64,000 bases of DNA from Steroidobacteraceae bacterium. GTDB taxonomy: Bacteria > Pseudomonadota > Gammaproteobacteria > Steroidobacterales > Steroidobacteraceae. Of the stretch, positions 1 to 64,000 are shown piece by piece. The translations under genes and the position numbers were made by a program. The notes under the pieces are model-generated. The model was not told the DNA's origin and ran no database searches. It saw nothing but the letters and a program-made list of their open reading frames with translations. Each line of letters opens with the position of its first letter. Positions within the stretch are counted from its first letter, which is position 1. The stretch covers positions 41,254 through 105,253 of the forward strand of contig DATFRO010000021.1 of the NCBI GenBank assembly GCA_035263105.1, in the 5' to 3' direction.

Positions 1-1133
1 CCGCGCTGCGCCGGCGCCGAGAAACTCGACGTCGTGGTGATGGCCTTCGGTGCCTCGGCCTTGAGCTCGAAACGATACAGGCGCCGCGTGCCTGCATCGT
101 CGATCGAGCCGATGAGCGAGCGCGAATCGGGCGCCCACTCGAGTTGATCCGCGGACCGGTCCCACTGCTCGGTGAGATTGCGAGTCTCACCGCTGCGCCG
201 GTCGAACAGCATCAGGCGCTGCTTGTCGGCGTAGAACCCCTTGATCTTCTGGCGCTCGAAGGCGATGTAGCGGCCATCGCCGCTGTACTGCGGCTCGGTG
301 TCGTCGGCCGCGTTGTCGGTGGTGAGATTGCGCGCCTCGCCGCCCGTGGCCGGCACGATGAACACGTCCGCGTTCGAGTCGATGCCGCTGCGATCGGTGT
401 CGGCAACGAACGCGACTTCCTTGCCGTCCGGTGAGATGTCGAAGCTGCGCGTGCTGGTTTCCAGCACCGACAGGTGAAAGCCCGTGCCGAGGGTGATCGG
501 CTGCGGTTCGCCGCCCTCGAGCGCGATCGAGTACACGTGCGGCTCGCGGTCCTCGATGAAATGATCCCAGTAGCTGAAGGGCGCCTTGTCCCACACCCGC
601 GCCGTCATCTTGGATTCGGCGCGTTCCTTCACGCGCTGCTCCTGCTCGCCCCAGCTCTTGAGGTCCGTCCACACCGCGCTGATGAAGGCGATGTGCTTCG
701 AATCCGCAAACCACTTCGGCGAGGAAACCCCTGTGGGCACGCGCGTGACGCGCCGCGCTTCACCGCCGTCGAGCGGGATGACGTAGAGCTGGCTGTCCTT
801 GTCTTCGCCGCGCTTGGAGATGAACGCGATCCACTTGCCGTCGGGACTGAAGTGCGGGTCGGTGTCCGAGGCGTCATCGCTGGTCAACTGGCGCGCCGCG
901 CCGCCCGCCGTCGGGATCAGCCACAGGTCGCTGAAACCCTTGTTCTTGCCGACGTCGTAACGCGTCACGGATGCGACCGCGAGCTTGCCGTCCGGCGAGA
1001 GGTCCGGATCACCCACGCGCAGAAGCTGCCACATGGTCTCGGCGGTGAGCACGGCATTGGCGGCGGGCTCGGCCTGCGCGAGGCCGCAGGCGAACAACAG
1101 GCAGCAACACAAGCGCGTCAACGAAATTCGCAT
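1..1133 (-). CDS. S9-family serine peptidase (prolyl oligopeptidase / acylaminoacyl-peptidase type), signal peptide plus N-terminal beta-propeller; C-terminal part lies beyond the window edge
   Basis: Own translation of the minus strand from ATG 1133-1131: MRISLTRLCCCLLFACGLAQAEPAANAVLTAETMWQLLRVGDPDLSPDGKLAVASV... with repeated SPDGK / GGEAR blade motifs typical of TolB-like propellers of S9 peptidases. The frame stays open to position 1, so it is absent from the ORF track. Confidence 0.7.
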   Translation of the reverse strand, partial: MRISLTRLCCCLLFACGLAQAEPAANAVLTAETMWQLLRVGDPDLSPDGKLAVASVTRYDVGKNKGFSDLWLIPTAGGAARQLTSDDASDTDPHFSPDGKWIAFISKRGEDKDSQLYVIPLDGGEARRVTRVPTGVSSPKWFADSKHIAFISAVWTDLKSWGEQEQRVKERAESKMTARVWDKAPFSYWDHFIEDREPHVYSIALEGGEPQPITLGTGFHLSVLETSTRSFDISPDGKEVAFVADTDRSGIDSNADVFIVPATGGEARNLTTDNAADDTEPQYSGDGRYIAFERQKIKGFYADKQRLMLFDRRSGETRNLTEQWDRSADQLEWAPDSRSLIGSIDDAGTRRLYRFELKAEAPKAITTTSSFSAPAQR

Positions 1134-1318
1134 CGGGCCTCTCCTGAAGATGGGCGCGCCGCGGCGATTGGCTGTTGGATTGGGCTCGCGGCGCAATGGG
1201 CGCGCATTCTGCCGCGCCGCCGCGGCCTTGCGCAATCCGCAGGTCGAAACGCTGCAGCGGCGCAACAGGACGCTCGAACGCAGGGTCGAGCGCCCGGCGC
1301 TTCAGGGGCGAAAGTGTT

Positions 1319-1708
1319 TCAGGCGAGGGCGTGACGGCGCTGGCGCCGCTCGCGCTGCAGGCGACGATCGGCAATCAGCGGGACGTGATCGCGTTGCCCG
1401 CGATCCTGGCGGCGGCGGCCCGGCCGCGAGCGGCGGTCCGCGTAGTGAACGTAGTAGCAGGTGCAGGTTTCGGCAGTGCAGCCGGGCACCGGGAGGGGCG
1501 GGGCGTGCTTCACCAGGAACCGTCGCCCGCGTACGGCCTCGCAACCCGCACAACACGCGTTATCGCCCCAGGGTTCGACGGCGACACTGTGAAAGCGCTG
1601 CTGCCTGCGAGCGGACCGGGTCGGGCGAGGCGGTGTGAGTACGAACCAGAGAGCTGCGACAGCGAGGCTGATTGTTATTGTTATTGCGCCTATCAGCATG
1701 GCACTCAT
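1319..1708 (-). CDS. hypothetical membrane-anchored Cys- and Arg-rich protein
   Basis: ORF track 129 aa. N-terminal hydrophobic helix MLIGAITITISLAVAALWFVL, then a Cys-rich stretch (CCAGC ... CTAETCTCYY) and an Arg-rich tail. No family recognised. Confidence 0.4.
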   Translation of the reverse strand: MSAMLIGAITITISLAVAALWFVLTPPRPTRSARRQQRFHSVAVEPWGDNACCAGCEAVRGRRFLVKHAPPLPVPGCTAETCTCYYVHYADRRSRPGRRRQDRGQRDHVPLIADRRLQRERRQRRHALA

Positions 1709-1830
1709 CGTATGAGCGCGGGGCCATCGGCGTCCACCGCTGTTTTGACAGAACGCGGGCGGCGCGGCACGCGCCGGCGGCAGAATCTGGAGTCCGTGAA
1801 CCAGCGCACGCGCAGCGCGCGCGGCCCCGG

Positions 1831-2814
1831 TCAGGTCTTCACCAATGATTTACCAAAGCTGCCGCCGCCCGCGACCTTGCACAGCTGCGCCGGCACGTTG
1901 GGCAGGCCGTCGACCACGTCTTCGTGGTAGCGGATGTGTCCTTCGGCGAACCAGGCGATCGCATCCTTGAGGAAGCCGTCGCGCCGGTGCTCGTGGTCCG
2001 GCACGACGAGCGGCAACACCCTGGCGCGTGCGCCCACCAGCGACTGGAGGTTGCGGGCGGGCGTGCCTTCCCCGTAGCGGGTCGGCGGCGCGCCCAGCAC
2101 GATGCGCCCGTTCGGCGCCAGGTGCCCGCCGGACATGACCGCGTTCAGCACTTCGCCGTCGACGGTGTCGAAGTACACATCGACACCCTTCGGCGCCACC
2201 TGCCGCAGGCGTTGCTCGAGCGGTTCGGCGCGATGATTGATGCACGAATTGAAGTGCGCTTCCTTCACGCACCACGCGCTCTCTTCGCGAGTGCCGGCGA
2301 TGCCGATGACCTTGCAGGCCTTGATGCGTGCGATCTGGCCCGCCATGGACCCGAGCGTGCCGGCGGCGCCGGACACGAGCACCGTTTCACCCTGCCGGAT
2401 CTGCGCCACGTCGAGGAGCCCGCAGTAGGCCGCCAGTCCCGGCATGCCCATCACGCCGAGCGCGGTGGAGAGCGGTGCGCTGCCGGTCTTTGCGCGATGC
2501 ACGTGCATGCCGTCGGAGACCGAGTAGTGCTGCATCCCGGCTTCCAGGACGACGACATCGCCGGCATTGAACACTTCGTTGCGCGAGTCGATGACTTCGC
2601 AGATCGCGCGCGCCGGCATCACATGCGCCGGCCGGAAGGTCGAGTGGTCGCTGGCGTGCAGGCGATCGACGGCCGAGTCGAGTGACAACCACTTCGCGCG
2701 GCAGAGGATTTCACCCTTGCCGGGTGTTGGCGCCTCGGTCTCGATCAGCTCGAAATCGGCGGGCTCGGGTGCGCCTTTCAGCGCCCTGCGGATCCGGACC
2801 TGCAGGTTTTTCAT
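1831..2814 (-). CDS. NADP-dependent oxidoreductase, medium-chain dehydrogenase/reductase family (YncB/CurA, alkenal reductase-like)
   Basis: 327 aa. Rossmann motif VLVSGAAGTLGSMAGQIA and overall layout of zinc-independent MDR enone reductases. Confidence 0.8.
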   Translation of the reverse strand: MKNLQVRIRRALKGAPEPADFELIETEAPTPGKGEILCRAKWLSLDSAVDRLHASDHSTFRPAHVMPARAICEVIDSRNEVFNAGDVVVLEAGMQHYSVSDGMHVHRAKTGSAPLSTALGVMGMPGLAAYCGLLDVAQIRQGETVLVSGAAGTLGSMAGQIARIKACKVIGIAGTREESAWCVKEAHFNSCINHRAEPLEQRLRQVAPKGVDVYFDTVDGEVLNAVMSGGHLAPNGRIVLGAPPTRYGEGTPARNLQSLVGARARVLPLVVPDHEHRRDGFLKDAIAWFAEGHIRYHEDVVDGLPNVPAQLCKVAGGGSFGKSLVKT

Positions 2815-2929
2815 CGCACCTCAGGCTACCGCCCGAGGCGCGAAAGGTGAAGTGTGCTCGCGTCGCCACCCGCCGGACCGGCCCGTCAGTCCCGGAATCG
2901 GGGCCGGCCGGCGGGCAGCTTCTTTGGTA

Positions 2930-3295
2930 TTACTTCTCGAGCCGGTTGCGCGCCTCGGCGTATTCGCGGCTGTCGAGCTTGCCGTCATGGTTGGCATCGA
3001 CATCGCTGAAGATCGCCGCGAGACCGGGCTGGTCCTTCGCTTCTTCCTGGCTGACCACGCCGTCGCCGTTCACGTCGAGCGTGCTGAACTCGGGCAGCTG
3101 TGTCGCCGCCTGCGGCTCTTCATTCATCGGCGTCGCGTCGGAGGAAGGTGCAGTCGAAGGCTCCGTCGACGGTGCGGTCGAAGGAGAAGTCGACGGGGCC
3201 GTGGGGGGCTGCTCCGACGGGGGCGGATCACCCGCGTACACGGCGCCGGTGCTGAGCAATGCCGCGAGCGCGGCGAACTTGATACGGGTCTTCAT
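2930..3295 (-). CDS. secreted EF-hand calcium-binding protein
   Basis: Signal peptide MKTRIKFAALAALLSTGAVYA, a Pro/Ser/Thr-rich linker and two EF-hand loops (DVNGDGVVSQEE, DANHDGKLDSRE). The start at 3295 is preferred over 3316 because of a GAGGA Shine-Dalgarno 7 nt upstream. Confidence 0.8.
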   Translation of the reverse strand: MKTRIKFAALAALLSTGAVYAGDPPPSEQPPTAPSTSPSTAPSTEPSTAPSSDATPMNEEPQAATQLPEFSTLDVNGDGVVSQEEAKDQPGLAAIFSDVDANHDGKLDSREYAEARNRLEK

Positions 3296-3366
3296 AAGCA
3301 TGTCCTCGTTTTGCAATATTTACCTGGCGGCGCCGCGTACTGGTCGGTGCCTCGCAGGGGTTGCGG

Positions 3367-3382
3367 AGCAAGGGCCATGCCA
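3367..3382 (-). promoter_or_regulatory. sigma54 (-24/-12) promoter upstream of the EF-hand gene
   Basis: Minus strand reads TGGCAT-GGCCC-TTGCT, with GG-N10-GC spacing exact. It is intergenic, about 70 nt upstream of ATG 3295, and divergent from glrK. Confidence 0.65.
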
Positions 3383-3538
3383 CGCCGGGCGAAACTACTG
3401 GCTTCAAGCGCTTAGCCGCCGCTGAGCGCCGTGCGGCGTGTGCCGCGCGCCGCCGCAGCGTCGTCAACAGGCAACGCATTTGAACCGCGGAGCGCTTTGC
3501 GCAGTCCCATTGGCGCGAGGCGTGCAGGGAATCGGGTG

Positions 3539-4984
3539 ATGCGACGGCCGAGATCGATTGTCCGGCTGATACTGATCGGGTTCGCCGCCGTAGCCGTGCC
3601 GCTGATCGCGGCGGTGGTCACCGCCGTCGTGCAGGTGGACCGCCTCGCGCAGCGTAATCGCGCCGCGGTGCTCGATGCCGAGAACGCCACGCACGAGAGC
3701 CGTGCGCTGATCGAGTACCTCACCACCATGGAGCGCAGCCTCGGCCAATATGGAGTGTTTCGTGACCGGGATTTCTACCTGACGTACCTGGACGCACGGC
3801 GCGAATTCCAGTCGGCGGCGCAGCGGCTGGGTGCACTGAACCTGAATGCGATCCTGCGCCGCCAGCTCGGCGAGCTGGTGCAGTCGGAGGCCGAGCTCAA
3901 TCGCTCGGTGCTGACGCCGGGCGGCGAGCCGATCGACTCCGCCAGCCCGCGCGACACCGCCGATGCGTGGGCCGCACTCAACGCGCGGGCGCGTTCCATT
4001 CTTGCCGAGAGCAGCAAGCTGATCGAAAGCCATGCGAGCCGTGCCAAGGACATGTCGACCGATCTGCAACGCACCCTGCTGCTGCAGGCGGCCGCCGCCG
4101 TACCCGTGGCGGTGCTGCTCGCCATCGTGTTCGTCGTGCTGATCACGCGCCCACTGCGGCAGATCGAAAGCGAGATCCGGCGGCTCGGGTCCGGCGACTT
4201 CGCGGCGAGCGTCGCGGTGCGCGGCCCGCGCGACCTCGAGGAACTCGGCAGCCGCCTCGACTGGCTGCGCCGGCGCATCCTCGAGCTGGAGGAGCAGAAG
4301 GCGACGTTCCTGCGCCACATCAGCCACGAGCTCAAGACACCGCTCACGACCTTGCGCGAAGGGTCGGAACTGCTGCTCGACGATGACGCGCGCGGCCTCA
4401 ACGCGGAACAGCTCGAAATCGCCTACATCATGCGCGACAGCGGCGTGCAGCTGCAGCGCCTCATCGAGGACCTGCTCGAATTCGGGCGCACGCAGGTGCC
4501 GCGCGCCGGGGCGACACAACGCGCGCAGGTGGCGCTCGATGATGTGGTGCGCAGTGCGCTCGAGGGGCAGAGCCTGGTGAAGACCGCCAAGGCGCTCACC
4601 ATCGAGGCGCAGCTCGCACCCGCGGTCCTGCAGGGCGACCAGGGGCAGCTGCGCATCCTGGTCGACAACCTGCTGTCGAACGCCGTCAAGTACACGCCGG
4701 CGCACGGCCGCATCCTCGTGAGCCTCGCGAGGAACGATACCGACGTCACGCTCGAAGTCGCCGACAACGGGCCCGGCATCGATGCGGACGAGCGCGAGCG
4801 TGTGTTCGAGCCTTTCTACCAGGGCCGCGCGCCCTACCAGGGCCATGTGCAGGGCACGGGCCTCGGGCTCGCGATCGCGCGCCAGTACGCCGAAGCGCAC
4901 GACGGCTCGATCGACATCGCTGACTCTCCTCTCGGGCAGGGCGCCTGTGTGCGCGTGCGCTTTCGGCTCGCGCGGGCGGCATGA
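3539..4984 (+). CDS. glrK: sensor histidine kinase GlrK/QseE type (TM-HAMP-HisKA-HATPase)
   Basis: H-box FLRHISHELKTPLTTLREGSELLLDD closely parallels E. coli GlrK FLRHLSHELKTPLASMREGTELLADQ. The C-terminal G-boxes are present. Gene order kinase-lipoprotein-sigma54 regulator matches glrK-qseG-glrR. The ATG at 3539 is preferred to the upstream alternative start at 3431. Confidence 0.8.
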   Translation: MRRPRSIVRLILIGFAAVAVPLIAAVVTAVVQVDRLAQRNRAAVLDAENATHESRALIEYLTTMERSLGQYGVFRDRDFYLTYLDARREFQSAAQRLGALNLNAILRRQLGELVQSEAELNRSVLTPGGEPIDSASPRDTADAWAALNARARSILAESSKLIESHASRAKDMSTDLQRTLLLQAAAAVPVAVLLAIVFVVLITRPLRQIESEIRRLGSGDFAASVAVRGPRDLEELGSRLDWLRRRILELEEQKATFLRHISHELKTPLTTLREGSELLLDDDARGLNAEQLEIAYIMRDSGVQLQRLIEDLLEFGRTQVPRAGATQRAQVALDDVVRSALEGQSLVKTAKALTIEAQLAPAVLQGDQGQLRILVDNLLSNAVKYTPAHGRILVSLARNDTDVTLEVADNGPGIDADERERVFEPFYQGRAPYQGHVQGTGLGLAIARQYAEAHDGSIDIADSPLGQGACVRVRFRLARAA

Positions 4985-5572
4985 ATGAGTGCCGTGCGTC
5001 GCCTGTCGATCGGGTTCGCAACGCTGCTGCTCGCGGCGTGTCACTCGCATCCGCCGAAGTCGGATAAGCCCGAGCACGCCTCGAGCGAGATGGTGCTCGC
5101 CGGCCTCAGCAGCTATGCGCGGAACGTGCGCCAGGAAGATGACGCGGGACTCGCCGCCGAGAAGACGCGACTGGATGCGCTGCCCAAATCGGCGGCGCGC
5201 GATCTGCGGCTCGCGATGCTGCTCGACCAGGAACGGAGCGCGCTGTACGACCCGGGGCGCGCCTCGCAATTGCTCGACGATGCGGCGCATGCCAGCGCCG
5301 CGGAGCCCGCGGAGCGCGCCTTCGCGGACATGCTGCTCGCGACCGCGGGCGCCGAGCCGCGCTCCTGCAGCGAAACCGGTTTCACGCAGGACCTGGTGCA
5401 GAAGCTCGCGGACGAGGAGCAGCGGCGCACCGAGCTCACCACGCGACTCGAGAACACGCGCCAGGAGCTCGAGGCCGAGCGCACGCAGCGCGTGAAGCTC
5501 GAGAAGCAGCTCGAGGCGCTCAAGTCGATCGAAACGCAGATCAAGAACCGGGAGAACGATGCGGGGCACTGA
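4985..5572 (+). CDS. qseG: QseG/YfhG-like lipoprotein encoded between kinase and regulator
   Basis: Lipobox LLLAAC. The C-terminal coiled segment QLEALKSIETQIKNRE resembles E. coli QseG KLENLTDIERQLSTRK. Its position between glrK and glrR fits. It abuts the glrK stop and overlaps the glrR start by 14 nt. Confidence 0.65.
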   Translation: MSAVRRLSIGFATLLLAACHSHPPKSDKPEHASSEMVLAGLSSYARNVRQEDDAGLAAEKTRLDALPKSAARDLRLAMLLDQERSALYDPGRASQLLDDAAHASAAEPAERAFADMLLATAGAEPRSCSETGFTQDLVQKLADEEQRRTELTTRLENTRQELEAERTQRVKLEKQLEALKSIETQIKNRENDAGH

Positions 5573-6983
5573 AGTCAGCAGCCAGCCGGCGCGCATCCTG
5601 ATCGTCGACGACGACGTGAAGCTGCTGCGCCTGCTCGCGATCCGACTGCGGCGCGCCGGCTGGATCATTGAGACCGCTGAGGACGGCCGCCAGGCGCTCG
5701 CCGCGATCCCGGGCTTCCGCCCGCAAGTGGTCGTGACCGACGTGCGCATGGGCGGGATGGACGGCATGGCACTGTTCGAAGCGCTGCGTTCGCAGCACCC
5801 GACGCTCCCCGTGATCATTCTCACCGCGCACGGCACGATCCCGGACGCGGTCGACGCCGCGCAGCGCGGCGTCTTCGCCTACCTCACCAAGCCCTTCGAC
5901 AGCGAGCGGCTGACGGAAACGATCGGCAAGGCGCTGCGCGCGTCGGGCTCACAGGGCAACGGCGGTGGCGATGTCGCCGGCCAGTGGCGCGCCGAGATCG
6001 TCACCCGCAGCCCTGCAATGGAGGCACTGCTCGGCGCCGCTCGCAAGGTGGCGCACACCGATTCGAGCGTGCTGATCCAGGGCGAGAGCGGCACCGGCAA
6101 GGAATTGCTGGCGCGTGCCATTCACCGCGCCAGTCGCCGCCACGACCAGCCTTTCATCGCGGTGAACTGCAGCGCGATTCCCGAGGCGCTGTTCGAGTCG
6201 GAGTTCTTCGGCCATCGCAAGGGCTCCTTTACCGGCGCGATCGAGAGTCGCGTGGGCCTGATCCAGTCGGCGCACCAGGGGAGCCTCTTGCTGGATGAGA
6301 TCGGCGACATGCCGCTGACGTTTCAGTCGAAGCTCCTGCGCGCGTTGCAGGAGCGTGAAGTACGCCCGGTGGGCGCGATGGATCCGCTGCCGGTGGACGT
6401 GCGGGTGATCGCGGCGAGTCACCAGGACCTGGAGCTCGCGGTGCGCGAGCGGCGCTTTCGCGAGGACCTCTACTACCGCATCAACGTGGTGACGCTGGAG
6501 ATTCCCGCGCTCGGCTCGCGCCGCGAAGACATCCCGCTGCTCGCGACGCACTTCCTCGCCGCGATCCGCGCCAAGCTCGCCGATACCGCGGTCGACGTGA
6601 GCGGCTTCTCTTCGGAAGCCATGGAACTGCTGGTCTCCGCGCCCTGGCCCGGGAACATCCGCCAGCTCCGCAACGTCGTCGAACAATGCGTGGTGCTCGC
6701 CACCACGCCGCTGATCCCGGCCTCCCTGGTGCAGAAGGCCTTGCGCAGCAAGCCGCGCGAGTTCCTGCCGTTCGCCCGTGCGCGCGACAACTTCGAATTC
6801 GACTACCTCGTGAACCTGCTACAGATGACGCTCGGCAACGTCGCGCAGGCGGCGCGCCTCGCGGATCGCAATCGCTCCGAGTTCTACAAGCTCCTGCGCA
6901 AGCACAACCTCGATCCGCAGGTGTTTCGCAGCGACGAAGGCGCCGCGGCGCCTGGAAAAACCGACCGCCTGGAGCGGCAGTAA
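5559..6983 (+). CDS. glrR: sigma54-dependent response regulator GlrR/QseF (REC-AAA+-Fis HTH)
   Basis: The receiver segment ILTAHGTIPDAVDAAQRGVFAYLTKP is near-identical in pattern to E. coli GlrR ILTAHGSIPDAVAATQQGVFSFLTKP. It also has Walker A GESGTGKE, the GAFTGA-like loop GSFTGA and a C-terminal HTH. Confidence 0.85.
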   Translation: MRGTEVSSQPARILIVDDDVKLLRLLAIRLRRAGWIIETAEDGRQALAAIPGFRPQVVVTDVRMGGMDGMALFEALRSQHPTLPVIILTAHGTIPDAVDAAQRGVFAYLTKPFDSERLTETIGKALRASGSQGNGGGDVAGQWRAEIVTRSPAMEALLGAARKVAHTDSSVLIQGESGTGKELLARAIHRASRRHDQPFIAVNCSAIPEALFESEFFGHRKGSFTGAIESRVGLIQSAHQGSLLLDEIGDMPLTFQSKLLRALQEREVRPVGAMDPLPVDVRVIAASHQDLELAVRERRFREDLYYRINVVTLEIPALGSRREDIPLLATHFLAAIRAKLADTAVDVSGFSSEAMELLVSAPWPGNIRQLRNVVEQCVVLATTPLIPASLVQKALRSKPREFLPFARARDNFEFDYLVNLLQMTLGNVAQAARLADRNRSEFYKLLRKHNLDPQVFRSDEGAAAPGKTDRLERQ

Positions 6984-7000
6984 CTACATGTAGGAAGGAA

Positions 7001-7035
7001 GCGGACACCGTCCGCGGGAGCGAAGCGGTGTCCGC
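7001..7035. terminator. GC-rich hairpin between convergent glrR and a small ORF (bidirectional terminator candidate)
   Basis: GCGGACACC (7001-7009) pairs with GGTGTCCGC (7027-7035). It lies between the glrR stop (6983) and the stop of the minus-strand ORF (7049). Confidence 0.55.
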
Positions 7036-7048
7036 GATTCGGCTTCGA

Positions 7049-7240
7049 TCAGCCCGGCGGAGTGCCGGTCTCGTCGTCGTCCTCGTCCGACGACGGATTG
7101 CGACGCGGATCGCCCGGGTTGTTGCGCTTCCTGCGCTCTTCCTCTTCGCGCTCGCGCCGCGTCTGCTGGTCTCCACCACCCGGGGTGTTGCCCGGATTGT
7201 TGGGCTTCTGCGGGTTGTGCGTTGGATTCTGGTTCGCCAT
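7049..7240 (-). CDS. small (63 aa) highly hydrophilic, charged, probably disordered protein
   Basis: MANQNPTHNPQKPNNPGNTPGGGDQQTRREREEEERRKRNNPGDPRRNPSSDEDDDETGTPPG. It has a high-GC third-position codon pattern, a GGAG Shine-Dalgarno 8 nt before the ATG and a sigma54 promoter about 66 nt upstream. It is the C-terminal part of the 397-aa track ORF, whose remainder is antisense to the M48 gene. Confidence 0.55.
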   Translation of the reverse strand: MANQNPTHNPQKPNNPGNTPGGGDQQTRREREEEERRKRNNPGDPRRNPSSDEDDDETGTPPG

Positions 7241-7305
7241 GACAATTACTCCATTGTGTAACGGTTCCATTCCGGACTGTGCCTTCCGGTGGCACCGGGG
7301 AAACT

Positions 7306-7321
7306 TGCAGGGTCCGTGCCA
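7306..7321 (-). promoter_or_regulatory. sigma54 (-24/-12) promoter upstream of the 63-aa hydrophilic protein gene
   Basis: Minus strand reads TGGCAC-GGACC-CTGCA, GG-N10-GC exact, intergenic. Confidence 0.6.
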
Positions 7322-7432
7322 CGCATGCATTTGCCAACCGCGCTTCATTACAATCCGCAGCCTGCGGCGGTCATGGGAACCTGAACGTTGCGGACCGGCT
7401 CCAAAATAAGGGTACGAACAGTGGAGAGCGGA

Positions 7433-8248
7433 ATGAATCGAGTGAAGCGGATCGCGGTGCTGCTGCTTGCCGGAGGGGCACTGCTCGCCGGTTGCCAGAC
7501 CGTCCAGACCACCGCGCCCGGCGCAATCGGCATCGAGCGCAAGCAGCAGATGCTCGTGTCCGAGGAGCAGGTGGACCAGGCCGCGGCGCAGGCTTACGCG
7601 GGCGAACTGCAGAAGGCACGCGAGGCGGGCAAGCTCAACAGCAACCCGCAGGTCGTGCAGCGTGTGCGCACTGTCTCGGAGCGCCTGATCCCGCAGACGG
7701 CGACGTTCCGGCCCGACGCGCCCGGCTGGAAATGGGAAGTGAACGTACTCAGCACCAAGGAGCTCAACGCCTACTGCATGCCGGGCGGCAAGATCATGGT
7801 GTACACGGGGCTGATCGACCAGCTCAAGCTGAGCGACGATGAGCTCTCCGCGGTGATCGGCCACGAGATCGGGCACGCGCTGCGTGAGCACAGCCGCGAG
7901 CGCGTGTCGCGCGCCTACGCGCAACAGATCGCGCTCAGCGGCGTCGCGGCCGCCGCGGGACTGGGGCAGGGCACGCTCGATCTCGCCAACCAGATCGCCG
8001 ATGTCACCTTCCAGCTGCCACACAGCCGTGAACAGGAAGCCGAGGCGGATCGCATCGGCCTGGAACTGATGGCGCGCGCCGGCTACGACCCGCACGCGGC
8101 CATCAACGTGTGGAAAAAGATGGAACAGCAGAACCAGAGCTCGCCGCCGGAATTCCTGAGCACCCACCCTTCGAGCCAGTCGCGAATTTCCGACCTCGAA
8201 GCCGCGCTCCCGCGCGTGCTGCCGCTCTACCAGGCCGCGCATCGCTAG
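7433..8248 (+). CDS. M48-family zinc metallopeptidase lipoprotein (LoiP/YcaL-like)
   Basis: Lipobox LLAGC, zinc motif HEIGHALREH, and downstream EQEAEADRIGLELMARAGYDP typical of M48. The start at MNRVKR is preferred. Confidence 0.85.
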   Translation: MNRVKRIAVLLLAGGALLAGCQTVQTTAPGAIGIERKQQMLVSEEQVDQAAAQAYAGELQKAREAGKLNSNPQVVQRVRTVSERLIPQTATFRPDAPGWKWEVNVLSTKELNAYCMPGGKIMVYTGLIDQLKLSDDELSAVIGHEIGHALREHSRERVSRAYAQQIALSGVAAAAGLGQGTLDLANQIADVTFQLPHSREQEAEADRIGLELMARAGYDPHAAINVWKKMEQQNQSSPPEFLSTHPSSQSRISDLEAALPRVLPLYQAAHR

Positions 8249-8278
8249 GGTAGGTCTGTGCCGACCTGCTCACACTGA

Positions 8279-10411
8279 ATGTCGGCCGCGCGCGGCGCTT
8301 CGCGGAGTCTGTTCCGGCCGGGCAGCAACTGCTGGCGCAGCGTGCGTGCGCCGCGCATGTCGCTGCTGGTCGACGGCGCGGACTACTTCGACGCCTTCGC
8401 CGCCGCGGCCGGGCACGCGCAGCGCTCCATCCTGATCCTCGCGTGGGACTTCAACAGCCACACCCCGCTCCGTATCGGGGCTGACGGCGAGGCGTTGCTC
8501 CTGGGCGAGTTCCTCAATTCGCTGGTGCGCCATCGGTTGCGCCTGCAGGTGCGCGTGCTGATCTGGGATTACCCGATGATCTTCGGCACCGACCGCGAGT
8601 TTCCGCCCATCTACGGGCTCGGCTGGACGCCGCATCGGCGCGTGAAGGTGCGCTACGACAACACGCACCCCGTCGCCGCGTGCCACCACCAGAAGATCGT
8701 GGTGATCGACGATCACATCGCCTTCTGCGGTGGCATCGACCTGGCGATGAAGCGCTGGGACACGCGCGAGCATCGTGCGGAGGATCCGCGGCGCGCGGTC
8801 GACGGGAGCACCTACCCGCCGTTCCACGACGTCATGATGATGGTCGACGGCGCAGCGGCCGCGACGCTCGGTGAGCTGGCGCGCGAGCGCTGGCGCGTGG
8901 CCACGGGGCGGAGCCTGCGAGCGGTGCCCGTCCAGCAGGACCTGTGGCCCAGGCAGCATCCGCCGCTCATCACCGATGCGCAGCTGGCGGTCTCGCGTAC
9001 CCAGCCCGCGGCGGAGAATCGCGCGGCGATACGCGAGGTCGAGAGCCTGTACCTCGACCTGATCGCGCGAGCGCGCGATTACATCTACATCGAGAACCAG
9101 TACTTCACCTCGCAGCGCATCGGTGATGCGCTCGCCGCGCGTCTCGCCGAGCCGCAGGGTCCGGAGATCATCGTGGTGTTGCGCCTGCTGAGTCACGGCT
9201 GGCTCGAAGAGCTCACGATGCAGAACCTGCGCGGGCGCCTGGTGGAGCGCCTCAGGCACGCCGACCCGCACGGCCGCTTCCACGTCTATTACCCGTTTGT
9301 CGAAGGCCTGCCGGAGGGGACCTGCATCGACCTGCACTCCAAGCTCATGATCGTCGACGATGAGTGGCTGCGGGTCGGCTCGTCCAATCTCTGCAATCGC
9401 TCGATGGGGCTCGACAGCGAGTGCGATCTCACGCTCGAGTCGCACGATCGCCGGGAATCGCGACACGTCCGGGCATTCCGCGACGGCCTGCTGGCGGAGC
9501 ACCTCGGCACGGAGCCGGCGCGGGTTGCGGACTCGATCGCGGCACACGGCTCGATCAGCGCCGCGATCGAAGAGCTCGGCACGCCCGCGCGCGCACTCAA
9601 GCGACTCGACATCGAGGCGGTCTCGGATGCCGTCCTGAACCTCGCGAGCCTGGTCGACCCGGAACAGCCGGTCGCGCTCGAGAAGCTGGAAGCGGAGTTC
9701 GGTCCCCGCGCCGCGAAGCGCCGTCGCAGTCTGTGGGGCAAAGTCGCCATCGCGGCACTGGTGCTTGCGGCGCTCGGGGCGCTGTGGCGCTACACGCCGA
9801 TGGCCGGCCTGGTGACGGCGGATCGCATTACCGGCTGGGCCGATCGCTTCGCGCACAACCCGTGGGCTGCGCTGATCGTCGTGTCCGCGTATACGCCGGC
9901 CTGCGTGACATTGTTTCCGCGCCCGCTGATCACGTTGTTCGGCGTCCTGGCCTTTGGTCCCTGGCTCGGCTTCACCTACGCGATGTGCGGCATCCTGTTG
10001 GCTGCGCTGCTGTCGTACGTCGCGGGTCTGCGGCTCGATCGCGGCACGGTGCGCCGGCTCGCGGGACCGAAGCTCAATCACATGATCGAGCAGTTGCGTC
10101 AGCGCGGCCTGATCGCAATGACTGCGCTACGCCTGGTGCCAATTGCGCCGTTCGTGGTGGAAGGAGTCGTCGCCGGCGCGATCCGCATGAGCCTCAAGGA
10201 CTTCATGCTGGGGACCGCCATCGGCATCCTGCCTGGAACGCTCGCGGCCACCGTCTTCGGTCACCAGCTCGAGGCGGCGCTGCGCGATCCGCGGCAGATC
10301 AACGTGTGGCTGATCGTGCTGGTGGTGGTGGTGTTCGTGGTGGCGACGCTCGCGGTCCGCCGCTGGCTGATGACGGCCCAATCCCATGAAAGCGCGCCCG
10401 CGAGACAGTGA
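8279..10411 (+). CDS. phospholipase D / cardiolipin synthase-like protein fused to a C-terminal DedA/VTT (TVP38/TMEM64) membrane domain
   Basis: Two HKD motifs (HHQKIVVIDD and HSKLMIVDDEWLRVGSSNLCNRS), followed by about 230 aa with multiple TM helices resembling SNARE-associated/DedA proteins. Confidence 0.8.
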   Translation: MSAARGASRSLFRPGSNCWRSVRAPRMSLLVDGADYFDAFAAAAGHAQRSILILAWDFNSHTPLRIGADGEALLLGEFLNSLVRHRLRLQVRVLIWDYPMIFGTDREFPPIYGLGWTPHRRVKVRYDNTHPVAACHHQKIVVIDDHIAFCGGIDLAMKRWDTREHRAEDPRRAVDGSTYPPFHDVMMMVDGAAAATLGELARERWRVATGRSLRAVPVQQDLWPRQHPPLITDAQLAVSRTQPAAENRAAIREVESLYLDLIARARDYIYIENQYFTSQRIGDALAARLAEPQGPEIIVVLRLLSHGWLEELTMQNLRGRLVERLRHADPHGRFHVYYPFVEGLPEGTCIDLHSKLMIVDDEWLRVGSSNLCNRSMGLDSECDLTLESHDRRESRHVRAFRDGLLAEHLGTEPARVADSIAAHGSISAAIEELGTPARALKRLDIEAVSDAVLNLASLVDPEQPVALEKLEAEFGPRAAKRRRSLWGKVAIAALVLAALGALWRYTPMAGLVTADRITGWADRFAHNPWAALIVVSAYTPACVTLFPRPLITLFGVLAFGPWLGFTYAMCGILLAALLSYVAGLRLDRGTVRRLAGPKLNHMIEQLRQRGLIAMTALRLVPIAPFVVEGVVAGAIRMSLKDFMLGTAIGILPGTLAATVFGHQLEAALRDPRQINVWLIVLVVVVFVVATLAVRRWLMTAQSHESAPARQ

Positions 10412-11174
10412 GCCGGCGCCGTACCCGCGGAGCGCCGCCGCCACTCACCGCGTGCAAGTCGCGACTTACAACATTCATCGCTGCGTGGGCGCCGACGGGC
10501 GTTGCGACCCGAGCCGCATCGCCTCGGTGATCGCCGAGCTCGATTGCGATGCCATCGGCCTGCAGGAAGTCGACAACACGCCGGGCCCGGCGCCGACCTC
10601 CATGCAGCTCGACTTCCTCGCCTCGGCCTGCGCCATGCGTGCGGTGGCGGGCTTGCGCATCCTGCGCCACCGCGGCCACTACGGAAATGCGCTGCTGACG
10701 CGCCACCCGGTGCGCTCCGTGCGGCGGCACGATCTGAGCTTCTCGTGGCGCGAGCCGCGCGGCGCACTCGACGTGGAACTGGATGTGCACGGCCGCCCGG
10801 CGCGCTTCATCGTCACGCATCTCGGGCTCACGCCCGGCGAACGCCGCCACCAGATGCGCAAGATCCTCGAGATCGTGGGCGACGTCGCGCAGCGTTCTCC
10901 GGTCGTGCTGCTCGGCGATATCAATGAGTGGCTGCCACTCGGCAAGCCGCTGCGCTGGCTGCATGCGCTCTTCGGCCGCCCGCCCGCGCCGCGCTCGTTC
11001 CCGTCGCTGTTACCGCTGTTCGCGCTCGACCGGATCTGGGCCAGCCCGCGTGCGAGCCTCCTCAGCGTGCGCGCGCATCGCTCGCGCGACTCACGCCTCG
11101 CGTCCGATCATCTGCCGGTGACCGCCACGCTGGAGGTGCCCGCGTCGGCCGCGGCGCAACCTCCGGATGACTAG
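10386..11174 (+). CDS. endonuclease/exonuclease/phosphatase (EEP) family protein
   Basis: VATYNIHRCVG ... GLQEVD ... SDHLPV motifs characteristic of the EEP fold. It overlaps the end of the PLD gene by 26 nt. Confidence 0.8.
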   Translation: MKARPRDSEPAPYPRSAAATHRVQVATYNIHRCVGADGRCDPSRIASVIAELDCDAIGLQEVDNTPGPAPTSMQLDFLASACAMRAVAGLRILRHRGHYGNALLTRHPVRSVRRHDLSFSWREPRGALDVELDVHGRPARFIVTHLGLTPGERRHQMRKILEIVGDVAQRSPVVLLGDINEWLPLGKPLRWLHALFGRPPAPRSFPSLLPLFALDRIWASPRASLLSVRAHRSRDSRLASDHLPVTATLEVPASAAAQPPDD

Positions 11175-11440
11175 CGCGCTCTGCCGCGCCGGATCAGGTT
11201 GACGATGGCGAGCAGGATGATCGCGCCGAGGAGCGAGATCAGCAGCCCGCTGAAGGAGAAGTCGCCCTGGTTGATGGTGCCGGTGCCGAAGAGCGGTGCC
11301 AGGAGCCACCCGCCGAGCACCGCGCCCACGATGCCGACCACGATGTTGAGGAAGATGCCCTGCTGAGCGTCGGTGCGCATGAAGAGGCTGGCGAGCCAGC
11401 CCACCAGACCACCGACCACGAGCCAGATGATGATTGCCAT
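11171..11440 (-). CDS. GlsB/YeaQ/YmgE family stress-response membrane protein (transglycosylase-associated)
   Basis: 89 aa: IIIWLVVGGLVGWLASLFM ... IVVGIVGAVLGGWLL, the typical Gly-zipper pattern of this family. Confidence 0.85.
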   Translation of the reverse strand: MAIIIWLVVGGLVGWLASLFMRTDAQQGIFLNIVVGIVGAVLGGWLLAPLFGTGTINQGDFSFSGLLISLLGAIILLAIVNLIRRGRAR

Positions 11441-11459
11441 GGATCACCTCGCGATGAAA

Positions 11460-11723
11460 TCAGAAATCGGCTACCGACATTCCCGTCCCGCCCTGCAACA
11501 GCAGGTGCGGATCGTCGAACAGTCGCGGATCATCCTGGCGCAGCACCGCGGCGGTGATGTCGTTGCGCACGATGCGCTCGCAGTAAGCCGGTTGCTGAGT
11601 CGCGGTCAGATCCGCGGACTGTGCGCGTGGCGTTGGTTCGTGCGTGCCCCCTGCGCCCTGGAGCGCACCGCCGGACTGCAACGCGAGCACGATGAAAGCC
11701 GAGATTGACGCCGCCTTTTTCAT
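11460..11723 (-). CDS. small hypothetical protein with N-terminal signal-like segment
   Basis: MKKAASISAFIVLALQSGGALQG.... It has a GGGAGAG Shine-Dalgarno 7-8 nt before the ATG at 11723 and lies immediately upstream of the GlsB-like gene (probable two-gene operon). Confidence 0.5.
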   Translation of the reverse strand: MKKAASISAFIVLALQSGGALQGAGGTHEPTPRAQSADLTATQQPAYCERIVRNDITAAVLRQDDPRLFDDPHLLLQGGTGMSVADF

Positions 11724-11765
11724 TTCGCTGCTCTCCCTGGTCGCTGTTTCCATCACCTGAAGATC

Positions 11766-11781
11766 TGCAATACGTGTGCCA
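11766..11781 (-). promoter_or_regulatory. sigma54 (-24/-12) promoter upstream of the small secreted protein / GlsB-like operon
   Basis: Minus strand reads TGGCAC-ACGTA-TTGCA, a perfect consensus. It is 43 nt upstream of ATG 11723. Confidence 0.75.
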
Positions 11782-11942
11782 GTGCGCCGGCGCCGCTCGC
11801 ACGAGCGCTGGCGCGCCATTACGCGCAAGCTTTGCCCCCGTCGCCGGAACTAATTGCAATGGAGCCTGCGTGCTGAAACGCAGCGCCGGCTCGCACGGTC
11901 TTGCTCGCACTCAGATCGTGAGCTGCGCGCGGCATTCGACAC

Positions 11943-11958
11943 TGGCATGTCGATTGCA
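11943..11958 (+). promoter_or_regulatory. orphan sigma54 (-24/-12) promoter with no recognisable plus-strand gene downstream
   Basis: TGGCAT-GTCGA-TTGCA, GG-N10-GC exact. It is divergent from the 11766 promoter. The next convincing gene downstream (ferritin-like, 12171-12797) is on the opposite strand. Confidence 0.55.
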
Positions 11959-12170
11959 GTCGCTTGCACCATGGGGCCCAGAGCGGCCCGGTGGACACAA
12001 GCCCGCGAAAGCCGCAGCAGCGTTGCCTGTCAGGGACAGAGGCGACTCGCAACGTGGCCGAAGCGCAGCGTCGGGTGGGTTGCGGACCGATCCGCCCGCG
12101 TCTGCCGGTCGCGCTGGGCTCCAACCACGTCTCGAGCCACGCGCAAGCAAAGAGAGATCAGGTGCTGCGG

Positions 12171-12797
12171 CTATTCGTCGCCGTTCTTCCGCGGCGTATC
12201 GGCGTGGAGGACGGCCGCCACGTCTTCGAGCATGCTGCGCAATTCCTCGGCGTGCTCCTCTTCCTTGGCGAGCACCGACTCGAGCATGCGCCGCGTGGTC
12301 GGATCGTGGATGCCGACGAACTGGATCATCTCGCGATAGGACTCGATCGCGACGCGCTCGGCGACGAGGTCCTCCTCGATCATGTCGACCAGGGACTTGC
12401 CCTCGCGGTATTCGGCGGCACTGCGCATCGCGAGCCCGTCCGGGTTGAAATCCGGCGCGCCACCGAGCTGCACGATGCGCTCGGCGATCTGGTCGGCGTG
12501 CGCCTGCTCTTCCTGGGCGTGCACCAGGAATTCCTGCTTGATGGCTTCGGCCAGCACGCCGTCCGCCATGAAGTAGTGGCGCCGGTAACGCAGGATGCAG
12601 ACGAGCTCGGTCGCGAGCGCCTCGTTCAACAGGCGCAGCACCGTGTCGCGGTTGGCATCGTAGCTGGGCGTGACGGCGCCGGACTGGATGTGCTCGCGCG
12701 CCCGCCGGCGGATTTCCTTGATGTCGCTGAGGAACGGCTGATCGCTCCCGCCGGGTTCGTCCTGGGGCTGGTTTCGAGTCCGCTCAGCTGGATGCAT
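12171..12797 (-). CDS. ferritin-like / bacterioferritin-family di-iron protein
   Basis: 208 aa. LNEALATELVCILRYRRH ... EEQAHADQIAERIVQLGG ... ERVAIESY ... AKEEEHAEEL match the four-helix ferroxidase Glu/His pattern of ferritin-like proteins. Confidence 0.75.
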   Translation of the reverse strand: MHPAERTRNQPQDEPGGSDQPFLSDIKEIRRRAREHIQSGAVTPSYDANRDTVLRLLNEALATELVCILRYRRHYFMADGVLAEAIKQEFLVHAQEEQAHADQIAERIVQLGGAPDFNPDGLAMRSAAEYREGKSLVDMIEEDLVAERVAIESYREMIQFVGIHDPTTRRMLESVLAKEEEHAEELRSMLEDVAAVLHADTPRKNGDE

Positions 12798-13022
12798 GGG
12801 GGTTCCCTCCCGTCATGGACCGATACGGCGGCGCTGCCGGCGTTCGCCGGCAAGGCCGCCCAGAGGAGCCGCTTTTCCCGCCCGGCACCTGGTCAGCTCT
12901 TCTGGCCGTGACCAGCGCCGTGTCCGCGTCCTGCGCATCCTTGTCGGCAAATTCCTCGGGGCTTCCAGTTGCCCTAGATCCGCCGGCACCAGGCGGGAAA
13001 GCGACAACGCGTGAAGTCGAAG

Positions 13023-13187
13023 CTACGTGCGTCGTGCCACGCTCATGACGAAGGTCACGACCGCGCCGATGAGGAACAGCACGAACAGGATCTTGGCGAA
13101 TCCCGCCGCGCCGGCCGCGATGCCGCCGAAGCCGAGGAAGGCCGCGATCAGCGCCACGATCAGGAACACGAGTGCGTAATACAGCAT
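13023..13187 (-). CDS. DUF1328 (UPF0391, YtjA-like) small membrane protein
   Basis: [47 protein letters not shown], the canonical sequence pattern of this family. The internal Met start is preferred. Confidence 0.85.
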
Positions 13188-13320
13188 GGTTTTCCCCGCA
13201 TCGACGTTCGATTGACTTGATTGGTACGATGCGACAAGGCACACCCGCCATGCCGTCGGCAGTCCACGACAGTCCCTGTAGGACGATGCTCACAATGCGT
13301 ATCCGCGAGATTTCCCGCGC

Positions 13321-14739
13321 ATGATCTGGCGCGACATCTTCAAGGTGTGGCTGCCGGTGCTGCTGCTCGCGGCGCTGCTCGCGGGCCTGTACCTGTTGTT
13401 CGAGCAGCGCTACTCGCGCCTCAACGAAGTGAGCGTGCGCGTGCTGCAGATCCAGGAACGGCAGAAGCTCCTGTCGCGCTTCATGCAGCTGGTGGTCGAT
13501 GCCGAGACCGGCCAGCGCGGCTTCCTCCTGACCGAACAGCCCGAGTACCTCGAGCCGCTGTTGAGCGCGGCGCCGCGCATCCACGAGGTGCTGGTGCAAC
13601 TCGCCGAGAGCTACCAGCGCGAAGGCGTGCCGCTCAACCCGGTGATCGAGCTCGGCGCTCTCACCCGGCAACGTTTCGAGGTTCTCACCGTCGCGTTGCG
13701 CCACTACGTGCAGTGGCGCAGGACCGGCGCGGCGCCGGTCCTGCAGGGCACCGGCAAGCAGGTCATGGACCAGTTGCGCGGCCGGGTCACGGAGCTCGAG
13801 ACACTGGAGTCCGAGCAGTTCGTGACCTCACTCGCACAGTGGCAGAGGGACCTGCGCACCACGCGCTGGAGCATGGCGGGCGCAACGCTCCTCAACGTAC
13901 TGCTGATCGTTGCGCTCGGCTCGTTCCTGCTGCGCGATCTCAACCGGCGCAGCCGCGAAGCCGAGTACCTCAAGCGCATGGTGGATGCGCGCACACGCGA
14001 GCTGGTGTCGCTCTCCAATCACCTGCAGGAGGTCACCGAGCGCGAGAAGCAGTCGCTGGCGCGCGAGCTGCACGATGCGCTGGGGAGCCTGCTGGTTGCG
14101 ACCAAGATGGACGTGGCGTGGCTGCACGCGCGCCTCAGGAGCCTCGATCCGGACCTGGAGGTGCGCTGGAGCCGCATCCAGGACTCGCTGGATCGCGGCG
14201 TCGATCTCAAGCGTCGCGTGGTCGAGTCGCTCCGTCCGACGCTGCTCGACAACATGGGCCTGTACGCCGCGTTGCGCTGGCAGTTCGACGAGACCTGCGG
14301 GCGCAACAACATCAAGTGCACCTGCCGCCTGCCCGAGGAGGAGCCGCAGTTCAGCAATGACGCGGCCATCGCGCTGTTCCGCGTGGCGCAGGAATCCTTC
14401 ACCAACATCCTGCGTCACTCGGAGGCGAGCGAGGCGGAGCTCGAGGTCAAGGTGGAGGATGGAGAGTTCGTGCTCACCATCGACGACAACGGCCGCGGCC
14501 TGCTGCTGCGCGATGATGCGACGCCGCGCCACGGGCTTGCCGGCATGCGCCATCGCGTGAACGCGCTCGGCGGCCGCTGCGAAATCGCGCGGCGCGAGGC
14601 TGGCGGAACCCGGGTGCGCGTGTCGATTCCGCTCGCCAACGTGCAGGAGGCCGCGGCGCAGCCGCTGCCGGCACAGATCGTCGGCGTGCGCAGCCGCGCG
14701 GGCTCCGCGCCTCAGGCGGGCACGAGCTCCGGCGAGTGA
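13321..14739 (+). CDS. CHASE3-domain sensor histidine kinase, NarX/HisKA_3 type
   Basis: CHASE3 signature DAETGQRGFLLTEQPEYLEP, a second TM, the H-box LARELHDALGSLL and a HATPase C-terminus (DDNGRG ... GLAGMRHR). Confidence 0.85.
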   Translation: MIWRDIFKVWLPVLLLAALLAGLYLLFEQRYSRLNEVSVRVLQIQERQKLLSRFMQLVVDAETGQRGFLLTEQPEYLEPLLSAAPRIHEVLVQLAESYQREGVPLNPVIELGALTRQRFEVLTVALRHYVQWRRTGAAPVLQGTGKQVMDQLRGRVTELETLESEQFVTSLAQWQRDLRTTRWSMAGATLLNVLLIVALGSFLLRDLNRRSREAEYLKRMVDARTRELVSLSNHLQEVTEREKQSLARELHDALGSLLVATKMDVAWLHARLRSLDPDLEVRWSRIQDSLDRGVDLKRRVVESLRPTLLDNMGLYAALRWQFDETCGRNNIKCTCRLPEEEPQFSNDAAIALFRVAQESFTNILRHSEASEAELEVKVEDGEFVLTIDDNGRGLLLRDDATPRHGLAGMRHRVNALGGRCEIARREAGGTRVRVSIPLANVQEAAAQPLPAQIVGVRSRAGSAPQAGTSSGE

Positions 14740-15122
14740 CGCTGGCGCGGCGGGCCGCCGCGCAACGTGTCGATCAGCTGCGGCAGGCGCTCGAAATCGC
14801 GCGCCTTGTCGAGGAAGTAATCCGCGCCCAGGGCGAGCGCCTGGCGGCGGTATTCCGGCAGATCGTAGTTGGTGAAGATGATCACGATCGGACGCTCTTC
14901 GAGCTTGCTGAGCGCGCGCAGCACGCCGAAGCCGGTGCCGCGATTCAAGCGCAGATCGAGCACCACGACGTCGATTCCGCCCAGCTCAATCGCCTCGATT
15001 GCCTTGGTCTCGCGATCGATCGTGTCGATGATGCGGATCGCGCGCAACTCGCACAACGACTCCCTGAGGCGCTCCGCCACGATCGGTGAATCCTCGACGA
15101 TCAGGATTCGCAGGATGTCCAT
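14712..15122 (-). CDS. single-domain response regulator (receiver only)
   Basis: MDILRILIVEDSP ... VVVLDLRL ... IIFTN ... ADYFLDK. Its 3-prime end overlaps the convergent kinase gene by 28 nt. Confidence 0.8.
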   Translation of the reverse strand: MDILRILIVEDSPIVAERLRESLCELRAIRIIDTIDRETKAIEAIELGGIDVVVLDLRLNRGTGFGVLRALSKLEERPIVIIFTNYDLPEYRRQALALGADYFLDKARDFERLPQLIDTLRGGPPRQRHSPELVPA

Positions 15123-15270
15123 TTCACTGCCACTCACGGAAATACTCTGCTGCTTGCACGTCGCATTCTCCCCGCAACGCCCGAGTCCCGGTATCAGACT
15201 TCGCTGACGCTGCTCCTACAAATCTCCCTTCGACACCGGCACATGAACGAATCGGCGCTTTCGGGCTCCC

Positions 15271-15903
15271 TCAGTTGATGAGCTGGTTGCGTAATGCATA
15301 CGAAGTGAGATCGGCATTGGTCTCGAAACTCATCTTCTGCAGGATGCGGCTGCGGTACGTGCTCACCGTCTTGACGCTCAGGCACAGCTCCGTCGCGATC
15401 TCCGAGACCGCGCGCCCGGCCGCGAGCTTGCAGAACACCTGGAATTCACGTTCAGAGAGGCGCGCGTGCAGCGGCTTGTCGGCCTCGCCGTCGAGCTCGC
15501 CCACCAGCTGTTCAGCGAGCGTCGAGCTCACGTAGCGCCGGCCCTGCAGGACTGCGCGCACCGCGCGCAGCAGCTCCTCGGGCGCGGTGCCCTTCTCGAT
15601 GAAGCCGCTCGCGCCGGCGCGCAGCACGTTGAGCGCGTACTGCCGTTCAGGGTAGCCGCTGAGCACCAGCACGCGGGTGCGGTCGTGCACCGAGCGGATC
15701 TGCTGCAGGATGTCGATGCCGCTGCGATCGGGCATGCCGATGTCGAGGATCACCAGGTCCCAGTTCTCGGCGCGCAGGCGATCGAGCGTCTCGCGCCCGG
15801 TTGCAGCTTCGCCGATCGCGCTGATGGCGCGGTCTTCGACCAGAAACTGCTTGAGACCGGCGCGAACTACCGCATGGTCGTCGGCGATCAGAACTCGTGC
15901 CAT
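15271..15903 (-). CDS. NarL/FixJ (LuxR-type HTH) response regulator
   Basis: MARVLIADDHAVVRAGL ... LVILDIGMPD ... the C-terminal LSEREFQVFCKLAAGRAVSEIATELCLSVKTVSTYRSRILQKM. Confidence 0.9.
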   Translation of the reverse strand: MARVLIADDHAVVRAGLKQFLVEDRAISAIGEAATGRETLDRLRAENWDLVILDIGMPDRSGIDILQQIRSVHDRTRVLVLSGYPERQYALNVLRAGASGFIEKGTAPEELLRAVRAVLQGRRYVSSTLAEQLVGELDGEADKPLHARLSEREFQVFCKLAAGRAVSEIATELCLSVKTVSTYRSRILQKMSFETNADLTSYALRNQLIN

Positions 15904-15926
15904 GGACTTCCCATTTCAGGTGGTCC

Positions 15927-16967
<1,041 letters not shown>

Positions 16968-17211
16968 TGCTTCCCCTAATGTCGATTCGTCGGACCGCGA
17001 GCGAATGCAATTTCTGCATCGGCCCTGGGGAAGCTTTGTAACGTATTGCATCCCGGGGCTGGAGCGGCGCTCACTGATCCCAGCCTAGGAATAATTGCAA
17101 CGCGCGTGTCGGTGTTTGTCTGACAAGAGCGCCCCAATCCGCTGTTTCCTGTGCCTTTGCGCACCGTGCGGGAGCCGTCGCGCTGCGCAGTGCACAACGC
17201 CATCCAGCCCG

Positions 17212-17227
17212 TGGCATACGCCTTGCA
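17212..17227 (+). promoter_or_regulatory. sigma54 (-24/-12) promoter upstream of a lipoprotein gene, divergent from the receiver-less activator
   Basis: TGGCAT-ACGCC-TTGCA, GG-N10-GC exact, 67 nt upstream of ATG 17294. Confidence 0.75.
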
Positions 17228-17293
17228 CCTCGCTATTCGGTTCGCGCGCCGCAAGTGACGCGCGCCGTGAGGCTGTGTGCCGGGAAGGTATTG

Positions 17294-17707
17294 ATGAAGA
17301 CCACATCTGTGAATCTGACGATCGTGAATCTGGCAATGGCGGCGCTGCTATCGGTGTTCGCGCTGGCGGGCTGCAAGCGCGCCGAGAGCCCTGCACATAC
17401 GCAGCAGGATGTTCAGCAGGCTGAACAGCAGGCCAACGAAAAAGTCGCGGAAGCGCGCACCGACCAGGCCAAGCAGGACGCAGAGGCCGGCAAGGACGTG
17501 CGCAACGAAGAGCAGGATGCTGCGAAGAAAGAAGCGAGCGCCGCCTATGACGTCGCGGTCGCGCAGGCGGAGGGCGATCACAAGGTCGCCATCCAGAAGT
17601 GCGAGTCACAGAGTGGCGCGGCGCGTGATGCCTGCAAGGAGCGTGCGGACACGGCGCTCGAGCAGGCCAAGTCGCAGGCCGAAGCGCGGCGCGACGCGGC
17701 GCGTTGA
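17294..17707 (+). CDS. charged helical lipoprotein (Ala/Glu/Lys/Gln-rich with a C-x10-C pair)
   Basis: Lipobox FALAGC, then QQDVQQAEQQANEKVAEARTDQAK ... KCESQSGAARDACKERAD. GGAAGG Shine-Dalgarno. Confidence 0.7.
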   Translation: MKTTSVNLTIVNLAMAALLSVFALAGCKRAESPAHTQQDVQQAEQQANEKVAEARTDQAKQDAEAGKDVRNEEQDAAKKEASAAYDVAVAQAEGDHKVAIQKCESQSGAARDACKERADTALEQAKSQAEARRDAAR

Positions 17708-17800
17708 TTTCCCGCAACGCGTGATCGATCACCAGGTGCGATCGATCACGCGACACACCGAGCTGATTCTCCCGTACTCAATCCCAAGAGGAGCGAACCG

Positions 17801-18019
17801 ATGAAGACCAAATACCTCATGATCGCAGCCCTGCTGTCGCTCTTCGCGCTGGCAGGCTGCAAGCGCCCGGAGGCGACTCCGCCGGAAACCCCCGCGCCGA
17901 GCTCGCAGCCCGAGACACCGCCGCCGGCACAGGAATCTCCGCCGCCCGCCGACCAGGCAACGCCGCCGTCCGACCAGACGCCGCCGCCTGACAACAGCGG
18001 GCAGCCCCCGCAGCAATAG
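17801..18019 (+). CDS. small proline-rich lipoprotein
   Basis: MKTKYLMIAALLSLFALAGCKRPEAT.... The signal peptide and lipobox are nearly identical to those of the preceding lipoprotein (LLSVFALAGCKR). AGAGGAG Shine-Dalgarno. Confidence 0.65.
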   Translation: MKTKYLMIAALLSLFALAGCKRPEATPPETPAPSSQPETPPPAQESPPPADQATPPSDQTPPPDNSGQPPQQ

Positions 18020-18180
18020 CGCGTGAACGCAGCCGGGACGGATGTCAGCCGACCTCCGTCCCTGCTTGCGGCTCAGTCCTACGGACGTGGCCATGCGCCA
18101 TGCGCTGAACTAGTCGCCGAAACTGCCGCAGTGTGTATTGACGCTTACCAACAGGTTCAGTAACGACCAGGAGACTTGTG

Positions 18181-18756
18181 ATGAGACGATCATTCACTCT
18201 CAGTACGGCAACGGCGCTGATCAGCGCCCTGTTGATCGTGGCGTGCTCGTCGACACCGACACAACGCAGCGCCGGCGAGACCGTCGATGACGCCACCCTG
18301 ACCGGCAAGGTCAAGGCCGCGCTCGTCGACAACGACCTCGTCAAGGCGGGCGAAGTCAACGTCGACTCGTACCGCGGCGTGGTGCAGCTCAACGGCTTCG
18401 TCGGCACGCAGGCGGAGAAGAGCGCGGCGAGCAAGGCGGCGCAGTCGGTGAAAGGCGTGAAGGAAGTGCGCAACAACCTCGAGGTCAAGTCGGTCGCGAT
18501 GGCCAATGCCGATGCGGATCGCTCCGCGGGGCAGGTCGTGGACGATGCGACCATCACCGCGAAGGTGAAGACGGCGCTGATCGAGGACAAGACGACCAAG
18601 GCCCACCAGATCAACGTCGACACCAGTTCCGGCATCGTGGAGCTCGGTGGCTTCGTCGACTCGCAGGAGGCCAAGGACCGCGCCGGTGAAGTGGCGCGTT
18701 CGGTGAAGGGCGTGAAGGACGTGAAGAACGACCTGCAGCTCAAGCCGAAGCCCTGA
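18181..18756 (+). CDS. BON-domain (OsmY-like) periplasmic lipoprotein, two BON domains
   Basis: Lipobox LIVAC. Twice repeated DDATLTGKVKAAL ... VDSYRGVVQLNGFV ... AKSVKGVKEVRNNL. Confidence 0.85.
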   Translation: MRRSFTLSTATALISALLIVACSSTPTQRSAGETVDDATLTGKVKAALVDNDLVKAGEVNVDSYRGVVQLNGFVGTQAEKSAASKAAQSVKGVKEVRNNLEVKSVAMANADADRSAGQVVDDATITAKVKTALIEDKTTKAHQINVDTSSGIVELGGFVDSQEAKDRAGEVARSVKGVKDVKNDLQLKPKP

Positions 18757-18794
18757 TCGCGACAGCAACTCACAAAGACGATGTCGAAACTCGA

Positions 18795-18824
18795 GCCGGC
18801 GGGGTCGAAGAGGGCCCCGCCGGC
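18795..18824 (+). terminator. intrinsic-terminator-like hairpin after the BON gene
   Basis: GCCGGCGGGG (18795-18804) pairs with CCCCGCCGGC (18815-18824) and is followed by TT. Its presence argues that the AI-2E gene starts at 18886, not 18781. Confidence 0.55.
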
Positions 18825-18885
18825 TTCGACGTTATGGGGTAGCCAGCGCGTGGCGCCCGCGTCTCACGAGCCGGTGCGGGAGGGT

Positions 18886-20079
18886 TCGATGCAAGAGATC
18901 GACCGGACGTTTTCCGCTCCACGACAACGCAATGCGGGCAAGGTCGCACTGATCGTTCTTGCCGTGATTGCAGTGATCGCGGCGTTGCACCTGGGGCGCG
19001 AAGTGACGATGCCGATCGGGCTGGCCTTGTTCTTCGCCGTGATTCTCTCGCCTGCTGTCGAGCGTTTGCGCCGCATGGGCCTGCGCAATGGCATCGCGGC
19101 GGCGCTGGTGATGCTCATGGTCGTTGCGGCGCTCGCCACGCTGGTGCAATTCATCAAGGACCCGGCGCGCGCCTGGTTCGAGCGCGCGCCGAGCGTGCTC
19201 ACCGACGTCGAGAAAAAGCTGCGACCGCTCCAGCAGGTCGCGACGCGCATCGATAGGGTCGCGGCGCAGGCGGAACGCGTGACCGGGGCGACAACGGCGT
19301 CGACGCCCAACAACACGGGCGACTACCAGGGGCTGCTGCGCAAGGCGCCCGCCGTGGTGTTGCCGGTGGTCGGCGTCTTTTTCCTGACCTTCTTTCTCCT
19401 CGCCTCCGGGCCGCCGCTGCTCGCTCGCGTAGCGACCGGACGACGACGCACCGGCTCGGCGCGCCACGGCGTGATCGTCGTGGAGAGCGCGCGGCGCGAG
19501 CTGTCGCGCTTTCTCGGCACCATCGCACTCATCAACGTCGGCCTCGGACTTGTGACGACGGGCATTGCCTACGCGTTCGAGCTGCCCACCCCGGTGCTCT
19601 GGGGCGTGATGGCGGCGGTGCTGAACTTCATTCCATACGCCGGTTCAGCAACGACACTCACCGTCATCACGATCGTTGCGATCATCACGCACGACACGCT
19701 GACGCCCGCGGTCGGAGTGGCGCTGTCCTACCTCACGGCCGCCACCATCGAGGGACAGCTGGTGCAGCCGCTCGCCCTCGGCCGGCGCCTCGCGCTCAGC
19801 CCGCTGATCGTGTTCCTCGGCCTGTGGGTGTGGGGCTGGATCTGGGGCATCGCGGGCCTGCTGCTCGCGACGCCGATCCTGGTGACGATCAAGGCGGTGA
19901 GTTGTCAGATCAGTAGTTGGGGCCCGTTGACGGAATTCCTGAGTCCGTCGGCGGCGCCCGCCATTACCTCGAGCGCGCGGGCGTGGCGACGCGCGCGTCG
20001 ACGGCGACGTGTGCCACGGACAACGGAATCCGCCGCGCTCGCGGCGGCGGAAAGTGAATCGGAGACGACCCTCGTCTGA
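18886..20079 (+). CDS. AI-2E family transporter (PerM/YhhT-like permease)
   Basis: Multi-TM protein with the family-typical ...FIPYAGS... and ...LGLWVWGWIWGIAGLLLATPI... segments. GGAGGG Shine-Dalgarno before ATG 18886. Confidence 0.8.
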   Translation, partial: SMQEIDRTFSAPRQRNAGKVALIVLAVIAVIAALHLGREVTMPIGLALFFAVILSPAVERLRRMGLRNGIAAALVMLMVVAALATLVQFIKDPARAWFERAPSVLTDVEKKLRPLQQVATRIDRVAAQAERVTGATTASTPNNTGDYQGLLRKAPAVVLPVVGVFFLTFFLLASGPPLLARVATGRRRTGSARHGVIVVESARRELSRFLGTIALINVGLGLVTTGIAYAFELPTPVLWGVMAAVLNFIPYAGSATTLTVITIVAIITHDTLTPAVGVALSYLTAATIEGQLVQPLALGRRLALSPLIVFLGLWVWGWIWGIAGLLLATPILVTIKAVSCQISSWGPLTEFLSPSAAPAITSSARAWRRARRRRRVPRTTESAALAAAESESETTLV

Positions 20080-20125
20080 ACGAAGGCAAGGACTCGCCGG
20101 ATCTTGAAGCGCAAGGAGAGCAATC

Positions 20126-20716
20126 ATGCAGCAGAGAGCAGCGGTACAACGTGACACGTCGGTGACCTACAAGGTCCGTGAGTTCAATTTCTCGCGCGTC
20201 GAGGGCATTTCCAGCGAGGCGCTGCAGGATCACCTGACGCTCTACAAGGGCTACGTCGAGAACACGAACCGGCTGCTCAAGGAAATCGAACATGAGGGCG
20301 GCAAGGACGCCGAGCATCGCCTCGCGTTCGAGTTCAACGGCATGAAGCTGCACGAGCTGTTCTTCGAGACGCTCGGCGGGCCGGGCTCGGCGATGCGAAC
20401 CTCGGGCGTGCTGGCCGAGGCAATGGACATCAGCTACGGCGGCACGAAGGGCTGGCGCGACCGGTTCCTCGCGGTCGCCAGCACGCGCGGCATCGGCTGG
20501 GTGATGAGCGCGCGCGAGGTGGCGACCAACCGACTGCTCACGTTCTGGATCGACGAGCATCACTTCGGCCTGCCGGCGAACCTGCAACCGGTGATCCTGC
20601 TTGACTGCTGGGAGCACGCCTATCTCAAGGACTTCGGCGTGAAGGGTCGCGAGGAGTTCGTCGAGACGGTGCTCCACAACTTGAACTGGAGCGTGATCGA
20701 GAAGCGCTGCAGCTGA
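20126..20716 (+). CDS. Fe/Mn-family superoxide dismutase
   Basis: All four metal ligands appear in the expected order (DHL, KLHELFF, DCWEHAY). The N-terminal helical and C-terminal alpha/beta layout fits. Confidence 0.75.
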   Translation: MQQRAAVQRDTSVTYKVREFNFSRVEGISSEALQDHLTLYKGYVENTNRLLKEIEHEGGKDAEHRLAFEFNGMKLHELFFETLGGPGSAMRTSGVLAEAMDISYGGTKGWRDRFLAVASTRGIGWVMSAREVATNRLLTFWIDEHHFGLPANLQPVILLDCWEHAYLKDFGVKGREEFVETVLHNLNWSVIEKRCS

Positions 20717-20725
20717 CGGTCGCTC

Positions 20726-21241
20726 TTACAAGACCGCCTTCGTCATGTAGTCGACCGCGTTCTTCACCGACTGATCCGAGAGATCGGGACGCCCGCCGCG
20801 CGGCGGCATGACGCCCCTCGTTCCCTGGAAACCGCTGAGGGCGTGCGCGTACAGCACGCCCTTGCCCTTCGCGATCCGCCGGCTCCAGGCGTTCGGGTCA
20901 CCGAACTTCGGCGCGCCCGCCAGCCCCGAGCCGTGGCACGCGACGCAGGTCGACTGGTAGACGTCGCTCCCGTTCAGGGTGGTGCTCGCCGGACGGGCCG
21001 CCACCGCCACGGTGGAGGAGCCTTCCGACGGCGGCGTAGGCATTCCACTGATCGCGAGGCGAGCGAACGGCGCGGTGCGCTCGGCAACGGCCGCGAGGCG
21101 AGCGGGGTCATCCTTCAATATCCGTTGGTCGCTGCGGTGACCGATGATGCGTGCGGTCACGAAGAAGCCGAGGATGACGGCGTGCAGCACCACGGCGAGG
21201 ATCATGAAGCGGGTCCAGAAGCGTGCGTCCTGTGAACTCAT
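20726..21241 (-). CDS. membrane-anchored c-type cytochrome (cytochrome c5-like)
   Basis: N-terminal TM MILAVVLHAVILGFFV, heme motif CVACHG, and downstream GVMPPRGG providing the Met ligand. Confidence 0.8.
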   Translation of the reverse strand: MSSQDARFWTRFMILAVVLHAVILGFFVTARIIGHRSDQRILKDDPARLAAVAERTAPFARLAISGMPTPPSEGSSTVAVAARPASTTLNGSDVYQSTCVACHGSGLAGAPKFGDPNAWSRRIAKGKGVLYAHALSGFQGTRGVMPPRGGRPDLSDQSVKNAVDYMTKAVL

Positions 21242-21254
21242 GACCGGGGATACA

Positions 21255-21270
21255 AGCAATCCATGTGCCA
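21255..21270 (-). promoter_or_regulatory. sigma54 (-24/-12) promoter-like element directly abutting the cytochrome c gene start
   Basis: Minus strand reads TGGCAC-ATGGA-TTGCT, GG-N10-GC exact, intergenic. However the -12 element is only 14 nt from ATG 21241, implying a very short leader or use of the Met at 21205. Confidence 0.4.
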
Positions 21271-21302
21271 GTCGCACGGCGCGGGTTGCTTGAGTCGCGG
21301 GC

Positions 21303-22124
21303 GTGACCGATCATCCGCGCGTGAACGAGACATCGAGCGCCGCGGCATCCGGCGGCAGAATGCCCGCGCTGTTCGTCGGCCATGGCACGCCGCTGAACGC
21401 AATCGAGGACAATGCGTTCAGCCGCGCCTGGCGCGAGCTCGGCGAGCGCGTGCCCATGCCCAGCGCGATCCTGTGCGTCTCTGCGCACTGGGAAACGCGC
21501 GACGTCCATGTGACCGCGGCGCGCGCGCCGGTGACGATTCACGACTTCTATGGTTTTCCACGTGCGCTCTACGACATCCAGTATCCGGCCCCCGGTGCGC
21601 CGGAACTCGCGAGCCGCGTGGTGCGCCTGGTGCAAGGCGCGCAGGTCCGCGCGGACCATGCGCGCGGCCTCGATCACGGCAGCTGGGCGGTGCTGCGCCT
21701 GATGTACCCCGAGGCCAACGTCCCGGTGATCCAGCTGAGTCTCGACACCAGTGAGCCGGCCGCCTTCCATTACCTGCTCGGGCGCGAGCTCGCCCCGCTC
21801 CGTGATGAGGGCATCCTCATCGTCGGCAGTGGCAACGCCGTGCACAATCTCGCGGTGATGGACCGGGGGCGCAGCTCCGGCTACGACTGGGCGGTGGAAT
21901 TCAACGACGTGCTCCGCTCGCGGATCGCGGCGCACGAGGATGAGTCGCTCATCGATTACAAGACGCTGCATCCGGCATCGACGGCAGCGATCCCGACGCC
22001 CGAGCATTACCTGCCGCTGCTCTACACACTGGCAGTGCGCAGCGAGGATGAGCCGCTGTCCTTCTTCAACGACCAGGTGGTCCTCGGATCGATCTCGATG
22101 TTGAGCGTGTGGATCGGCCCATGA
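21303..22124 (+). CDS. ygiD: 4,5-DOPA dioxygenase extradiol (class III extradiol dioxygenase, YgiD family)
   Basis: MPALFVGHGTPLNAIEDNAFSRAW ... ILCVSAHW ... LDHGSW ... GSGNAVHNL. The track ORF uses a GTG at 21303; an ATG at 21360 is the alternative start. Confidence 0.8.
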   Translation: MTDHPRVNETSSAAASGGRMPALFVGHGTPLNAIEDNAFSRAWRELGERVPMPSAILCVSAHWETRDVHVTAARAPVTIHDFYGFPRALYDIQYPAPGAPELASRVVRLVQGAQVRADHARGLDHGSWAVLRLMYPEANVPVIQLSLDTSEPAAFHYLLGRELAPLRDEGILIVGSGNAVHNLAVMDRGRSSGYDWAVEFNDVLRSRIAAHEDESLIDYKTLHPASTAAIPTPEHYLPLLYTLAVRSEDEPLSFFNDQVVLGSISMLSVWIGP

Positions 22125-22867
22125 AAAAGAGCGAATCGTCGCGCTCGCGCGAACGCACCAGCGACAGCCACGTGCGCGTACGGCGCGCGTATTTCGATTG
22201 CCGCTTCGGCCAGCTCAACGTGCGCACCGCGTTCCCGGGCAGTGGCGGGTTCGATGAGCGCACGACGCTCCTGTGCGTGCACCCGGAGCGCGCGTCGAGC
22301 CGCGTGTTTGCCCGCTGGCTGCCGGTGATCGCGCACGATCGCTCGGTGTACGCGCCGGATCTTCCGGGCTGCGGGGAGTCGGATGCGCCGGAGCGCCAGC
22401 CCGCGATCGCGGACTACGCCGCGGCGCTCGGCGACTTCGCGAGCAGCATGCATTTTCGCCAGCTCGATGTGCTCGGCTGCGGATCCGGTGGCCTGATCGC
22501 CGCGGAGCTGGCGCTCGCCGTGCCACAGATCGTGCGGCACCTGGTGATCGTTCCGTCGGCTGCCGCCGGCGCCGATGGGCAGGCGGCGGCATTGCATGAG
22601 GGCGTGGCGGAGCTCCTGCACAACGGTCCGGCCGCCGAGTGGATCACCGCCGCAGTGCGCGAGTACCGTCCGGCCGAACGGCTGGCGCTGGTGAAGCTCC
22701 CCACATTGGTGCTGTGCGCCAGGGACGAGGCCGCGGAGGGTGGGCGCGTGCGTCAGGTGCTGCGCGGAGCACGGAGCGTGGAGGTCGAGCAGCGCGGCGC
22801 CGACCTGTTCGGCGCGGCCGGCCAGATCGTGGCGCAGAGGCTGCGCGAGTTCCTCGACGCTCGCTGA
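22121..22867 (+). CDS. alpha/beta-hydrolase fold protein
   Basis: LLCVHPERASS ... VYAPDLPGCGESD ... LDVLGCGSGGLIA (nucleophile elbow with Ser replaced in GCGSG). ATGA overlap with the ygiD stop. Confidence 0.6.
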   Translation: MKKSESSRSRERTSDSHVRVRRAYFDCRFGQLNVRTAFPGSGGFDERTTLLCVHPERASSRVFARWLPVIAHDRSVYAPDLPGCGESDAPERQPAIADYAAALGDFASSMHFRQLDVLGCGSGGLIAAELALAVPQIVRHLVIVPSAAAGADGQAAALHEGVAELLHNGPAAEWITAAVREYRPAERLALVKLPTLVLCARDEAAEGGRVRQVLRGARSVEVEQRGADLFGAAGQIVAQRLREFLDAR

Positions 22868-23055
22868 CCGGGCTCGAGCGGGCCGACGCCTGCACGGCGA
22901 TCGACAGCACGGATTTGCCTCGCCCCCGTCCTTATGTTTAGTCTGCTCTTGCCTTTCGCGGGTGGATGCGACCCACTGGCGGGAGGGCGGGCCGACCCTG
23001 GCGGAGTTCGGCCCGTACGAAAAGACCCTCGGCATCAGAAGGGGGCTCATCGACG

Positions 23056-25503
23056 ATGAGCACACGAGCAGATCGAAGTCAGGACAAGGAACACGATACC
23101 GACAGCACGGACCAGCTGCCTGCGCTGGACGTCGCAGCCATGGAAGCTGCGCAACGCGCGGAAGAAGGGCTGAGCAGTACGGATACCTGGGTGACCGCTG
23201 GGCCCGCCGCGGCGCCCGGCAGCGCGCCCGGCGCCATCTTCGACACGATCCGCACGCTCGAAGCGAATCTTCACGCCAAGTCCGAACACACCGCGAATCT
23301 CGAACAGCTCCTGACGCGTGCCGAGCGCGAGCGCGATGCGGCCGAGCGCCGGCTGCGCGAACGCGAGCAGGCGCTGTCGCGCCTGGAACGGGAGATCGAA
23401 TCGCGCGCCACGGCCCTGAGCCACGCCGAACGCCAGCGCCAGGAAGCCGCCGAAGCGCAGCACAACGCCGAGCGCCAGGCGCGCGCGCTGGAAAAGGAGA
23501 AGGCGGATCTCCTGAGCCGCCTGACCGATCTCGAGGAGGCGCGCCGCGGGCTCGGCGCCGATCTCGACGCACGCGGCGCAACGATCGCGCTCTTCAAGAG
23601 CGACCTCGCGGCACGTGCGGAGCAGATCCGCCTGCTCGAGCAGCAGCGCGATGGGCTCGAACTGGAAAAGGTGACGCTCGCTGACACGCTGCGAGCGCGC
23701 GATGCGCGCCTCGCGTTCCTGGACACCGAGATCGCCGCGCGCAACACGCAGATGACGGAGCTCGAGGGCGTGGTCTCGGGCCGCGACGAAACGCTTGCGC
23801 ACCTGCGCGGCAAGATCGAGCAACTGCAGGGCGAAGCGCGCGGGCTGCACGAGACCATCACCTCTCGCGAGCAACACATCCAGTCGCTCGACGACTCGTT
23901 GCGCGCGAAAGAAGAAGCGCGCCTCGAACTGGCGCAGGCGCTCCAGGTCCAGGCACAGCAGGCCGCCAAGATCGATGAGACGGTGCGCGCCAATCAGCAG
24001 CAGGTCGAAAGCTGCCTGGAAGCGTTGCAGAGCCTGGAAACCCGCCGCAATTTCTACGATGGCGAGCTCTTTGTCCGCGAGCAGGAGATCGAGCGCCAAC
24101 AGGCGCACGCGACGGAACTGCAGGCGGATGTCGCGCGCCAGGCGGGCGAAGTCGGCGCCGTGCAGGTGCAGCTGCGCGAGCGCGATGCGGTCATCGTGGA
24201 ATTGAAGGCCGAAATCGCCACGCGCGATTCCGCGCTCAACGAGCGCGCCGCGGAGCTCGGCCGCCTGCGTGCGGCGACGCACGATTCGGGCGGCGTGATC
24301 GCCGACCTCGAGCGGCGCGTGAAAGCGCATGCCGCGGAGATCGTGCGCCTGCAAACCGACCTCGCCGAACGCGATGCGCGCATCGCGAAGGGACTCGACG
24401 ATCTGCGCGACGCCGCTGCGCAGGCGCGCGAGCGCGAGCAGGAACAGCATGCGCTGAAGGCCGCGGCCGATGCCCTGCGCGCACAGCTCGCCGAGCGCGC
24501 CACCGAGATCGCAGCCCTGACCGCGGCCTTGCAGGCCGAGCAGAAGCGCGGCGCCGGCTTCGAGGCGGAAGCGGCGGCACGCACGCGCACCATCGCCGAT
24601 ATCGAGAGCCGCGGACGCATGCAGAACGAGCTCGCCGAGCAGCACGTGCGCGAACTCGACACGTGGAAAGAGAAGTGGTCGACCATCGCCGCGGCGATCG
24701 GCGAGAAGGAAGCGCGCCTCGCGCAGATGGAGACCGACCTGCGGGTGAAGAGCGCGGAAGTCGCGACGCGCGCGGAGCGCATCGGCACGCTGCAGAAGAC
24801 CGTCGACGACCAGGCGGAGACGCTTGGCGCGCTCGAGAAGGAGCTGCGCGAGAAAGCGGAGAGCATCGCGCGCCTCGAAGGCGACCTGCGCGCGGCGGAA
24901 GACTCCATGTTGCGGCTCGAGTCACAACTGCGGCAGAGGGCCGACCAGGGCTCGATCGCTCAGCGCACACTGGAAGAGCAGCGCACGCAGATCCGGCATC
25001 TGCAGGACACGCTCGCCACCCGCGATTCCGCGGTTGCCCGACTGGAAGGCGAGCTCAAGGCGAGCAGCGAGATCATCGGCAACATCCAGCGCGACATCCG
25101 CCGCCTCAGCATCGAAGCGCCGCCGCCGTCGCTCCCCGCCGAGCCGGTGGTCGCGCCGGTGCGCGAGGTCCCGGTGCGCGAGCCCGTCGAACCGGCCTCC
25201 GAGTCGCTCACGCGCCTGCTGGTGCGCATCGACGGTGAGGCCGAGATCGTGCACGTCATCAACAAGAAGACCACCGCGATCGGCCGCACCGACGACAACG
25301 ACATCCAGATCGACACCAAGTACATAAGCCGCCACCACGCGCGCATCGTGATCGCCGGCACTTCCACGGTGGTCGAGGATCTCGGCAGCACCAACGGCGT
25401 GTACGTCAACGATCGTCGCGTCAGTCGCCGTCACGCGCTCGAGGATGGCGACCTGCTGATCGTCGGCAAGACGCAGTTCCGCTTCGCGGTGAAATCGAGC
25501 TGA
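23056..25503 (+). CDS. large coiled-coil protein with C-terminal FHA domain
   Basis: About 700 aa of heptad-like Glu/Arg/Ala/Leu-rich sequence, then a canonical FHA: IGRTDDNDIQIDTKYISRHHARIV ... EDLGSTNGVYVNDRRV ... LEDGDLLIVG. Confidence 0.8.
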   Translation: MSTRADRSQDKEHDTDSTDQLPALDVAAMEAAQRAEEGLSSTDTWVTAGPAAAPGSAPGAIFDTIRTLEANLHAKSEHTANLEQLLTRAERERDAAERRLREREQALSRLEREIESRATALSHAERQRQEAAEAQHNAERQARALEKEKADLLSRLTDLEEARRGLGADLDARGATIALFKSDLAARAEQIRLLEQQRDGLELEKVTLADTLRARDARLAFLDTEIAARNTQMTELEGVVSGRDETLAHLRGKIEQLQGEARGLHETITSREQHIQSLDDSLRAKEEARLELAQALQVQAQQAAKIDETVRANQQQVESCLEALQSLETRRNFYDGELFVREQEIERQQAHATELQADVARQAGEVGAVQVQLRERDAVIVELKAEIATRDSALNERAAELGRLRAATHDSGGVIADLERRVKAHAAEIVRLQTDLAERDARIAKGLDDLRDAAAQAREREQEQHALKAAADALRAQLAERATEIAALTAALQAEQKRGAGFEAEAAARTRTIADIESRGRMQNELAEQHVRELDTWKEKWSTIAAAIGEKEARLAQMETDLRVKSAEVATRAERIGTLQKTVDDQAETLGALEKELREKAESIARLEGDLRAAEDSMLRLESQLRQRADQGSIAQRTLEEQRTQIRHLQDTLATRDSAVARLEGELKASSEIIGNIQRDIRRLSIEAPPPSLPAEPVVAPVREVPVREPVEPASESLTRLLVRIDGEAEIVHVINKKTTAIGRTDDNDIQIDTKYISRHHARIVIAGTSTVVEDLGSTNGVYVNDRRVSRRHALEDGDLLIVGKTQFRFAVKSS

Positions 25504-25531
25504 AAGCGCCCCTGCGCTCGAGCTCCCCGGC

Positions 25532-26836
25532 TCAGAACAGTTGACCCTGCCGATCCTGCGCATCGGCGGGCGGCCGCGTGCGCAGCGGTTCCGCGTGCGG
25601 AGACTCGCCGGGCGCCGCCTGCGCCGACTGCGGCACGACGATCGCCGCGATCTCCTGGACGCTCCGCCGCTGCACCAGCATGAAGACCAGCAGTGCGAGC
25701 AGGTTGCAGCCGAGCACGGTGAACGCCAGCGGGTAGGGGCTGGGATTGGAGATAGCGGCCACGAGCTGCACGGCGGACGCCGAAACGATCAGCTGCAGGA
25801 AACCCGTGAGCCCGGAAGCGGCGCCCGCGATGTCGGGGCGCACGCCGATTGCGCTCGAGGTGGCGTTCGGCGCGGAGATCGCGTTGGCGAAGCACACCAG
25901 CATCGCGGGAAGAAAGAGCGCGGCGGGGTGCCAGATGTGAAGCAGCGCGAACATCGTGAGCAACAGGCCGCCCGTCAGCGACAGGATCGAGCCGGCGCGC
26001 ATCATGCGCAGCGCCCCCATGCGCCGTGACAGGCGCGCGGCGGTGAAAAAGCCCGCGAACGAGGCGCCGGCAGGCAGCATGAAGAGCAGGCCGTAGCGCG
26101 ACGGAGACATGTGCAGCACGTCGATCGCGACATGCGGCGCGCCGGCGATGAACGTGTACACGGCGGCGAACAGGAGCGACCCGAACAACGCATACGCGCG
26201 GTAGCGGCCGGTGAGCAGGAGCTCGCGGTAGCTCTCGAGCGTGTGCGGACCGCGGCGTGTCGCAGCGCTCGCCCGGTGCGTTTCCTTGATGCGCAGCTTG
26301 GTGAAGATCAGCACCGCGGTGCCAAGCACGATGCACAGCGCAAAGACCAGGCGCCAGCCGGCGAGCTCCACCGCGAATCCACCGATGGTGGGCGCCACCA
26401 TCGGCACCACGAGGATCGCGGTCGCGGTGTAGGCGATGCCGCTCGCCGCACGCTCCGGGCCGAACGCATCCATGAGCGTCGCGCGCGCCACCGCCATGGC
26501 TGCCCCGCTCCCGAAGGCCTGCAGGATGCGTGCACCAATCAGGAGCGCGATGCTGTTGGCGAGCATGCCGGCGAGGCTCCCGGCGATGAAGAGCGAGAGC
26601 CCGGCAAAGATGATCGGGCGGCGTCCGAACCGGTCCGAGAGCGGCGCCACCATCACGTTGCCCGAGGCAATGGCCAGCATCGAGAGGGTGACGAGGAGCT
26701 GGGCGGTGCTGACCGAGGTCGCGAACTGCGCGCGGATGTCCGGGAGCGCGGGCAGGATCGCGTGCATCGCGAACGTGCCGAGCGATCCGATCGCGGCGGA
26801 GGCAAAGATCAGGCGGCGGGCGAGGAGACGATCCAT
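25532..26836 (-). CDS. MFS transporter (Bcr/CflA-like drug-resistance type)
   Basis: 12-TM profile, with the motif A-like PLSDRFGRRPII after TM2. Confidence 0.8.
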   Translation of the reverse strand: MDRLLARRLIFASAAIGSLGTFAMHAILPALPDIRAQFATSVSTAQLLVTLSMLAIASGNVMVAPLSDRFGRRPIIFAGLSLFIAGSLAGMLANSIALLIGARILQAFGSGAAMAVARATLMDAFGPERAASGIAYTATAILVVPMVAPTIGGFAVELAGWRLVFALCIVLGTAVLIFTKLRIKETHRASAATRRGPHTLESYRELLLTGRYRAYALFGSLLFAAVYTFIAGAPHVAIDVLHMSPSRYGLLFMLPAGASFAGFFTAARLSRRMGALRMMRAGSILSLTGGLLLTMFALLHIWHPAALFLPAMLVCFANAISAPNATSSAIGVRPDIAGAASGLTGFLQLIVSASAVQLVAAISNPSPYPLAFTVLGCNLLALLVFMLVQRRSVQEIAAIVVPQSAQAAPGESPHAEPLRTRPPADAQDRQGQLF

Positions 26837-26911
26837 CTGGCAGCGCGCAGTGTAAGGGAGCGGCGCGCTGTAGCCCAAAGGCGATTCTTGCTAACTTAAC
26901 CGCAGGGCGAG

Positions 26912-28444
26912 GTGTCGCGGGACGGCATGGACAACAACTACATCGAGAAGATTCTCAAGGCGCGGGTCTACGACGTCGCGATCGAGTCGCCGCTCGAGCC
27001 GGCTGAACGCCTGTCGCGGCGCTTGCGCAATCGCGTGCTGTTCAAGCGCGAGGATCTGCAGCCGATCTTCTCCTTCAAGCTGCGTGGCGCCTACAACCGC
27101 ATCGCCAACCTCTCGCAGACCGCGGCACAGCGCGGCGTGGTTTGTGCATCCGCCGGCAACCACGCGCAGGGCGTGGCGCTCGCCGCGCGCAAACGCGGCA
27201 TCCCGGCGGTGATCGTGATGCCGCAGACCACGCCGCACATCAAGGTGCAGGCGGTGATGGATCTCGGCGCCGAAGTCGTCCTGCATGGCGATGACTACGA
27301 CCAGGCGTACGAGCGTTCGCTCGCGCTCGAACGCGAGCGCAACCTCGTGTTCATCCATCCGTTCGATGATCCGGACGTGATCGCCGGGCAGGGCACCATC
27401 GGCATGGAGATCCTGCGCCAGCGCCCAGGCGACATTCACGCGATCTTCGTGCCGGTGGGTGGCGGAGGCCTGATCGCCGGCATCGGCGCGTACGCGAAGT
27501 ATCTCTACCCGCGCGTGAAGATCATCGGCGTCGAGCCCGAGGACGCGGCGGCGATGCACGAGTCATTGAAGCAGCGCCAGCGCGTCACGCTCGATCGCGT
27601 CGGCATCTTCGCCGACGGCGTCGCGGTGCGGCGCGTGGGCGAGGAAACCTTCCGCCTGGCCCGCGAGCACGTGGATGAGGTCCTCCTCGTCAACACGGAC
27701 CAGGTGTGCGCCGCGATCCAGGACATCTTCGAGGACACGCGCGCGATCGTGGAGCCCGCGGGCGCGCTCGCGGTGGCGGGCATCAAGCGCTACGTCGCGC
27801 GCGAGAATCTCACCGACGAGACGCTGGTCGCCGTGAACAGCGGCGCCAACATGAACTTCGACCGCCTGCGCCACGTGGCGGAGCGCTCGGACCTCGGCGG
27901 TCAGCGCGAGGCGCTGATGGCGGTCGAGATTCCCGAGCAGCCGGGGAGCTTCCTCAAGTTCTGCGAGCTGCTCGGGCCGCGCAGCGTCACGGAGTTCAAC
28001 TACCGCTACGAAAGCAGCGAGCGCGCGCAGATCTTCGTCGGCTTCTCATTGTCGCAGGGGAAGGAAGAGAAGGAAGCCGTGATGCGGGCAGTGGCGGCGG
28101 GTGGTTTTGCGGTCAACGACATGACCGACAACGAGATGGCGAAGTTGCATGTGCGGTTCATGGTCGGCGGCCATGCGCGCGGCATCGCCAACGAAGTGCT
28201 GTACCGCTTCGAGTTCCCGGAGCGGCCGGGGGCGCTCCTCAAGTTCCTGCGCGCCATCGGCAGCAACTGGAACATCAGCCTGTTCCACTATCGCAATCAC
28301 GGCTCGGACTACGGGCGCGTGCTCGCGGGAATCCAGGTACCGCCTGCCGAGCGCGCGCAGTTCCTCGATCACATCAACGAACTGCACTACCCGTACACGG
28401 ACGAGACTGCGAACCCGGCCTACCGGATGTTCCTCGGCGCGTAG
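26912..28444 (+). CDS. ilvA: biosynthetic threonine ammonia-lyase (threonine deaminase)
   Basis: Collinear with E. coli IlvA: FKLRGAYN (PLP Lys), ASAGNHAQGVA, VPVGGGGL, and tandem C-terminal ACT-like regulatory domains ending NPAYRMFLGA. ATG 26927 is the alternative start. Confidence 0.95.
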   Translation: MSRDGMDNNYIEKILKARVYDVAIESPLEPAERLSRRLRNRVLFKREDLQPIFSFKLRGAYNRIANLSQTAAQRGVVCASAGNHAQGVALAARKRGIPAVIVMPQTTPHIKVQAVMDLGAEVVLHGDDYDQAYERSLALERERNLVFIHPFDDPDVIAGQGTIGMEILRQRPGDIHAIFVPVGGGGLIAGIGAYAKYLYPRVKIIGVEPEDAAAMHESLKQRQRVTLDRVGIFADGVAVRRVGEETFRLAREHVDEVLLVNTDQVCAAIQDIFEDTRAIVEPAGALAVAGIKRYVARENLTDETLVAVNSGANMNFDRLRHVAERSDLGGQREALMAVEIPEQPGSFLKFCELLGPRSVTEFNYRYESSERAQIFVGFSLSQGKEEKEAVMRAVAAGGFAVNDMTDNEMAKLHVRFMVGGHARGIANEVLYRFEFPERPGALLKFLRAIGSNWNISLFHYRNHGSDYGRVLAGIQVPPAERAQFLDHINELHYPYTDETANPAYRMFLGA

Positions 28445-28447
28445 CCC

Positions 28448-31180
<2,733 letters not shown>

Positions 31181-31397
31181 CCCATGCTGCGCGGTGGCCA
31201 CTGGAGTGGTTCGCGATACTAGGGTGCCGGCAGGGTGGCTGCAATCGCAGCAACCGTGCGAGCGTCGCAATTCCTGCGCGCCTCGCTGGCGACGCACTCA
31301 TGTAACATGCGCTGCGCGCCGTGCTGAACGGAATTGATGCCGATCGGGCTGCGCAGGAGGTCGAGGGACGAACCAACGGACAGGAGAGGTACGCGCG

Positions 31398-31538
31398 ATG
31401 GCGAAGCGAAAGAAACGGGCGAAGAAACGCACCACGAAGCGCAAGAAGCGCACCGCAGGCAGGAGCCGGAAGAAGAAGACGACTCGACGACGCAGGACCA
31501 GCCGCGGCGAGCCCGACGTCGCGCGGCCGCCGCACTGA
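31398..31538 (+). CDS. possible small (46 aa) extremely basic Lys/Arg-rich protein
   Basis: My own reading; below the ORF-track size cutoff. MAKRKKRAKKRTTKRKKRTAGRSRKKKTTRRRRTSRGEPDVARPPH. An AGGAGAGG Shine-Dalgarno lies upstream. AAG/CGC codon choice fits the genome better than the overlapping acidic frame 31334-31618. Confidence 0.35.
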   Translation: MAKRKKRAKKRTTKRKKRTAGRSRKKKTTRRRRTSRGEPDVARPPH

Positions 31539-31634
31539 GCACCGCCGGTCGATTCCGCGGCGCGCTGCTCGCAGGACACGCGCCGCGGCCCGGCTTCCCC
31601 AGGGAGACACGACAATAATGCTGCGAAGCGCACC

Positions 31635-32276
31635 ATGAACGCGACGGCGGTCCCCGCGTCGCGCGATTCGCTGCCGCTGGTACTGCTGGTCCTGGTCGCG
31701 ATCGCGCTGGCGCTCTCCGCCGTGCACCCGGCCGACCGGATCACCTGGTGGCTGGAGATCTTCCCGATCCTGCTGGTCGTGCCGGTGCTCATCTTCACCG
31801 CCCGGCGTTTTCCGCTCACCCGCCTGCTCTACGTCCTGATCGCGATCCACTGCCTGATTCTCATGGTGGGTGGGCACTACACGTACGCGCAGGTGCCCTT
31901 CGGCTTCTGGCTGCAGGATGTGCTCGACCTGTCGCGCAATCCCTACGATCGCATCGGCCACTTCGCGCAAGGGTTCGTGCCGGCGATCGCGGCGCGCGAG
32001 ATCCTGTTGCGCCAGACCCCGCTCCAGAGAGGCGGGTGGTTGTTTTTCATCGTCTCCGCGATCTGCCTCGCGATCAGCGCCTGCTACGAGTTCATCGAGT
32101 GGCTCGCCGCGGTCCTCGGCGGCGGCACCGCCGAGGCGTTCCTCGGCACGCAGGGCGATGTCTGGGACACCCAGTGGGACATGCTGACGGCGCTGATCGG
32201 CGCGATCACCGCCCAGCTGGTCCTCTCCGGCCTTCACGACCGCTCGCTCGAGCGGCTGCTGGGCCGCAAGAGCTGA
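31635..32276 (+). CDS. DUF2238 (YjdF-like) inner-membrane protein
   Basis: VHPADRITWWLEIFPILLVVPVL ... NPYDRIGHFAQGFVPAI ... EFIEW pattern of the YjdF family. Confidence 0.75.
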   Translation: MNATAVPASRDSLPLVLLVLVAIALALSAVHPADRITWWLEIFPILLVVPVLIFTARRFPLTRLLYVLIAIHCLILMVGGHYTYAQVPFGFWLQDVLDLSRNPYDRIGHFAQGFVPAIAAREILLRQTPLQRGGWLFFIVSAICLAISACYEFIEWLAAVLGGGTAEAFLGTQGDVWDTQWDMLTALIGAITAQLVLSGLHDRSLERLLGRKS

Positions 32277-32279
32277 ACC

Positions 32280-33395
32280 ATGCTCGAGGAACTGCAAGCC
32301 GCGCCCTGGCTGAAGCGCACGATCGTCTCGCTCCTGATCGGCGGCCTGCTGCTCTTGAGCTACGTCGTGTTGCGGCCGTTCCTGGTCCCGGTCATCTGGG
32401 CCATGATCCTGGCGTTCGTCACCTGGCCCTTGTACCTGAAGCTGCGCCGCGCGATGCGCTCGCGCGTCACCCTGTCGGCGCTGACGATGACGCTCCTCCT
32501 CACGATCGCCTTCGTGGTCCCGATCGTCTGGCTCACCTCGCTCATGCGGCACGAAGTGAAGGGCGCCTACGACGTGCTGATCGCGTTCCTGGCGAAGCAT
32601 CCGCAACTGCCGCCCTCGATCCACAACGTGCCCTGGTTCGGCGAGTGGCTGCAGGACATCATCGATCGGCTGGGCCGTGATCCGCAGGCGTTGCGCACCG
32701 AGATCGGCCTCTGGGCCGACCAGTCGCTCGGCGAGATCCGCACGCTCATCGGCGGCGTGGGCCGCAATCTCGCCAAGATCTTCTTCTCGCTCCTCACGGC
32801 CTTTTTCGTGTACCGCAACGGCGAACAGCTGGCGCAGCAGGTGCGTGCGGTGCTGGAGCGGATCATCGGCGATCGCATTCACGACTACCTGAAGGCGATC
32901 GGCGACACGACCGGCGCGGTCGTCTACGGCATCGTGCTCGCCGCGCTCGCGCAGGGCATTCTCGCGGGCCTCGGCTACTGGGTGGCGGGGCTCAAGGCGC
33001 CGGCGCTCCTCGGCGCGATCACCGTGATCGTGGCCCTCATCCCGTTCGGCGCGCCGCTCGTGTGGCTGAGCGCGGGGTTGTGGCTGCTGATGACGGATCG
33101 CACCGGCGCTGGCGTGGGGCTGCTCGCGTGGGGCGCCCTGGCGGTGAGCTGGATCGACAACCTCATCCGGCCGCTCGTGATCAGCAACGCCACCAAGATT
33201 CCCTTCCTGCTGGTGATGTTCGGCGTGCTGGGCGGGATCACCGCGTTCGGGCTGGTCGGGCTCTTCGTGGGGCCGGTGATTCTCGCCGTGCTGATGGCTG
33301 TGTGGCGCGAGTGGCTCCATGTGCCACACCCGCACCTGCATTCCCGGGCCCACCGGGAACAGGCTAGCTTGCCGGAGGACCCGTCCAGGTCTTGA
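32280..33395 (+). CDS. AI-2E family transporter (second copy)
   Basis: Multi-TM protein with ...LIPFGAPLVW... and ...IDNLIRPLVIS... segments typical of PerM/YhhT-like permeases. Confidence 0.8.
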   Translation: MLEELQAAPWLKRTIVSLLIGGLLLLSYVVLRPFLVPVIWAMILAFVTWPLYLKLRRAMRSRVTLSALTMTLLLTIAFVVPIVWLTSLMRHEVKGAYDVLIAFLAKHPQLPPSIHNVPWFGEWLQDIIDRLGRDPQALRTEIGLWADQSLGEIRTLIGGVGRNLAKIFFSLLTAFFVYRNGEQLAQQVRAVLERIIGDRIHDYLKAIGDTTGAVVYGIVLAALAQGILAGLGYWVAGLKAPALLGAITVIVALIPFGAPLVWLSAGLWLLMTDRTGAGVGLLAWGALAVSWIDNLIRPLVISNATKIPFLLVMFGVLGGITAFGLVGLFVGPVILAVLMAVWREWLHVPHPHLHSRAHREQASLPEDPSRS

Positions 33396-35013
33396 CGAGC
33401 GAGCGCCACTTCTCGCGCCAGCCGACACGCTCGTCGGACAAGGTGTCGAGGAAGTCGGCGAGGCGCTTCGACTTCACGATCGTGTACATGGTGATTGCGC
33501 TGGTCGCGAGCAGGATCACGACGAAGAACAGGATGCGCCACCCCAGCGGGCGGTTCGCTTCGGCGATCAGGTTCATCCCGAGGAAGCCGGTCGCCACCGT
33601 GCCGATGAGGCCGAAGATAGTCACCACCGTGAGGCGCAGGATGGTGTTGGCCTGGCGGCGCACGCTGTCGGTGTCGAGGTATTCGTTCATGTCTTCGACT
33701 TCGGCACCCACTTCCTCGTAGAGCGTCTCGGTGCCGAGCTGCTGGCGCAGGCGGTCGAAGATGCTGCGCGCGATGTTCTGGTTCGACAGCTGGTGGAACC
33801 AGTAGCGATGCGTGAAGCGCAGGAAGATCTCCATCGAGGAGCGGATGGCGCGCTTGAACTGGCGCACCGACTCGAGGTCGCCGACTTCGAGCCGGTTCAT
33901 CGCCACCGCCAGCTCGTCCGACATCGAGAGGAGCGCCGCGCGGTGAAAGTGCGCGATCAGGAACAGCAGGAAGTACTGGTGCCGGAACTGGCCGAAGAGG
34001 CCGGTTTCGCGGCCGGTGAAGAAGTAATCGTCCTGCCGGCCGACGACCGCGAGCAGCTGCCCTGTGCAGATGAGGCGCGTGTCGCCGGAGAAGAGGTCGC
34101 CAGCCCGTCCCCAGAAGCGATCGTCGCAATACTCCGCTTCAAAGCTTTCGAGTGACTTGGCCGAATAGGGCAGGGAATCGCGCCCGCCGGGCCGCGTCAG
34201 CATCCCGAGGCGCACGAAGTCCGCGCGTGACAGGTCGCTCGGATCGTCGAAGGACAGGTACGCCATCAGCGGCATCCGGTAGTACTCGAGCTGCCGGTAG
34301 CGCAGCGGTCCCGTCTGTCCCGGGAACTCCAGCACCGCCGGGCGCAGCAGGAATTCCCAGTGCGCCGCGATCGCCGGTGCGCGGTAGCGGCCGACGTGGC
34401 CGAGATACTTCTGCTTGAGCTCGTAGTCGGAGGTCGCGAGCACCTGGCCCGCCTCGTCCAGCCATTCGACGCGCCGCGGGCAATTGCCGCCGTGGCCGTT
34501 GCGCTCCCAGAACGCGGGGTAGGCGCGACCGAAGCGGAACAGCGTGTCCTGCGCCCGATCGAGGCTGATGTCGTTGGCGTGTATCTCGAAGGCCAGCATC
34601 GCGATGTCGGCATCGAGGAAGAAATACAGGTCGGTGTGCGCGACATCGAAGATGACCGACCCGCCGTCGTCATACGTGACGCGCACGCGCGCGATGTCGG
34701 GGCGACGGAACACCCGGATGCTCGGTTCGCCGTGGCGTTGCGAGGCTTCCTGTCCCGCGCTCGAGCCATAGAGGAAGCGCTGCACGTACGGCAGGAACGT
34801 CACGAACTCCTTGTAGTGCCGCTCCTGGAACTCGAGCGGGTCGCTCGAATATTCATCGCGCACTTCGCGCCAGGCACACCCGTCGGTGAGCGTCTCGAGC
34901 GCTTCCCAATGCCGTTGCACCTGCACGCCCGGCTTCAGCGGCATGAGCTGCAGCGGCCAGAGCACGATCTGGCGGAAATGGCGCACGACGATAGGTGCGG
35001 CGGCATCGCTCAT
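33364..35013 (-). CDS. CorA-like membrane protein (GMN motif) with a large unassigned N-terminal cytoplasmic domain
   Basis: The C-terminus TGFLGMNLIAE is flanked by two TM helices (LTVVTIFGLIGTVATGF and ILFFVVILLATSAITMYTIV), as in CorA. The preceding 450 aa or so have no family I can name. Confidence 0.65.
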   Translation of the reverse strand: MSDAAAPIVVRHFRQIVLWPLQLMPLKPGVQVQRHWEALETLTDGCAWREVRDEYSSDPLEFQERHYKEFVTFLPYVQRFLYGSSAGQEASQRHGEPSIRVFRRPDIARVRVTYDDGGSVIFDVAHTDLYFFLDADIAMLAFEIHANDISLDRAQDTLFRFGRAYPAFWERNGHGGNCPRRVEWLDEAGQVLATSDYELKQKYLGHVGRYRAPAIAAHWEFLLRPAVLEFPGQTGPLRYRQLEYYRMPLMAYLSFDDPSDLSRADFVRLGMLTRPGGRDSLPYSAKSLESFEAEYCDDRFWGRAGDLFSGDTRLICTGQLLAVVGRQDDYFFTGRETGLFGQFRHQYFLLFLIAHFHRAALLSMSDELAVAMNRLEVGDLESVRQFKRAIRSSMEIFLRFTHRYWFHQLSNQNIARSIFDRLRQQLGTETLYEEVGAEVEDMNEYLDTDSVRRQANTILRLTVVTIFGLIGTVATGFLGMNLIAEANRPLGWRILFFVVILLATSAITMYTIVKSKRLADFLDTLSDERVGWREKWRSLVKTWTGPPAS

Positions 35014-35138
35014 GAAATCGCTGGCCTCGGTCCGGGGGCGCGGCTATTGCCCTTGTGGCTCGCGCCGGGCCGTAAAGTAGTGCATGCGCCGATCTGCGAC
35101 AATCACAAAATGACGATCGCAGGCACTTCCCGGGGTTC

Positions 35139-36383
35139 ATGAGCACGGCCGGCCGGCACGCGCTGGGCGCTTTGAGCTACCCCAGCTTCGCGCGTTTTCT
35201 CTCCGCCCGATTCCTGTCCACGCTCGCCGTGCAGATGCAGAGCGTCGCGGTTGGCTGGCAGGTCTACGCGATCACGCACGATCCACTCGATCTCGGCCTG
35301 ATCGGCCTCGCGCAGTTCATGCCGTTCCTCGCGCTCATCCTGATCGCGGGGCAAGTGGCGGACCGATACGACCGGCGGCTGATTCTCGCCGGCTGTTTCG
35401 CGATCGAGGTGCTGTGCGCACTGCTGTTGCTCGCGTTCACCTTCAGCGGTCTTGAGGTCGTCTGGCCGGTGTTCGCGGTGCTGGTGTTGTTCGGTATCGC
35501 GCGCGCTTTCAGCATGCCGACGTCCTCGGCGATCACGCCCAACCTGGTGCCCATCGAACGGTTCGGGAACGCGGTCGCGCTCAACTCCTCGACGTTCCAG
35601 GTCGCGACGATCGCGGGCCCCACCATCGGCGGCCTGCTCTACATCTACGGACCGCATGTCGTGTACAGCACGGTCGCGGTCATCCTGACCGTCTCCGTCG
35701 TGCTGATGGTCATGGTGAAAGTGCCGCGCGTCGTGCGGTCGGCAGAGCCGACGACCTGGCACACGGTGCTCGAGGGACTGCGCTTCGTACGCTCGCGCCC
35801 GGTGGTCCTCGGCGCAATCTCGCTCGACCTCTTCGCGGTCCTCTTCGGAGGCGCGACCGCACTTCTGCCCGCGCTGGCGAGTGACGTCCTGCACGTCGGG
35901 CCGACCGGTCTCGGCTTCCTGCGCACGGCGCCCGGACTCGGTGCGGCGCTCACAGGACTGCTGCTCGTGATGGCCCCGGTGTCGCGCGACGTGGGGCGCT
36001 GGATGTTCGGCGGCGTGGTGCTGTTCGGTATCGCGACCATCGTGCTCGGCGTCTCGGAATATTTCGCGGTCTCGATGGCGGCGCTGTTCCTGCTCGGCGC
36101 GGGCGACATGGTGAGCGTCTACATCCGCCACGTGCTGGTGCAACTGGAAACGCCGGATGCCATTCGCGGCCGGGTGAGCGCGGTGAACGCTGTCTTCATC
36201 GGCGCTTCCAACGAGCTCGGCGAGTTCGAATCGGGTGTGACTGCGGTGTGGTTCGGCTTGCGGCCCGCGGTGGTGATCGGCGGCATCGCGACGCTGTGCG
36301 TCGCCGGCCTCTGGTCGCGCTGGTTCCCGAGCTTGCGCACCGTGGATCGATTCCCTGGCTCCGCGCCCCCGTCACAGCCCTGA
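35139..36383 (+). CDS. MFS transporter
   Basis: 414 aa, 12 predicted TM helices, with GQVADRYDRRLIL after TM2 (MFS motif A). Confidence 0.8.
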   Translation: MSTAGRHALGALSYPSFARFLSARFLSTLAVQMQSVAVGWQVYAITHDPLDLGLIGLAQFMPFLALILIAGQVADRYDRRLILAGCFAIEVLCALLLLAFTFSGLEVVWPVFAVLVLFGIARAFSMPTSSAITPNLVPIERFGNAVALNSSTFQVATIAGPTIGGLLYIYGPHVVYSTVAVILTVSVVLMVMVKVPRVVRSAEPTTWHTVLEGLRFVRSRPVVLGAISLDLFAVLFGGATALLPALASDVLHVGPTGLGFLRTAPGLGAALTGLLLVMAPVSRDVGRWMFGGVVLFGIATIVLGVSEYFAVSMAALFLLGAGDMVSVYIRHVLVQLETPDAIRGRVSAVNAVFIGASNELGEFESGVTAVWFGLRPAVVIGGIATLCVAGLWSRWFPSLRTVDRFPGSAPPSQP

Positions 36384-36419
36384 GCGCTTGCGCCACGTAT
36401 AGAAGAGTGGCGTATACTC

Positions 36420-36435
36420 CTGTATATCCGTACAG
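36420..36435 (+). promoter_or_regulatory. LexA (SOS) box of the E. coli/Pseudomonas type
   Basis: CTGTATATCCGTACAG = CTGT-N8-ACAG inside the longer palindrome CCTGTA-N6-TACAGG. It is immediately preceded by TATACT (36413-36418, -10-like) and lies 11 nt before ATG 36447. Confidence 0.65.
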
Positions 36436-36446
36436 GATGCCTTCCC

Positions 36447-38561
36447 ATGCCGATCGATCCAGGAATCCGCAAGGGGCGCGGTGCCGGCTCCAATCCCGAG
36501 GGGCGCTTTGAATCCCGCCGCACTGAGGCGGTCGACGACGGCTGGCCGCAGGAACTCGCAGACGAATTGCCGCCGCTCGAGACGACACTCACTCCCGAGC
36601 ACGCGAAGCACGTCATCACGCGCAACAACTCACCCGACATCGCGTTCGAGCAATCGATCAACCCGTACAGGGGTTGCGAACACGGCTGTGTGTACTGTCT
36701 AGGGGGTGAGACACAGATACTGATGGGCGATGGCACCACCAAGGCCATTGCGGACATTCGACTCGGCGACGAGATATACGGCACTGAGAAGCGTGGCCAC
36801 TATCGGCGCTACGTAAAGACCACGGTTCTGGCTCACTGGAGCACTCGCAAACCGGCTCATCGAGTGTGCCTGGCCGATGGCACGGAAGTGATTGCCAGTG
36901 CGGACCATCGTTTTCTGACCGAGCGCGGGTGGAAGTTCGTCGCGCAGGGGGGTGGAGGACAAAGACCCTACCTGACTCGCAACAACTCACTCATGGGTTT
37001 TGGTCTCGTTCGAACATCCTCCTGCACCGAGAGCGCGGCGTACCGTCGCGGATATCTGTGCGGTGTGATCCGTGGTGATGGCCGCATCGGGGCCTATCAC
37101 TACCAGGGGCCTGGACGCTCGCACGGCGACCAGTATCGGTTTCGACTGGCCATGATCGACGGCGAGCCGCTGGAGAGAACACGCCGCTACCTGGCAGAGT
37201 TCGGCATCGGAACTGACGTCTTCCTCTTCCAGGCCGAGCGTCCGAATCGTCGCAGGATCGAGGCCATCCGAACCAGTGCGCGAGCCTCGGTGGAAGCGAT
37301 TCAGTCGTTGATCCAGTGGCCGGACCGAACTGATGACGAATGGACGCAAGGTTTTGCAGCCGGAATCTACGACGCGGAAGGCTCATTCGGCGATGGGATT
37401 CTGAGGATCGCAAATGCCGATACCAGAATGATCGAGACGACAACGATTGCTCTGTCCCGCCTGGGATTCGACGCCGTCGTGGAGATGACACGCGCACGTT
37501 TGTCGCGTCCGATGTATTACGTCCGCGTCCGGGGCGGACTGCGCGCTCACCTGCGCTTCATGCAGTCGTGCAATCCGGCCATCGCTCGCAAGCGTTGTGT
37601 AACAGGGCAGGCGGTCAAGTCACGCGCCGAACTCGACGTCGTGGCGGTCGAAGGATTGGATGAGCGTCAACTGTTCGACATCACCACTGGAACCGGCGAC
37701 TTCATCGCCAACGGCGTCATCAGCCACAACTGCTACGCCCGTCCGGCGCACGCATACATGAATCTCTCGCCCGGGCTCGATTTCGAAACCAAGATCTTCT
37801 ACAAGTCGCGCGCGGCGCAGTTGCTGGAAGACGAGCTCACCAAGCCCGGTTACGTCTGCAAGCCGATCAATCTCGGCGCGAACACCGATCCGTATCAGCC
37901 GGCCGAGCGCAAGCTCAGGGTGACGCGCTCCGTGCTCGAGGTGCTGCAACGATTTCGTCATCCGCTGACGATCGTCACCAAGTCCGCACTCGTGGAACGC
38001 GACATCGACATCCTCGCCGACATGGCGCGCGATGCACTCGTCTCGGTCTTCGTCAGCATCACCACGCTCGACCCGGCGCTGAAGCGCGGCCTCGAGCCGC
38101 GAGCGCCGGCGCCGCTCGCAAGACTCGGCGCCGTGAGAAAGCTGAACGACGCCGGGATTCCGGTCGGCGTGTTCGTCGCGCCGATCATTCCCGCCGTCAA
38201 CGATCACGAGATCGAAGCCATCCTCGAGGCCTGTGCCCAGGCCGGCGCCCGGACGGCAGGCTATGTCATGTTGCGCTTGCCTTACGAAGTGAAGGACCTG
38301 TTCCGTGAGTGGCTGGCGAATCACCTGCCCGAGCGCGCCGATCACGTTATGTCGCTGATTCGCGCCATGCGGGACGGGAAGGATAACGATCCGCGCTTCG
38401 GCTCGCGGATGAAGGGACAAGGCGCCTACGCGGAGCTCATCGGCCGGCGATTTGCAGTGTGCAGCCGCCGTTTGGGCCTCGATCGCGGCCGCGCGCTTCA
38501 GCTTTCGACCTGCCATTTCCGCTCGCGGGCAGCCGCCGGTGGTCAGCTCGACCTGATCTGA
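36447..38561 (+). CDS. PA0069-family radical SAM protein (SplB/COG1533-like), interrupted by an intein
   Basis: The exteins read ...NPYRGCEHGCVY | CYARPAHAYMNLSPGLDFETKIFYK..., which restores the CxxxCxxC radical SAM motif when residues 84-428 are removed. The C-terminal extein is collinear with PA0069-type proteins. Confidence 0.85.
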   Translation: MPIDPGIRKGRGAGSNPEGRFESRRTEAVDDGWPQELADELPPLETTLTPEHAKHVITRNNSPDIAFEQSINPYRGCEHGCVYCLGGETQILMGDGTTKAIADIRLGDEIYGTEKRGHYRRYVKTTVLAHWSTRKPAHRVCLADGTEVIASADHRFLTERGWKFVAQGGGGQRPYLTRNNSLMGFGLVRTSSCTESAAYRRGYLCGVIRGDGRIGAYHYQGPGRSHGDQYRFRLAMIDGEPLERTRRYLAEFGIGTDVFLFQAERPNRRRIEAIRTSARASVEAIQSLIQWPDRTDDEWTQGFAAGIYDAEGSFGDGILRIANADTRMIETTTIALSRLGFDAVVEMTRARLSRPMYYVRVRGGLRAHLRFMQSCNPAIARKRCVTGQAVKSRAELDVVAVEGLDERQLFDITTGTGDFIANGVISHNCYARPAHAYMNLSPGLDFETKIFYKSRAAQLLEDELTKPGYVCKPINLGANTDPYQPAERKLRVTRSVLEVLQRFRHPLTIVTKSALVERDIDILADMARDALVSVFVSITTLDPALKRGLEPRAPAPLARLGAVRKLNDAGIPVGVFVAPIIPAVNDHEIEAILEACAQAGARTAGYVMLRLPYEVKDLFREWLANHLPERADHVMSLIRAMRDGKDNDPRFGSRMKGQGAYAELIGRRFAVCSRRLGLDRGRALQLSTCHFRSRAAAGGQLDLI
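36696..37730 (+). mobile_element. class 1 intein (345 aa) with LAGLIDADG homing-endonuclease domain
   Basis: It starts with CLGGETQILMGDGT (block A Cys1), has block B SADHRFLTE, two LAGLIDADG motifs (YLCGVIRGDGRIG and FAAGIYDAEGSF), and ends FIANGVISHN followed by the +1 Cys. Codon usage is visibly more A/T-ending (cta, aca, ata, gta, aaa) than in the flanks. Confidence 0.85.
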
Positions 38562-38585
38562 AAGTGACAAAACGTGGGCTTCGGA

Positions 38586-38606
38586 ACCCGTGATGCATTC
38601 ACGGGT
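38586..38606 (+). terminator. hairpin after the radical SAM gene
   Basis: ACCCGTGA-TGCAT-TCACGGGT, an 8-bp stem 25 nt after the stop. There is no U-tract, so it is only a candidate. Confidence 0.35.
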
Positions 38607-38706
38607 CTACGATCGACGAAGCTTCACGTATACTGGCTGCAAAACCGGCCCAACCAGCGCGGCGAAGCTTTTCCTTCAATCCGTGCGTGTTCGGCTCGGG
38701 GGCTCC

Positions 38707-39426
38707 ATGAGCTGCACAGAGCGTCCGAATTTTTCTTCCTTCGACGGCCTCCCGCGCGTCGTTCCGGTTGCGGCGTTCCTGGCGTTGAGCCTCGCGGGTT
38801 GCATGCGTGCGCAGGTCGTGGAAAGCCGCGAATTCGCGACCCAGATCAGCAAGGACGAAGGCGTCGTGCTGCTTGCGAAGCCGCACGTCGAAGGCACCGG
38901 CACCGAGGAAGATTTCACCGACTGCGTCGCCTCGGATCTCTCGCGTGGCAAGTCATCGTTCCGTGTCGACGACAATCACAAGTTTGTCGACGCGCTGTTC
39001 CCCTGGTTCGAGCCCTCGACCGCACCGACGCGACCCGAGGGGCTGACCAGCCTCCTCAACAAGCCGCGCGTCGCGGAACGGCTCGCCGAAACCGGTGTCC
39101 GTTATGTCGTGTGGTTCGACGGTGAGACGCGCAAGACCGATGGCGGCGGCAGTATCGCCTGCGGTGCCGGGCCCGGCGGCGCCGGCTGTATCGGCTTCGG
39201 CTGGTGGGAAAAGGAATCCGATTACGTTGCTACTGTGTGGGACCTGAAGGAAACCCGCTCGGCTGGCACCGTGAGCACGAATGTGACAGGCACGTCCGCG
39301 CTGGTGGGCGCCATCATCCCGTTGCCGTTCATCGCGCGTGTGCAGGGCACCGCCTGCAATCGCATGGCCGACCAGCTGCGCTCTTTCCTGCGAGGCGATG
39401 ACCTCGCGGCGTCCTCCGCCCAGTGA
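38707..39426 (+). CDS. lipoprotein, first gene of the 12-gene operon
   Basis: Signal and lipobox VAAFLALSLAGC. No family recognised. The ATG at 38707 is preferred to the alternative start at 38590. Confidence 0.65.
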   Translation: MSCTERPNFSSFDGLPRVVPVAAFLALSLAGCMRAQVVESREFATQISKDEGVVLLAKPHVEGTGTEEDFTDCVASDLSRGKSSFRVDDNHKFVDALFPWFEPSTAPTRPEGLTSLLNKPRVAERLAETGVRYVVWFDGETRKTDGGGSIACGAGPGGAGCIGFGWWEKESDYVATVWDLKETRSAGTVSTNVTGTSALVGAIIPLPFIARVQGTACNRMADQLRSFLRGDDLAASSAQ

Positions 39427-39435
39427 GACCCTGAT

Positions 39436-41040
39436 ATGCGAAATCGCCTCATCGCCCTCTTCGTCATCGCAGCCCTGCTCGCTGCCTGCACCGGCATGCA
39501 GACCCAGGGCGGTGGCTCGTCCGGCGGATCTTCCGGCGGGTCCTCAGGCGGATCATCCGGATCCTCGGGTGGATCCTCAGGCGGTTCGTCGGGTTCCTCG
39601 GGTGGGTCTTCGGGCTCTTCGGGTGGCTCATCGGGCTCGTCAGGCGGGCAGACTGGGTCCTCCGGCGGATCGTCAGGCGGTCAGTCCGGCGGATCCTCGG
39701 GCGGCGATTCGGGTTCCTCAGGTTCTTCGGGTGGATCGGCTGGTACGGCGGGACCGCCGAGCTGGCCGAGCCCCAATGACTCCCCCAACGGCAGCTCGAA
39801 TGGCAGTGCCGGTGGGAGCGAGGGCGGCGGTAGTGATTCCCCGGGCGGCGGATCAGCAGGCACGGCAGGACCGCAGAGCTGGCCGAGCCCCAATGACTCG
39901 AGTGGCGGCAGCTCCGACGGCAGCGCTGGCGGCGGGTCCGAGGGCGGTGGATCTCAGTCCTCGACGACGTCCAGCAATGGCGGCGGCAGCAGTTCCGGCG
40001 CCGCGGGCGGCCAGGCGGGCAGTAACAGCTGGCCCTCTGGCGACAGCTCTTCGGGCGGCACCTCAGGGTCCGCGGGCGGCCAAGCCGGTGCTCAGGGCTC
40101 CGGTGGTCAGCAAGGCACGGACGGCCAGTCCGGAACGAGCGGTGGCGCCGGTGGCCCGTCAGGAAGCATGGGCGGTCAGCAAGGCGGCGGCGGCCAGCAA
40201 GGGAGCGGTGCGTCAGCGCAGTCCGCTGGAGCCGGCGGCCAGCAGGGCGCAGGTGCGGGTGGTGCCGGAGGCGCTGGTGGACAGCAGGGTGCCGGAGCCT
40301 CAGGAGCCGGAGGACAACAGGGCGCGGGCGCCGCAGGCGCCGGTGGCCAACAGGGTGCAGGTGCTGCGGGCGGTGGTCAGGCGGGCGTGAGAACCGCATC
40401 GGCCGGCGCCGGTGGCGCGATGAGTGGCGCCGGTAATGCCGGAGCGGGCGGCGTGGAGGGCCAGAACGGTGGTCCGGGACAGGGCCCCAACATGCCGGGC
40501 GGTGGCGGCGCACAGACCGATGCGGAACGCACGGCCGCTGCGAATGCGGCGATGGACGCCTCCCTCGGCGACTTCGACGAGAAGATCCGCAAGGAGCGCG
40601 AGCGGATTGCCAAGGAGCGCGATGCCGAGGCGGCGAACTCGCACGGCGCTTCCGGGGACTCGAGTGGCAGCAACGGCAGCTCGCCGGTCAGCGAAGGCGG
40701 CGGCGGCGCGGGGCGGCCCGGTGGCAATGACGGTGACCTGCGCTCCACGGGCGCAGGTTCTACGGGCGCCGGCGGCACGCCGGGCGCGGGTGGCGCATCC
40801 GGTTCTCCGGGCGGCACGAATTCTTCGGAGAAGGGCGGGCACGGTGGCGGTGGTGGCACCGGCGGCGGCGGCGGCAAAGGCGGCGGCGGCCCGAACTCCA
40901 CGCCCAAGAACATCCCGGATGGCAGTGACGATGACACGATCGCACGCCAGATTCGCGAAGCGGCGGAGAAGGAAACGGATCCGGAGCTCAGAGACAAGCT
41001 CTGGAAGGAATACATCGAGTACAAGAAGAACGCGCACTAG
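39436..41040 (+). CDS. lipoprotein with a Gly/Ser/Gln/Ala low-complexity region of about 330 aa and a charged helical C-terminal domain
   Basis: Lipobox LLAAC, GGSS-type repeats, two copies of a roughly 39-aa unit containing SAGTAGP(P/Q)SWPSPNDS, and GGQQGAGA repeats. The C-terminus is DDDTIARQIREAAEKETDPELRDKLWKEYIEYKKNAH. Confidence 0.7.
   Translation: MRNRLIALFVIAALLAACTGMQTQGGGSSGGSSGGSSGGSSGSSGGSSGGSSGSSGGSSGSSGGSSGSSGGQTGSSGGSSGGQSGGSSGGDSGSSGSSGGSAGTAGPPSWPSPNDSPNGSSNGSAGGSEGGGSDSPGGGSAGTAGPQSWPSPNDSSGGSSDGSAGGGSEGGGSQSSTTSSNGGGSSSGAAGGQAGSNSWPSGDSSSGGTSGSAGGQAGAQGSGGQQGTDGQSGTSGGAGGPSGSMGGQQGGGGQQGSGASAQSAGAGGQQGAGAGGAGGAGGQQGAGASGAGGQQGAGAAGAGGQQGAGAAGGGQAGVRTASAGAGGAMSGAGNAGAGGVEGQNGGPGQGPNMPGGGGAQTDAERTAAANAAMDASLGDFDEKIRKERERIAKERDAEAANSHGASGDSSGSNGSSPVSEGGGGAGRPGGNDGDLRSTGAGSTGAGGTPGAGGASGSPGGTNSSEKGGHGGGGGTGGGGGKGGGGPNSTPKNIPDGSDDDTIARQIREAAEKETDPELRDKLWKEYIEYKKNAH
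39508..40500 (+). repeat. coding low-complexity / tandem-repeat region (GGS, GGQQGAGA units), including a tandem duplication of about 117 nt at 39727-39960
   Basis: Read directly from the translation of 39436-41040. Synonymous codon variation between repeat units suggests the repeats are maintained at the protein level rather than arising from recent slippage. Confidence 0.8.
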
Positions 41041-41063
41041 TTGAGGTCGAGGATCAAGGAATC

Positions 41064-42359
41064 ATGACGGCTCTCAGGTTCACGCATTGCGGATTCGGCC
41101 GGGCGGCAGCCGTTTCCTTCGCACTGCTGCTCCTCGCCGCGCTGTCGGGATGCGTCGTCGAGGAAACGCGGCCCCTGCCCAAGGTGCACGCGGTGCAGGC
41201 GAAAGAGGAAATTCCGGCCGACGAGCTGCTCGATGTCGGCGTACGCATCTTCGATCCGGGCATTCCACCCGAGGTGGAGACCGACCCGACGGCCCAGGAG
41301 AAAGAGGGCATCTATCCCGACGTGCGCCGCGCCGAGGCGCGCTACATGTCGATGCTGCTCCGGAACACGCTCGAGACCACGGCGCAGTGGGGCGCAGTGC
41401 GCGTGATCCCTGCGACCGCCGAGTTCGTCGATGTGCTGGTCACCGGCAAGATCGTGAAGTCCACCGGCAAGGAGCTCGAGCTCCTCATCACCGTGCGCGA
41501 TTCGACCGGCCGCACCTGGTACACGGAAAAGAAATACGAACAGGAAGCGGACCTCGGCTCCTATCTGAGCGATGCGGCGCTCAAGGCCCGCGATCCGTTC
41601 CAGAACATCTACTCGACGATCGCGAACGACATGCTCGCGTTCCGCAACACGATCCCCGAGCCCGACCGGCGCATGGTTCGGCGCGTGACCGAGATGCGCT
41701 TCGCGCAGGACCTGGCCCCGAACGCCTATTCGGACTACGTGGTGCAGGACAAGGAAGGCCGCTACACGCTCAAGCGCCTGCCCGCGGATGGCGACCCGGT
41801 GTTCGAGCGCGTGCAGAAGGTCCGCGAGCGCGACGGCGCGCTGATCGACACCGTGAGCGACTACTACGGCAACTTCTACGATCACTTGAGTGAGCCGTAC
41901 GGCAACTGGCGCCGCTACAGCTATGACGAGATCAACAAGGAAGAGAAACTGAAGTCACAGGCGCGCACGCGCATGATCATGGGTGCCGCCGCCGTGCTCG
42001 GCAGCATCCTGGTGTCTTCGCAGTGCCCGGGCTCGGACTACAACTGCCGGCGCGTTGAGAGTGCGGTGCGCACGGCCGGCACCCTCGGCGGCATCGCCGG
42101 GATCATGAGCGGCCTGAAGAAGAACGCGGATGCAAAGATTCACACTGCGGCGATCAAGGAACTCGCGACCTCGTTCCAGACGGAAGTCGCGCCACAGGTG
42201 GTCGAAGTGGAAGGTCGCACCCTCAAGCTGACCGGCACGGCCGAGGACCAGTATCGCGAGTGGCGCGAGATGCTCAAGCAGATGTATATCGAGGAAACTG
42301 GCGGCGCGACCAACACGACGATCGCCGCGGGTAGCCCGACCACTACGACACCGCGTTGA
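41064..42359 (+). CDS. lipoprotein (431 aa) with a C-terminal Gly-rich hydrophobic segment
   Basis: Lipobox AALSGC, the later hydrophobic stretches MIMGAAAVLGSILV and GTLGGIAGIMSGL, and a Thr-rich tail. No family recognised. Confidence 0.65.
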   Translation: MTALRFTHCGFGRAAAVSFALLLLAALSGCVVEETRPLPKVHAVQAKEEIPADELLDVGVRIFDPGIPPEVETDPTAQEKEGIYPDVRRAEARYMSMLLRNTLETTAQWGAVRVIPATAEFVDVLVTGKIVKSTGKELELLITVRDSTGRTWYTEKKYEQEADLGSYLSDAALKARDPFQNIYSTIANDMLAFRNTIPEPDRRMVRRVTEMRFAQDLAPNAYSDYVVQDKEGRYTLKRLPADGDPVFERVQKVRERDGALIDTVSDYYGNFYDHLSEPYGNWRRYSYDEINKEEKLKSQARTRMIMGAAAVLGSILVSSQCPGSDYNCRRVESAVRTAGTLGGIAGIMSGLKKNADAKIHTAAIKELATSFQTEVAPQVVEVEGRTLKLTGTAEDQYREWREMLKQMYIEETGGATNTTIAAGSPTTTTPR

Positions 42360-42366
42360 GCTTCAT

Positions 42367-44685
42367 ATGCCGGGTTTGAACAGCGGGCAGCAACTGTCCG
42401 GGCGGTACAGTTTGCGCGAGCGACTCAGCGCCGGCCCGCTGGGTGAGACCTGGCGCGCACACGATTCCCAGCTCGATCGCGAAGTGGTCATCCGCCTGCT
42501 GCCGCAGGTGGCTCCCGCTGCGCTCGCGAGCGCGAACGCCGAGCTCGCGTCGGCCGAACAGCTCGATCCCGCCAGCATCGGCGCCGCGCGCAGCATCGAG
42601 CGCGATGGCGAGCAGCTCTACCTGGTTCGCGACTACGTTCCCGGCACCGATGTCTCCGCACTGCGCGCGGGCTCCTGGCGCGTCATCGCTTCCGCGGTGG
42701 CGGGAGCCGCGGACGCCCTCGCGAGGCTTCACCAGGCGGGACGCGTCCATCGCGACATCAAGCCCGGCAACATCGTGCAGCGACCGGATGGATCGGTGGC
42801 CCTCATCGATTTCGGCAACGCGGCGCTCGAGGGCGCGAACGCGCCGCACGGCGCGCTGTCGCGCTACAGCGCCAGCCCGCAACAGCTGGCCGGCGAGCCG
42901 GCGACGGCCGCCGACGATGCGTACGGCCTGGGTGCCGTGCTCTATGAGTTGTTGAGCGGCTACCCGCCGTTCTATCCGAATTTCAGCCGCGAGCGCGTGC
43001 TCTCCGAAGCGGTAGCGCCGCTCAAGCCGGCGCAGCCCGCGCCGCAGCCGCTCCTCGACCTGACCCTGCGGCTGCTGGCGAAGTCACCGGCCGAACGTCC
43101 CAGCGATCTCGCGCAGCTCGCACAGCAACTGCGTGAGCTGGTGAAGGGTGCAAACGACAGCGTCGCGAGCCCGAGCCGCGCGGCGGCCGGCTCGGATGCG
43201 GCGCCGGTCGTGACCATCGTGCGTCCGATCCTGCGTCCGGCCGCGCAAGGCGAGCGTACGAAGGCGGCGGCGGGTCCGCAGCGCCGCTGGTTGATCGGCG
43301 CCGCGTTCGCGCTGCTCGTGCTGCTCGCCCTCACGGTGCTGGTCGTGCTGCCGAGGTTCGTGCAGCGGCCGGCGGCCACGAGCACTGCACCCACCACCGC
43401 GAAGACTGCGCCCGCGCCCAAGCCTGCAGAGCCCGTCGAACCGGACCTGCGCACGCTCGCCGAGCAGATGCAGGAGGCCGAGCAGGTGCGCGACCAGTAC
43501 GACTCGCTCTACGAGTCGCTCGACAAGCGCGCCGTGAAAGAGTGGGCGCCGCAGCCCTTTGCCGCTGCGACCCACCACGGCGAAGAGGCGCGCAAGCACT
43601 ACTCCGTGCGCGAGTTCAAGGAATCAAAGGACGCGTACACCGCCGGCCTCGAAGAGCTGCGCAAGGCCGACGCGCTCGCCGAGCCGACGCTGCGCACGCA
43701 GATCGAAAAAGGCGAAGCCGCCCTCGTCGCCGGCCAGTCGGCCGCCGCACAAGCAGCCTTCACGCTCGCACTCAAGATCGATCCCGCGAACGCCGCTGCG
43801 ACCAGGGGCCTCAAGCGCGCGGGCACGCTCGACCAGGTGAACGCATTGCTGGCTAATGCGGCGAGCGCGGAGCGCACCGGCCAGCTGCCGCTCGCTGTGC
43901 AGCAGTTCGAAGAAGCCCTCAAGCTCGATCCCGACACGACAGCGGCGCGCGATGGCGCCGCACGCGTGCGTGCGCGCATCTCCGGCGACCAGTTCGCGGC
44001 CGCGATGTCGCAGGGGCTGGCACAACTTTCGGCGGGCAAGCTCGACGCGGCACGCGCGGCGTTCGAGCGTGCCAAGGGCATTCGCCCGAACGCACCGGAA
44101 GTGACCGATGCCTTGAACCAGGTCGCGCAGCAGCAGACCACGCTCACCATCGCGCAGCGTCGCGAGCAGGGAGAAAAGTTCGAGCACATCGAGCGCTGGG
44201 ATCTCGCCGTGGCCCAATACGATGCGGCCCTGAAGCTCGATCCGGGTCTCGAGTTCGCGCTCGCGGGCCGTGCCCGTGCCGCTCCGCGCGCGGAAATGGC
44301 CCAGCAGCTCGATGCGGTCATCAAGCAGCCGGAGCGGCTCCTCTCGGCCTCGGTGCGCGAGCAAACCAAGGCCTTGGTGGCGGCGGCGAACAAGGTCGAT
44401 CCGCAGGGCCCGCTGCTGCGCCAGCAGGTGACGACGGTGACCGCGAGCCTCGCCCAGTTCGAGGCGCCGGTGCGCATCGCGCTGGAATCGGATAACCAGA
44501 CGCAGGTGGTGATTCACCGCGTCGGTCAGCTCGGCATGTTCGACCACCGTGAGATCGACCTGCAGCCGGGCACTTACACGGTGATGGGAACCCGGGTCGG
44601 GTATCGCGATGTCCGCCGCGAGATTACAGTGATACCCGGGAAGGCACTCCCGCCCCTCATCGTGCGCTGCGAGGACCGCATTTGA
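42367..44685 (+). CDS. atypical Ser/Thr kinase-like protein: kinase domain - TM - TPR repeats - C-terminal PEGA-like domain
   Basis: HRDIKPGNIV and DFG are present. The Gly-loop is degenerate (SAGPLGE) and the VAIK lysine is replaced (VVIRLL). TM: WLIGAAFALLVLLALTVLVVL. TPR-like repeats follow, ending with PGTYTVMGTRVGYRDVRREITV. Confidence 0.8.
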   Translation: MPGLNSGQQLSGRYSLRERLSAGPLGETWRAHDSQLDREVVIRLLPQVAPAALASANAELASAEQLDPASIGAARSIERDGEQLYLVRDYVPGTDVSALRAGSWRVIASAVAGAADALARLHQAGRVHRDIKPGNIVQRPDGSVALIDFGNAALEGANAPHGALSRYSASPQQLAGEPATAADDAYGLGAVLYELLSGYPPFYPNFSRERVLSEAVAPLKPAQPAPQPLLDLTLRLLAKSPAERPSDLAQLAQQLRELVKGANDSVASPSRAAAGSDAAPVVTIVRPILRPAAQGERTKAAAGPQRRWLIGAAFALLVLLALTVLVVLPRFVQRPAATSTAPTTAKTAPAPKPAEPVEPDLRTLAEQMQEAEQVRDQYDSLYESLDKRAVKEWAPQPFAAATHHGEEARKHYSVREFKESKDAYTAGLEELRKADALAEPTLRTQIEKGEAALVAGQSAAAQAAFTLALKIDPANAAATRGLKRAGTLDQVNALLANAASAERTGQLPLAVQQFEEALKLDPDTTAARDGAARVRARISGDQFAAAMSQGLAQLSAGKLDAARAAFERAKGIRPNAPEVTDALNQVAQQQTTLTIAQRREQGEKFEHIERWDLAVAQYDAALKLDPGLEFALAGRARAAPRAEMAQQLDAVIKQPERLLSASVREQTKALVAAANKVDPQGPLLRQQVTTVTASLAQFEAPVRIALESDNQTQVVIHRVGQLGMFDHREIDLQPGTYTVMGTRVGYRDVRREITVIPGKALPPLIVRCEDRI

Positions 44686-47108
44686 GTCTTGCCCTGCGTC
44701 TGCGTGAGCCCCTCGGCGAACGCGCCATCTCGGCCAACGATCTGCCCCTTGCCCTCGGCGGCGAGGGCGCGAGTCTTGCCGTTCCCGGCGTGCCGCCAGG
44801 CGTGACCGCCGCCTACATCGGCTTCGACGAGCAGACCCCATACATCGAAGCCGTGGCGGACTCGGGCATCCCCGTGCTGCTCAACGGCCGCGCGCTGCGC
44901 GAACGCACGCCGCTCCTGCATGGCGATGTGATCCGCCTCGGCGATGCGCAGATCCTGTGCGCGGCGCGCGCCGGCACCGTCAACCTCGAGGTGATCCACC
45001 AGGAAGGCAACCAGACGCAGCCGCCGATCGTCGATCCGTCCGAGCAGGAGGAAGAGGTCGAGCTCGCGCCCGACTCGCAGGCGATCCGCCGCGTGGCGTT
45101 CAAGCCCGTGCTCGCGCCGCGCCAGCAGGTGCGGCGCAGTGCGACGCCCCAGCGCATCGGCCTCACCGCCGGCCTCACGGTGCTGTTCCTCGCGCTCTTC
45201 TACCTGGTGACGGCGAAGCCCCTGATCCTTGTCATCGACCCGCCCGACGCGAAGCTCGACTTCCGCGGCACGACGTTCGACTTCCGCGCCGGCGATCGCG
45301 TGCTCATGCGCCCGGGCAACTACAGCGTGGTCGCAACGCGCGCGGGCTACGAAACCGCGCAGCTCCCCGTGCACTTCAAGGGCGACAAGGGCGAGCAACT
45401 GAAGATCCGCCTCGCCAAGCTCCCCGGGCAGATCCACATCGACACGAATGGTGTGGCGGGCACGCTCAGCATCGACGGCAAGCCCGTCGGGCCCGTGCCG
45501 GGCGACTACCCGGTGACCGCCGGCAAACGGGAATTTCGCATCAGCGCGCCGCGCTACGAGGACTTCGCCGCGGCCGTGGAAGTGAAGGGTCTCGGCGAGA
45601 AACAGCGTGTCAACGCAAAGCTCAAGCCTGCGTTCAGTCCGGTGACGATCGAGTCCGAACCCGCGGGCGCGGCCGTCGCACTGGATGGCAAGGACCTCGG
45701 CGTGACGCCCCTGACAGTGCCGATCGATGCCGGCAGCTACTCGCTCACCCTCACGGCTGCGGGCTTTCGGCGCTGGGAGAGCTCGATCCAGGTGAAGGCG
45801 GACGCGCCGCAGAAGATCGGCCCGGTGAAGCTGGGCCTGCCGGATGGCGTTTTGCTGGTGCGCTCCACGCCCTCGCAGGCCGACGTCAATATCGGCGGCC
45901 GTTACCGCGGCCGCACGCCGCTCGACGTGAGTCTCGCGCCGGGTGTGCAGTACGAAGTGGTCGTGAGTCACTCGGGCTATGAAGACGGGCGGCGCGCCGT
46001 GCCCTCGAAGCCGGGAGAGCGGTCGGCGGTCGAGATGACCCTCAAGCCGATTCTCGGCGACGTCACGATTCGCGGCGATCCCGCGGATGCGCAGCTCTTC
46101 GTCGACGGCCAGCCGCGCGGGCCGGCCAACCAGACGATCGGGCTGCCCTCGACCGAGCTCTCGATCGAGATCCGTCGCGAGGGCTACCAGCCGTTTGCGA
46201 CCAAGGTCGTGCCGCAGCCGGGCCTCACGCGCGTGCTCGAATACCGCCTGCTCACGCCCGAGCAGGTGCGCCAGGCGCGCATTCCGCCGGTGATCCGCAC
46301 GCACACGGGCGGGCAGCTGCGCCGCATACCGACGGGCCATTACGTGATGGGCAGTTCACGCCGCGAGCCGGGCCGGCGCACCAACGAAGTCGAGCACGAA
46401 GTGGTGTTGCAGCGGCAGTTCTATGTGGGCGTATACGAAGTGACGAACGCCGAGTTCCGCCAATTCCAGCCCGAGCATTTGTCGGGCGTGGTGCGCGACC
46501 GCTCGCTCGACCAGGATGATCACCCGGTCGTCAACGTGACCTGGAATGATGCCGCGGCCTACTGCAATTGGCTGAGCGGGCAGGATGGACTCCCGCCTGC
46601 GTACACACAGCAGGGGGATACGTACGTGTTGGCGAAGCCGGTCACCACCGGATACCGCTTGCCGACCGAAGCGGAGTGGGAATGGGCCGCGCGCTACGAG
46701 AACGGACAGGCCACCCGGCGCTATCCCTGGGGCGCCTCGCTCCCGGTCCCGGAGAATTCAGGGAACTTTGCCGACAAACGGGCGCTCGCAGTCAACGCTA
46801 CCGCCGTAGAGAACTATGAGGACGGATTCGTGACCACGGCCCCGGTGGGCAAGTTTCCGGCAAGCCCGCTCGGGCTGTACGACATCGGCGGGAACGTGAC
46901 CGAATGGGTCCATGATTTCTACACTGTGTATCCGGAAGGGTCACCGATGACGACCGACCCGCTGGGACCCGACTCGGGGCCCCAGCACGTCGTGCGCGGT
47001 TCGAGCTGGCGCAGCGCCAATGTGGCGGAGCTGCGCCTGGCGTGGCGCGAACACGCGGACGGCAAGGCGCAACACATCGGCTTCCGGATTGCGAGGTACG
47101 CTGAATGA
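44682..47108 (+). CDS. FHA-like domain - TM - five PEGA-like domains - formylglycine-generating-enzyme (FGE/SUMF1) type domain
   Basis: N-terminus ...VLLNGRALRERTPLLHGDVIRLGDAQI (divergent FHA). TM: IGLTAGLTVLFLALFYLV. Repeated units end in GYETA, RYEDF, GFRRW, GYEDG and GYQPF. The C-terminus has HPVVNVTWNDAAAYCNWLS ... YRLPTEAEWEWAAR ... GNVTEWVHDFY ... RGSSW ... GFRIAR. Confidence 0.8.
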   Translation: MSLALRLREPLGERAISANDLPLALGGEGASLAVPGVPPGVTAAYIGFDEQTPYIEAVADSGIPVLLNGRALRERTPLLHGDVIRLGDAQILCAARAGTVNLEVIHQEGNQTQPPIVDPSEQEEEVELAPDSQAIRRVAFKPVLAPRQQVRRSATPQRIGLTAGLTVLFLALFYLVTAKPLILVIDPPDAKLDFRGTTFDFRAGDRVLMRPGNYSVVATRAGYETAQLPVHFKGDKGEQLKIRLAKLPGQIHIDTNGVAGTLSIDGKPVGPVPGDYPVTAGKREFRISAPRYEDFAAAVEVKGLGEKQRVNAKLKPAFSPVTIESEPAGAAVALDGKDLGVTPLTVPIDAGSYSLTLTAAGFRRWESSIQVKADAPQKIGPVKLGLPDGVLLVRSTPSQADVNIGGRYRGRTPLDVSLAPGVQYEVVVSHSGYEDGRRAVPSKPGERSAVEMTLKPILGDVTIRGDPADAQLFVDGQPRGPANQTIGLPSTELSIEIRREGYQPFATKVVPQPGLTRVLEYRLLTPEQVRQARIPPVIRTHTGGQLRRIPTGHYVMGSSRREPGRRTNEVEHEVVLQRQFYVGVYEVTNAEFRQFQPEHLSGVVRDRSLDQDDHPVVNVTWNDAAAYCNWLSGQDGLPPAYTQQGDTYVLAKPVTTGYRLPTEAEWEWAARYENGQATRRYPWGASLPVPENSGNFADKRALAVNATAVENYEDGFVTTAPVGKFPASPLGLYDIGGNVTEWVHDFYTVYPEGSPMTTDPLGPDSGPQHVVRGSSWRSANVAELRLAWREHADGKAQHIGFRIARYAE

Positions 47109-47521
47109 ACACGCCCATCAGAGACTCCACACGAACACCGCGCCGTTACCCGGCGGCGTGGATCACGCTCGCGCTCCTGGCGCTCGCACCGGTTGGTGCG
47201 CTGGTGTCACAGGATGCGCCCAAGCCCGCGACGCCGGAGGAAGGAGCACCGGCTGCGAAGGAAGCACCGCCGGCCGCAAAGAAGACGCCGGCGTCAAAGC
47301 CCGCGGCGGACTCCACCAAGCCCGCTGCTGATTCGACCAAGGCCTCCACTGCGAAAGCGCCTGCCGCGGGTGCTGACAAAGGCGAGGCCGGCAAAGCGCC
47401 AGCCAACGGCGAGCAGGCCGACAAGGGCGACGACATCGACAAGTCGCAGGCTCCTACCATCTTCGTTCCAACCCAGAAAACATCGGCAGACAACAGTGCA
47501 ACATTCCCGATCGACATCTGA
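47105..47521 (+). CDS. membrane-anchored or secreted Ala/Pro/Lys-rich protein (TolA/TonB-spacer-like)
   Basis: N-terminal hydrophobic helix AAWITLALLALAPVGALV, then KPATPEEGAPAAKEAPPAAKKTPASKPAADSTKPAADSTK.... Third-position GC supports this frame over the overlapping Arg-rich frame. Confidence 0.65.
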   Translation: MNTPIRDSTRTPRRYPAAWITLALLALAPVGALVSQDAPKPATPEEGAPAAKEAPPAAKKTPASKPAADSTKPAADSTKASTAKAPAAGADKGEAGKAPANGEQADKGDDIDKSQAPTIFVPTQKTSADNSATFPIDI

Positions 47522-48353
47522 AGCCTCCGCGCCAGCCCCGGCTGCGCGCGCGACGCCACGCAGCTCTCAGCAGAGCGAGTTCCTCTTCAGCACCTTCGCG
47601 TTGATCATCACCGCGATCCTGGTGCATGCGCTCTACGTGGTGCACATCCGCCCGCGCGGCGACGCCATCATGGCCGAGCAGTTCGCGAAGATGCGCGTCC
47701 AGGCCAACTACGTGCCGGAGCGCTCGATCTACATCGTGGTGCACGAGTACGAGCCCGAGGTGTGCATCATCCTGATGATCTGGTCGCTGATCCTGCTGGG
47801 TCATCGCATGGTCGACAATCGCGCACAGCGCAAGCTCCTGGCATCGGGACTGCTCAACATCCCGCCGGGCATGCGCATCCTGCCGAAGGACACGCGCGAG
47901 TACGCGCGACAGATGGAAGCGCTCGATCCCAAGACCCAGGAGCTGCTCCTGCCGCGCGCGATCGTGGCATCGCTCGAGCGCTTCGGCTCGACCGACAACA
48001 TCCATGACGCCGCCGAGGCGGGCCGCGCGGTGTGCGAGTCCGAGGCCGAGCGTCTCGACTCCGAGCTCTCGATGGTGCGCTACACGGTGTGGGCGATTCC
48101 CGCCATCGGGTTCGTCGGCACGGTGCGCGGTATCGGCGCGGCGCTCCAGCAGGCGCACCAGGCGGTGTCCGGGAACATCAGTGGCGTCACCGAAGCGCTC
48201 GGCATCACCTTCAACGCCACGTTCACCGCGCTCACCTCGAGCATCATCGTGATGTTCTTCCTGCACCAGCTGCAGCTCGCACAGGAACGCATGGTGCTCG
48301 ATACCTCGAGCTACCTGGACCAGCATCTGCTGCGGCACATGCGCGCGTCCTGA
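47496..48353 (+). CDS. MotA/TolQ/ExbB-family proton-channel protein (3-TM ExbB/TolQ topology)
   Basis: TM1 FLFSTFALIITAILVHALYVV, a long cytoplasmic loop, then IPAIGFVGTVRGIGAAL ... GVTEALGITFNATFTALTSSIIVMFFLH, which parallels P-IGL-GTV-GI ... GIAEAL ... of ExbB/TolQ. No in-frame ATG precedes TM1, so the GTG at 47496 is proposed as the start (uncertain). Confidence 0.75.
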   Translation: MQHSRSTSEASAPAPAARATPRSSQQSEFLFSTFALIITAILVHALYVVHIRPRGDAIMAEQFAKMRVQANYVPERSIYIVVHEYEPEVCIILMIWSLILLGHRMVDNRAQRKLLASGLLNIPPGMRILPKDTREYARQMEALDPKTQELLLPRAIVASLERFGSTDNIHDAAEAGRAVCESEAERLDSELSMVRYTVWAIPAIGFVGTVRGIGAALQQAHQAVSGNISGVTEALGITFNATFTALTSSIIVMFFLHQLQLAQERMVLDTSSYLDQHLLRHMRAS

Positions 48354-48379
48354 AGCCGAACCAGCCGAGCACGATCACC

Positions 48380-49750
48380 GTGAGCAGGGGTGCCATCGAG
48401 ATCAACGACGCCGGCGTGCTCGTCGCCGTCGATGGTGTCGTGCGGCAATCGAGTCCCGGCTACGCGTTGCTCGATCGCGAGCCCACCGTGGTGGGCGAAC
48501 CGGCGCTGCACGCCGCGCGCATCGAGCCGCTCAACATCAACAATCGCTTCTGGAACGAGCTCGACGAGCGGCCGCTCCTGGTGCGCGCCGCCGCCGGACG
48601 CTCGCATGCGGATCTCGCGTACCTGCACCTCGCGCACATCTGGCGCGACCTTGCCGAGCCGCCGCAGGCCGTGCGCTTCGCGGTGCCGGCGACGTTGCGC
48701 CCGCAACAGCTGGCGCTCCTCCTCGGGATCGCGCGGGAAGCGCGTGTGCCGGTGGCCGGGTTCGTCGACACGGCCGTCGCGCTGGCCAGCACTGCGCCCG
48801 ATAGCGGCCGGCTGCTCTACGTCGATGTCCATTTGCACCACACGGTGATCACCGCAGTCGCCGTCGGCGAGCGCGCACGCCGTGAGCGCTCCGAGCTCGC
48901 GCGCAATGCGGGCTGGCTCGCATTCACCGACACGTGGTTGAGCATGGTCGGCCGCGAGTTCGTGGCGCGCACCCGCTTCGATCCGCTGCATCGCGCCGCC
49001 GTCGAGCAGCAGTTGTTCGACGCGTTGCCCGGCTGGCTCGAGCAGCTGCAGACGAGCGATGCGATCGAGATCGAGCTGCCGTTCGAGGGCGAGACGCATT
49101 CGGTGCGGCTCACGCGCGAGCAATTCGCGCTCGAGGCCGACGGTCTCTACACGGAGCTCCTGATGCGCGTGCATCGGCTGCGCACGCCGGGCCACGCGAC
49201 CACCATCGTGCTCGGCGACCGCGCCGCACTGTTGCCCGGGCTCGCGCAACGCTTTGCCGAATTCAACGACTGCAACGTGGTGCGCAGCTCCCCGGGCGCC
49301 GCCGTGATTGCCGCCGCCGCGCTCGACGGCGAGGCGACGGGCGATGACACCGTGCAACTGCTATGCGCGACGCCGCGTCTCGATGCGGGGATCACGCGCC
49401 TGCCGTGGAAGAGCCTGCAGGATGCGCGCCCGGCGGATGTCGTGGCCGCGCCTTCGCACCTTTTGTATCGGGGGCAGGCCGTGGCACTCGGTCCCGAACC
49501 GTTGCACATCGGTCTCGCCCCGCCGCGCGATCGCGGCCCGGCGCTCAGCGTGGTCGGCGCCGCGGCCGGTGTGTCACGCCTGCATTGTTCGGTGTTGCGC
49601 CTGCCGAGCGGCGCCGTGGTCGTCGATCACAGCCGCTACGGCACCTGGCTCAACGACGAGCGGGTCTTCGGCCGCGCGACGCTGCGCGCCGGCGATCGCC
49701 TGCGGCTCGGCCGCCCGGGCGTGACACTCGAGCTGATCACTTCGGGCTGA
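48380..49750 (+). CDS. degenerate Hsp70/actin-like (ASKHA) domain protein with C-terminal FHA domain
   Basis: The ordered motif analogues are AIEINDAG (phosphate 1), FAVPA, GFVDTAVALAS (compare IINEPTAAA), LLYVDVHLHHTVITAV (compare DLGGGTFDV), IVLGDRAALLPGL (compare LVGGSTRIP) and PGAAVIAAAAL. The FHA is GVSRLHCSV ... DHSRYGTWLNDERV ... LRAGDRLRLG. A GTG start is proposed (uncertain). Confidence 0.65.
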   Translation: MSRGAIEINDAGVLVAVDGVVRQSSPGYALLDREPTVVGEPALHAARIEPLNINNRFWNELDERPLLVRAAAGRSHADLAYLHLAHIWRDLAEPPQAVRFAVPATLRPQQLALLLGIAREARVPVAGFVDTAVALASTAPDSGRLLYVDVHLHHTVITAVAVGERARRERSELARNAGWLAFTDTWLSMVGREFVARTRFDPLHRAAVEQQLFDALPGWLEQLQTSDAIEIELPFEGETHSVRLTREQFALEADGLYTELLMRVHRLRTPGHATTIVLGDRAALLPGLAQRFAEFNDCNVVRSSPGAAVIAAAALDGEATGDDTVQLLCATPRLDAGITRLPWKSLQDARPADVVAAPSHLLYRGQAVALGPEPLHIGLAPPRDRGPALSVVGAAAGVSRLHCSVLRLPSGAVVVDHSRYGTWLNDERVFGRATLRAGDRLRLGRPGVTLELITSG

Positions 49751-49753
49751 GCC

Positions 49754-50854
49754 ATGCCGCGCAATCGCCGCCACACCGAAGTGTTCACGATGTCGTTCCT
49801 CGACTGCATCTGCTGCGGTTTCGGCGCGGTCGTGCTCGTGTACGTGATCATCAGCGCGACTGCGGGCGTCACCCGCGTGCACCAGGACGACGACCTCAAG
49901 GGCGAGGTCAACAAGCTCGAGGAGCAGGTGCTCGAGGGCTACAAGAACCTGGTCGTGTTGCGCAACACGACGCAGGTGACCACCAGCCAGTCGAGCAAGG
50001 CCTCCGGGCGCATCGCGCAGATCCTCGAGGAGCTGGAGAAGACGCGCGTCGAGCTCTCGACCTACACCGGCGACACGCTCTCGAAGCAGGAGCACATCAA
50101 CCAGCTCAAGTCCGACATCCGCGCGCTGGAAGAGGGCAACCGGCGCCTGGAAGCGGGCTCGAAGGACGTCGCCGAAGCCGGGCAGAACGTGCGCGCCTTC
50201 AAAGGCACCGGCAACCGGCAATACCTCACCGGCATCACGGTCACCGGCAAGCACGTGCTCATCCTCATCGACATGTCGGCGAGCATGCTCGATGAGACGC
50301 TGGTCAACATCCTGCGCATGCGCAACCTCCCGGACATCCAGAAGATGCTCGCGCCGAAGTGGCAGCGCGCGGTCTCGACCGTCGACTGGCTGACGACGCA
50401 GATTCCGCCCGACAGCGAATTCCAGGTGTACGCGTTCAACACCGAAGCGCACTCGATGATCGAGGGGAGCGACGGCAAGTGGCTCAAGGCGACCGACCCG
50501 CGTCCGCTCAACGCCGCGGTGGCAAAGCTCAGGCACACGCCGCCGCACGACGGCACGAGTCTCATCAATGCGTTCAACGCCGCAAAGACGCTCGATCCAC
50601 TGCCCGACCAGATCCTGCTGATCACCGATGGGCTCCCGACGCAGGGCGCGACCGCGCCCGCGATCCGCAAGGCGGTGGAAGTCGAGCAGCGCGCGAAGCT
50701 CTTCGATCAGTCGCTGGGGGCGCTGCCGCCGCACGTGCCCGTGAGCACCATCCTGATGCCGATGGAAGGCGATCTGCCGGCGCCCGCGCGCTTCTGGCGC
50801 CTGGCGCGTGAGACCGGCGGTGTCTTCATGATGCCGGCGAAGGACTGGCCATGA
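49754..50854 (+). CDS. ExbD/TolR-like N-terminal TM (with Asp) - coiled coil - vWA domain protein, paralog 1
   Basis: N-terminus MPRNRRHTEVFTMSFLDCICCGFGAVVLVYVI (compare TolR EINIVPLLDVLLVLLLIF), about 110 aa of coiled coil, and a vWA with MIDAS DMSAS ... GTS ... ITDG. Confidence 0.75.
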   Translation: MPRNRRHTEVFTMSFLDCICCGFGAVVLVYVIISATAGVTRVHQDDDLKGEVNKLEEQVLEGYKNLVVLRNTTQVTTSQSSKASGRIAQILEELEKTRVELSTYTGDTLSKQEHINQLKSDIRALEEGNRRLEAGSKDVAEAGQNVRAFKGTGNRQYLTGITVTGKHVLILIDMSASMLDETLVNILRMRNLPDIQKMLAPKWQRAVSTVDWLTTQIPPDSEFQVYAFNTEAHSMIEGSDGKWLKATDPRPLNAAVAKLRHTPPHDGTSLINAFNAAKTLDPLPDQILLITDGLPTQGATAPAIRKAVEVEQRAKLFDQSLGALPPHVPVSTILMPMEGDLPAPARFWRLARETGGVFMMPAKDWP

Positions 50855-51834
50855 AGCTCAAGCGCCACACCACCGAAGTCTTCAGCATGTCGTTCCTCGA
50901 CTGCATCTGCTGCGGCTTCGGCGCGATGATCCTGATCCTGGTGCTCACCGAGACCGGCCAGCCGATCGTGCTGGAGAAAGTGCGCACCGACATGCACGGC
51001 CAGGTGGCGAAGTTGCAAGCCGAGCTCTACGAGATCCGCGGCGAGACCGACATCCTCAACCGCGACCTGAAGGGCCGCATCGAGCAGCTGTCACTCGAGA
51101 AGAGCAAGCTCGCGAAACTGCAGGGCGACCTGAGCACCGTCAAGGGCCAGTACCAGAGCAGCCAGAAGGAATCGGAGATCGAGAATACCGAGGAGGGACA
51201 GCTCGTATCCGCGTACCAAAAGCTGACCGACGAGATGGAACGGCTCCTCAAGGCCGGCTACCACCGCCCGAAGAATTCCGCCATCGGCGGCATCCCCGTC
51301 GACAGTGAGTACATAATCTTCGTGGTCGACACGTCGGGCAGCATGCAAGAGAATCACTGGGACCAGGCGCGCAAGATGATGGAGGAAATCCTCGACATCT
51401 ACCCGCACGTCAAGGGCATCCAGGTGATGGACGACGAAGGCGCTTACATGTTCGATGGCTATCGCGGCCAGTGGATCGCGGACACGCCCGCGCGGCGCAA
51501 GGCGATCATGGACCGCTTCAAGACCTGGACCTCGTTCAGCAACTCGAACCCGGTCGAAGGGTTGCTTGCGGCCGTGCGCACGTTCTGGGCCCCGGACAAG
51601 AAAGTGAGCGTCTATTACTTCGGCGACGACTTCCCCGGCGAGTCGATCCAGGCCGTGCTCGACCAGATCGATCGCGCCAATCACAGCGAGAGCGGCGAGC
51701 GCCGCGTGCGCATTCACGCCATCGGCTTCCCGATGCCGCCGCGCGCGCCGCAATTCGGCAACACGCGCTACAGCGCGCTGATGCGCCAGGTGTGCGAGAG
51801 GAACGGCGGCACCTTCGTCGGCATGGAAAGCTGA
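50851..51834 (+). CDS. ExbD/TolR-like N-terminal TM (with Asp) - coiled coil - vWA domain protein, paralog 2
   Basis: N-terminus MKLKRHTTEVFSMSFLDCICCGFGAMILILVL is nearly identical to paralog 1. A coiled coil follows, then a vWA with MIDAS DTSGS. ATGA overlap with paralog 1. Confidence 0.75.
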   Translation: MKLKRHTTEVFSMSFLDCICCGFGAMILILVLTETGQPIVLEKVRTDMHGQVAKLQAELYEIRGETDILNRDLKGRIEQLSLEKSKLAKLQGDLSTVKGQYQSSQKESEIENTEEGQLVSAYQKLTDEMERLLKAGYHRPKNSAIGGIPVDSEYIIFVVDTSGSMQENHWDQARKMMEEILDIYPHVKGIQVMDDEGAYMFDGYRGQWIADTPARRKAIMDRFKTWTSFSNSNPVEGLLAAVRTFWAPDKKVSVYYFGDDFPGESIQAVLDQIDRANHSESGERRVRIHAIGFPMPPRAPQFGNTRYSALMRQVCERNGGTFVGMES

Positions 51835-52874
51835 TGCACACAAAGAAAGCGTTGGGAGGACTCGCGCTCCTCCTGCTGGTCGCCGCGGGATTCAGCGGCT
51901 GCGGTGGCGTGAACATCGCGACCGAGTCGAACATGCCCACGCCGCTCGTCGACCAGATACCGGTCACGGTCGGGATCTACTACAGCGACGATTTCGCGAA
52001 GGCCACGCACGCCGAGGAACGCTGGGGCACGGACTGGAAGGTCGATCTCGGCCCTTACCACGTGCACATGGCGGACAAGCTCTTTGCCGCGGAATTCCGC
52101 GAGACCGTGGCGGTCACCGACATCAAGTCCTTGCCGCAGGACCCACCGTACAAGGCCATCCTCGAGCCGCGCATCGAGCAGTTCTCCTTCATCACGCCGC
52201 GCGACACCGGCGCGAAGTACTTTGCGGTCACGATCCGCTATCGGCTGAACGTCTATGCGCCGAACGGCACGCTGGCCGATTCGCTGACCTTCACCGGTTA
52301 CGGCAGCAACGGTGCGGGCAGCGGCATGACGAGCACCAAGCCGATGATCGCGGCGACCAAGGCGGCGATGCGCGATGCCGCGGCCAAGTTCCTGGTGCAG
52401 TTCCCCGAGCAGGATGTCGCGAAGCGCCTCATCGCCGGCGAGCCGTTGGTCGAGGCGAAGCAGCAGGTCGCGCTCGGCGGCGCTGCCGGGGCTGGCGCGG
52501 CGGCGGGTGCGAGCGACAGCGTGAAAGTGGATACCGTGCCCATCGTCGATCCGACGCCGGAAACCGCGGCGCCAGGGGCGGTCCCCGGACAACCTGCGCC
52601 GGCGCGAGCGCCGGCGGCGACTACCACGCCGGCCGCAGGCGGCCAGGCGCCGAGCACGGACGCGCCCAAGCCGCCGGCAGAGTCGCAACCGACCACGGAT
52701 CAACCGTCGTCGCCAACGCCGTCCGGCAGTGAAACACCCCCGACGCGGACAACGGGCGGCGAGACACCGACACCGCCATCGGCCGGAGACGCGAAGACGC
52801 CGCCGGGCGCAGACAACAAGACGCCGGCGTCCGGCGGCGACTCACCGCCGCCTTCGACGCAGCCGCCGAATTAG
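51834..52874 (+). CDS. lipoprotein with Pro/Thr/Ala-rich C-terminal tail, last gene of the operon
   Basis: MHTKKALGGLALLLLVAAGFSGC lipobox, a globular part of about 200 aa, then a tail of about 120 aa rich in P/T/A/G. TGATG overlap with the preceding gene. Confidence 0.7.
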   Translation: MHTKKALGGLALLLLVAAGFSGCGGVNIATESNMPTPLVDQIPVTVGIYYSDDFAKATHAEERWGTDWKVDLGPYHVHMADKLFAAEFRETVAVTDIKSLPQDPPYKAILEPRIEQFSFITPRDTGAKYFAVTIRYRLNVYAPNGTLADSLTFTGYGSNGAGSGMTSTKPMIAATKAAMRDAAAKFLVQFPEQDVAKRLIAGEPLVEAKQQVALGGAAGAGAAAGASDSVKVDTVPIVDPTPETAAPGAVPGQPAPARAPAATTTPAAGGQAPSTDAPKPPAESQPTTDQPSSPTPSGSETPPTRTTGGETPTPPSAGDAKTPPGADNKTPASGGDSPPPSTQPPN

Positions 52875-52905
52875 TTCGCTCGCGTTGCTTCAGATCCGCG
52901 GCAGA

Positions 52906-54378
52906 TCAGCTGCGGACGTAAATCGTTTCCTTGTAGCGCACACCGACGGTCTCGACCGGCTCGCCGTTGACGAAGCGCGGCCGATAGCGCGCGCGCTTGA
53001 TGGCGCTCAGCACCGAGTTGCCGGCGGTATCGCTCGAGTCGTGGTCGCCGAGCTTGGCATCGCGCACGCGGCCCTCGGGCGTGACGGTGAACTCGATCTC
53101 GGCGTAGTGCGGCGTGTACTTGTCGGCTGCCTCATGCGGAGGCCGGGTGATCGATGGCGCGCGATAGATGACCGGGTACGGACTGTCGAGCGCCGCGGTT
53201 CCAGGCGCTCCCGGCTCGCTCAACGCCTTCCACGCGTCGCGGTAGGTGTTCATCGCCTGGCGCCACTGGCCCGCGGTGATGCGCCAGTCGCCGAGCTCGA
53301 TCAGCGTCTGCCCGCGCCCCGCGTTGTCCTCGCCCGGGTGCGCATCGTAGATCTTCATCGCGGCTTCGAGCGCGTTCTCGCCATCCGGGTTGAGCACGCT
53401 CGCCGTGCTCACGCCGTTGGCGCTCGCGGGAGTGGACACCGGCCCCGCGACGCCGCCGATGTCACCGGCATTCTCCGGAGAGCCCTCCGGACGCTCCGGC
53501 CCATAGAGGAATTCCATCCGGTAGGTGCGCGCGATGCCGCGCAGCGGACTGATCATCCGCATGTCGGTCTCGCCGCCTTTGCGGGCGATGTCGAGTGCGC
53601 GCGCATGGATCTGCCGCGCGGTCGTGAAGCGGCCTTGCGATTCGAGCCAGCTCGCGGTGCGCTCGAGCGCGGGCAGGATCCGCGGATCGTCCCGGCCGTA
53701 GGTCGTCTCGGCGAGCCGCAGCGCGTACTGTTGCTCGCGTTGCGCATCGTCGTACTGGTTGAGCGCGGAGTAGCCGGCGATCAGCGGGTCGAGGAGCTCG
53801 AGCTGCGCCGGGTTGAAGAGGCCGTCGATCTTGCGGCTCACGTCCACGGCGCGCTTCAACGCGTCGGTGGAGGCGGCATAGTCGCCGCTCGCCGCGTACG
53901 TCATGCCGAGCCCGAAGAGCGGCTGGATGATCTCGTGCGAGAAGCCGCCCTGGTTGGACTCGACGATCTTCACCGCGCGCTTGTAACTGGTTTCCGCGCC
54001 GCTGTAGTCCTTGACGCGCAGTTGCGTGGTGCCGAGATTGATCAGCGGGTTGACGAGTTGCGGGCCGTTCGGCCCGAACTCCTGCTCGGTCTGCTCGATC
54101 AGCTGGCGCGCGGGCACCAGCGCTTCGGCGAAATGCCGGCTGTCGAATTGCTGGCGGAACGCCTTATAGGTCCCGGCCCGATTCGAGCTGGCATCGGGTG
54201 CGGCCGGTGTCTCCTCAGCCGGCGTGGGCGGTGCTTTCGCGTCGGTCTTCTTGTTTTTGTCGGGCTTGGCGGAAGGTGTTGTGGTCGCGGGCGGCGTCGC
54301 TTGCAACGTCGTCGCCTGCGCGAGCGCCACGGCGCCTGAGGCCATCGCGATGAGGATGATGGATCTGAAGGGGATCAC
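52906..54378 (-). CDS. periplasmic TPR-repeat protein with C-terminal TonB_C domain
   Basis: A GTG start at 54378 with a GGAGGA Shine-Dalgarno gives the signal peptide (M)IPFRSIILIAMASGAVALAQA. TPR-like helical repeats follow. The C-terminus is HYAEIEFTVTPEGRVRDAKL ... SVLSAIKRARYRPRFVNGEPVE (TonB_C pattern). Confidence 0.7.
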   Translation of the reverse strand: MIPFRSIILIAMASGAVALAQATTLQATPPATTTPSAKPDKNKKTDAKAPPTPAEETPAAPDASSNRAGTYKAFRQQFDSRHFAEALVPARQLIEQTEQEFGPNGPQLVNPLINLGTTQLRVKDYSGAETSYKRAVKIVESNQGGFSHEIIQPLFGLGMTYAASGDYAASTDALKRAVDVSRKIDGLFNPAQLELLDPLIAGYSALNQYDDAQREQQYALRLAETTYGRDDPRILPALERTASWLESQGRFTTARQIHARALDIARKGGETDMRMISPLRGIARTYRMEFLYGPERPEGSPENAGDIGGVAGPVSTPASANGVSTASVLNPDGENALEAAMKIYDAHPGEDNAGRGQTLIELGDWRITAGQWRQAMNTYRDAWKALSEPGAPGTAALDSPYPVIYRAPSITRPPHEAADKYTPHYAEIEFTVTPEGRVRDAKLGDHDSSDTAGNSVLSAIKRARYRPRFVNGEPVETVGVRYKETIYVRS

Positions 54379-54529
54379 GCGCCGTCCTCCACCGGAACCG
54401 ACCGGGCCCGCGCACGCCATGAAGAACACGCGTCAGTATACCCAGCCTCGGGGACGGGTCGGCACGGCACGGAGATGAACTTGGACATTCAGGTGCAGGA
54501 CGAGTTCGTCCCGGCCAGGGCCGGCTCGG

Positions 54530-55027
54530 TCACCCCGGGTTGTCGAGGTTATTCGGTGCCGGGCCGCGCAGGCGCTGCGCCAGGCGGACGAGGAGCGGCG
54601 AGAGCACCAGGTACAGCAGGTAGATCATCAGCGGACCGAGCACGGCCCAGCCGATCACCGCGTGCAGGATGGCATCGCGCAGGACGCTGAAGGTGTGCGC
54701 GCCGCCGCTGCCGAACACATCGAGGCTGGCGCGCATCGACAACGGCTCGCTGTGCGCATGAACGATGTGCTCGCCGAGGCGCACGAACGGGATGATCAAC
54801 AGCAGTTGCAGCGGCGTCATGGCGAAGTGCACCGTCTGGATGGCGATGAGGTTGAGCCGCCAGAACAGGGCGGCCACCGTGCACAACACCATCGTCGTGC
54901 CCAGCACTGGGAAGATCCCGATGCCGATGCCGAGCGCGAGACTGAGCGCGATCTTGGCCGGCGTGATGCCCTGCATGAGCAGGATCACGAGCGGCGCGAT
55001 CACCCGCCGGTGGATGAATTCCTTCAT
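54530..55027 (-). CDS. DUF2062 membrane protein
   Basis: MKEFIHRRVIAPLVILLMQGITPAKIALSLALGIGIGIFPVLGTT..., the typical DUF2062 N-terminus. The internal Met start is preferred. Confidence 0.75.
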   Translation of the reverse strand: MKEFIHRRVIAPLVILLMQGITPAKIALSLALGIGIGIFPVLGTTMVLCTVAALFWRLNLIAIQTVHFAMTPLQLLLIIPFVRLGEHIVHAHSEPLSMRASLDVFGSGGAHTFSVLRDAILHAVIGWAVLGPLMIYLLYLVLSPLLVRLAQRLRGPAPNNLDNPG

Positions 55028-55103
55028 GGAGTGAGAGACCCGCCCCGAGGCCGCGGAAACGCTGGAGTGCGGGCATTTTCCACTACAATCGGCACCAACA
55101 ACA

Positions 55104-55808
55104 ATGAACCAGCCCAAGCCCCAGGCAGATCCACGGTGGACCGCCCTCGTCGCGGGCGGCAACGGCTTGGTCGGCAGCCGCCTGCTTGAGGCGCTGGCGG
55201 GGACCTGGGAGTGCGCGCGCGCCATCGCCGTCACGCGCCGGCCGCTGGTCTACGATCACCCCAAGGTCGCCAATCGCATCGTGCGCTTCGAAAAACTCGA
55301 GGAGTCGCTCGCCGGCACGCACGCGGACGTCGCCTTCTGCTGCCTCGGCACGACGATCAAGACCGCGGGATCACAGGAGGCCTTCCGCCAGGTCGATTTC
55401 GACTACACGCTGGCCTTCGCGCGCGCGGCGCTCAAGGCCGGCGTCAAACGTTTCGTCCTGAATTCCTCCGTGGGCGCGGACCCGGACGCGAAGACGTTCT
55501 ACCTGCGTGTGAAGGGTGAGACCGAAGCGGCGGTAGCCCAGGTCGGGTTCGCATCGCTCGACATCCTGCAGCCGAGCCTCCTGCTCGGTGTGCGCAGCGA
55601 ACTGCGGCCTGCGGAGCTGGTGATGATGGGTGTGCTGCCGATCTTCAGTCCCCTCATGCTCGGCAAGAGTGAGCAGTTTCGCCCGATTCGCGCGAGCGTG
55701 GTGGCCGCGGCCATGGTCGGCGCCACGCACTCCGGCCGCAAAGGAATCTACCGCTACACCTGGCGGGCCATCCATGAGCTGGCCGCGCGCAAGGCGCCAC
55801 GACGCTAG
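55104..55808 (+). CDS. NAD(P)H-binding (atypical SDR / HTATIP2-like) oxidoreductase
   Basis: Rossmann motif ALVAGGNGLVGSRLLEAL, with size and layout of NAD(P)-binding domain proteins. Confidence 0.7.
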   Translation: MNQPKPQADPRWTALVAGGNGLVGSRLLEALAGTWECARAIAVTRRPLVYDHPKVANRIVRFEKLEESLAGTHADVAFCCLGTTIKTAGSQEAFRQVDFDYTLAFARAALKAGVKRFVLNSSVGADPDAKTFYLRVKGETEAAVAQVGFASLDILQPSLLLGVRSELRPAELVMMGVLPIFSPLMLGKSEQFRPIRASVVAAAMVGATHSGRKGIYRYTWRAIHELAARKAPRR

Positions 55809-55865
55809 CGCTCTGCGCCCAGCGCTCGCGGGTCGGTAAGGCTCAGGGATTCTCGCAGGCGCGCG

Positions 55866-57074
55866 TCAGCGCGAGGCCGGCAGGCGGATGGTCTCGTGGC
55901 GCTCGAGGAGGCCGAGAAGAATACCGGCGGCGAGCGCAAGCAGCGGGTCGGTGATCTCCGCGGAGCGCTCCGGGAGCCAGAGCTGCGTCACTTCGATGCC
56001 TGCGAGCAGCAGCGCCGTCAGACCCGTCGCGATTCCCAGCGAAGTGCCCCGGCGCAGGAGCAGCCACACGAGCGAGAAATACCAGAAGCACTTCTCGAGC
56101 AGCACGGAGTAGTTGACCTCCAGGCTGTCGCTGAGTGAGTTCATGAAGGGCACCCAGCTGAAGGAATGCGGCTGGGCGAGAAATACGTACGGCTTGAGTC
56201 CTTCCTCGATGATCACGCCGGCGAGCAGGATCGCGAGCACCGTGGCGCGCCTGCGATCCGGGATCACCGCCATCAACGCCGAGGCGGGAATACAAATAAC
56301 CAGCGCCAGCAGCTCCGAGGGCACGAGCACCTTGCCGACCACCATGATGCGTCCGAGCAGCACGACGGCGGCGATGACGGCAAACGCATGCAGCACGTAC
56401 TCGCGCCGCCACAGCCGGCGGATCGCGTAGCCCGCGATCAGCCAGCCGACGACGTAGCGGTACGTGTCGAGCGCGCTGAACTGCGGATCGACGAAGAGCG
56501 GCTTGAGCGCGTCCTTGTACTTCTGCCAGTCGATCGTCGGCACGAACGGCGCGAGACGAAAGCCGAGCCACAGCAGGAGGATCCCGAGCGGCACAGGGTC
56601 GGGCCGGCCGGGCGCGATGCCGGGGACGCGGATGGTCGAGCCGATCTCGAGATAGATGAGCGCGATCAGGCCGCCGCCCAGGGTGCCCGCGGCGTTGAGC
56701 ACCACGTCGGTGAGACTCGAGACGCGCGACGGCGCATGGACCTGCAGCATCTCCACGCCGACGGAGAGCATCGTGCCGAGCAGCAGCGTCCAGAAGAGCC
56801 GCGTCAGTCGTCCCCAGTGCGCCGGCCACGACAGCAGCAGGCACAGGCCGAGCGGCGCGTACAGCAGCAGGTTCGCCACCAGGTCGCCGCGCGAGGTGCG
56901 CTGGAAGCGCAGGCCCATCAGCAGGTCGAAAAAGCCGGTCCCGCCGAGCACGTCGAACTCGAACGGGAACAGCGAGCCGTAGAGGATCAGGATGACGGTC
57001 GCGACGGTCAGCCAGCGCGCCACCGGGCGGAAATTGGGCGGGCTGCTCCTGATACGCGGCGCCGCTTCACGCAT
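55866..57074 (-). CDS. VanZ-like family membrane protein with additional C-terminal TM helices
   Basis: N-terminal VATVILILYGSLFPFEF and about 10 TM helices. The VanZ-like pattern is in the first 130 aa or so. Confidence 0.6.
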   Translation of the reverse strand: MREAAPRIRSSPPNFRPVARWLTVATVILILYGSLFPFEFDVLGGTGFFDLLMGLRFQRTSRGDLVANLLLYAPLGLCLLLSWPAHWGRLTRLFWTLLLGTMLSVGVEMLQVHAPSRVSSLTDVVLNAAGTLGGGLIALIYLEIGSTIRVPGIAPGRPDPVPLGILLLWLGFRLAPFVPTIDWQKYKDALKPLFVDPQFSALDTYRYVVGWLIAGYAIRRLWRREYVLHAFAVIAAVVLLGRIMVVGKVLVPSELLALVICIPASALMAVIPDRRRATVLAILLAGVIIEEGLKPYVFLAQPHSFSWVPFMNSLSDSLEVNYSVLLEKCFWYFSLVWLLLRRGTSLGIATGLTALLLAGIEVTQLWLPERSAEITDPLLALAAGILLGLLERHETIRLPASR

Positions 57075-57253
57075 CGGGCGCCGGGACCCGCGTAGCGAGG
57101 GGAACGATCACAGCGCGCACACTAACCAACCTCGGCTCACGATGAAAGCGCGCGCGCCTGACGCAAGGCGGCGACAGCGGAACGTCGCGGCGAATTCGTG
57201 CATGCTATGTCCCAACGCGATTGTCCGCGCGCGCCGCGGGGAGATGCATCGAC

Positions 57254-57703
57254 ATGAAGAAGTGGCTCCTGGCACTCGCCGTGGTACCGATGCTCGCGGG
57301 ATGCAGCCACTGGTCGTGGAACCCGAAGGACTGGTTCGCGAGCAAGCCCGAGCCCGTGCCAGCGCCGGTCGACATGCTCAACATCCAGTCGGAGTCCGCC
57401 AACGCAACCGGCGAACGCTTCGTGCAGACGTGGGAAGGCGCACGCCTGGTCGTCGACCTCTACAGCGGGAGCGGCATCGGCAAGGCGATCGTCAAGCCGC
57501 GCGACCAGGGCTGGCCGCTCAAGCTCGCGTTCCGGCTCAACCTCTCAGCGGTCGAGAGCTTCGAAGTGCGCGGCGTGCAGAACCAGCGCTGGAACCTCGG
57601 TCACGATCCGCTCACGCAACCCGCGCTGATCGACGTGCCCTACGGCACGTACAAGAAGGACACGCCGCAGATCGAGATCGCCTGGGTGGATCACTACCGG
57701 TGA
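57254..57703 (+). CDS. hypothetical lipoprotein
   Basis: MKKWLLALAVVPMLAGC lipobox. No family recognised. Confidence 0.6.
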   Translation: MKKWLLALAVVPMLAGCSHWSWNPKDWFASKPEPVPAPVDMLNIQSESANATGERFVQTWEGARLVVDLYSGSGIGKAIVKPRDQGWPLKLAFRLNLSAVESFEVRGVQNQRWNLGHDPLTQPALIDVPYGTYKKDTPQIEIAWVDHYR

Positions 57704-57709
57704 GGATCC

Positions 57710-58363
57710 TCAGGTCGGCGGTTGATCGCCGGAGAACTTGATCGGCGTGGCGCCGGTCACTTCGCCGATCGTCGCGCGATCGCTCACGTAGAGCTTCACT
57801 TCGCGACCGAACTTGAGCGCTCCCTGCACCGTGGCGCCCGGCCCGATGACGATGACGGGCACATCCTTGGTGAAGGAGATGTTGAACCCGTGCACCTGCT
57901 CGACGGTGATGCCGCCCTCAACCTTCGAGTCGGCGCCAACCGTGATGTCGCCGGTGACGGTGTGAAGTCCGCCGCCGACATGCGCGCCGTCGAGATTGAA
58001 GCGACCGTTGACGTTCTCAACCTTGCCGGTGACATCGGCGCCTTTCTGCAAGGTCATCGAACCGTTCACAGATGAGAGATTGCCTGAGACCTTGGCGCCC
58101 GGGCCGAGCGTGATCGAGCCATTCACGGTCTCCGCGGATTCCGCGGTCGCCTGATCGCCGATCGTGATCGAACCGTTGACCGTCTCCGCGTGCTTCACCG
58201 CGGCGTTCGAGGCGACGTGAATCGCGCCATTCACCGTCGAGGCATTGTCTGGCGCTTGCCCGGCCGCGACGTTGATCGAGCCATTGACCTTGTCATTGCC
58301 GTTCTCGGCATCGCACGCCGCTGCAGACAGCGCCAGGATCATCACCAGCAGGTGTTTCATCAT
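57710..58363 (-). CDS. lipoprotein built of VNGS(I/M)T-type beta-helix-like repeats (bactofilin/DUF583-like repeat pattern)
   Basis: MMKHLLVMILALSAAAC lipobox. At least seven repeats follow of the form (E/S)TVNGSI(T/H)(I/L/V).... Confidence 0.55.
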   Translation of the reverse strand: MMKHLLVMILALSAAACDAENGNDKVNGSINVAAGQAPDNASTVNGAIHVASNAAVKHAETVNGSITIGDQATAESAETVNGSITLGPGAKVSGNLSSVNGSMTLQKGADVTGKVENVNGRFNLDGAHVGGGLHTVTGDITVGADSKVEGGITVEQVHGFNISFTKDVPVIVIGPGATVQGALKFGREVKLYVSDRATIGEVTGATPIKFSGDQPPT

Positions 58364-58403
58364 CGGAGCACTCCTCGGGCATACTCGCGGGCGGCCCGCC
58401 TTC

Positions 58404-61025
58404 ATGTCGCGCGATCTTCCCATATTCGAGATTCTTCCGGCACTCCGGCAGGCGTTGCTGGCGCATCGCAACGCCGTACTGCAGGCGCCGCCGGGCGCCG
58501 GCAAGAGCACGGTAGTGCCGCTGGAACTCCTGGGCGAGCCATGGATGCGCGGCCAGCGCCTCATCATGCTCGAGCCGCGCCGGCTCGCGACCCGCGCGGT
58601 GGCAGCGCGTATGGCGCAGACGCTCGGCGAGTCTGTCGGCGGGACAGTCGGCTACCGGATGCGGCTCGAAAGCCGCGTGGGCCCCACGACGCGCATTGAA
58701 GTCGTGACCGAAGGCGTGCTGGCCGCGATGCTTCAGCATGATGCGGCGCTCGAAGGCGTGGGCGCGATCCTGTTCGACGAGTTTCACGAACGGAGCCTGC
58801 AGGCCGACCTGGGTCTTGCGCTGTGCCTCGACGTGCAGGCGGCGCTGCGGCCGGAGCTCAGGCTCCTGGTGATGTCAGCCACGATTGCCGCCGACGCCGT
58901 TGCCGCGCTCCTGCACGATGCGCCGATCGTGCGCTCGACGGGTAAGCTCCACCCTGTCGAGGTGCACTACCTGACGAGCACGGCGCGACGGCCTGCGGCG
59001 CGGCTGGGAAGCGAAGACACGCTCGCGGTCGCCAAGCTTGCAGCGTCGGGTGCGCAGCGCGCGCTCAACGAGCAGCGCGGCGATGCCCTGGTGTTCCTGC
59101 CGGGCGCGGCCGAGATCCGGCGCGTCGCGAGCCTGCTCGACGAGCAATTGAACGACTCGAGCGTTCGCGTGTTGCCGCTCATGGGCGAGCTCGATTTCGC
59201 CGCGCAGGACTTGGCGCTCAAGCCCGCCGCGCCGGGAACGCGCAAGATCGTGCTCGCGACCAACATCGCGGAGACGAGCCTCACGATCGAAGGGATCGGT
59301 TCGGTCGTCGATTCCGGGCTCGTACGGCGTTCGCGGTTCGATCCCACGAGCGGCATGAGCCGGCTCGAGACGCTGCCGATTTCGCGTGCGTCGGCGGAGC
59401 AGCGCTGCGGTCGCGCCGGTCGGCTCGGGCCGGGGCTGTGCCTGCGCTTGTGGACCGAGGGCACGCAGGCGTCGCTCGAAGCGCAGACACCGGCGGAGAT
59501 ACTCGAGGCCGATCTCGCGTCGCTGGCCCTCGACCTCGCGGCCTGGAACGTGGTGGATCCGAAGACCTTGCGTTGGCTGGATCCGCCGCCCGCTGCGCCT
59601 TACGAACAGGCGCGTGAGTTGCTCGCGAGCCTCGACGCGCTCGATTCCGCGGGACGCATCACGCCGGCGGGCCGCGAGATGCTCGTGCTGCGCGTCCATC
59701 CGCGCCTTGCGCACATGCTGCTCCGATCGCGCGACCTTGGGTTGCAGGACGAGGCGTGCGATCTCGCGGCGCTCCTGAGTGAGCGCGATGTGTTTGCGCG
59801 GACGGACGCGGAAGATGCGGACATTCGCAGCCGGCTCGAGGCGCTGCGGGGTGAATCGCACGGCGGCGCGCGTCTCGACAAGGCGGCGCTAGAGCGGGTG
59901 CGTCGCGTGTCTGGGCAACTTCGGCAACGGCTGGGCGAGCGTTCGCGAGGCGCACGAAAAAAGGGCGCGCGCACTGCTGATGAGGTAACTGCCTCTGCTG
60001 GCAGCGCTGCTGCCGCTCGCGTGGCTGCTGCTGAGGTGTCTGCCGTCGATGTTGCCGGCGTGCTTCTCGCGTGGGCCTATCCGGATCGGATCGCGCGCCG
60101 GCGCGATGAAGGGCAGGGCCGCTACGTCCTCAGCAACGGGCGCGGCGCGCGCTTTACAACCGCGCAGTCATTGGCGAAAGCGGAATTCCTGGTCGTCGCC
60201 GCGCTCGACGATCGCGAGCGCGAGGCGCGGATCTTCATGGCAGCTCCGCTGAGTCGCAAAGCGCTCGAGACAGCGCTCAGCGAGCATTTCACCGTCACGG
60301 AGCGTATCGACTGGAACGAGCGCGAGCGCGCGGTGGAGGCGGTAGTCGAACGGCGGCTCGGCGTGCTCGTCGTCGATTCCGGGCCGCTCACCGACGCCGA
60401 TCCGACGCGCGTCGCGCAAGCGCTCATCGCGGGCATCCGCCGCTTGTCACTCACCGTGCTGCCCTGGGATCGCGAGACACGAGCCTGGCAAGCGCGGCTG
60501 CGGTTCGTGCGCGCGCTGCCTTCGCAGAGCGGCGTCGCGTGGCCGGACGTCAGCGATGCGGCACTCCTCGCGGGGCTGGAAACCTGGCTGGCGCCGTGGC
60601 TCGACGGCCTGAGCCGCGTCGACCATCTCGCGCGACTCGATCTCACCGCGATCCTCGGCTCGATGCTGGGTCGCGACCTGCAACGTCGGCTCGAGCAACT
60701 CGCGCCCACGCACGTGCAGGTGCCGAGCGGCTCGCGCATCCGGATCGATTACGAGGATGAAGCGCCGTCGTTGTCGGTGCGCTTGCAGGAAGTGTTCGGG
60801 CTCGCCGTCACGCCGCGCATTGGCGGTGGCACGGTCCCGCTGGTGCTCAAGCTCCTCTCGCCCGCGCAGCGGCCGGTGCAGGTCACGCGCGATCTCGCGA
60901 GCTTCTGGGCCAATGGCTACGCGGAAGTGCGCAAGGAGCTGAAGGGACGCTATCCCAAGCACGCCTGGCCCGAGGATCCGCGCACGGCACCCGCGATGCG
61001 CGGCGCGCGGCGGCGTAAAGCCTGA
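58404..61025 (+). CDS. hrpB: ATP-dependent RNA helicase HrpB (DEAH-box)
   Basis: LPIFEILPALRQAL ... LQAPPGAGKST (motif I), DEFHER (motif II), SAT, the helicase C domain and the HrpB C-terminal domain ending ...RYPKHAWPEDP. The ATG at 58404 is preferred. Confidence 0.9.
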   Translation: MSRDLPIFEILPALRQALLAHRNAVLQAPPGAGKSTVVPLELLGEPWMRGQRLIMLEPRRLATRAVAARMAQTLGESVGGTVGYRMRLESRVGPTTRIEVVTEGVLAAMLQHDAALEGVGAILFDEFHERSLQADLGLALCLDVQAALRPELRLLVMSATIAADAVAALLHDAPIVRSTGKLHPVEVHYLTSTARRPAARLGSEDTLAVAKLAASGAQRALNEQRGDALVFLPGAAEIRRVASLLDEQLNDSSVRVLPLMGELDFAAQDLALKPAAPGTRKIVLATNIAETSLTIEGIGSVVDSGLVRRSRFDPTSGMSRLETLPISRASAEQRCGRAGRLGPGLCLRLWTEGTQASLEAQTPAEILEADLASLALDLAAWNVVDPKTLRWLDPPPAAPYEQARELLASLDALDSAGRITPAGREMLVLRVHPRLAHMLLRSRDLGLQDEACDLAALLSERDVFARTDAEDADIRSRLEALRGESHGGARLDKAALERVRRVSGQLRQRLGERSRGARKKGARTADEVTASAGSAAAARVAAAEVSAVDVAGVLLAWAYPDRIARRRDEGQGRYVLSNGRGARFTTAQSLAKAEFLVVAALDDREREARIFMAAPLSRKALETALSEHFTVTERIDWNERERAVEAVVERRLGVLVVDSGPLTDADPTRVAQALIAGIRRLSLTVLPWDRETRAWQARLRFVRALPSQSGVAWPDVSDAALLAGLETWLAPWLDGLSRVDHLARLDLTAILGSMLGRDLQRRLEQLAPTHVQVPSGSRIRIDYEDEAPSLSVRLQEVFGLAVTPRIGGGTVPLVLKLLSPAQRPVQVTRDLASFWANGYAEVRKELKGRYPKHAWPEDPRTAPAMRGARRRKA

Positions 61026-61110
61026 GGCGGATCGATTCGCGCCGGTGCTCGGCGGCGCAGGGAGTGGCGTTGACGGGTTCGAGCGGGCGCAGGCTTGGCG
61101 GCCCGATGAG

Positions 61111-63003
61111 TTACTTCTGGATCGAGAAGCGCATCCGGATGGCCATCAGCTGGTCATGCGGAGTGCCGTCGACCATCATCGGCTTGAACTTCCAGCGCTT
61201 GAGGGCCTTGGCCGCGGCATCGTCGAAGATGCCCTGCGGCTGCGCGTTCACGACCACGACGTCCTTCACGTCACCGGTGGCCGTGGCGATGAACTGCATG
61301 TCCACGTAACCCTCGATGTTCTTGCGCTCGGCAGAGGTCGGATAGTCCGGGGTCACGCGCTTGACGATCATCTCCTCGCGCACGCCGATCGGCTTGCTCA
61401 CCGCCTCGGCCCGGCGCTGCGCGCTGCCGACGGCCGCAGTCGCGGATTCGAGTCCCGCGCCGCTCGCGCCGAACTTGCGCGCCTCATCGAGCATACGCTG
61501 CGCGCGCGCGACGTCGTCGCGCTTGGCGGAATCCTCGACCGCGGTGAGGAGCTGCGCCTTGAACGAGTCGACCACCGCGGGCAACTGCGGATAGTCCGGG
61601 AACTGCTGCTGGAGAGTCGCGACGTAGTAGCGCGCGCTGTCGTTGGCGGGATCTAGCAGCTGGCCGGCGTTGAGCCGGTCGCGCGCGAGCCCGAGCAGGC
61701 GATCCGCATCGGCGGCCTTGGCCCGCTGACCGGTCTTCATGTCGCGCTCCGCCTTGGCGAAGTCGATGCCGTTCACGTCGAGGGCGCGCGCCTGCGCCAG
61801 CCAGCGGTCGGCCGTATCGGCGTCGCCGCGCCCCGCGGCCTGCTGGCCCTTCTGCAACATCTTGTTGGCGAGCGAGCGCAAGCTCTGCTGCGCGAGCAGG
61901 CTCGCGCTGTCGAGGTCGTGCGCACTGTTGAAATAGAACTTCGCGCTGTCATTCGCCGGGTCGACGAGCTTGTCCTGGCTCATCCGGTCGTTGCCCAGCT
62001 TGATCAGCTGCGCGAGCTTCTGGCTGGTGGCATCGGCACGCGCGCTTTCCTGCTGCTGCGCCGCCGAGCGCTCCATCTCGCGCGACACCTGCGCGTCGAG
62101 AAACGCGATGCGCGGATGCGTCGGGGTGATCGAGCGTGCGATCTTGATCGCGGCCGCCGCTTCACGCGGCTTCTGGTCGAGAAGCGCCGCCTCGGCGCGC
62201 GCCAGCATCACTTCGGTCACGCGCACCAGGCCGTCGCGCGCTTCCGCATTGTTGGCGTCGATGGCGAGCGCCGCGCGGTACAGATCCGCAGCGTTGTTGT
62301 TCTTCGGGTCGATGTAGCGACCCGCTTCGAAGGCCTCGCGCGCCTTCTGCAACTGTGTTTCGACCGCGGTTGCCTTCTCGACGGTCGGATTGGCAGCGGT
62401 CGTGCCAGTCGCGACGCTCCCCGTATCCGAGGAGTTGCCGGAGTGGCGCATCGCGAGCCAGCCGACGACACCGCCGACGATGAGCACCGCGGCCGCGATG
62501 CCCGCATGGAGCGGCATGCGGCTCTTGCCCGACGAGGGCGCTGCAACGGCAGCCTCGGTCTTGAGCTCGAGGTGGCGGTTGATGCCCATTTCGAGCGCGG
62601 AGGCGAGGAGCTCCGTGGTCTTCGCCTTGACGACGAAGCCCTGCACGTCCTCGGAGTTGATGTAGCGCATGACGCGCTGTTCGTCGTCCGGCTCGCCTGC
62701 GACGACGAAACCGAGGTCGGGGAACTGCTGAGCGAGCCGCCGCGCGACCGCTTCGAGGTCCTTGCGCACCAGCGCGTAGTCGAGCAGCGCCACCGCGCAC
62801 GGCGTCTGCAGGAGCATGTCCGCCGCCTGCGACTCACTCGTCGCATGCCACACGCGGTTCGGCAGCGTCACCACGCGACGCACCGCGAGCAGGAAGAAAT
62901 CGTCCTCGGTCAGCACCAGCACATCGATGCCCGCACCGGAGGGCGCAGGCGCGATGGTATTGACCGGGCCGGATTGCAGGTTGCGTGCCGCGCTTGGCTT
63001 CAC
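61111..63003 (-). CDS. receiver-like domain - TM - helical repeat region - TonB_C domain protein
   Basis: N-terminus IDVLVLTEDD ... VALLDYAL ... FVVAGE ... VQGFVVKA (REC-like order of Asp/Asp/Lys positions). TM: AAVLIVGGVVGWLAM. TPR/Sel1-like repeats follow. The C-terminus is EGYVDMQFIATATGDVKDVVVV ... AAAKALKRWKFKP. GTG start with a GGAG Shine-Dalgarno. Confidence 0.7.
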   Translation of the reverse strand: MKPSAARNLQSGPVNTIAPAPSGAGIDVLVLTEDDFFLLAVRRVVTLPNRVWHATSESQAADMLLQTPCAVALLDYALVRKDLEAVARRLAQQFPDLGFVVAGEPDDEQRVMRYINSEDVQGFVVKAKTTELLASALEMGINRHLELKTEAAVAAPSSGKSRMPLHAGIAAAVLIVGGVVGWLAMRHSGNSSDTGSVATGTTAANPTVEKATAVETQLQKAREAFEAGRYIDPKNNNAADLYRAALAIDANNAEARDGLVRVTEVMLARAEAALLDQKPREAAAAIKIARSITPTHPRIAFLDAQVSREMERSAAQQQESARADATSQKLAQLIKLGNDRMSQDKLVDPANDSAKFYFNSAHDLDSASLLAQQSLRSLANKMLQKGQQAAGRGDADTADRWLAQARALDVNGIDFAKAERDMKTGQRAKAADADRLLGLARDRLNAGQLLDPANDSARYYVATLQQQFPDYPQLPAVVDSFKAQLLTAVEDSAKRDDVARAQRMLDEARKFGASGAGLESATAAVGSAQRRAEAVSKPIGVREEMIVKRVTPDYPTSAERKNIEGYVDMQFIATATGDVKDVVVVNAQPQGIFDDAAAKALKRWKFKPMMVDGTPHDQLMAIRMRFSIQK

Positions 63004-63019
63004 GATACGACTCCGAAAG

Positions 63020-63472
63020 TTACTCGAGACAGACGACCAGCTGCGCCGAATGACTGCGCCAGTTGATCGGGATCACGAAGGAACGGACGTTCGCCGGGGT
63101 CACGGCGTGATCCGGCGTGCCGGAGATGACGCGCGGCACCGAGATCATGAACTCGCTCCCGAAGTCGCGGCGCGCGTTGCCGGAAATCTGGTTGGCGACC
63201 TCGCCGACGAGATCGCACATGTTCTCGTGCGTCATGTCGGTCTCGCCGAGACGCATGAGGAGGACGGTCAGCATCGGGCGCGAGGCGGTGAAGTACACGA
63301 TGCCCTTGCGCTTGCCGCCGATCGTGATGATGCCGGTGTATTCCTGGATGCCGGGCGCGCCTTCGTTCACCAAATAGGGTGAGCCGACCGACGCCGGCTG
63401 GTTGGCGGCGGTCTGGAAATAGTGCGTCGTTCCCTCGACGAAGGTTTCCAGCTCGACCTTGGTCATGTTCAC
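63020..63472 (-). CDS. CheX-like chemotaxis phosphatase family protein
   Basis: 150 aa: FVEGTTHYFQT ... GIITIGGKRKGIVYF ... CDLVGEVANQISGNARRDFG, typical of CheX/CheC-like proteins. Confidence 0.7.
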   Translation of the reverse strand: MNMTKVELETFVEGTTHYFQTAANQPASVGSPYLVNEGAPGIQEYTGIITIGGKRKGIVYFTASRPMLTVLLMRLGETDMTHENMCDLVGEVANQISGNARRDFGSEFMISVPRVISGTPDHAVTPANVRSFVIPINWRSHSAQLVVCLE

Positions 63473-63855
63473 GCTGCCGCACCTCGCAGCAGCTCATCGA
63501 GCGCATCGGTGAGCTGCCGGTCGGAGAAAGGCTTGCACAGAAAACCGTTGGCGCCGCGCTTCATCGCCTCGATCGCCGTCGCCTTGTCGGCGAGCGCGCT
63601 GACCACGAGGATCAGCACGTCGGGCTTGATCGCGACCAGCTGTTCCACGCACTCGATGCCGTCCATCTCCGGCATGGTGATGTCCATCGTCACGACGTCG
63701 GGCTCCGTGCGGCGGAAGAGCTCGACCGCCTGCTTGCCGTTGCCGGCCGAGCCGACGAACTGCAGCCGCGCGCACTGGTGCGAGCGCTCGATCTTGCGAC
63801 GCATGATGTTCGAGTCGTCGACGATCATCAGCTTCAAGGGTGCAACCGCGTTCAA
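63469..63855 (-). CDS. CheY-like single-domain response regulator
   Basis: LKLMIVDDSNIMR ... VVTMDITMPEMDG ... VVSAL ... ANGFLCKPF. Confidence 0.9.
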   Translation of the reverse strand: MNAVAPLKLMIVDDSNIMRRKIERSHQCARLQFVGSAGNGKQAVELFRRTEPDVVTMDITMPEMDGIECVEQLVAIKPDVLILVVSALADKATAIEAMKRGANGFLCKPFSDRQLTDALDELLRGAAA

Positions 63856-63887
63856 TCCGCAACTCCTGTTGTTATTGAAGGGTCAGC

Positions 63888-64000
63888 TCAGGCCGCCCGC
63901 GAGGCCTTCGCGGAAGCGGGCAGCCAGATGCGGAAGCGCGCAAAGCGGCCGACCGTGGTCGAGACGCCTACCTTGCCTCCCATTTCCTGGATCAGGTTGC
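63888..64000 (-). CDS. C-terminal end of a histidine kinase (HATPase domain), the rest outside the window
   Basis: Own translation of the minus strand: ...NLIQEMGGKVGVSTTVGRFARFRIWLPASAKASRAA-stop, the typical G2-box to C-terminus segment of sensor kinases. Confidence 0.6.
   Translation of the reverse strand, partial: NLIQEMGGKVGVSTTVGRFARFRIWLPASAKASRAA

Follow-up and report, generated by a model that had tools for sequence, protein, structure and literature searches.

The left third of the 64,000-nucleotide stretch of Steroidobacteraceae DNA analysed here (the window) carries six elements, S1 to S6, that resemble sigma-54 promoters, and it raises the question of whether these elements are functional and whether they answer to one activator or to several. 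The explanation we favor, and consider fairly probable from the sequence comparisons below, is that S1 to S6 are functional sigma-54 promoters in a genus-conserved island with two local activator circuits, an RNA made from S4, and a leaderless mRNA made from S6. Together, the six promoters and two local activators appear to turn on small genes for the envelope and stress protection along with one small RNA.

The promoter motif in the window, the genome, and related species

We searched the window and the whole genome for exact matches to TGGCAY-N5-YTGCW. All six sites matched, with matrix scores of 20.4 to 25.2, and the coordinates, strands, and sequences listed for them in an initial annotation were borne out. 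The window held 7 matches versus 0.38 expected from dinucleotide shuffles, and 0 of 100 shuffles reached 7. The seventh match (47839 to 47854, plus strand) lies inside a coding gene and is probably due to chance, given that its matrix score is the lowest of the seven (18.0) and that coding matches genome-wide are about as numerous as base composition predicts (9 versus ~11). Because this only additional match is coding and low scoring, the annotation was also correct that the window has no further intergenic site of like quality. The downstream genes had all been named correctly (EF-hand, 63-aa hydrophilic, small secreted plus Transgly_assoc [GlsB/YeaQ], lipoproteins, and cytochrome c). Five promoters had been described as correctly placed; this was true of S1, S2, S3, and S5, with the fitting leaders (~31 to 55 nt) and GGAG-type Shine-Dalgarno sites claimed for four of them, whereas S6 lies only 14 nt before a start codon.

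The genome-wide motif scan, which had been proposed as a check, returned 29 matches in 3.86 Mb, with 20 to 21 of them in the ~8.7% of DNA that is intergenic according to a crude gene map (codon-bias caller). Six of the 21 intergenic matches fell within 18 kb, or 1% of intergenic DNA (binomial P = 4.8e-8); calculated by length, the clustering gave P = 4.5e-9, or ~1e-6 once corrected over all 18-kb windows. Elsewhere in the genome, the same motif precedes genes for PrkA, a sugar transferase, a DUF3309 protein, a second EF-hand protein, a PII-like protein (identified from N-terminal residues only), a pilin adjoining a PilR-like activator, and two PEP-CTERM proteins, and the genome also encodes a PrsR activator. 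PII, PrkA, pilin, and PEP-CTERM are classical sigma-54 targets. The rpoN gene is intact, and there are eight sigma-54-type activators plus one NtrX-like protein. Two enhancer-binding proteins do lie in the window, as had been noted: EBP1 (5559 to 6983, plus strand) and EBP2 (15927 to 17051 as the longest open reading frame, minus strand), both with GESGTGKE (Walker A) and a GSFTGA loop, a variant of GAFTGA. The predicted sigma-54 promoter function of the sites is thus supported.

Five of the six promoters (S1 to S5) are kept in sister species of soil bacteria at ~75% DNA identity, and S6 has only an analogue there. Across 3 to 9 species per site, the promoter cores are 0.94 to 1.00 identical versus 0.21 to 0.60 for the flanks. 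Two sister species (G001 and G002) also have a paralogous island, in which four sigma-54 promoters surround one EBP2-type activator and a receiver; a short contig of G005 (L042) carries three of these promoters and its own one before the receiver. The paralogous promoters target BON-AI-2E, CBS-cytochrome c, a SOD-like gene, and an orphan RNA.

These distributions bear on the possibility that the promoters are real but unrelated, served by separate activators of which some are distant, their proximity reflecting a habit of stress genes to gather in variable islands. Such an arrangement would leave unexplained why so many intergenic sites are packed into 1% of intergenic DNA alongside two of the eight activators in the genome, why island synteny is maintained at 75% DNA identity, and why an activator with several promoters is found again in the paralogous island. 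It does accommodate the distinct upstream site in each region, the variable presence of S2 and S6, each with its gene, among species, the distant candidate activators (e.g., the NtrC-type regulators on C21:14204 and C42), and the other sigma-54 promoters of similar small proteins that lie far from any activator gene. We consider it unlikely and continue with the favored explanation, in which local activators serve a conserved island.

The EBP1 and EBP2 neighborhoods

S1 (TGGCATGGCCCTTGCT, 3367 to 3382, minus strand, pattern match) precedes a gene for a secreted EF-hand calcium-binding protein (2930 to 3301, minus strand; Pfam EF-hand_5 and EF-hand_1, signal peptide), with a leader of ~55 nt and a GAGG Shine-Dalgarno site. 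It is conserved in G008, G004, and G006 (core 0.95 versus flanks 0.60 and 0.41), and an EF-hand paralog on contig C76 is likewise preceded by a sigma-54 promoter. A conserved imperfect palindrome ~85 nt upstream of S1 (GCGTTGCC-N4-GACGACGC, 3458 to 3477) is a candidate activator site; it reads AGCGTTGCC-N4-GACAACGCT in the aligned relatives, and its word has no closer match elsewhere in the genome. We ruled out that this palindrome is a GlrR box, given that it differs from TGTC-N10-GACA, the enterobacterial GlrR consensus (PMC3045617), and no box of that form occurs upstream of S1 or S2. Adjoining S1 is a QseE-QseG-QseF-like operon (3431 to 6983, plus strand) encoding a HAMP histidine kinase (3431 to 4984), a lipoprotein (4985 to 5572), and the REC-AAA+ activator EBP1.

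S2 (TGGCACGGACCCTGCA, 7306 to 7321, minus strand, pattern match) precedes a gene whose translation is a highly charged, hydrophilin-like protein of 63 aa (7049 to 7240, minus strand). The protein is probably disordered and has no Pfam or NCBIfam family; its orthologs in G010 and G006 retain the pattern NNPTHNP...REEEERR. The promoter is conserved in these same two species (core 0.94, upstream flank 0.21, in an alignment of three sequences only), and both S2 and its gene are missing from G008 and G004. In G010, a genome that is 85% complete, S2 and its gene are retained and the EBP1 operon is missing at the locus, the best EBP1 match being 56% identical; S2 is therefore probably not strictly EBP1 dependent. 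Contig C44 carries another activator gene, which resembles GlrR more closely than EBP1 does and lies behind two genes of the same orientation.

EBP2 (15927 to 16967, minus strand) is a sensor-less sigma-54 activator composed of an AAA+ domain and an HTH_8 domain (Pfam Sigma54_activat at residues 61 to 226 and HTH_8 at residues 324 to 364 of the longest frame). We infer that it starts at ATG 16967, ~32 residues before the AAA+ core, since a Shine-Dalgarno site and this ATG are conserved across species. Near it, Pfam identified a CHASE3/HisKA_3 histidine kinase (13321 to 14739, plus strand), a stand-alone receiver (14712 to 15137, minus strand), and a NarL-type response regulator (15271 to 15903, minus strand). 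A second genus (G019) retains this set beside EBP2, and in G001, G002, and G005 the receiver likewise comes after the paralog of EBP2. A control region common to EBP2 and S5 (17005 to 17160) emerged as a footprint in nine species of two genera, with conserved boxes just upstream of the EBP2 start. It contains TGCAATTTCTGCAT, CTTTGTAACGTAT, CTGGAGCGGCG..CACTGATCC..CTAGGA, and TGTCGGTGTTTGTCTGACA (17107 to 17125), in addition to an IHF-like site matched by eye only. A paralogous module (68% identical) conserves the region as well, with the same order of blocks before the divergent promoter of the EBP2 paralog.

S5 (TGGCATACGCCTTGCA, 17212 to 17227, plus strand, pattern match) was present in 8 of 8 relatives examined, with a core identity of 0.95 versus flanks of 0.31 and 0.47. 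Downstream, all on the plus strand, are genes for a charged helical lipoprotein (17294 to 17707) and a proline-rich lipoprotein (17801 to 18019), followed by a BON/OsmY-like lipoprotein (18178 to 18756), an AI-2E-family transporter (18781 to 20079), and a SOD-like protein (20126 to 20716). The last three genes are possibly cotranscribed from S5 (17294 to 20716), by analogy with the paralogous island, where the S5-equivalent promoter stands directly before BON-AI-2E. No sigma-54 site accompanies the lipoprotein homologs from the family's other genera.

The S3/S4 pair, a candidate small RNA, and S6

S3 (TGGCACACGTATTGCA, 11766 to 11781, minus strand, pattern match) heads an operon (11171 to 11723, minus strand) for a small secreted protein (11460 to 11723), whose signal peptide and start codon are conserved, and a GlsB/YeaQ-type membrane protein (11171 to 11440; Pfam Transgly_assoc). 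In six relatives, its core identity is 1.00 versus 0.35 and 0.26 for the flanks. Two conserved boxes, CGCAAGCTTTGCG-like (CGCAA-N3-TTGCG) and GGAACTAATTGCAAT, occupy positions 11820 to 11865 between S3 and S4. Few copies of the word GCAATT are found in intergenic DNA (0.12 per 260 nt); in the source genome, the regions upstream of S3/S4, of S5, and of two further sigma-54 sites contain it.

We considered whether all of these promoters could form one regulon that also includes small-protein promoters elsewhere, with EBP2 as a master general-stress activator and EBP1 playing no part. The rare GCAATT-containing box, common to the S3/S4 and S5 regions and to two paralogous-island promoters, fits this idea, as does a gene content that is coherent and general-stress-like; moreover, the sister-species island has its four sigma-54 promoters around one EBP2-type activator and lacks a nearby EBP1. 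The upstream sites argue otherwise. The conserved 19-mer TGTCGGTGTTTGTCTGACA is unique in the genome and confined to S5, a different palindrome is conserved at S1, which adjoins EBP1, and comparing the upstream regions pair by pair revealed no shared element; nor was an activator site common to all six promoters found. A single EBP2 regulon is, in our judgment, rather improbable. Upstream footprints are clear at S1, S3/S4, and S5, whereas the three S2 sequences show no discernible one and S6 has no orthologous site for such a comparison; the distinct conserved sites at these three locations make at least two circuits likely. The initial annotation's proposal of a sigma-54 envelope/stress regulon was therefore upheld for the promoters and their envelope/stress cargo but not for a single regulon, since the upstream sites differ.

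S4 (TGGCATGTCGATTGCA, 11943 to 11958, plus strand, pattern match) had been described as an orphan without a downstream gene, a description we would revise given that it appears to head a conserved structured RNA. This candidate sigma-54-dependent small RNA (11970 to 12127, plus strand) is predicted to form a long closing stem enclosing two hairpins, and it ends in ...CUGGGCUCCAACCA, which leaves ~45 nt to the stop codon of a convergent ferritin-like gene. The sequence is kept in four genomes of the genus, with indels whose lengths are not divisible by three. Its folding is unusually stable (minimum free energy, -87.2 kcal/mol; z = -3.67), and 3 of 49 predicted pairs show a compensatory change. 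It belongs to no Rfam family, and there was no Rfam match in positions 1 to 24000. We infer that the S4 product is a candidate structured RNA of ~155 nt and not a protein.

S6 (TGGCACATGGATTGCT, 21255 to 21270, minus strand, pattern match) precedes a gene for a membrane-anchored c-type cytochrome (20726 to 21241, minus strand; Pfam Cytochrome_CBB3). Homologs align from residue 2 or 3, which places the start at ATG 21241. With S6 14 nt before this homolog-confirmed codon, the mRNA would be essentially leaderless (~3 nt, predicted), and sigma-54 promoters do not usually have so short a leader. If translation began at an in-frame GTG further upstream (21277), S6 would fall within the cytochrome c coding sequence. 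The nearest homologs of the cytochrome c are encoded second in a CBS-cytochrome c operon that has AGGCATGGATCTTGCT at its head.

S4 and S6 are the sites most open to a skeptical explanation, in which one or both are nonfunctional motif matches, S6 being either a relic or a stretch within a longer frame from GTG 21277 and S4 a decaying duplicate of S3. For S6, the short distance to the ATG, the overlap with the longer frame, and the absence of the site from the syntenic position in any relative fetched, where the cytochrome c gene is missing too, point in this direction; yet its score of 24.7 is among the genome's highest, and the cytochrome c orthologs in G001, G002, and G005 lie in a sigma-54-headed operon. 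S4 has no open reading frame and is missing in G010 and G006, but its 16-mer is identical in three species (G008, G004, and G011) and is followed by the conserved, unusually stable structure. Its G001 counterpart, which differs by one base, heads a protein-coding gene. That either site is nonfunctional seems quite doubtful to us, and we retain both as promoters.

Proposed wiring and comparison with known systems

Following established sigma-54 biology, the sigma-54 holoenzyme would bind each TGGCAY-N5-YTGCW element as a closed complex and would fire only upon contact by the GSFTGA loop of a hexameric AAA+ activator bound ~70 to 200 bp upstream. In the first circuit, suggested by the gene layout, the EBP1 operon would act on the adjacent S1 (EF-hand) and possibly also on S2. 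In the second, EBP2 would bind the conserved TGTCGGTGTTTGTCTGACA region and activate the divergent S5 promoter (lipoproteins), whose transcript probably extends to the genes of the BON, AI-2E, and SOD-like proteins. If the paralogous island in the sister species is a guide, EBP2 may also serve S6 and S3/S4. Because EBP2 lacks a sensory domain, what determines its output is probably its own synthesis, its neighbors (the CHASE3 kinase, the NarL-type regulator, and the receiver), or both. Control of EBP2 by these neighbors would resemble the HrpX/HrpY-HrpS cascade, in which HrpY is a NarL/FixJ-type regulator. The wiring of the island is apparently undescribed, and its parts are ordinary.

The EBP1 operon has the same three-gene order (kinase, lipoprotein, REC-AAA+ activator) as the QseE/QseG/QseF architecture of Enterobacteriaceae (PMC6075780), where QseF (GlrR) activates glmY and rpoE from sigma-54 promoters (PMC6075780, PMC3045617). 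GlrR (NF011695) is the best NCBIfam model of EBP1, leading by 160 bits, and sigma-54 promoters with an envelope theme lie directly beside the operon. However, EBP1 scores 568 bits, below the equivalog cutoff of 763, and the middle lipoprotein, which has a LAAC lipobox and no family match, shows no detectable QseG homology. The flanking targets here are an EF-hand protein and a 63-aa hydrophilic protein; no GlmY-like RNA was found (Rfam, positions 1 to 24000), and S1 and S2 lack the GlrR boxes.

EBP2 resembles PspF, the class Ic sensor-less activator of the enterobacterial psp (phage shock) system (PMC3162934), in having little beyond an AAA+ core and a helix-turn-helix and no N-terminal sensory domain, in being divergent from its sigma-54 target with candidate activator and IHF-like sites in the shared intergenic region, and in its linked cargo of envelope and stress proteins. 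It differs in scoring 284.9 bits versus a TIGR02974 cutoff of 443.55, in its neighbors (a NarL-type regulator, a lone receiver, and a CHASE3 kinase), and in being surrounded by several promoters with unlike upstream sites; no PspA or psp family was found among the island's proteins by Pfam or NCBIfam. [quoted passage not shown] The output of the island is, in contrast, stress/envelope proteins and an RNA instead of a secretion-system sigma factor, and the EBP2 gene is first in its operon and has an additional stand-alone receiver conserved next to it.

In gene content, the island recalls the RpoS, EcfG, and SigB general stress regulons, given its BON/OsmY, YeaQ/GlsB, YtjA (UPF0391), Dps/ferritin-like, SOD-like, DUF3309, and small hydrophilic proteins, with CsbD in the sister species G001. 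Its promoters are, unlike theirs, of the -24/-12 class that needs ATP-driven activators, and its ferritin-like gene, ytjA, and M48 peptidase gene have no sigma-54 site. No rpoS equivalog was found in the genome (best TIGR02394 score, 272.7 bits for a 646-aa RpoD-like frame versus a cutoff of 378.7), and its absence is probable but not certain because the genome is 95% complete. Finally, zraP-zraSR and hyc-hyp are divergent sigma-54 promoter pairs with one shared enhancer. S3 and S4 resemble these pairs in lying back to back, with an interval of 161 bp that holds two conserved boxes, but differ in that one arm leads to a candidate noncoding RNA.

Sigma-54 motifs in the window and across the genome

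The pattern TGGCAY-N5-YTGCW matches the window seven times, and six of the matches are the intergenic sigma-54 sites S1 to S6, at 3367 (-), 7306 (-), 11766 (-), 11943 (+), 17212 (+), and 21255 (-). All six were recovered at the places, strands, and sequences reported in the initial annotation, which had also held that so specific a motif would be rare by chance; dinucleotide-preserving shuffles averaged 0.38 matches, with none reaching seven. Its further statement that no other intergenic site of this kind occurs in the window was likewise borne out, as the sole extra match, at 47839-47854 (+), is within a coding gene. That match has the weakest score of the seven and no start within 500 nt downstream, and we rejected it as a promoter and regard it as a probable chance occurrence given its coding location and lowest score.

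We extended the strict pattern to the entire genome (3.86 Mb in 129 contigs, 67% G+C), of which the window is C21:41254-105253, using a crude whole-genome gene map from a simple codon-bias caller (3,423 genes, 91% coding). There were 29 matches, 20 to 21 of them intergenic, where about 9% of the DNA is called intergenic on this crude map. Nine coding matches were observed versus approximately 11 predicted from base composition by our own arithmetic, and the entire excess of the motif is therefore intergenic. An 18-kb stretch with 1% of all intergenic DNA carries six of the 21 intergenic matches (binomial P = 5e-8), a clustering that retains a P of ~1e-6 once corrected for all 18-kb windows. 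Intergenic matches elsewhere in the genome lie upstream of recognised sigma-54 themes, including a PII-like gene (identified by its N-terminal residues alone), a PrkA gene, a type IV pilin gene adjoining a PilR-like activator, and genes for two PEP-CTERM proteins and a sugar transferase. A PrsR-type activator in the genome scores above its curated cut-off. Other matches precede a DUF3309 membrane peptide, a Gcw_chp protein, and a second secreted EF-hand protein (C76:8507-8870), a paralog of the window gene at 2930-3382 with its own sigma-54 promoter. A small secreted protein at C17:45352 is possibly a third case of this EF-hand-type arrangement. Sigma-54 and both activators of the window are present and intact: rpoN is found as one intact copy, and the genome encodes eight sigma-54-type activators plus one NtrX-like protein, with two of the eight in the window.

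Conservation of the promoters and the genes behind them

The syntenic stretch was compared with its counterparts in six congeners and in two other genera, several of these relatives being represented by incomplete metagenome bins. Syntenic coding DNA is ~75% identical among these relatives, and the promoter motifs are found at equivalent positions although the intergenic DNA is mostly unalignable. The promoters are conserved at their core, with identity of 0.94-1.00 at the eleven specified positions compared to 0.21-0.60 over the 60 nt upstream and 0.26-0.53 over the 40 nt downstream. S5 is kept in 8/8 relatives examined, another genus among them, while S3 is kept in six species, S4 in four, S1 in three, and S2 in two. 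S2 and its gene are absent from G008 and G004, and S6 with its cytochrome c gene is not at the syntenic site in any relative fetched. Tracing wider conservation of S5 through its lipoprotein was rejected, given that the homologs from other Steroidobacteraceae genera (L012-L016 and L017-L022) have no sigma-54 site upstream and carry different elements. At ~60-200 nt upstream of position 6001, one group conserves GTAGGAAAGCCCTTACAG...GGGAATTGAGTAGCG and the other an inverted repeat, GGTAGG...CTGACGG...CCTACC.

S1 precedes a gene for a secreted EF-hand protein, and S2 a gene for a highly charged protein of 63 aa whose orthologs are conserved but which has no family match. Behind S3 are a small secreted protein and then a GlsB/YeaQ (Transgly_assoc) membrane protein, and behind S5 a charged helical lipoprotein and a proline-rich lipoprotein. 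The leaders of S1, S2, S3, and S5 are each ~31-55 nt with GGAG-type ribosome sites, in keeping with the fit originally claimed for four promoters. Genes for a BON/OsmY-like lipoprotein, an AI-2E-family transporter, and a SOD-like protein follow the S5 lipoproteins on the same strand, and the S5 transcript would run on into all three. Further genes of the island, for a ferritin/Dps-like protein, a UPF0391 (YtjA-type) peptide, an M48 peptidase, and a PLD-DedA fusion, lack sigma-54 sites of their own.

The target of S6 is a membrane-anchored c-type cytochrome whose ATG at 21241 is 14 nt past the GC of the promoter. We took this ATG as the start given that nearly all homologs align starting at residue 2-3 of the protein. 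If transcription starts at the usual ~12 nt after the GC, the S6 mRNA would be essentially leaderless (~3 nt). An in-frame GTG at 21277 would place S6 within a longer cytochrome c ORF, and S6 is thus treated with caution. The homologs most similar to the cytochrome (49-52% identity) are those of G002, G005, and G001, each encoded second in a CBS-domain-cytochrome c operon behind AGGCATGGATCTTGCT, an analogous arrangement that lends support to S6.

A sensor-less activator, its paralogous island, and two candidate orphan RNAs

EBP2, the sensor-less activator at 15927-16967 (-), consists of an AAA+ core (GSFTGA) and HTH_8, with ~32 residues before the core on a start read from the alignment by eye. 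A NarL-type regulator and a stand-alone receiver follow it on the same strand, with a convergent CHASE3/HisKA_3 kinase, and this four-gene set is kept in G019, a member of another genus. Between the divergent EBP2 and lipoprotein genes, a nine-species alignment revealed a row of conserved blocks: TGCAATTTCTGCAT, CTTTGTAAC, CTGGAGCGGCG..CACTGATCC..CTAGGA, and, ~105 nt before S5, TGTCGGTGTyTGTCyGACA. A match to the IHF consensus was also seen by eye at about -70. The 19-mer TGTCGGTGTyTGTCyGACA is unique in the genome; a second copy with two mismatches at C104:5912 was rejected, as there is no sigma-54 promoter nearby. We consider TGTCGGTGTTTGTCTGACA and the GCAATT boxes candidate elements for activator binding, and EBP2 would bind this conserved region and activate S5.

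A second module in G001, G002, and G005 encodes an EBP2 paralog (68% identical) and then a receiver (62% identical). It forms a paralogous sigma-54 island, at L040:5400-12500 (G002:C77), L041 (G001:C1:532000-538000), and L042 (G005:C285). The divergent sigma-54 promoter of the paralog is directly before BON-AI-2E and has the same block order as S5, including TGTCGGyGTTyGTCCTACA. From these alignments, a conserved enhancer-like region is tied to both EBP2 and its paralog. In G001 and G002, four sigma-54 promoters lie within 6 kb, ahead of BON-AI-2E, CBS-cytochrome c, a SOD-like gene, and, in the orphan case, a candidate RNA; the short G005 contig has three of those four and one of its own before the receiver. 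This last promoter, TGGCACGGAGATTGCT at L042:2085-2100 (-), is a strong match; it would make the lone receiver that follows the EBP2 paralog there both a target of that activator and possibly its partner. Separately, G001 has a sigma-54 promoter, TGGCATACGAGTTGCT, in the interval separating the CHASE3 kinase gene from that of the NarL-type regulator (L007:12751-12766, minus strand when oriented as the window), immediately before a gene whose predicted product (MNWDRIEGNWQQAKGKVKQRWGKLTDDQ...) resembles CsbD-type general stress proteins in sequence.

S3 and S4 point away from each other across 161 bp, a space containing two conserved boxes, one like CGCAA-N3-TTGCG and the other GGAACTAATTGCAAT. 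The initial annotation had called S4 an orphan, and there is indeed no credible ORF downstream, but a conserved, structured non-coding stretch follows. The ~155 nt 3' of S4 are conserved in G008, G004, and G011, with indels that are not multiples of three. The predicted fold is a long closing stem, from a few bases past the predicted start, around two hairpins, with a minimum free energy of -87.2 kcal/mol versus -72.4 ± 4.0 for shuffles (z = -3.67). Compensatory changes affect 3 of 49 consensus pairs, which is weak support given that only four sequences were available. By BLAST the RNA is found in 4 of 151 family genomes; no Rfam family matched the window from 1 to 24000, this RNA included, and the RNA has no U-rich terminator. 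In G001, the promoter equivalent to S4 precedes a protein-coding gene instead. Our reading is that S4 is the promoter of a candidate genus-restricted small RNA ending ~45 nt before the convergent ferritin-like stop codon. Elsewhere in the genome of the window, two strong intergenic motifs at C107:7819-7834 (+) and C114:20341-20356 (-), with no ORF close downstream, may be the heads of additional small RNAs.

The paralogous orphan promoter, TGGCACAGCGyTTGCA, and its RNA are at L040:5408-5600, L041:8228-8420, and L042:458-650. This RNA is ~165 nt of conserved non-coding sequence with an ACCA tail that abuts the stop codon of the convergent SOD-like gene, and its fold resembles that of the S4 RNA in outline (closing stem plus two hairpins). 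Homology of the two is unproven, given that MAFFT misaligns them and a covariance model of the S4 RNA does not find the paralogous one.

One regulon or several circuits

EBP1, the activator at 5559-6983 (+), has REC and AAA+ domains with GSFTGA and scored best against the curated GlrR model (568 bits, below the cut-off of 763), with 404 bits for NtrC. The EBP1 gene comes third, behind those for a HAMP histidine kinase and a 195-aa lipoprotein, the same layout as QseE-QseG-QseF (PMC6075780). The TGTC-N10-GACA box of enterobacterial GlrR (PMC3045617) is absent from S1 and S2, and GlrR-type boxes there were rejected; the only TGTC...GACA element is at S5, with a spacing of 11 nt. S1 and the kinase gene are divergently oriented, and ~85 nt upstream of S1 lies a conserved palindrome, AGCGTTGCC-N4-GACAACGCT; EBP1 would serve this promoter. 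S2 is just beyond the EBP1 gene. In G010 the EBP1 operon is gone from the locus (best EBP1 match 56% identical), yet S2 and its gene are kept, and a strict dependence of S2 on EBP1 is therefore unlikely. A second GlrR-like activator, at C44:90992-94523, is nearer to GlrR than EBP1 (616 bits) and is preceded by two genes in the same orientation.

The initial annotation had proposed one regulon for these promoters. Sigma-54 promoters together with two activators stand, but a single regulon of all six is not supported, given that neither k-mer sharing nor fuzzy genome box scans found an element common to all six upstream regions. All-against-all local alignment of 20 upstream regions likewise gave nothing common to S1-S6. 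The 8-mers AAGCTTTG and TAATTGCA were rejected as a shared activator site, as they are not the conserved cores in relatives. A rare GCAATT-containing box is the sole link of S3/S4 with S5 and two paralogous-island promoters.

No rpoS equivalog was found in the whole genome; the best TIGR02394 scores were 273 bits (RpoD-like) and 138 bits (RpoH-like) against a cut-off of 379. We considered that this could be an RpoS-less gammaproteobacterial lineage in which the general stress response has passed to sigma-54, a reading that we regard as doubtful. Under such a takeover, EBP2 and its paralog would have their level or activity controlled by the CHASE3 kinase, NarL-type regulator, and lone receiver. 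The receiver, which is retained next to both paralogs, would stand in for the receiver domain that the activator lacks, acting in trans. Genes of the OsmY-like, YeaQ-like, CsbD, SOD-like, hydrophilin, and cytochrome kinds would then be switched on from sigma-54 promoters by the EBP2-type activator. Two structured small RNAs, likewise dependent on sigma-54, would belong to the same set, and each may regulate the oxidative-stress gene (ferritin-like or SOD-like) that it faces tail-to-tail.

To our knowledge, little is known about the control of stationary-phase or desiccation-type protection in RpoS-less bacteria, such as many Xanthomonadales-like and other soil lineages. The island offers a concrete wiring proposal, with six defined promoters, two activators, and mapped candidate binding sites. 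It adds a candidate sigma-54-dependent small RNA, a putative rare leaderless sigma-54 transcript, and a sensor-less activator that is conserved together with a lone receiver. The core module is also present in G019, a sister-genus relative with a complete single-contig genome that is probably a cultured isolate; it retains EBP2, the NarL-type regulator, the receiver, and the CHASE3 kinase, along with S5 and its lipoprotein and BON genes.

The literature searched contained nothing pertinent on sigma-54 with Steroidobacter, with CsbD or general stress, or in RpoS-less lineages. Relative to that literature, what is new is this cargo and wiring: as annotated from sequence, OsmY-like, YeaQ-like, CsbD, SOD-like, hydrophilin-like, DUF3309, and EF-hand genes behind sigma-54 with no rpoS equivalog, putatively linked to a sensor-less activator beside which a lone receiver is conserved. 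The promoters themselves are of the ordinary -24/-12 class, and the activators belong to the familiar NtrC-family and PspF-like types. The broad idea of sigma-54 governing the cell exterior has already been published (PMC3162934). EBP2 falls in class Ic of the Francke et al. scheme with PspF, HrpR/S, and LafK (PMC3162934), and it fails the PspF equivalog cut-off. Its output would be set by its own synthesis or by the adjacent two-component proteins, similar to the way in which HrpX/HrpY set the output of hrpS, a precedent for two-component control of a sensor-less activator (PMC2494611).

Follow-up and report, generated by a model that had tools for sequence, protein, structure and literature searches.

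A class 1 intein with a LAGLIDADG endonuclease domain in the cluster-binding motif of a PA0069-family radical SAM protein

A 64,000-nt stretch of DNA from a Steroidobacteraceae-type gammaproteobacterium (GenBank assembly GCA_035263105.1, contig DATFRO010000021.1; here termed the window) carries the gene of a radical SAM protein that contains a long in-frame insert (Table 1). Without the insert, the protein is 359 aa in length and shows the radical SAM motif CEHGCVYC (CX3CX2C). The insert follows Tyr83 and precedes the third Cys of this motif; in translation, YRGCEHGCVY is followed by CLGGETQILMGDG at one junction, and FIANGVISHN by CYARPAHAYM at the other. The initial annotation of this DNA had assigned residues 84–428 to an intein whose removal restores CEHGCVYC, and this proves to be exact to the base. 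Cys77 and Cys81 of the host are Cys-7 and Cys-3 when numbered from the intein.

Table 1. Coordinates of the precursor gene, its exteins and the parts of the intein (nucleotide positions in the window)
Feature	Position	Strand	Remarks
PA0069-family radical SAM precursor gene with intein	36447..38561	+	704 aa + stop, uninterrupted over 2112 nt
N-extein, aa 1–83, C-terminal end YRGCEHGCVY	36447..36695	+	Cys77 at nt 36675–36677, Cys81 at nt 36687–36689
Intein, class 1 (Cys1 ... His-Asn), residues 84–428, 345 aa	36696..37730	+	In frame, without internal stop or own start
Block A, CLGGETQILMGDG	36696..36734	+	Cys1 at nt 36696–36698
Block B, VIASADHRFLTERGW, His is intein His71	36888..36932	+	SADH, Ser in place of the usual Thr of TxxH
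LAGLIDADG domain, intein aa about 106–300	37011..37595	+	Nested in the Hint fold; Pfam LAGLIDADG_3
LAGLIDADG motif 1, YLCGVIRGDG	37053..37082	+	Asp kept in 103 of 104 homologues
LAGLIDADG motif 2, GFAAGIYDAEG	37350..37382	+	Glu kept in 103 of 104 homologues
Blocks F and G, LFDITTGTGDFIANGVISHN	37671..37730	+	LFDIT...VISHN, block F Asp, terminal His-Asn
C-extein, aa 429–704 + stop, N-terminal CYARP	37731..38561	+	Cys+1 at nt 37731–37733

The host had been described as a PA0069 radical SAM protein. Its spliced form matches the PA0069 family model NF033668 in one stretch, over positions 1–347 of 348, with 511.4 bits, and the unspliced precursor matches in two stretches with 493.5 bits; both pass the curated cut-off of 360 bits. 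The spliced form also scores 59 bits with Pfam Radical_SAM, and the gene shares its start, MPIDPG, with the intein-less homologue P0121. The Rv2578c model NF038135 gives 230 bits for the spliced form and 224 for the precursor, with a cut-off of 430. The additional description of the host as ‘SplB-like’ stands only at the level of fold and COG. The best Foldseek match is to spore photoproduct lyase (4FHC; TM about 0.5, 17% identity), a distant resemblance, but the SplB model TIGR04070, whose cut-off is 400 bits, gives 14, which places the protein outside the spore photoproduct lyases. A sequence search of solved structures with the host family returned nothing useful. Among 12-aa windows, conservation in the family peaks at SINPYRGCEHGC (0.985), and the insertion was thus correctly said to interrupt the most conserved spot of the enzyme.

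The insert shows the sequence features of a class 1 intein, i.e. Cys1, the block B His, the block F Asp, a terminal His-Asn and Cys+1, together with a predicted Hint fold, and it is in frame with the host. Block A, the SADHRF block B, the two LAGLIDADG motifs, the HN dipeptide and Cys+1, all of which had been named beforehand, lie where they had been placed. The catalytic residues are conserved. Cys1 (Cys84) is found in 92 of the 92 homologues that cover this column and Thr6 in 94 of 94; none of 104 homologues lacks the block B His, the block F Asp, His344 or Asn345, and Cys+1 (Cys429) is found in 103 of 103. Homologues without splicing residues would have pointed to a degenerate insertion, but Cys1, the block B His, His-Asn and Cys+1 are kept throughout. 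The Thr position of block B holds Ser in 86 homologues, Gly in 17 and Asn in one. Ser or Gly in place of this Thr is a point against the intein reading, although other inteins tolerate it and the window intein may do so as well.

Profile models of the Hint and LAGLIDADG type had been proposed as a check, and matches to both types exist. The insert by itself matches the intein part (positions 76–334) of NCBIfam NF038136 with 236 bits (E 8e-70), and also, with 32.2 bits, Pfam LAGLIDADG_3 (PF14528; gathering score 22.5), but it scores under the gathering thresholds of Pfam Intein_splicing and Hom_end_hint. Its place in the Hint superfamily is thus supported by NF038136, by the block residues and by the fold prediction. 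With phmmer, the gp41-1 and DnaB mini-inteins are matched on both Hint halves. An AlphaFold (AF2) model of the intein has a pLDDT of 95.7 and a pTM of 0.90, and its best Foldseek matches are PI-PfuI (1dq3), the TliVMA intein (7qsu) and PI-SceI (1vde), with probability 1.00. The endonuclease domain of the model superposes on I-DmoI with a TM of 0.78 (target-normalised) and an rmsd of 3.0. By its motifs, its profile match and its modelled fold, the domain is predicted to be a two-motif monomeric LAGLIDADG endonuclease.

Natural intein-less alleles confirm the boundaries. An alignment to intein-less PA0069 proteins had been suggested, and P0121 is 91% identical to the spliced product over 359 of 359 aa, with no gap over the junction and with an identical junction region. 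The contig of P0121 (L084) is syntenic with the window over about 31.4–43.7 kb, on both sides of the gene, and four further loci (L020, L021, L022 and L025) are syntenic over about 33.5–41.7 kb, also on both sides. All five are without the 1035-nt intein; flank alignments stop at 36697/36698 and restart at 37729. Empty sites at orthologous loci are thus precise, and those of L084 and L020–L022 are candidate cleavage targets for the endonuclease.

The same architecture is found in 17 independent genome assemblies and in more than 100 metagenomic proteins. The 17 further genomes have a full-size intein (345–357 aa) at the same codon, with uninterrupted reading frames and complete C-exteins. Presence of the intein is patchy among Steroidobacteraceae, even between close relatives, and among the nearest clusters of homologues about 85% are without it. 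Inteins in which the endonuclease is deleted also occur. These natural mini-inteins range from 146 to 165 aa, as in L024 (152 aa) and P0174 (about 146 aa), and in another locus, L007, the motif 2 Glu of the endonuclease has been lost. The mini-inteins and the loss of Glu are signs of a homing cycle. The database proteins among the best matches are all 603 aa or shorter, and in the two relatives that were examined, P0035 and P0059, the genes are split by frameshifts in long-read metagenome assemblies. The short database entries were considered as a sign of pseudogenes, and this was rejected, as genome contigs carry intact reading frames.

No direct sign that homing took place recently was seen at the window locus. 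Sliding-window nucleotide identity near the junction, with L003 (intein-plus) and L084 (intein-minus) as comparisons, shows no co-conversion tracts. Extein divergence is about the same among the window, L003 and L084 (82–83.5% nucleotide identity), so that gain and loss of the intein are indistinguishable. A neighbour-joining tree of 85 inteins is star-like, and inteins are grouped mostly by host family, with a few exceptions. Recent transfer of the intein between families was considered and rejected: identity to the window intein is 50–57% whatever the host, and inteins mostly group by host. The near-constant identity fits better with old divergence. In phage and plasmid collections the matches were limited to distant inteins of other hosts. 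One match there, a protein of virus Rctr197k labelled ‘radical SAM protein-like’, was discarded, since it looks to be of the helicase type and its insertion site is unrelated.

The insert had been said to have more A/T-ending codons than its flanks. GC3 falls from 0.81 in the exteins to 0.68 in the insert (Fisher p = 2e-4), and intein GC3 is below that of the exteins in 19 of 19 related loci, which bears the statement out. Relative to L003, dN/dS is 0.09 for the exteins, 0.10–0.11 for the Hint lobes, 0.175 for the endonuclease domain and 0.14 for the whole intein. Both the intein and the exteins are therefore under purifying selection.

Taken as a whole, the insert is very probably a canonical class 1 intein with a two-motif LAGLIDADG endonuclease, positioned in frame immediately ahead of the third CX3CX2C Cys in a PA0069-family (COG1533) protein. 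The window intein would be expected both to splice and to have endonuclease activity. According to the established intein mechanism, the 704-aa precursor would be translated first, and Cys84 (Cys1) would carry out an N-S acyl shift at the Tyr83-Cys84 bond. The thioester would then be attacked by Cys429 (Cys+1) to give a branched intermediate, cyclisation of Asn428 would free the 345-aa intein, and an S-N shift would yield a 359-aa enzyme that reads GCEHGCVYCYARP, with Cys429 as third cluster ligand; the expected peptide of the ligated extein product is GCEHGCVYCYARPAHAYM. Cys+1 would thus serve as the second splicing nucleophile and subsequently complete CX3CX2C as its third Cys. Either the precursor or the intein released from it may cut intein-less alleles site-specifically and spread by homing. 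Homing would explain the patchy distribution and also why the intein resides in codons that are the most conserved and the least deletable of the gene.

Inteins at this position are not limited to COG1533. The same motif position is occupied by an intein in at least three other families, i.e. QueE-like, SPASM peptide-maturase-like and unclassified radical SAM proteins, as well as in a phage-borne radical SAM protein from a viral contig. The archaeal MoaA, itself a radical SAM enzyme, probably also has its intein at this motif position, as judged from its Cys-3/Cys1 arrangement. In the literature on radical SAM inteins, the search turned up a survey table (PMC4760082), in which Novikova et al. 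(2016) counted 48 ‘SplB’/COG1533 inteins in Actinobacteria, and passages on MoaA in two reviews. The literature searched contains no splicing or DNA cleavage experiments on any COG1533 intein. NCBIfam NF038136 is a curated model for ‘intein-containing Rv2578c family radical SAM’ proteins. The host and site, which had not been regarded as a standard example, are thus on record, in view of this model and of the COG1533 ‘SplB’ inteins in the table of 2016.

The position of the intein raises the question of whether splicing is conditional. Because the intein Cys1 takes the place of the third Cys, the precursor keeps a literal CxxxCxxC (C77, C81 and C84), and splicing might be redox- or metal-gated, since Cys1 rebuilds a pseudo-cluster motif. 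It had been stated that no functional [4Fe-4S] site can exist before splicing; this is an inference, and the precursor, although presumably inactive as an enzyme, might ligate a cluster or a metal through Cys1. Four residues, Cys-7, Cys-3, Cys1 and Cys+1, may hold the precursor unspliced: Cys1 could form a disulfide with either Cys-3 or Cys+1, or Fe-S, Fe or Zn could occupy the pseudo-CX3CX2C to which Cys1 adds the last Cys. The oxygen-labile radical SAM enzyme would then mature only under reducing and iron-replete conditions. This would be a function added to splicing and not an alternative to it. There are precedents. In the Pyrococcus abyssi MoaA intein, according to passages in two reviews, a native Cys-3/Cys1 disulfide stops the first splicing step until it is reduced (Callahan et al., 2011, cited in PMC3922620 and PMC10663303), and Zn on the initiating Cys inhibits intein 1 of Mycobacterium smegmatis DnaB (PMC7360933). 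Several radical SAM families have inteins at this position of the motif, which points in the same direction, as does the presence of Cys-3 and Cys-7 in 91 of the 91 homologues with these columns covered. However, the host itself requires Cys-3 and Cys-7, and the presence of these residues therefore says nothing about selection for regulation. In addition, the large intein-less majority of homologue clusters and the patchiness among close relatives are as expected for a selfish element, and purifying selection on the endonuclease points to continuing mobility rather than domestication. A regulatory role of this type is thus unlikely. Similarly doubtful is the broader concept whereby the codon before the third Cys is a superfamily-wide landing site for radical SAM inteins, with splicing gated by redox state, iron, Fe-S or zinc on the four Cys residues. 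If it were true, inteins at this site would be post-translational switches that delay maturation of an oxygen-labile enzyme, and not purely selfish elements.

A degenerate insertion, i.e. an inactive intein in a pseudogene or in a permanently interrupted, inactive protein, might be suggested by the frameshift-split copies P0035 and P0059 and by the L007 copy that is without the catalytic Glu of its endonuclease. The frameshifts could be indel errors, given that they come from long-read metagenome assemblies. The window gene is an unbroken reading frame with all splicing residues intact, 17 other genomes also have intact full-length frames, and dN/dS has been low in intein and exteins since the split from L003; this makes degeneracy highly improbable. 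Least credible is a DNA- or RNA-level element (a free-standing LAGLIDADG gene or the reading frame of a group I intron) or an assembly chimera: introns and free-standing genes also encode LAGLIDADG endonucleases, and the entries of several relatives are named just ‘LAGLIDADG family homing endonuclease, partial’, but the insert is in frame, has neither its own start nor a stop, and shows the Hint blocks (A, B, F and G) along with Cys1, His-Asn and Cys+1, an Rfam scan of the whole window, group I and group II introns included, matched no family, which removes the intron reading, and recurrence of the architecture in independent assemblies and metagenomic proteins excludes a chimera.

The presence of an intein at this locus has several implications. 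It widens the range of COG1533 inteins from Actinobacteria to Gammaproteobacteria and, together with the additional cases, marks the third cluster-binding Cys in radical SAM enzymes as a recurrent intein site, which a virus carries as well. There is also an annotation problem in that precursors of about 700 aa get named after the intein. The intein-aware NCBI model is limited to the Rv2578c branch, and the PA0069 branch is therefore without such a model. Database relatives carry the label ‘LAGLIDADG family homing endonuclease, partial’ or ‘DNA repair photolyase’. With an intact full-size intein, the mini-inteins of L024 and P0174, and empty alleles that are 91% identical, the locus is a natural test bed. 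One question for it is whether splicing comes to depend on redox state or metals through the cluster-binding CxxC beside Cys1, as has been claimed for the MoaA of P. abyssi. Protein engineers may also find a use for the natural mini-inteins of 146–165 aa.

How does the window intein compare with known systems? In predicted fold it is like PI-PfuI, PI-SceI and the Tli and Pho VMA inteins (Foldseek E 3e-15 to 1e-11), and I-DmoI and the solved intein-endonucleases have two LAGLIDADG helices with Asp and Glu, as does the window intein. However, the solved intein-endonucleases are only 12–20% identical to it and are in unrelated hosts, and the window intein is smaller, with 345 aa compared with 454 for PI-PfuI and 425–430 for the PI-SceI chains.

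The P. abyssi MoaA intein resembles that of the window in having an oxygen-labile radical SAM host and both Cys1 and Cys-3 in a C-x-x-C arrangement (C81-V-Y-C84 in the window). It differs in belonging to another host family and to an archaeon. The mycobacterial SufB and DnaB inteins are bacterial and of class 1, and their catalytic Cys residues respond to oxidants or Zn; the SufB intein also ties inteins to Fe-S metabolism. Unlike the window intein, these are in other hosts and sites and interrupt no cluster-ligating motif.

The closest comparison is with the Rv2578c-family inteins, which are homologous to the window intein by the NF038136 match and by 50–57% identity to inteins of metagenomic hosts that read C.HAC.. 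followed by CFAR across the junction. They have the same insertion point, before the third Cys of CX3CX2C, and the same architecture, i.e. a Hint domain with a two-motif LAGLIDADG endonuclease in 340–350 aa. The window host belongs to the sister family PA0069 (NF033668) and not to Rv2578c, and its precursor scores 492 bits against the NF038136 cut-off of 700. In the neighbour-joining tree, inteins of PA0069 and Rv2578c hosts fall mostly into separate groups. The organisms differ as well, since the table of 2016 covers Actinobacteria only (PMC4760082). Thus, judging from its sequence features, the window protein would work as the intein-containing Rv2578c proteins do, although it is not a member of family NF038136. 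The window intein is real and intact, and it is an ordinary addition to the inteins already catalogued in the sister family.

The PA0069-family radical SAM gene of the window encodes a precursor whose N-extein ends INPYRGCEHGCVY; it is followed by an intein that begins CLGGETQILMGDG and ends DFIANGVISHN, and then by a C-extein that begins CYARPAHAYMNLSPG. Deletion of the intein residues in silico restores the motif CEHGCVYC in a 359-aa protein. The features proposed in the initial annotation are all found in their places: block A, block B (SADHRF), the terminal His-Asn and Cys+1, as well as two LAGLIDADG motifs, which read YLCGVIRGDG and GFAAGIYDAEG. The excess of A/T-ending codons ascribed to the insert is borne out by a GC3 of 0.68, compared with 0.81 for the exteins (Fisher p = 2e-4). 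Likely coding frames of the window have a median GC3 of 0.84, and intein GC3 is also below that of the exteins in 19 of 19 related loci.

P0121, a natural protein of 359 aa that lacks the intein, aligns with the in silico spliced product at 91% identity with zero gaps, and the residues spanning the splice junction are identical. The contig that carries P0121, L084, is syntenic with window positions 31442-36697 and 37729-43713, and four other genome contigs (L020, L021, L022 and L025) align to the window in the same way. Therefore this orthologous locus is polymorphic for the exact presence or absence of the 1035 nt. Neighbours kept at the locus are the CorA-like gene, the MFS_3 gene, the radical SAM gene and hypothetical genes; the order CorA-like, MFS_3, radical SAM is shared with the gene calls of L084. 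Rfam gives zero family matches across the whole 64-kb window. A downstream open reading frame is Gly/Ser-rich and of low complexity (73-76% GC), has a lipoprotein-like N-terminus (MRNRLIALFVIAALLAAC) and gives no match in Pfam. DNA alignments to L003 (an intein-bearing relative), L020-L022, L025 and L084 break within it at about 39.9-40.5 kb, and its repeat region is therefore hypervariable among relatives.

Coordinates of the intein, its neighbours and related loci
Feature	Sequence	Position	Strand	Source or host
Precursor ORF, 704 aa	window	36447..38561	+	ORF listing
Intein, 345 aa (residues 84-428)	window	nt 36696..37730	+	translation
CorA-like gene, 549 aa, upstream of radical SAM gene	window	within 33364-36383	-	
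MFS_3 transporter gene, 414 aa, upstream of radical SAM gene	window	within 33364-36383	+	
Low-complexity ORF, 534 aa	window	39436-41040	+	
Mini-intein gene (intein 152 aa)	L024	2872-4521	+	PA0069 family
Gene with Glu-less intein	L007	1948-4059	+	
Intein gene in two gene calls	L001	4001-5982		Rv2578c-type
Intein gene in two gene calls	L002	4001-6225		Rv2578c-type
Gene with LAGLIDADG intein (330 aa, ends Lys-Asn)	L139	about 1-1580	-	unclassified radical SAM
Gene with mini-intein (149 aa)	L120	about 4900-6650	+	SPASM/CXXX-repeat peptide-maturase-like (TIGR04115, 330 bits)
Gene with mini-intein (165 aa)	L148	ORF containing 6077-6120	-	QueE-like
Phage-type radical SAM gene, 658 aa	L205 (IMGVR_UViG_3300007775_000023)	2357-4333	+	viral-contig scan
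Rctr197k_024	L083 (KX853510.1)	292-3561	+	

The spliced protein matches the NCBIfam model NF033668 (PA0069 family radical SAM) in a single stretch, positions 1-347/348 (511 bits; cut-off, 360); on the unspliced precursor the match is broken into two stretches. The host had been described as SplB-like. This holds at the level of COG and fold, but not of family, because the spore photoproduct lyase model TIGR04070 gives only 14 bits against a cut-off of 400. An AlphaFold model of P0121 (pLDDT 76.6) has spore photoproduct lyase 4FHC as its nearest solved fold (TM about 0.5, 17% identity). NCBIfam's curated intein-aware model NF038136 (intein-containing Rv2578c family radical SAM) serves the Rv2578c branch; the window protein misses its cut-off (492 vs 700 bits) because the exteins belong to the PA0069 branch. 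The intein alone matches NF038136 positions 76-334 (236 bits, E 8e-70) and also the intein portions of DnaB, RNR, RtcB and DnaE models. It scores over the gathering score of Pfam LAGLIDADG_3 and under those of Intein_splicing and Hom_end_hint. The AlphaFold model of the intein, built from an alignment of 104 sequences, is very confident (pLDDT 95.7, pTM 0.90). In the PDB it is matched best by three intein-endonucleases, PI-PfuI, TliVMA and PI-SceI, and its central domain superposes on I-DmoI (TM 0.78, rmsd 3.0 Å).

Across the 104 aligned sequences, the block B His, the block F Asp and the His-Asn are each kept in 104/104, Cys1 in 92/92 and Cys+1 in 103/103, and the LAGLIDADG Asp and Glu each in 103/104. 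Compared with L003 (dS about 0.8-1.0), the exteins of the window have a dN/dS of 0.09; the ratio is 0.10-0.11 in the Hint lobes and reaches 0.175 in the endonuclease domain. These low ratios show purifying selection on both predicted activities, splicing and endonuclease. PA0069-family genes also carry mini-inteins at the same site, in L024 and in the database protein P0174 (about 146 aa), where the endonuclease domain is cleanly gone and the splicing blocks are intact. In the related locus L007 the second LAGLIDADG motif has DAGGS in place of DAEGS, so that the catalytic Glu is absent, and this endonuclease is probably dead. The mini-inteins and the Glu-less L007 element represent typical homing-cycle stages.

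By the established class 1 pathway, Cys84 would form a thioester at Tyr83, with trans-thioesterification onto Cys429, cyclisation of Asn428 and an S-N shift to follow; after splicing, Cys429 would serve as third ligand to the [4Fe-4S] cluster. The insertion site is contained in the family's most conserved 12-residue windows (0.985 and 0.95). Inteins typically take refuge in such highly conserved sites, since an imprecise deletion at that point destroys the enzyme. The unspliced precursor still reads C77-x3-C81-x2-C84, the third Cys being Cys1 of the intein. It is plausible, as had been proposed, that no cluster forms before splicing, because the insert pushes the α-helix after the motif 345 residues away. 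Perhaps splicing at the cluster motif is redox- or metal-gated.

A scan of genome contigs shows that L003, a Steroidobacteraceae MAG, is 88% identical to the window in the exteins and 76% in the intein, and that inteins of 346-357 aa are found at the same codon in 16 more Steroidobacteraceae/gammaproteobacterial genomes. In L003 and these 16, the reading frames are uninterrupted and the C-exteins full. These relatives make a Steroidobacteraceae-like gammaproteobacterium the most likely source of the window. When a protein database was ranked on C-extein similarity, independently of the intein, the best 120 comprised 18 clusters with the intein junction and 102 intein-less ones, or roughly 15% occupancy. 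A search with the intein only gave 2747 proteins at E ≤ 1e-5; among the best 120 of these, insertion is at CxxxCxx/C (slash, junction) wherever junctions are present. Hosts are PA0069-type (CEHGC../CYARP) and Rv2578c-type (C.HAC../CFAR), and source names point to Actinomycetota, Acidobacteriota-type, Armatimonadota, Beta-/Gammaproteobacteria and one Halobacteriales MAG.

Every protein in the best 120 of each of the two protein searches (240) is ≤603 aa, and intact precursors are 650-705 aa; many of the 240 are named just ‘LAGLIDADG family homing endonuclease, partial’. Two Rv2578c-type intein genes, on the very long metagenome contigs L001 (2.8 Mb) and L002 (0.5 Mb), each consist of two overlapping or adjacent gene calls. 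These look like frameshifts and could reflect assembly indel errors or real pseudogenes.

Metagenome contigs were also scanned with a degenerate DNA pattern, C-N-x-x-C-x-[YF]-C then x3-[DE]-T, which leaves out COG1533 hosts. Among the 120 matches listed, at least three (L139, L120 and L148) are genuine inteins that interrupt radical SAM proteins of other families at this same point, before the third Cys of CX3CX2C; that of L139 aligns with the window intein along its full length at 30% identity (E 4e-43). A viral contig, L205, has an intein 46% identical to that of the window, at the same site (NPYRGCGHKCAY/C...SHN/CYVPK), in a host protein, phrog_13321, that is distantly COG1533-like; the gene adjoins a ParB-like/DNA-methyltransferase gene. 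Thus, across the superfamily, inteins recur at the third-Cys codon. Many more such inteins probably exist in radical SAM families, and the virus-borne one may act as a vector of horizontal transfer. A CDS in L083 labelled ‘radical SAM protein-like protein’ has a distant intein (27.5% identical) at ...QRY/CLPGEAPV...ATKN/CEGHKG. By eye this protein looks helicase-type, and CxxxCxxC is absent from it; the label is probably wrong.

The observation of an intein at this site is real and its interpretation correct. MoaA is also a radical SAM enzyme. Two reviews describe in its P. abyssi intein a native Cys-3/Cys1 disulfide that prevents splicing until reduced (PMC3922620, PMC10663303). The window has exactly the same C-x-x-C arrangement, and we infer that the MoaA intein sits in one of the cluster motifs of its host. 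Inteins of COG1533 (‘SplB’) proteins were tabulated for Actinobacteria in 2016, in a paper whose main text does not mention the radical SAM motif (Novikova et al., PMC4760082). The kind of element is therefore already known and the allele already catalogued; the novelty here lies in the host branch and the phylum, and in describing the site explicitly.

Follow-up and report, generated by a model that had tools for sequence, protein, structure and literature searches.

Ion-driven 5:2 motors are few, and the known ones power flagella, nutrient import, outer-membrane stability, gliding or secretion, and phage defence. The systems closest to the locus described here were predicted in silico in 'Origin and Evolution of Bacterial Periplasmic Force Transducers' (Mol Biol Evol 2025; PMC12204202, Fig. 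4c-d), as a motor core composed of a TolQ-like gene and paired vWA genes with an Asp-bearing trans-pore helix (TPH), without TolR or ExbD. They make up the second vWA family of that study, which is found in Proteobacteria and was seeded from Idiomarina (I. loihiensis), and AF3 placed the paired TPH-vWA proteins inside a TolQ-like pentamer (PMC12204202).

Judged by gene content and conserved features, our Steroidobacteraceae locus resembles these motors in possessing a MotA/TolQ-like gene with no tolR, exbD or motB partner, two heterologous single-pass vWA proteins with a conserved Asp in the N-terminal helix, and a channel subunit that keeps the pore Thr. However, the published account covers motor and vWA genes only, and makes no mention of the kinase, FHA/Hsp70-like, PEGA-FGE, lipoprotein, TPR-TonB_C and small FPxDI proteins that co-occur here. 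Furthermore, at our locus the gene for the Hsp70-like protein (g8) separates the channel gene from the vWA pair, and around 16 Steroidobacteraceae-type loci, about a quarter of the Steroidobacterales-type loci, have no channel gene within 10 kb. An earlier, sequence-only reading of this DNA had called the system undescribed; this stands for the full cluster, for which we found no paper in the literature, but not for the core, which is already published as a predicted new motor class. The cluster is real and conserved in many environmental bacteria, and it most likely builds a proton-driven, envelope-spanning machine under protein-kinase control.

Organisation of the locus

Within the window (the whole stretch of DNA analysed, 64,000 nucleotides of a Steroidobacteraceae MAG contig), positions 38707-52874 hold eleven plus-strand genes; the sequence-only reading had announced twelve, yet its own list also sums to eleven. 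The features are as follows.

38562..38706, +: leader with short hairpins, between a radical-SAM gene and g1 (sequence read, hairpin listing)
38707..39426, +: g1, lipoprotein, 239 aa, lipobox LAGC, without known domain
39436..41040, +: g2, lipoprotein, 534 aa, lipobox LAAC
41064..42359, +: g3, lipoprotein, 431 aa, lipobox LSGC, without Pfam family
42367..44685, +: g4, Hanks-type Ser/Thr kinase-TM-TPR, weak PEGA-like C-terminus (Pfam, TM, hhalign)
44682..47108, +: g5, degenerate FHA-TM-PEGA repeats-FGE-sulfatase-fold domain (Pfam, hhalign, Cys census)
47105..47521, +: g6, small exported protein with signal peptide, Ala/Pro/Lys-rich linker and C-terminal motif
47496..48353, +: g7, MotA/ExbB/TolQ-superfamily channel subunit, 285 aa, GTG start (Pfam, alignment)
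48380..49750, +: g8, Hsp70-NBD-like (actin-fold) domain and C-terminal FHA, cytoplasmic (AF2, Foldseek, Pfam)
49754..50854, +: g9, ExbD/TolR-like trans-pore helix, helix of about 100 aa, vWA domain
50851..51834, +: g10, paralog of g9 with N-terminal helix, coiled coil and vWA domain
51834..52874, +: g11, lipoprotein, 346 aa, FSGC, Pro/Thr/Ala-rich tail, without known domain
52906..54429, -: convergent gene for a periplasmic TPR + TonB_C protein with signal peptide (Pfam)

All ten junctions given earlier are exactly borne out by the coordinates, with gaps from g1 to g11 of +9, +23, +7, -4, -4, -26, +26, +3, -4 and -1 nt, and start and stop codons overlap at five of them. The hairpin-bearing 145-nt gap ahead of the block and the convergent gene behind it were likewise read correctly: the leader contains GGGCTTCGGAACCC and CCCGTGA...TCACGGG, and 31 nt separate g11 from the convergent gene. 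Terminator-like and promoter-like sites within the block are no commoner than in shuffles. For 10 of the 11 genes, independent gene calls on the source contig place the start at the same position and give the same length. The exception is g2, split in those calls owing to its Gly/Ser-rich repeats; its lipobox, together with a homolog at another locus (L001) that has the same layout of lipobox, linker and conserved C-terminus, speaks for the long ORF.

A channel subunit and a proposed paired vWA axle

The recognition of g7 as an ExbB/TolQ-like channel is supported by a Pfam match to MotA_ExbB (PF01618, 7.2e-11), and its start, overlapping g6 by 26 nt, is the same in the independent gene calls. 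Aligned with E. coli TolQ and ExbB, g7 keeps equivalents of TolQ T145, T178 and E173, the first two falling in its GTVRG and FNAT motifs and corresponding to the Thr ring of the channel subunit, the third being the TM Glu of TolQ/ExbB. The tolQ model itself yields 21 bits (cut-off 221), and the TM helices of g7 probably number four, the arrangement of MotA and not of TolQ/ExbB.

Profile matches and a vWA fold modelled at pLDDT ~90 uphold the reading of g9 and g10, which are adjacent and 24% identical, as paralogs combining an Asp-bearing TM helix, a coiled coil and a vWA domain; VWA_2 reaches the Pfam cut-off in g9, while the vWA matches of g10 stay below cut-offs. Their N-terminal helix, SFLDCICCGFGA, resembles PLLDVLLVLL of TolR and PFIDVMLVLL of ExbD. 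The TPH Asp is D17 in both proteins (within SFLD17 in g9), and it is invariant across homologs of the two vWA families (159/159 and 135/135). The MIDAS of g9 is complete (D173xS175xS177, T268, D292), the g10 vWA carries DTSGSM, and DxSxS is invariant in both paralog families, although in more distant TPH-vWA relatives the MIDAS is degenerate, which counts against the mechanism proposed below. Every full-length locus tabulated has two adjacent vWA ORFs, and the two paralog families can be distinguished.

With ExbB-ExbD-TonB and TolQ-TolR-TolA/Pal the cluster shares a MotA/ExbB-superfamily channel with these Thr and Glu equivalents, an Asp-bearing trans-pore helix, and nearby genes for a TonB_C protein, for a TPR protein comparable to CpoB and for outer-membrane lipoproteins; in all of them PMF energy would be expected to reach the outer envelope. 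It differs in lacking the ExbD/TolR periplasmic domain (profile searches found no ExbD, TolR or MotB domain in the cluster), in carrying TonB_C on a signal-peptide TPR protein rather than on the SHLS-helix anchor of TonB, and in adding a cytoplasmic kinase/FHA/Hsp70-like module. The sequence-only reading had set the cluster apart from Tol-Pal, ExbBD-TonB, Mot, Zorya, Bat/MoxR-vWA and PpkA-Fha1, and we agree in each case, as the defining features of these systems are absent. ExbBD-TonB is ruled out by the lack of any ExbD family match or TonB-dependent receptor in the cluster, and Tol-Pal by the lack of TolR, TolA, a TolB beta-propeller or a Pal OmpA-like lipoprotein in the window cluster. An OmpA-like gene is seen only in the Woeseiaceae-type variant, where a Gly-zipper/OmpA peptidoglycan-binding gene directly follows the vWA pair. 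A MotAB flagellar stator is ruled out given that g9 and g10 end in vWA domains, where MotB has an OmpA-like peptidoglycan-binding domain, and that no flagellar genes occur among the flanking genes examined; for Bat/MoxR-vWA, the cluster contains no AAA+ domain, and BatA/BatB give only generic vWA fold matches.

Candidate partners in the periplasm and outer membrane

The N-terminus of g5 is FHA-like by hhalign profile comparison (96% probability, E 2.5e-9) without the phospho-threonine-binding residues, and lies on the cytoplasmic side of a TM helix (residues 159-177), beyond which follow PEGA repeats (Pfam 1.5e-47) and an FGE domain (4.1e-51). The FHA-like, TM and FGE parts of the earlier annotation are thus retained, and of its five PEGA repeats Pfam matches four. 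A Cys census found no conserved C-terminal Cys pair in the FGE domain, from which we infer that it is probably non-catalytic, as in PorK/GldK.

This domain bears on the strongest alternative to a new kind of motor machine, namely a T9SS/gliding-like secretion or surface-adhesion apparatus that moves or exports a surface protein, with g7 and g9/g10 in the role of GldLM/PorLM, the FGE domain of g5 in that of PorK/GldK and the lipoproteins as PorN-like ring partners. In GldM/PorM, too, a 5:2 motor bears a long dimeric stalk that reaches into the periplasm, lipoprotein partners and an FGE-sulfatase-fold partner without the C-terminal Cys pair are common to both, and the best NCBIfam match of the g5 FGE domain is GldK/PorK (TIGR03525, 2.3e-35). 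In Myxococcus gliding, moreover, the vWA adhesin CglB works with a Tol-like motor (PMC9946355). However, the GldK match lies far under its cut-off (122.7 bits against 350), and there is no membership of the GldKLMN/PorKLMN families at curated cut-offs. The FGE domain is borne on an inner-membrane-anchored PEGA stalk and not on a lipoprotein, and the cluster lacks a translocon, with no GldL, GldM, GldN or SprA/Sov-like protein, outer-membrane beta-barrel, secretin or cargo-like gene encoded in it. Its hosts are Proteobacteria and Desulfobacterota rather than Bacteroidota, and they are not known to be gliders. We therefore regard this alternative as unlikely, if the best placed of those considered.

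The four lipoproteins proposed earlier (g1, g2, g3 and g11) are all recognisable by their lipobox. Among them g3 is the best conserved of the system and has a Gly-rich hydrophobic stretch near residues 305-345, whereas g2 consists of a Gly/Ser-rich repetitive linker of variable length followed by a helical C-terminal region that is conserved among tblastn and jackhmmer hits; the g1 homolog is located after g11 in distant loci. The small protein g6, previously taken for an anchored Ala/Pro/Lys-rich spacer, is better read as a signal-peptide protein in which a variable linker leads to a C-terminal motif that is invariant, ...P[ST]E.[VI].[AE]D..V[ST]FP[VI]DI-COOH, present in 94 of 111 loci (such ends occur in only 103 of 23,421 ORFs). 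We also assign to the system, as its twelfth member, the convergent TPR + TonB_C gene (Pfam TPR_12 7.6e-28; TonB_C 26.0 bits, cut-off 24.6). Of 70 related genome loci 64 have this gene, which is linked at either cluster end, being the first gene, and co-directional, in Haliea-type loci (L099, L103, L114, L118, L122).

A putative control module of kinase, FHA and Hsp70-like proteins

Pfam identifies both a kinase (Pkinase, 5.8e-22) and TPR in g4, which has a cytoplasmic kinase domain, one TM helix (residues 309-327) and a periplasmic TPR region, in agreement with the kinase-TM-TPR order first proposed; the PEGA unit that had been added at its C-terminus has weak support, being PEGA-like at 48% in hhalign. 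The kinase catalytic motifs are conserved across the g4 family. In this locus HRD, DFG and N are conserved, but the beta3 Lys is replaced by Arg (K43R; K in 58/67 homologs) and the Gly-loop is degenerate, suggesting that this particular kinase may be weak or inactive.

The description of g8 as an Hsp70/actin-like protein with FHA is upheld by structure prediction (AF2 pLDDT 92), by Foldseek (DnaK/Hsp70 NBD, 5e-18) and by Pfam for the FHA domain (1e-7), whose S-R-x-H and N residues are conserved (S399, R400, H402, N425). Its phosphate-2 loop is non-canonical (DVHLHH), and ATPase activity is therefore uncertain. No phosphatase is encoded in the cluster.

A Hanks-type, transmembrane kinase with a periplasmic sensor, combined with FHA and vWA proteins, recalls PpkA-PppA-Fha1 of the T6SS and the archaeal ArnA(FHA)-ArnB(vWA)-ArnC/D proteins. 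Here, by contrast, the vWA domains would be carried on a motor axle in the periplasm, and a single protein joins the FHA domain to an Hsp70-like NBD. The T6SS pathway is rejected, there being no PP2C phosphatase and no T6SS core genes in the cluster or the flanking genes examined; archaellum genes are likewise absent from the cluster.

Conservation across genomes

The same genes occur in the same order at well over 100 independent loci. Gene order is near-constant in about 60 genomes of Steroidobacterales, Nevskiales and Lysobacterales, and the genes likewise keep together in distant loci, with vWA proteins 30-36% identical, of Haliea, Woeseiaceae, Pseudohongiellaceae and Desulfobacterales. 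Where the flank is long enough, the kinase, PEGA-FGE and Hsp70/FHA genes accompany the vWA pair in 56/59 genome loci and 17-18/18 distant metagenome loci, synteny of g3, g4, g5, g8 and the vWA pair holds in 53-56/59 and 17-18/18, and the MotA/ExbB gene is linked in 43/59 and 18/18, respectively. The earlier reading had named a lack of co-occurrence in other genomes as a refutation; the genes do co-occur, decisively so, and this recurrence supports the earlier view of one tightly packed, multi-component envelope system.

Genomic position also bears on a second alternative, in which the MotA-like/TPH-vWA unit would be a Zorya-type sensor of envelope state or an anti-phage defence, sensing perturbation and signalling inward through the kinase, FHA and Hsp70-like proteins without outward mechanical work. 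ZorAB is a MotAB-like 5:2 unit used for sensing, and the g4 kinase matches the PADLOC PD-T4-6 and mad6 kinase models; kinase, FHA, vWA and Hsp70-like modules are, furthermore, common in conflict systems (PMC7159879). Nevertheless, PADLOC returned no Zor match among the ten proteins scanned (g1-g10), nothing for g5, g7, g8, g9 and g10 beyond coiled-coil noise, and no defence model in the flanks or cluster beyond generic kinase matches, and nuclease, protease and other effector domains are all missing. Housekeeping genes flank the cluster, with the same radical-SAM gene upstream and DUF2062, epimerase and VanZ genes downstream at this locus and two others (L001, L165). This stable position beside the same genes across an order is unlike that of a mobile defence island, no plasmid copies were found, and we consider a sensor or defence role doubtful, more so than the T9SS-like one.

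That unrelated operons (e.g. a kinase/PEGA signalling pair, a separate motor/vWA unit and assorted lipoproteins) merely lie side by side is extremely improbable and already contradicted by synteny: the MotA/ExbB gene is absent from some loci or relocated (upstream on the opposite strand in L090, after the vWA pair in L089 and L115), the vWA pair stands alone in three and g8 is missing from four distant ones (L110, L121, L145, L160), yet the order from g2/g3 to g10 is kept across different orders and a different phylum at 30-36% vWA identity, and start and stop codons overlap at five junctions.

Proposed mechanism

With moderate confidence, we favour a machine of twelve components that spans the envelope, has an ion-driven 5:2 motor at its core and is controlled by the kinase and FHA proteins. 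Gene structure, folds, invariant residues and synteny are observed; stoichiometry, PMF use, phospho-control, partners and output would be as follows. By homology, the channel ring would consist of five g7 copies, and a g9/g10 heterodimer would serve as the axle in place of ExbD, TolR or MotB, with the proton-accepting Asp on the two N-terminal helices and with helical stalks of about 100 residues that place two vWA/MIDAS heads in the periplasm. The stalk would be turned or pulled by proton flow, and may then act on co-encoded partners through metal-dependent vWA binding. Candidate partners include g5 (PEGA-FGE, PorK-like), the TPR-TonB_C protein and the four predicted outer-membrane lipoproteins, and possibly the acidic, invariant C-terminal peptide of g6. 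The transmembrane kinase g4, with its periplasmic TPR region as a sensor, would make phospho-threonine marks, which the FHA domain of g8 would recognise and so gate assembly or activity. Several observations given above weigh against this proposal: loci with no channel gene nearby or with a relocated one, vWA pairs that stand alone, the beta3 Arg and degenerate Gly-loop of this g4 kinase, the FHA-like domain of g5 without phospho-threonine-binding residues, the unusual phosphate-2 loop of g8, and the lack of a phosphatase or an outer-membrane beta-barrel in the cluster. Our best guess for the output is envelope tethering or remodelling of a Tol-Pal-like kind.

A bolder version of this proposal, to which we would give slightly less than an even chance, is that the twelve proteins form a widely conserved trans-envelope nanomachine that would be a functional class of its own among 5:2 ion-driven motor systems, next to Mot, Ton, Tol, Agl-Glt, GldLM and Zorya, with an envelope task so far attributed to no known system, an axle bearing integrin-like MIDAS heads, and licensing by a eukaryotic-like kinase via the FHA-bearing Hsp70-like protein.

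Implications

Given the full parts list and its invariant residues, what stood in the literature as a single paragraph of prediction becomes a set of directly testable hypotheses, centred on Asp17, the MIDAS motif, the FPxDI-COOH tail and the FHA pocket, and cultured hosts exist in Steroidobacter, Peristeroidobacter and Haliea atlantica. If the proposal is correct, the cluster would add a motor variant in which an Asp-bearing axle ends in vWA/MIDAS domains, and it would be the first such motor to have a Ser/Thr-kinase, FHA and Hsp70-like module dedicated to its control, in hosts (Steroidobacterales, Woeseiaceae, Halieaceae and Desulfobacterales) that are abundant in soil, freshwater and marine sediment.

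Organisation of the gene cluster

We find eleven co-directional genes between 38707 and 52874, rather than the twelve proposed by the sequence-only reading, whose own list of genes also sums to eleven. The genes, together with the convergent gene that follows them, are:

38707-39426 (+): g1, lipoprotein
39436-41040 (+): g2, lipoprotein
41064-42359 (+): g3, lipoprotein
42367-44685 (+): g4, kinase
44682-47108 (+): g5, FHA-like, PEGA and FGE protein
47105-47521 (+): g6, small exported protein
47496-48353 (+): g7, MotA/ExbB-like protein
48380-49750 (+): g8, Hsp70-like protein with FHA domain
49754-50854 (+): g9, vWA protein
50851-51834 (+): g10, vWA paralog of g9
51834-52874 (+): g11, lipoprotein
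52906-54429 (convergent): TPR-TonB_C protein, 31 nt past g11

The junctions (+9, +23, +7, -4, -4, -26, +26, +3, -4 and -1 nt) agree in every case with those described earlier, as do the convergent gene and the 145-nt gap before the block, a leader within which short hairpins occur. Terminator-like and promoter-like sites inside the block do not exceed shuffled expectation, and the G+C content of the window is about 67%. When genes were called independently on the source contig (ENA ERZ27257142), 10 of the 11 had the same starts and lengths, among them g7, with a GTG start that overlaps g6, and g5, with a TTG start. Only g2 is split in these calls, because of its Gly/Ser-rich tandem repeats, and its long ORF is supported both by a lipobox and by the related locus L001, whose 243-aa homolog has the same layout of lipobox, linker and conserved C-terminus. 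The g2 linker (39520-40890) contains several imperfect tandem repeats with periods of 12-33 nt, encoding Gly/Ser- and Gly/Gln/Ala-rich sequence; among relatives, the protein ranges from 243 to 534 aa and is split by automatic gene callers. The earlier observation is essentially correct; what changes is the number of genes and, to a small degree, the reading of g6 and of the C-terminal end of the kinase.

Directly upstream (36447-38561, +) lies a gene for a radical SAM protein of the PA0069/Rv2578c family, into which an intein carrying a LAGLIDADG homing-endonuclease domain is inserted. Its homolog in L001 is only 361 aa long, and is therefore intein-free.

The predicted motor core

The best-supported part of the mechanism that we propose is a predicted motor formed by g7, g9 and g10. 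The g7 protein matches MotA_ExbB at 7e-11 and, when aligned with TolQ and ExbB of E. coli, keeps the GTV (TolQ T145) and NAT (T178) motifs and the transmembrane Glu (E173); an additional N-terminal hydrophobic segment suggests a four-helix, MotA-like topology. The g9 and g10 proteins are 24% identical, and their N-termini are almost identical (R-x-T-E-V-F-x-M-S-F-L-D-C-I-C-C-G-F-G-A), resembling the trans-pore helix of TolR (P-L-L-D-V) and ExbD (P-F-I-D-V). A residue census covering the window copies, 158 g9-type homologs and 134 of the g10 type shows the Asp of this helix and the MIDAS DxSxS to be invariant in both types; the MIDAS Thr and Asp are likewise conserved in the g9 type. The model of g9 passes from a transmembrane helix through about 100 helical residues of low confidence to a vWA domain (pLDDT about 90) that matches generic vWA structures, BatA and BatB among them, while sequence searches of the PDB with g7, g8 and a vWA profile returned no meaningful relatives. 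A predicted ring of the MotA/ExbB type with intact pore residues, two Asp-bearing helices and the lack of ExbD, TolR and MotB are together the hallmark of a 5:2 motor.

Some distant relatives with a trans-pore helix and a vWA domain (representative proteins P0452, P0491, P0492, P0504 and P0505) keep the SFLD helix and a C-terminal DWP, and have a degenerate MIDAS (e.g. EASGGML, RASGSML), which may point to a subfamily that has lost metal binding.

Cytoplasmic components

The g8 protein, 100% identical to an NCBI protein of a Steroidobacteraceae MAG, lacks a transmembrane segment. Its model (pLDDT 92) matches the nucleotide-binding domains of DnaK/Hsp70 (E 5e-18; TM-scores about 0.66-0.74 against entries consisting of this domain only). 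Its phosphate-2 loop is conserved yet non-canonical (D-x-H-L-H), which makes its competence as an ATPase uncertain. The C-terminal FHA domain of g8 (Pfam, 1e-7) retains S399, R400, H402 and N425. An FHA-like domain also forms the N-terminus of g5, as profile-profile comparison with the g8 FHA domain indicates (96%, E 2.5e-9), without the S-x-x-H residues.

For g4, the proposed Hanks kinase domain, transmembrane helix and TPR repeats all stand, whereas the C-terminal PEGA domain is weakly supported. The g4 family keeps HRD, DFG and the catalytic Asn; the beta3 Lys (residue 43) is present in 58 of 67 homologs, with Arg in its place (VVIRLL) in the window and in five or six close relatives, and the kinase of this lineage may be inactive or atypical. 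The Gly-loop of the window's g4 is also degenerate. Upstream in the window are two more genes of signalling type, one (22966-25503, +) for an 845-aa protein with coiled coils and an FHA domain at its C-terminus, the other (28448-31297, -) for a Ser/Thr kinase of 949 aa rich in TPR repeats.

Predicted periplasmic and outer-membrane components

Beyond its N-terminal domain, g5 consists of a transmembrane helix, PEGA repeats (1.5e-47) and an FGE-sulfatase domain (4e-51), whose top NCBIfam match, GldK, falls far under the cut-off. The C-terminal segment of this domain lacks a conserved Cys pair. By comparison with FGE enzymes, this speaks for a non-catalytic role like that of PorK/GldK, and leads us to reject g5 as a true FGE enzyme.

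The products of g1, g2, g3 and g11 all carry a lipobox, none with Asp at +2, and by the E. coli sorting rule would be directed to the outer membrane. Pfam and NCBIfam searches at lax thresholds yielded nothing credible for these four proteins or for g6, the tRNA-synt_His and DUF matches being noise.

The g6 product had been taken for an anchored spacer, but across lineages it instead has a signal peptide and a low-complexity linker that varies. The idea that it is an anchor of the TonB/TolA type is rejected, given that the signal peptide is cleavable and a SHLS-type helix is absent. The protein ends in an invariant sequence (P-[ST]-E-x-[VI]-x-[AE]-D-x-x-V-[ST]-F-P-[VI]-D-I-COOH); the motif occurs at the g6 position in 94 of 111 loci, and the ending is common to only 103 of the 23,421 ORFs of the whole set. 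The convergent gene codes for a TPR protein that has a signal peptide and a TonB_C domain (scoring 26.0 bits, with the cut-off at 24.6).

Conservation and variants of the cluster

The genes co-occur well beyond the window. The best 80 loci listed in a genome scan with a vWA alignment are mostly from Steroidobacteraceae, and include cultured Steroidobacter and Peristeroidobacter species as well as MAGs labelled Nevskiaceae or Lysobacterales. Close relatives found by tblastn and jackhmmer share the order g3-g4-g5-(g6)-(g7)-g8-g9-g10-g11, followed by the convergent TPR-TonB_C gene. Distant loci came from a metagenome scan with 50%-identity representatives, 26-41% identical to one another and the first of them 31% identical to g9. 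The vWA proteins of these loci are 30-36% identical to the query and the order g2-g3-g4-g5-g6-g7-g8-g9-g10-g11-g1 is kept; exact-sequence look-up places them in Haliea (including the cultured H. atlantica), Woeseiaceae, Pseudohongiellaceae and Desulfobacterales, all of their proteins being annotated as hypothetical or "VWA domain-containing". Counting only loci with enough flank, g4, g5 and g8 each lie beside the vWA pair in 56 of 59 genome loci (among the closest listed) and in 17-18 of 18 distant metagenome loci, and g7 is present in 43 and 18 of these, respectively. Haliea-type loci open with the TPR-TonB_C gene, which there runs on the same strand as the rest of the operon; it is therefore a member of the system, its twelfth.

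Several variants depart from this arrangement. No g7 is present within 10 kb in about 16 loci (L001, L028, L034, L039, L042, L049, L051, L052, L055, L057, L061, L064-L066, L074 and L075), whose vWA proteins still carry the Asp-bearing helix; in L090, L089 and L115 g7 has a different position, and g8 was not found in L110, L121, L145 or L160. In eight loci of a Woeseiaceae-type clade (L151, L120, L134, L146, L152, L153, L156 and L164), a single gene directly after the vWA pair (12285-13016 in L151) stands in for g11 and g1; it encodes a Gly-zipper, coiled-coil and OmpA-family peptidoglycan-binding protein. The vWA pair stands alone in unrelated context in three loci (L076 9995-12120, from Peristeroidobacter soli, L048 and L058); the neighbours of such a pair are cytochrome-c maturation and ABC-transporter genes, with no other cluster genes nearby.

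The vWA family comprises 1,652 representatives (E <= 1e-3) in the 50%-clustered library. A profile search with the 45-residue trans-pore helix alone returned only frameshifted fragments of less than 85 aa, the contig of one of which carries the same cluster in poor assembly, and tblastn of g9 against plasmids gave no match.

Relationship to known systems and proposed mechanism

Assignment to a defence system is rejected: PADLOC returned only generic kinase matches and coiled-coil noise, and the housekeeping genes that flank the cluster, with the same neighbours kept across relatives, argue against a defence island. The failure to match a named system holds, with membership of Ton, Tol-Pal, Mot, T9SS, Zorya, Bat/MoxR and PpkA-Fha1 failing on defining features. 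The claim of complete novelty stands in part. No account of the entire cluster emerged from a full-text literature search (a Ferrigenium preprint and a paper on MotAB evolution are unrelated to it), yet the motor core was predicted in 2025, in a study seeded from Idiomarina (PMC12204202). The vWA proteins of that study are "predominantly found in heterologous pairs" and bear a TolR/ExbD-like trans-pore helix with a conserved Asp; AF3 models place the pair inside a TolQ-like pentamer, with function unknown and no phenotypes reported (PMC12204202). The window's g7, g9 and g10 show every stated feature that was checked, a likeness of described features rather than of alignment to the Idiomarina seed. 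By contrast, PMC12204202 makes no mention of kinase, FHA/Hsp70-like, PEGA-FGE, lipoprotein, TonB_C or g6 genes.

Interpretation of the cluster as an envelope machine is reasonable and has gained strong comparative evidence, while its mechanism is one that we infer from domain content, invariant residues and synteny. A g9/g10 heterodimer would form the axle of the 5:2 motor. Given their invariant MIDAS sites, the periplasmic vWA heads would bind an acidic ligand via a metal ion, with co-encoded periplasmic and outer-membrane proteins as candidates; the acidic C-terminus of g6 is an attractive one, and this peptide may be a ligand for the vWA MIDAS or the TonB_C domain. The motor might be gated in a phospho-dependent manner by the kinase, the FHA domain on the Hsp70-like scaffold and the degenerate FHA domain of g5, which would fit the cytoplasmic location of all three and their co-inheritance with the motor. 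The TonB_C and TPR proteins, the lipoproteins and, in one clade, the OmpA-type gene point to a possible role in envelope tethering or force transduction. No outer-membrane channel is encoded in the cluster, and the logic of the system appears closer to Tol-Pal than to a secretion system. We rate the cluster as a probable variant among the 5:2 motor-driven envelope systems.
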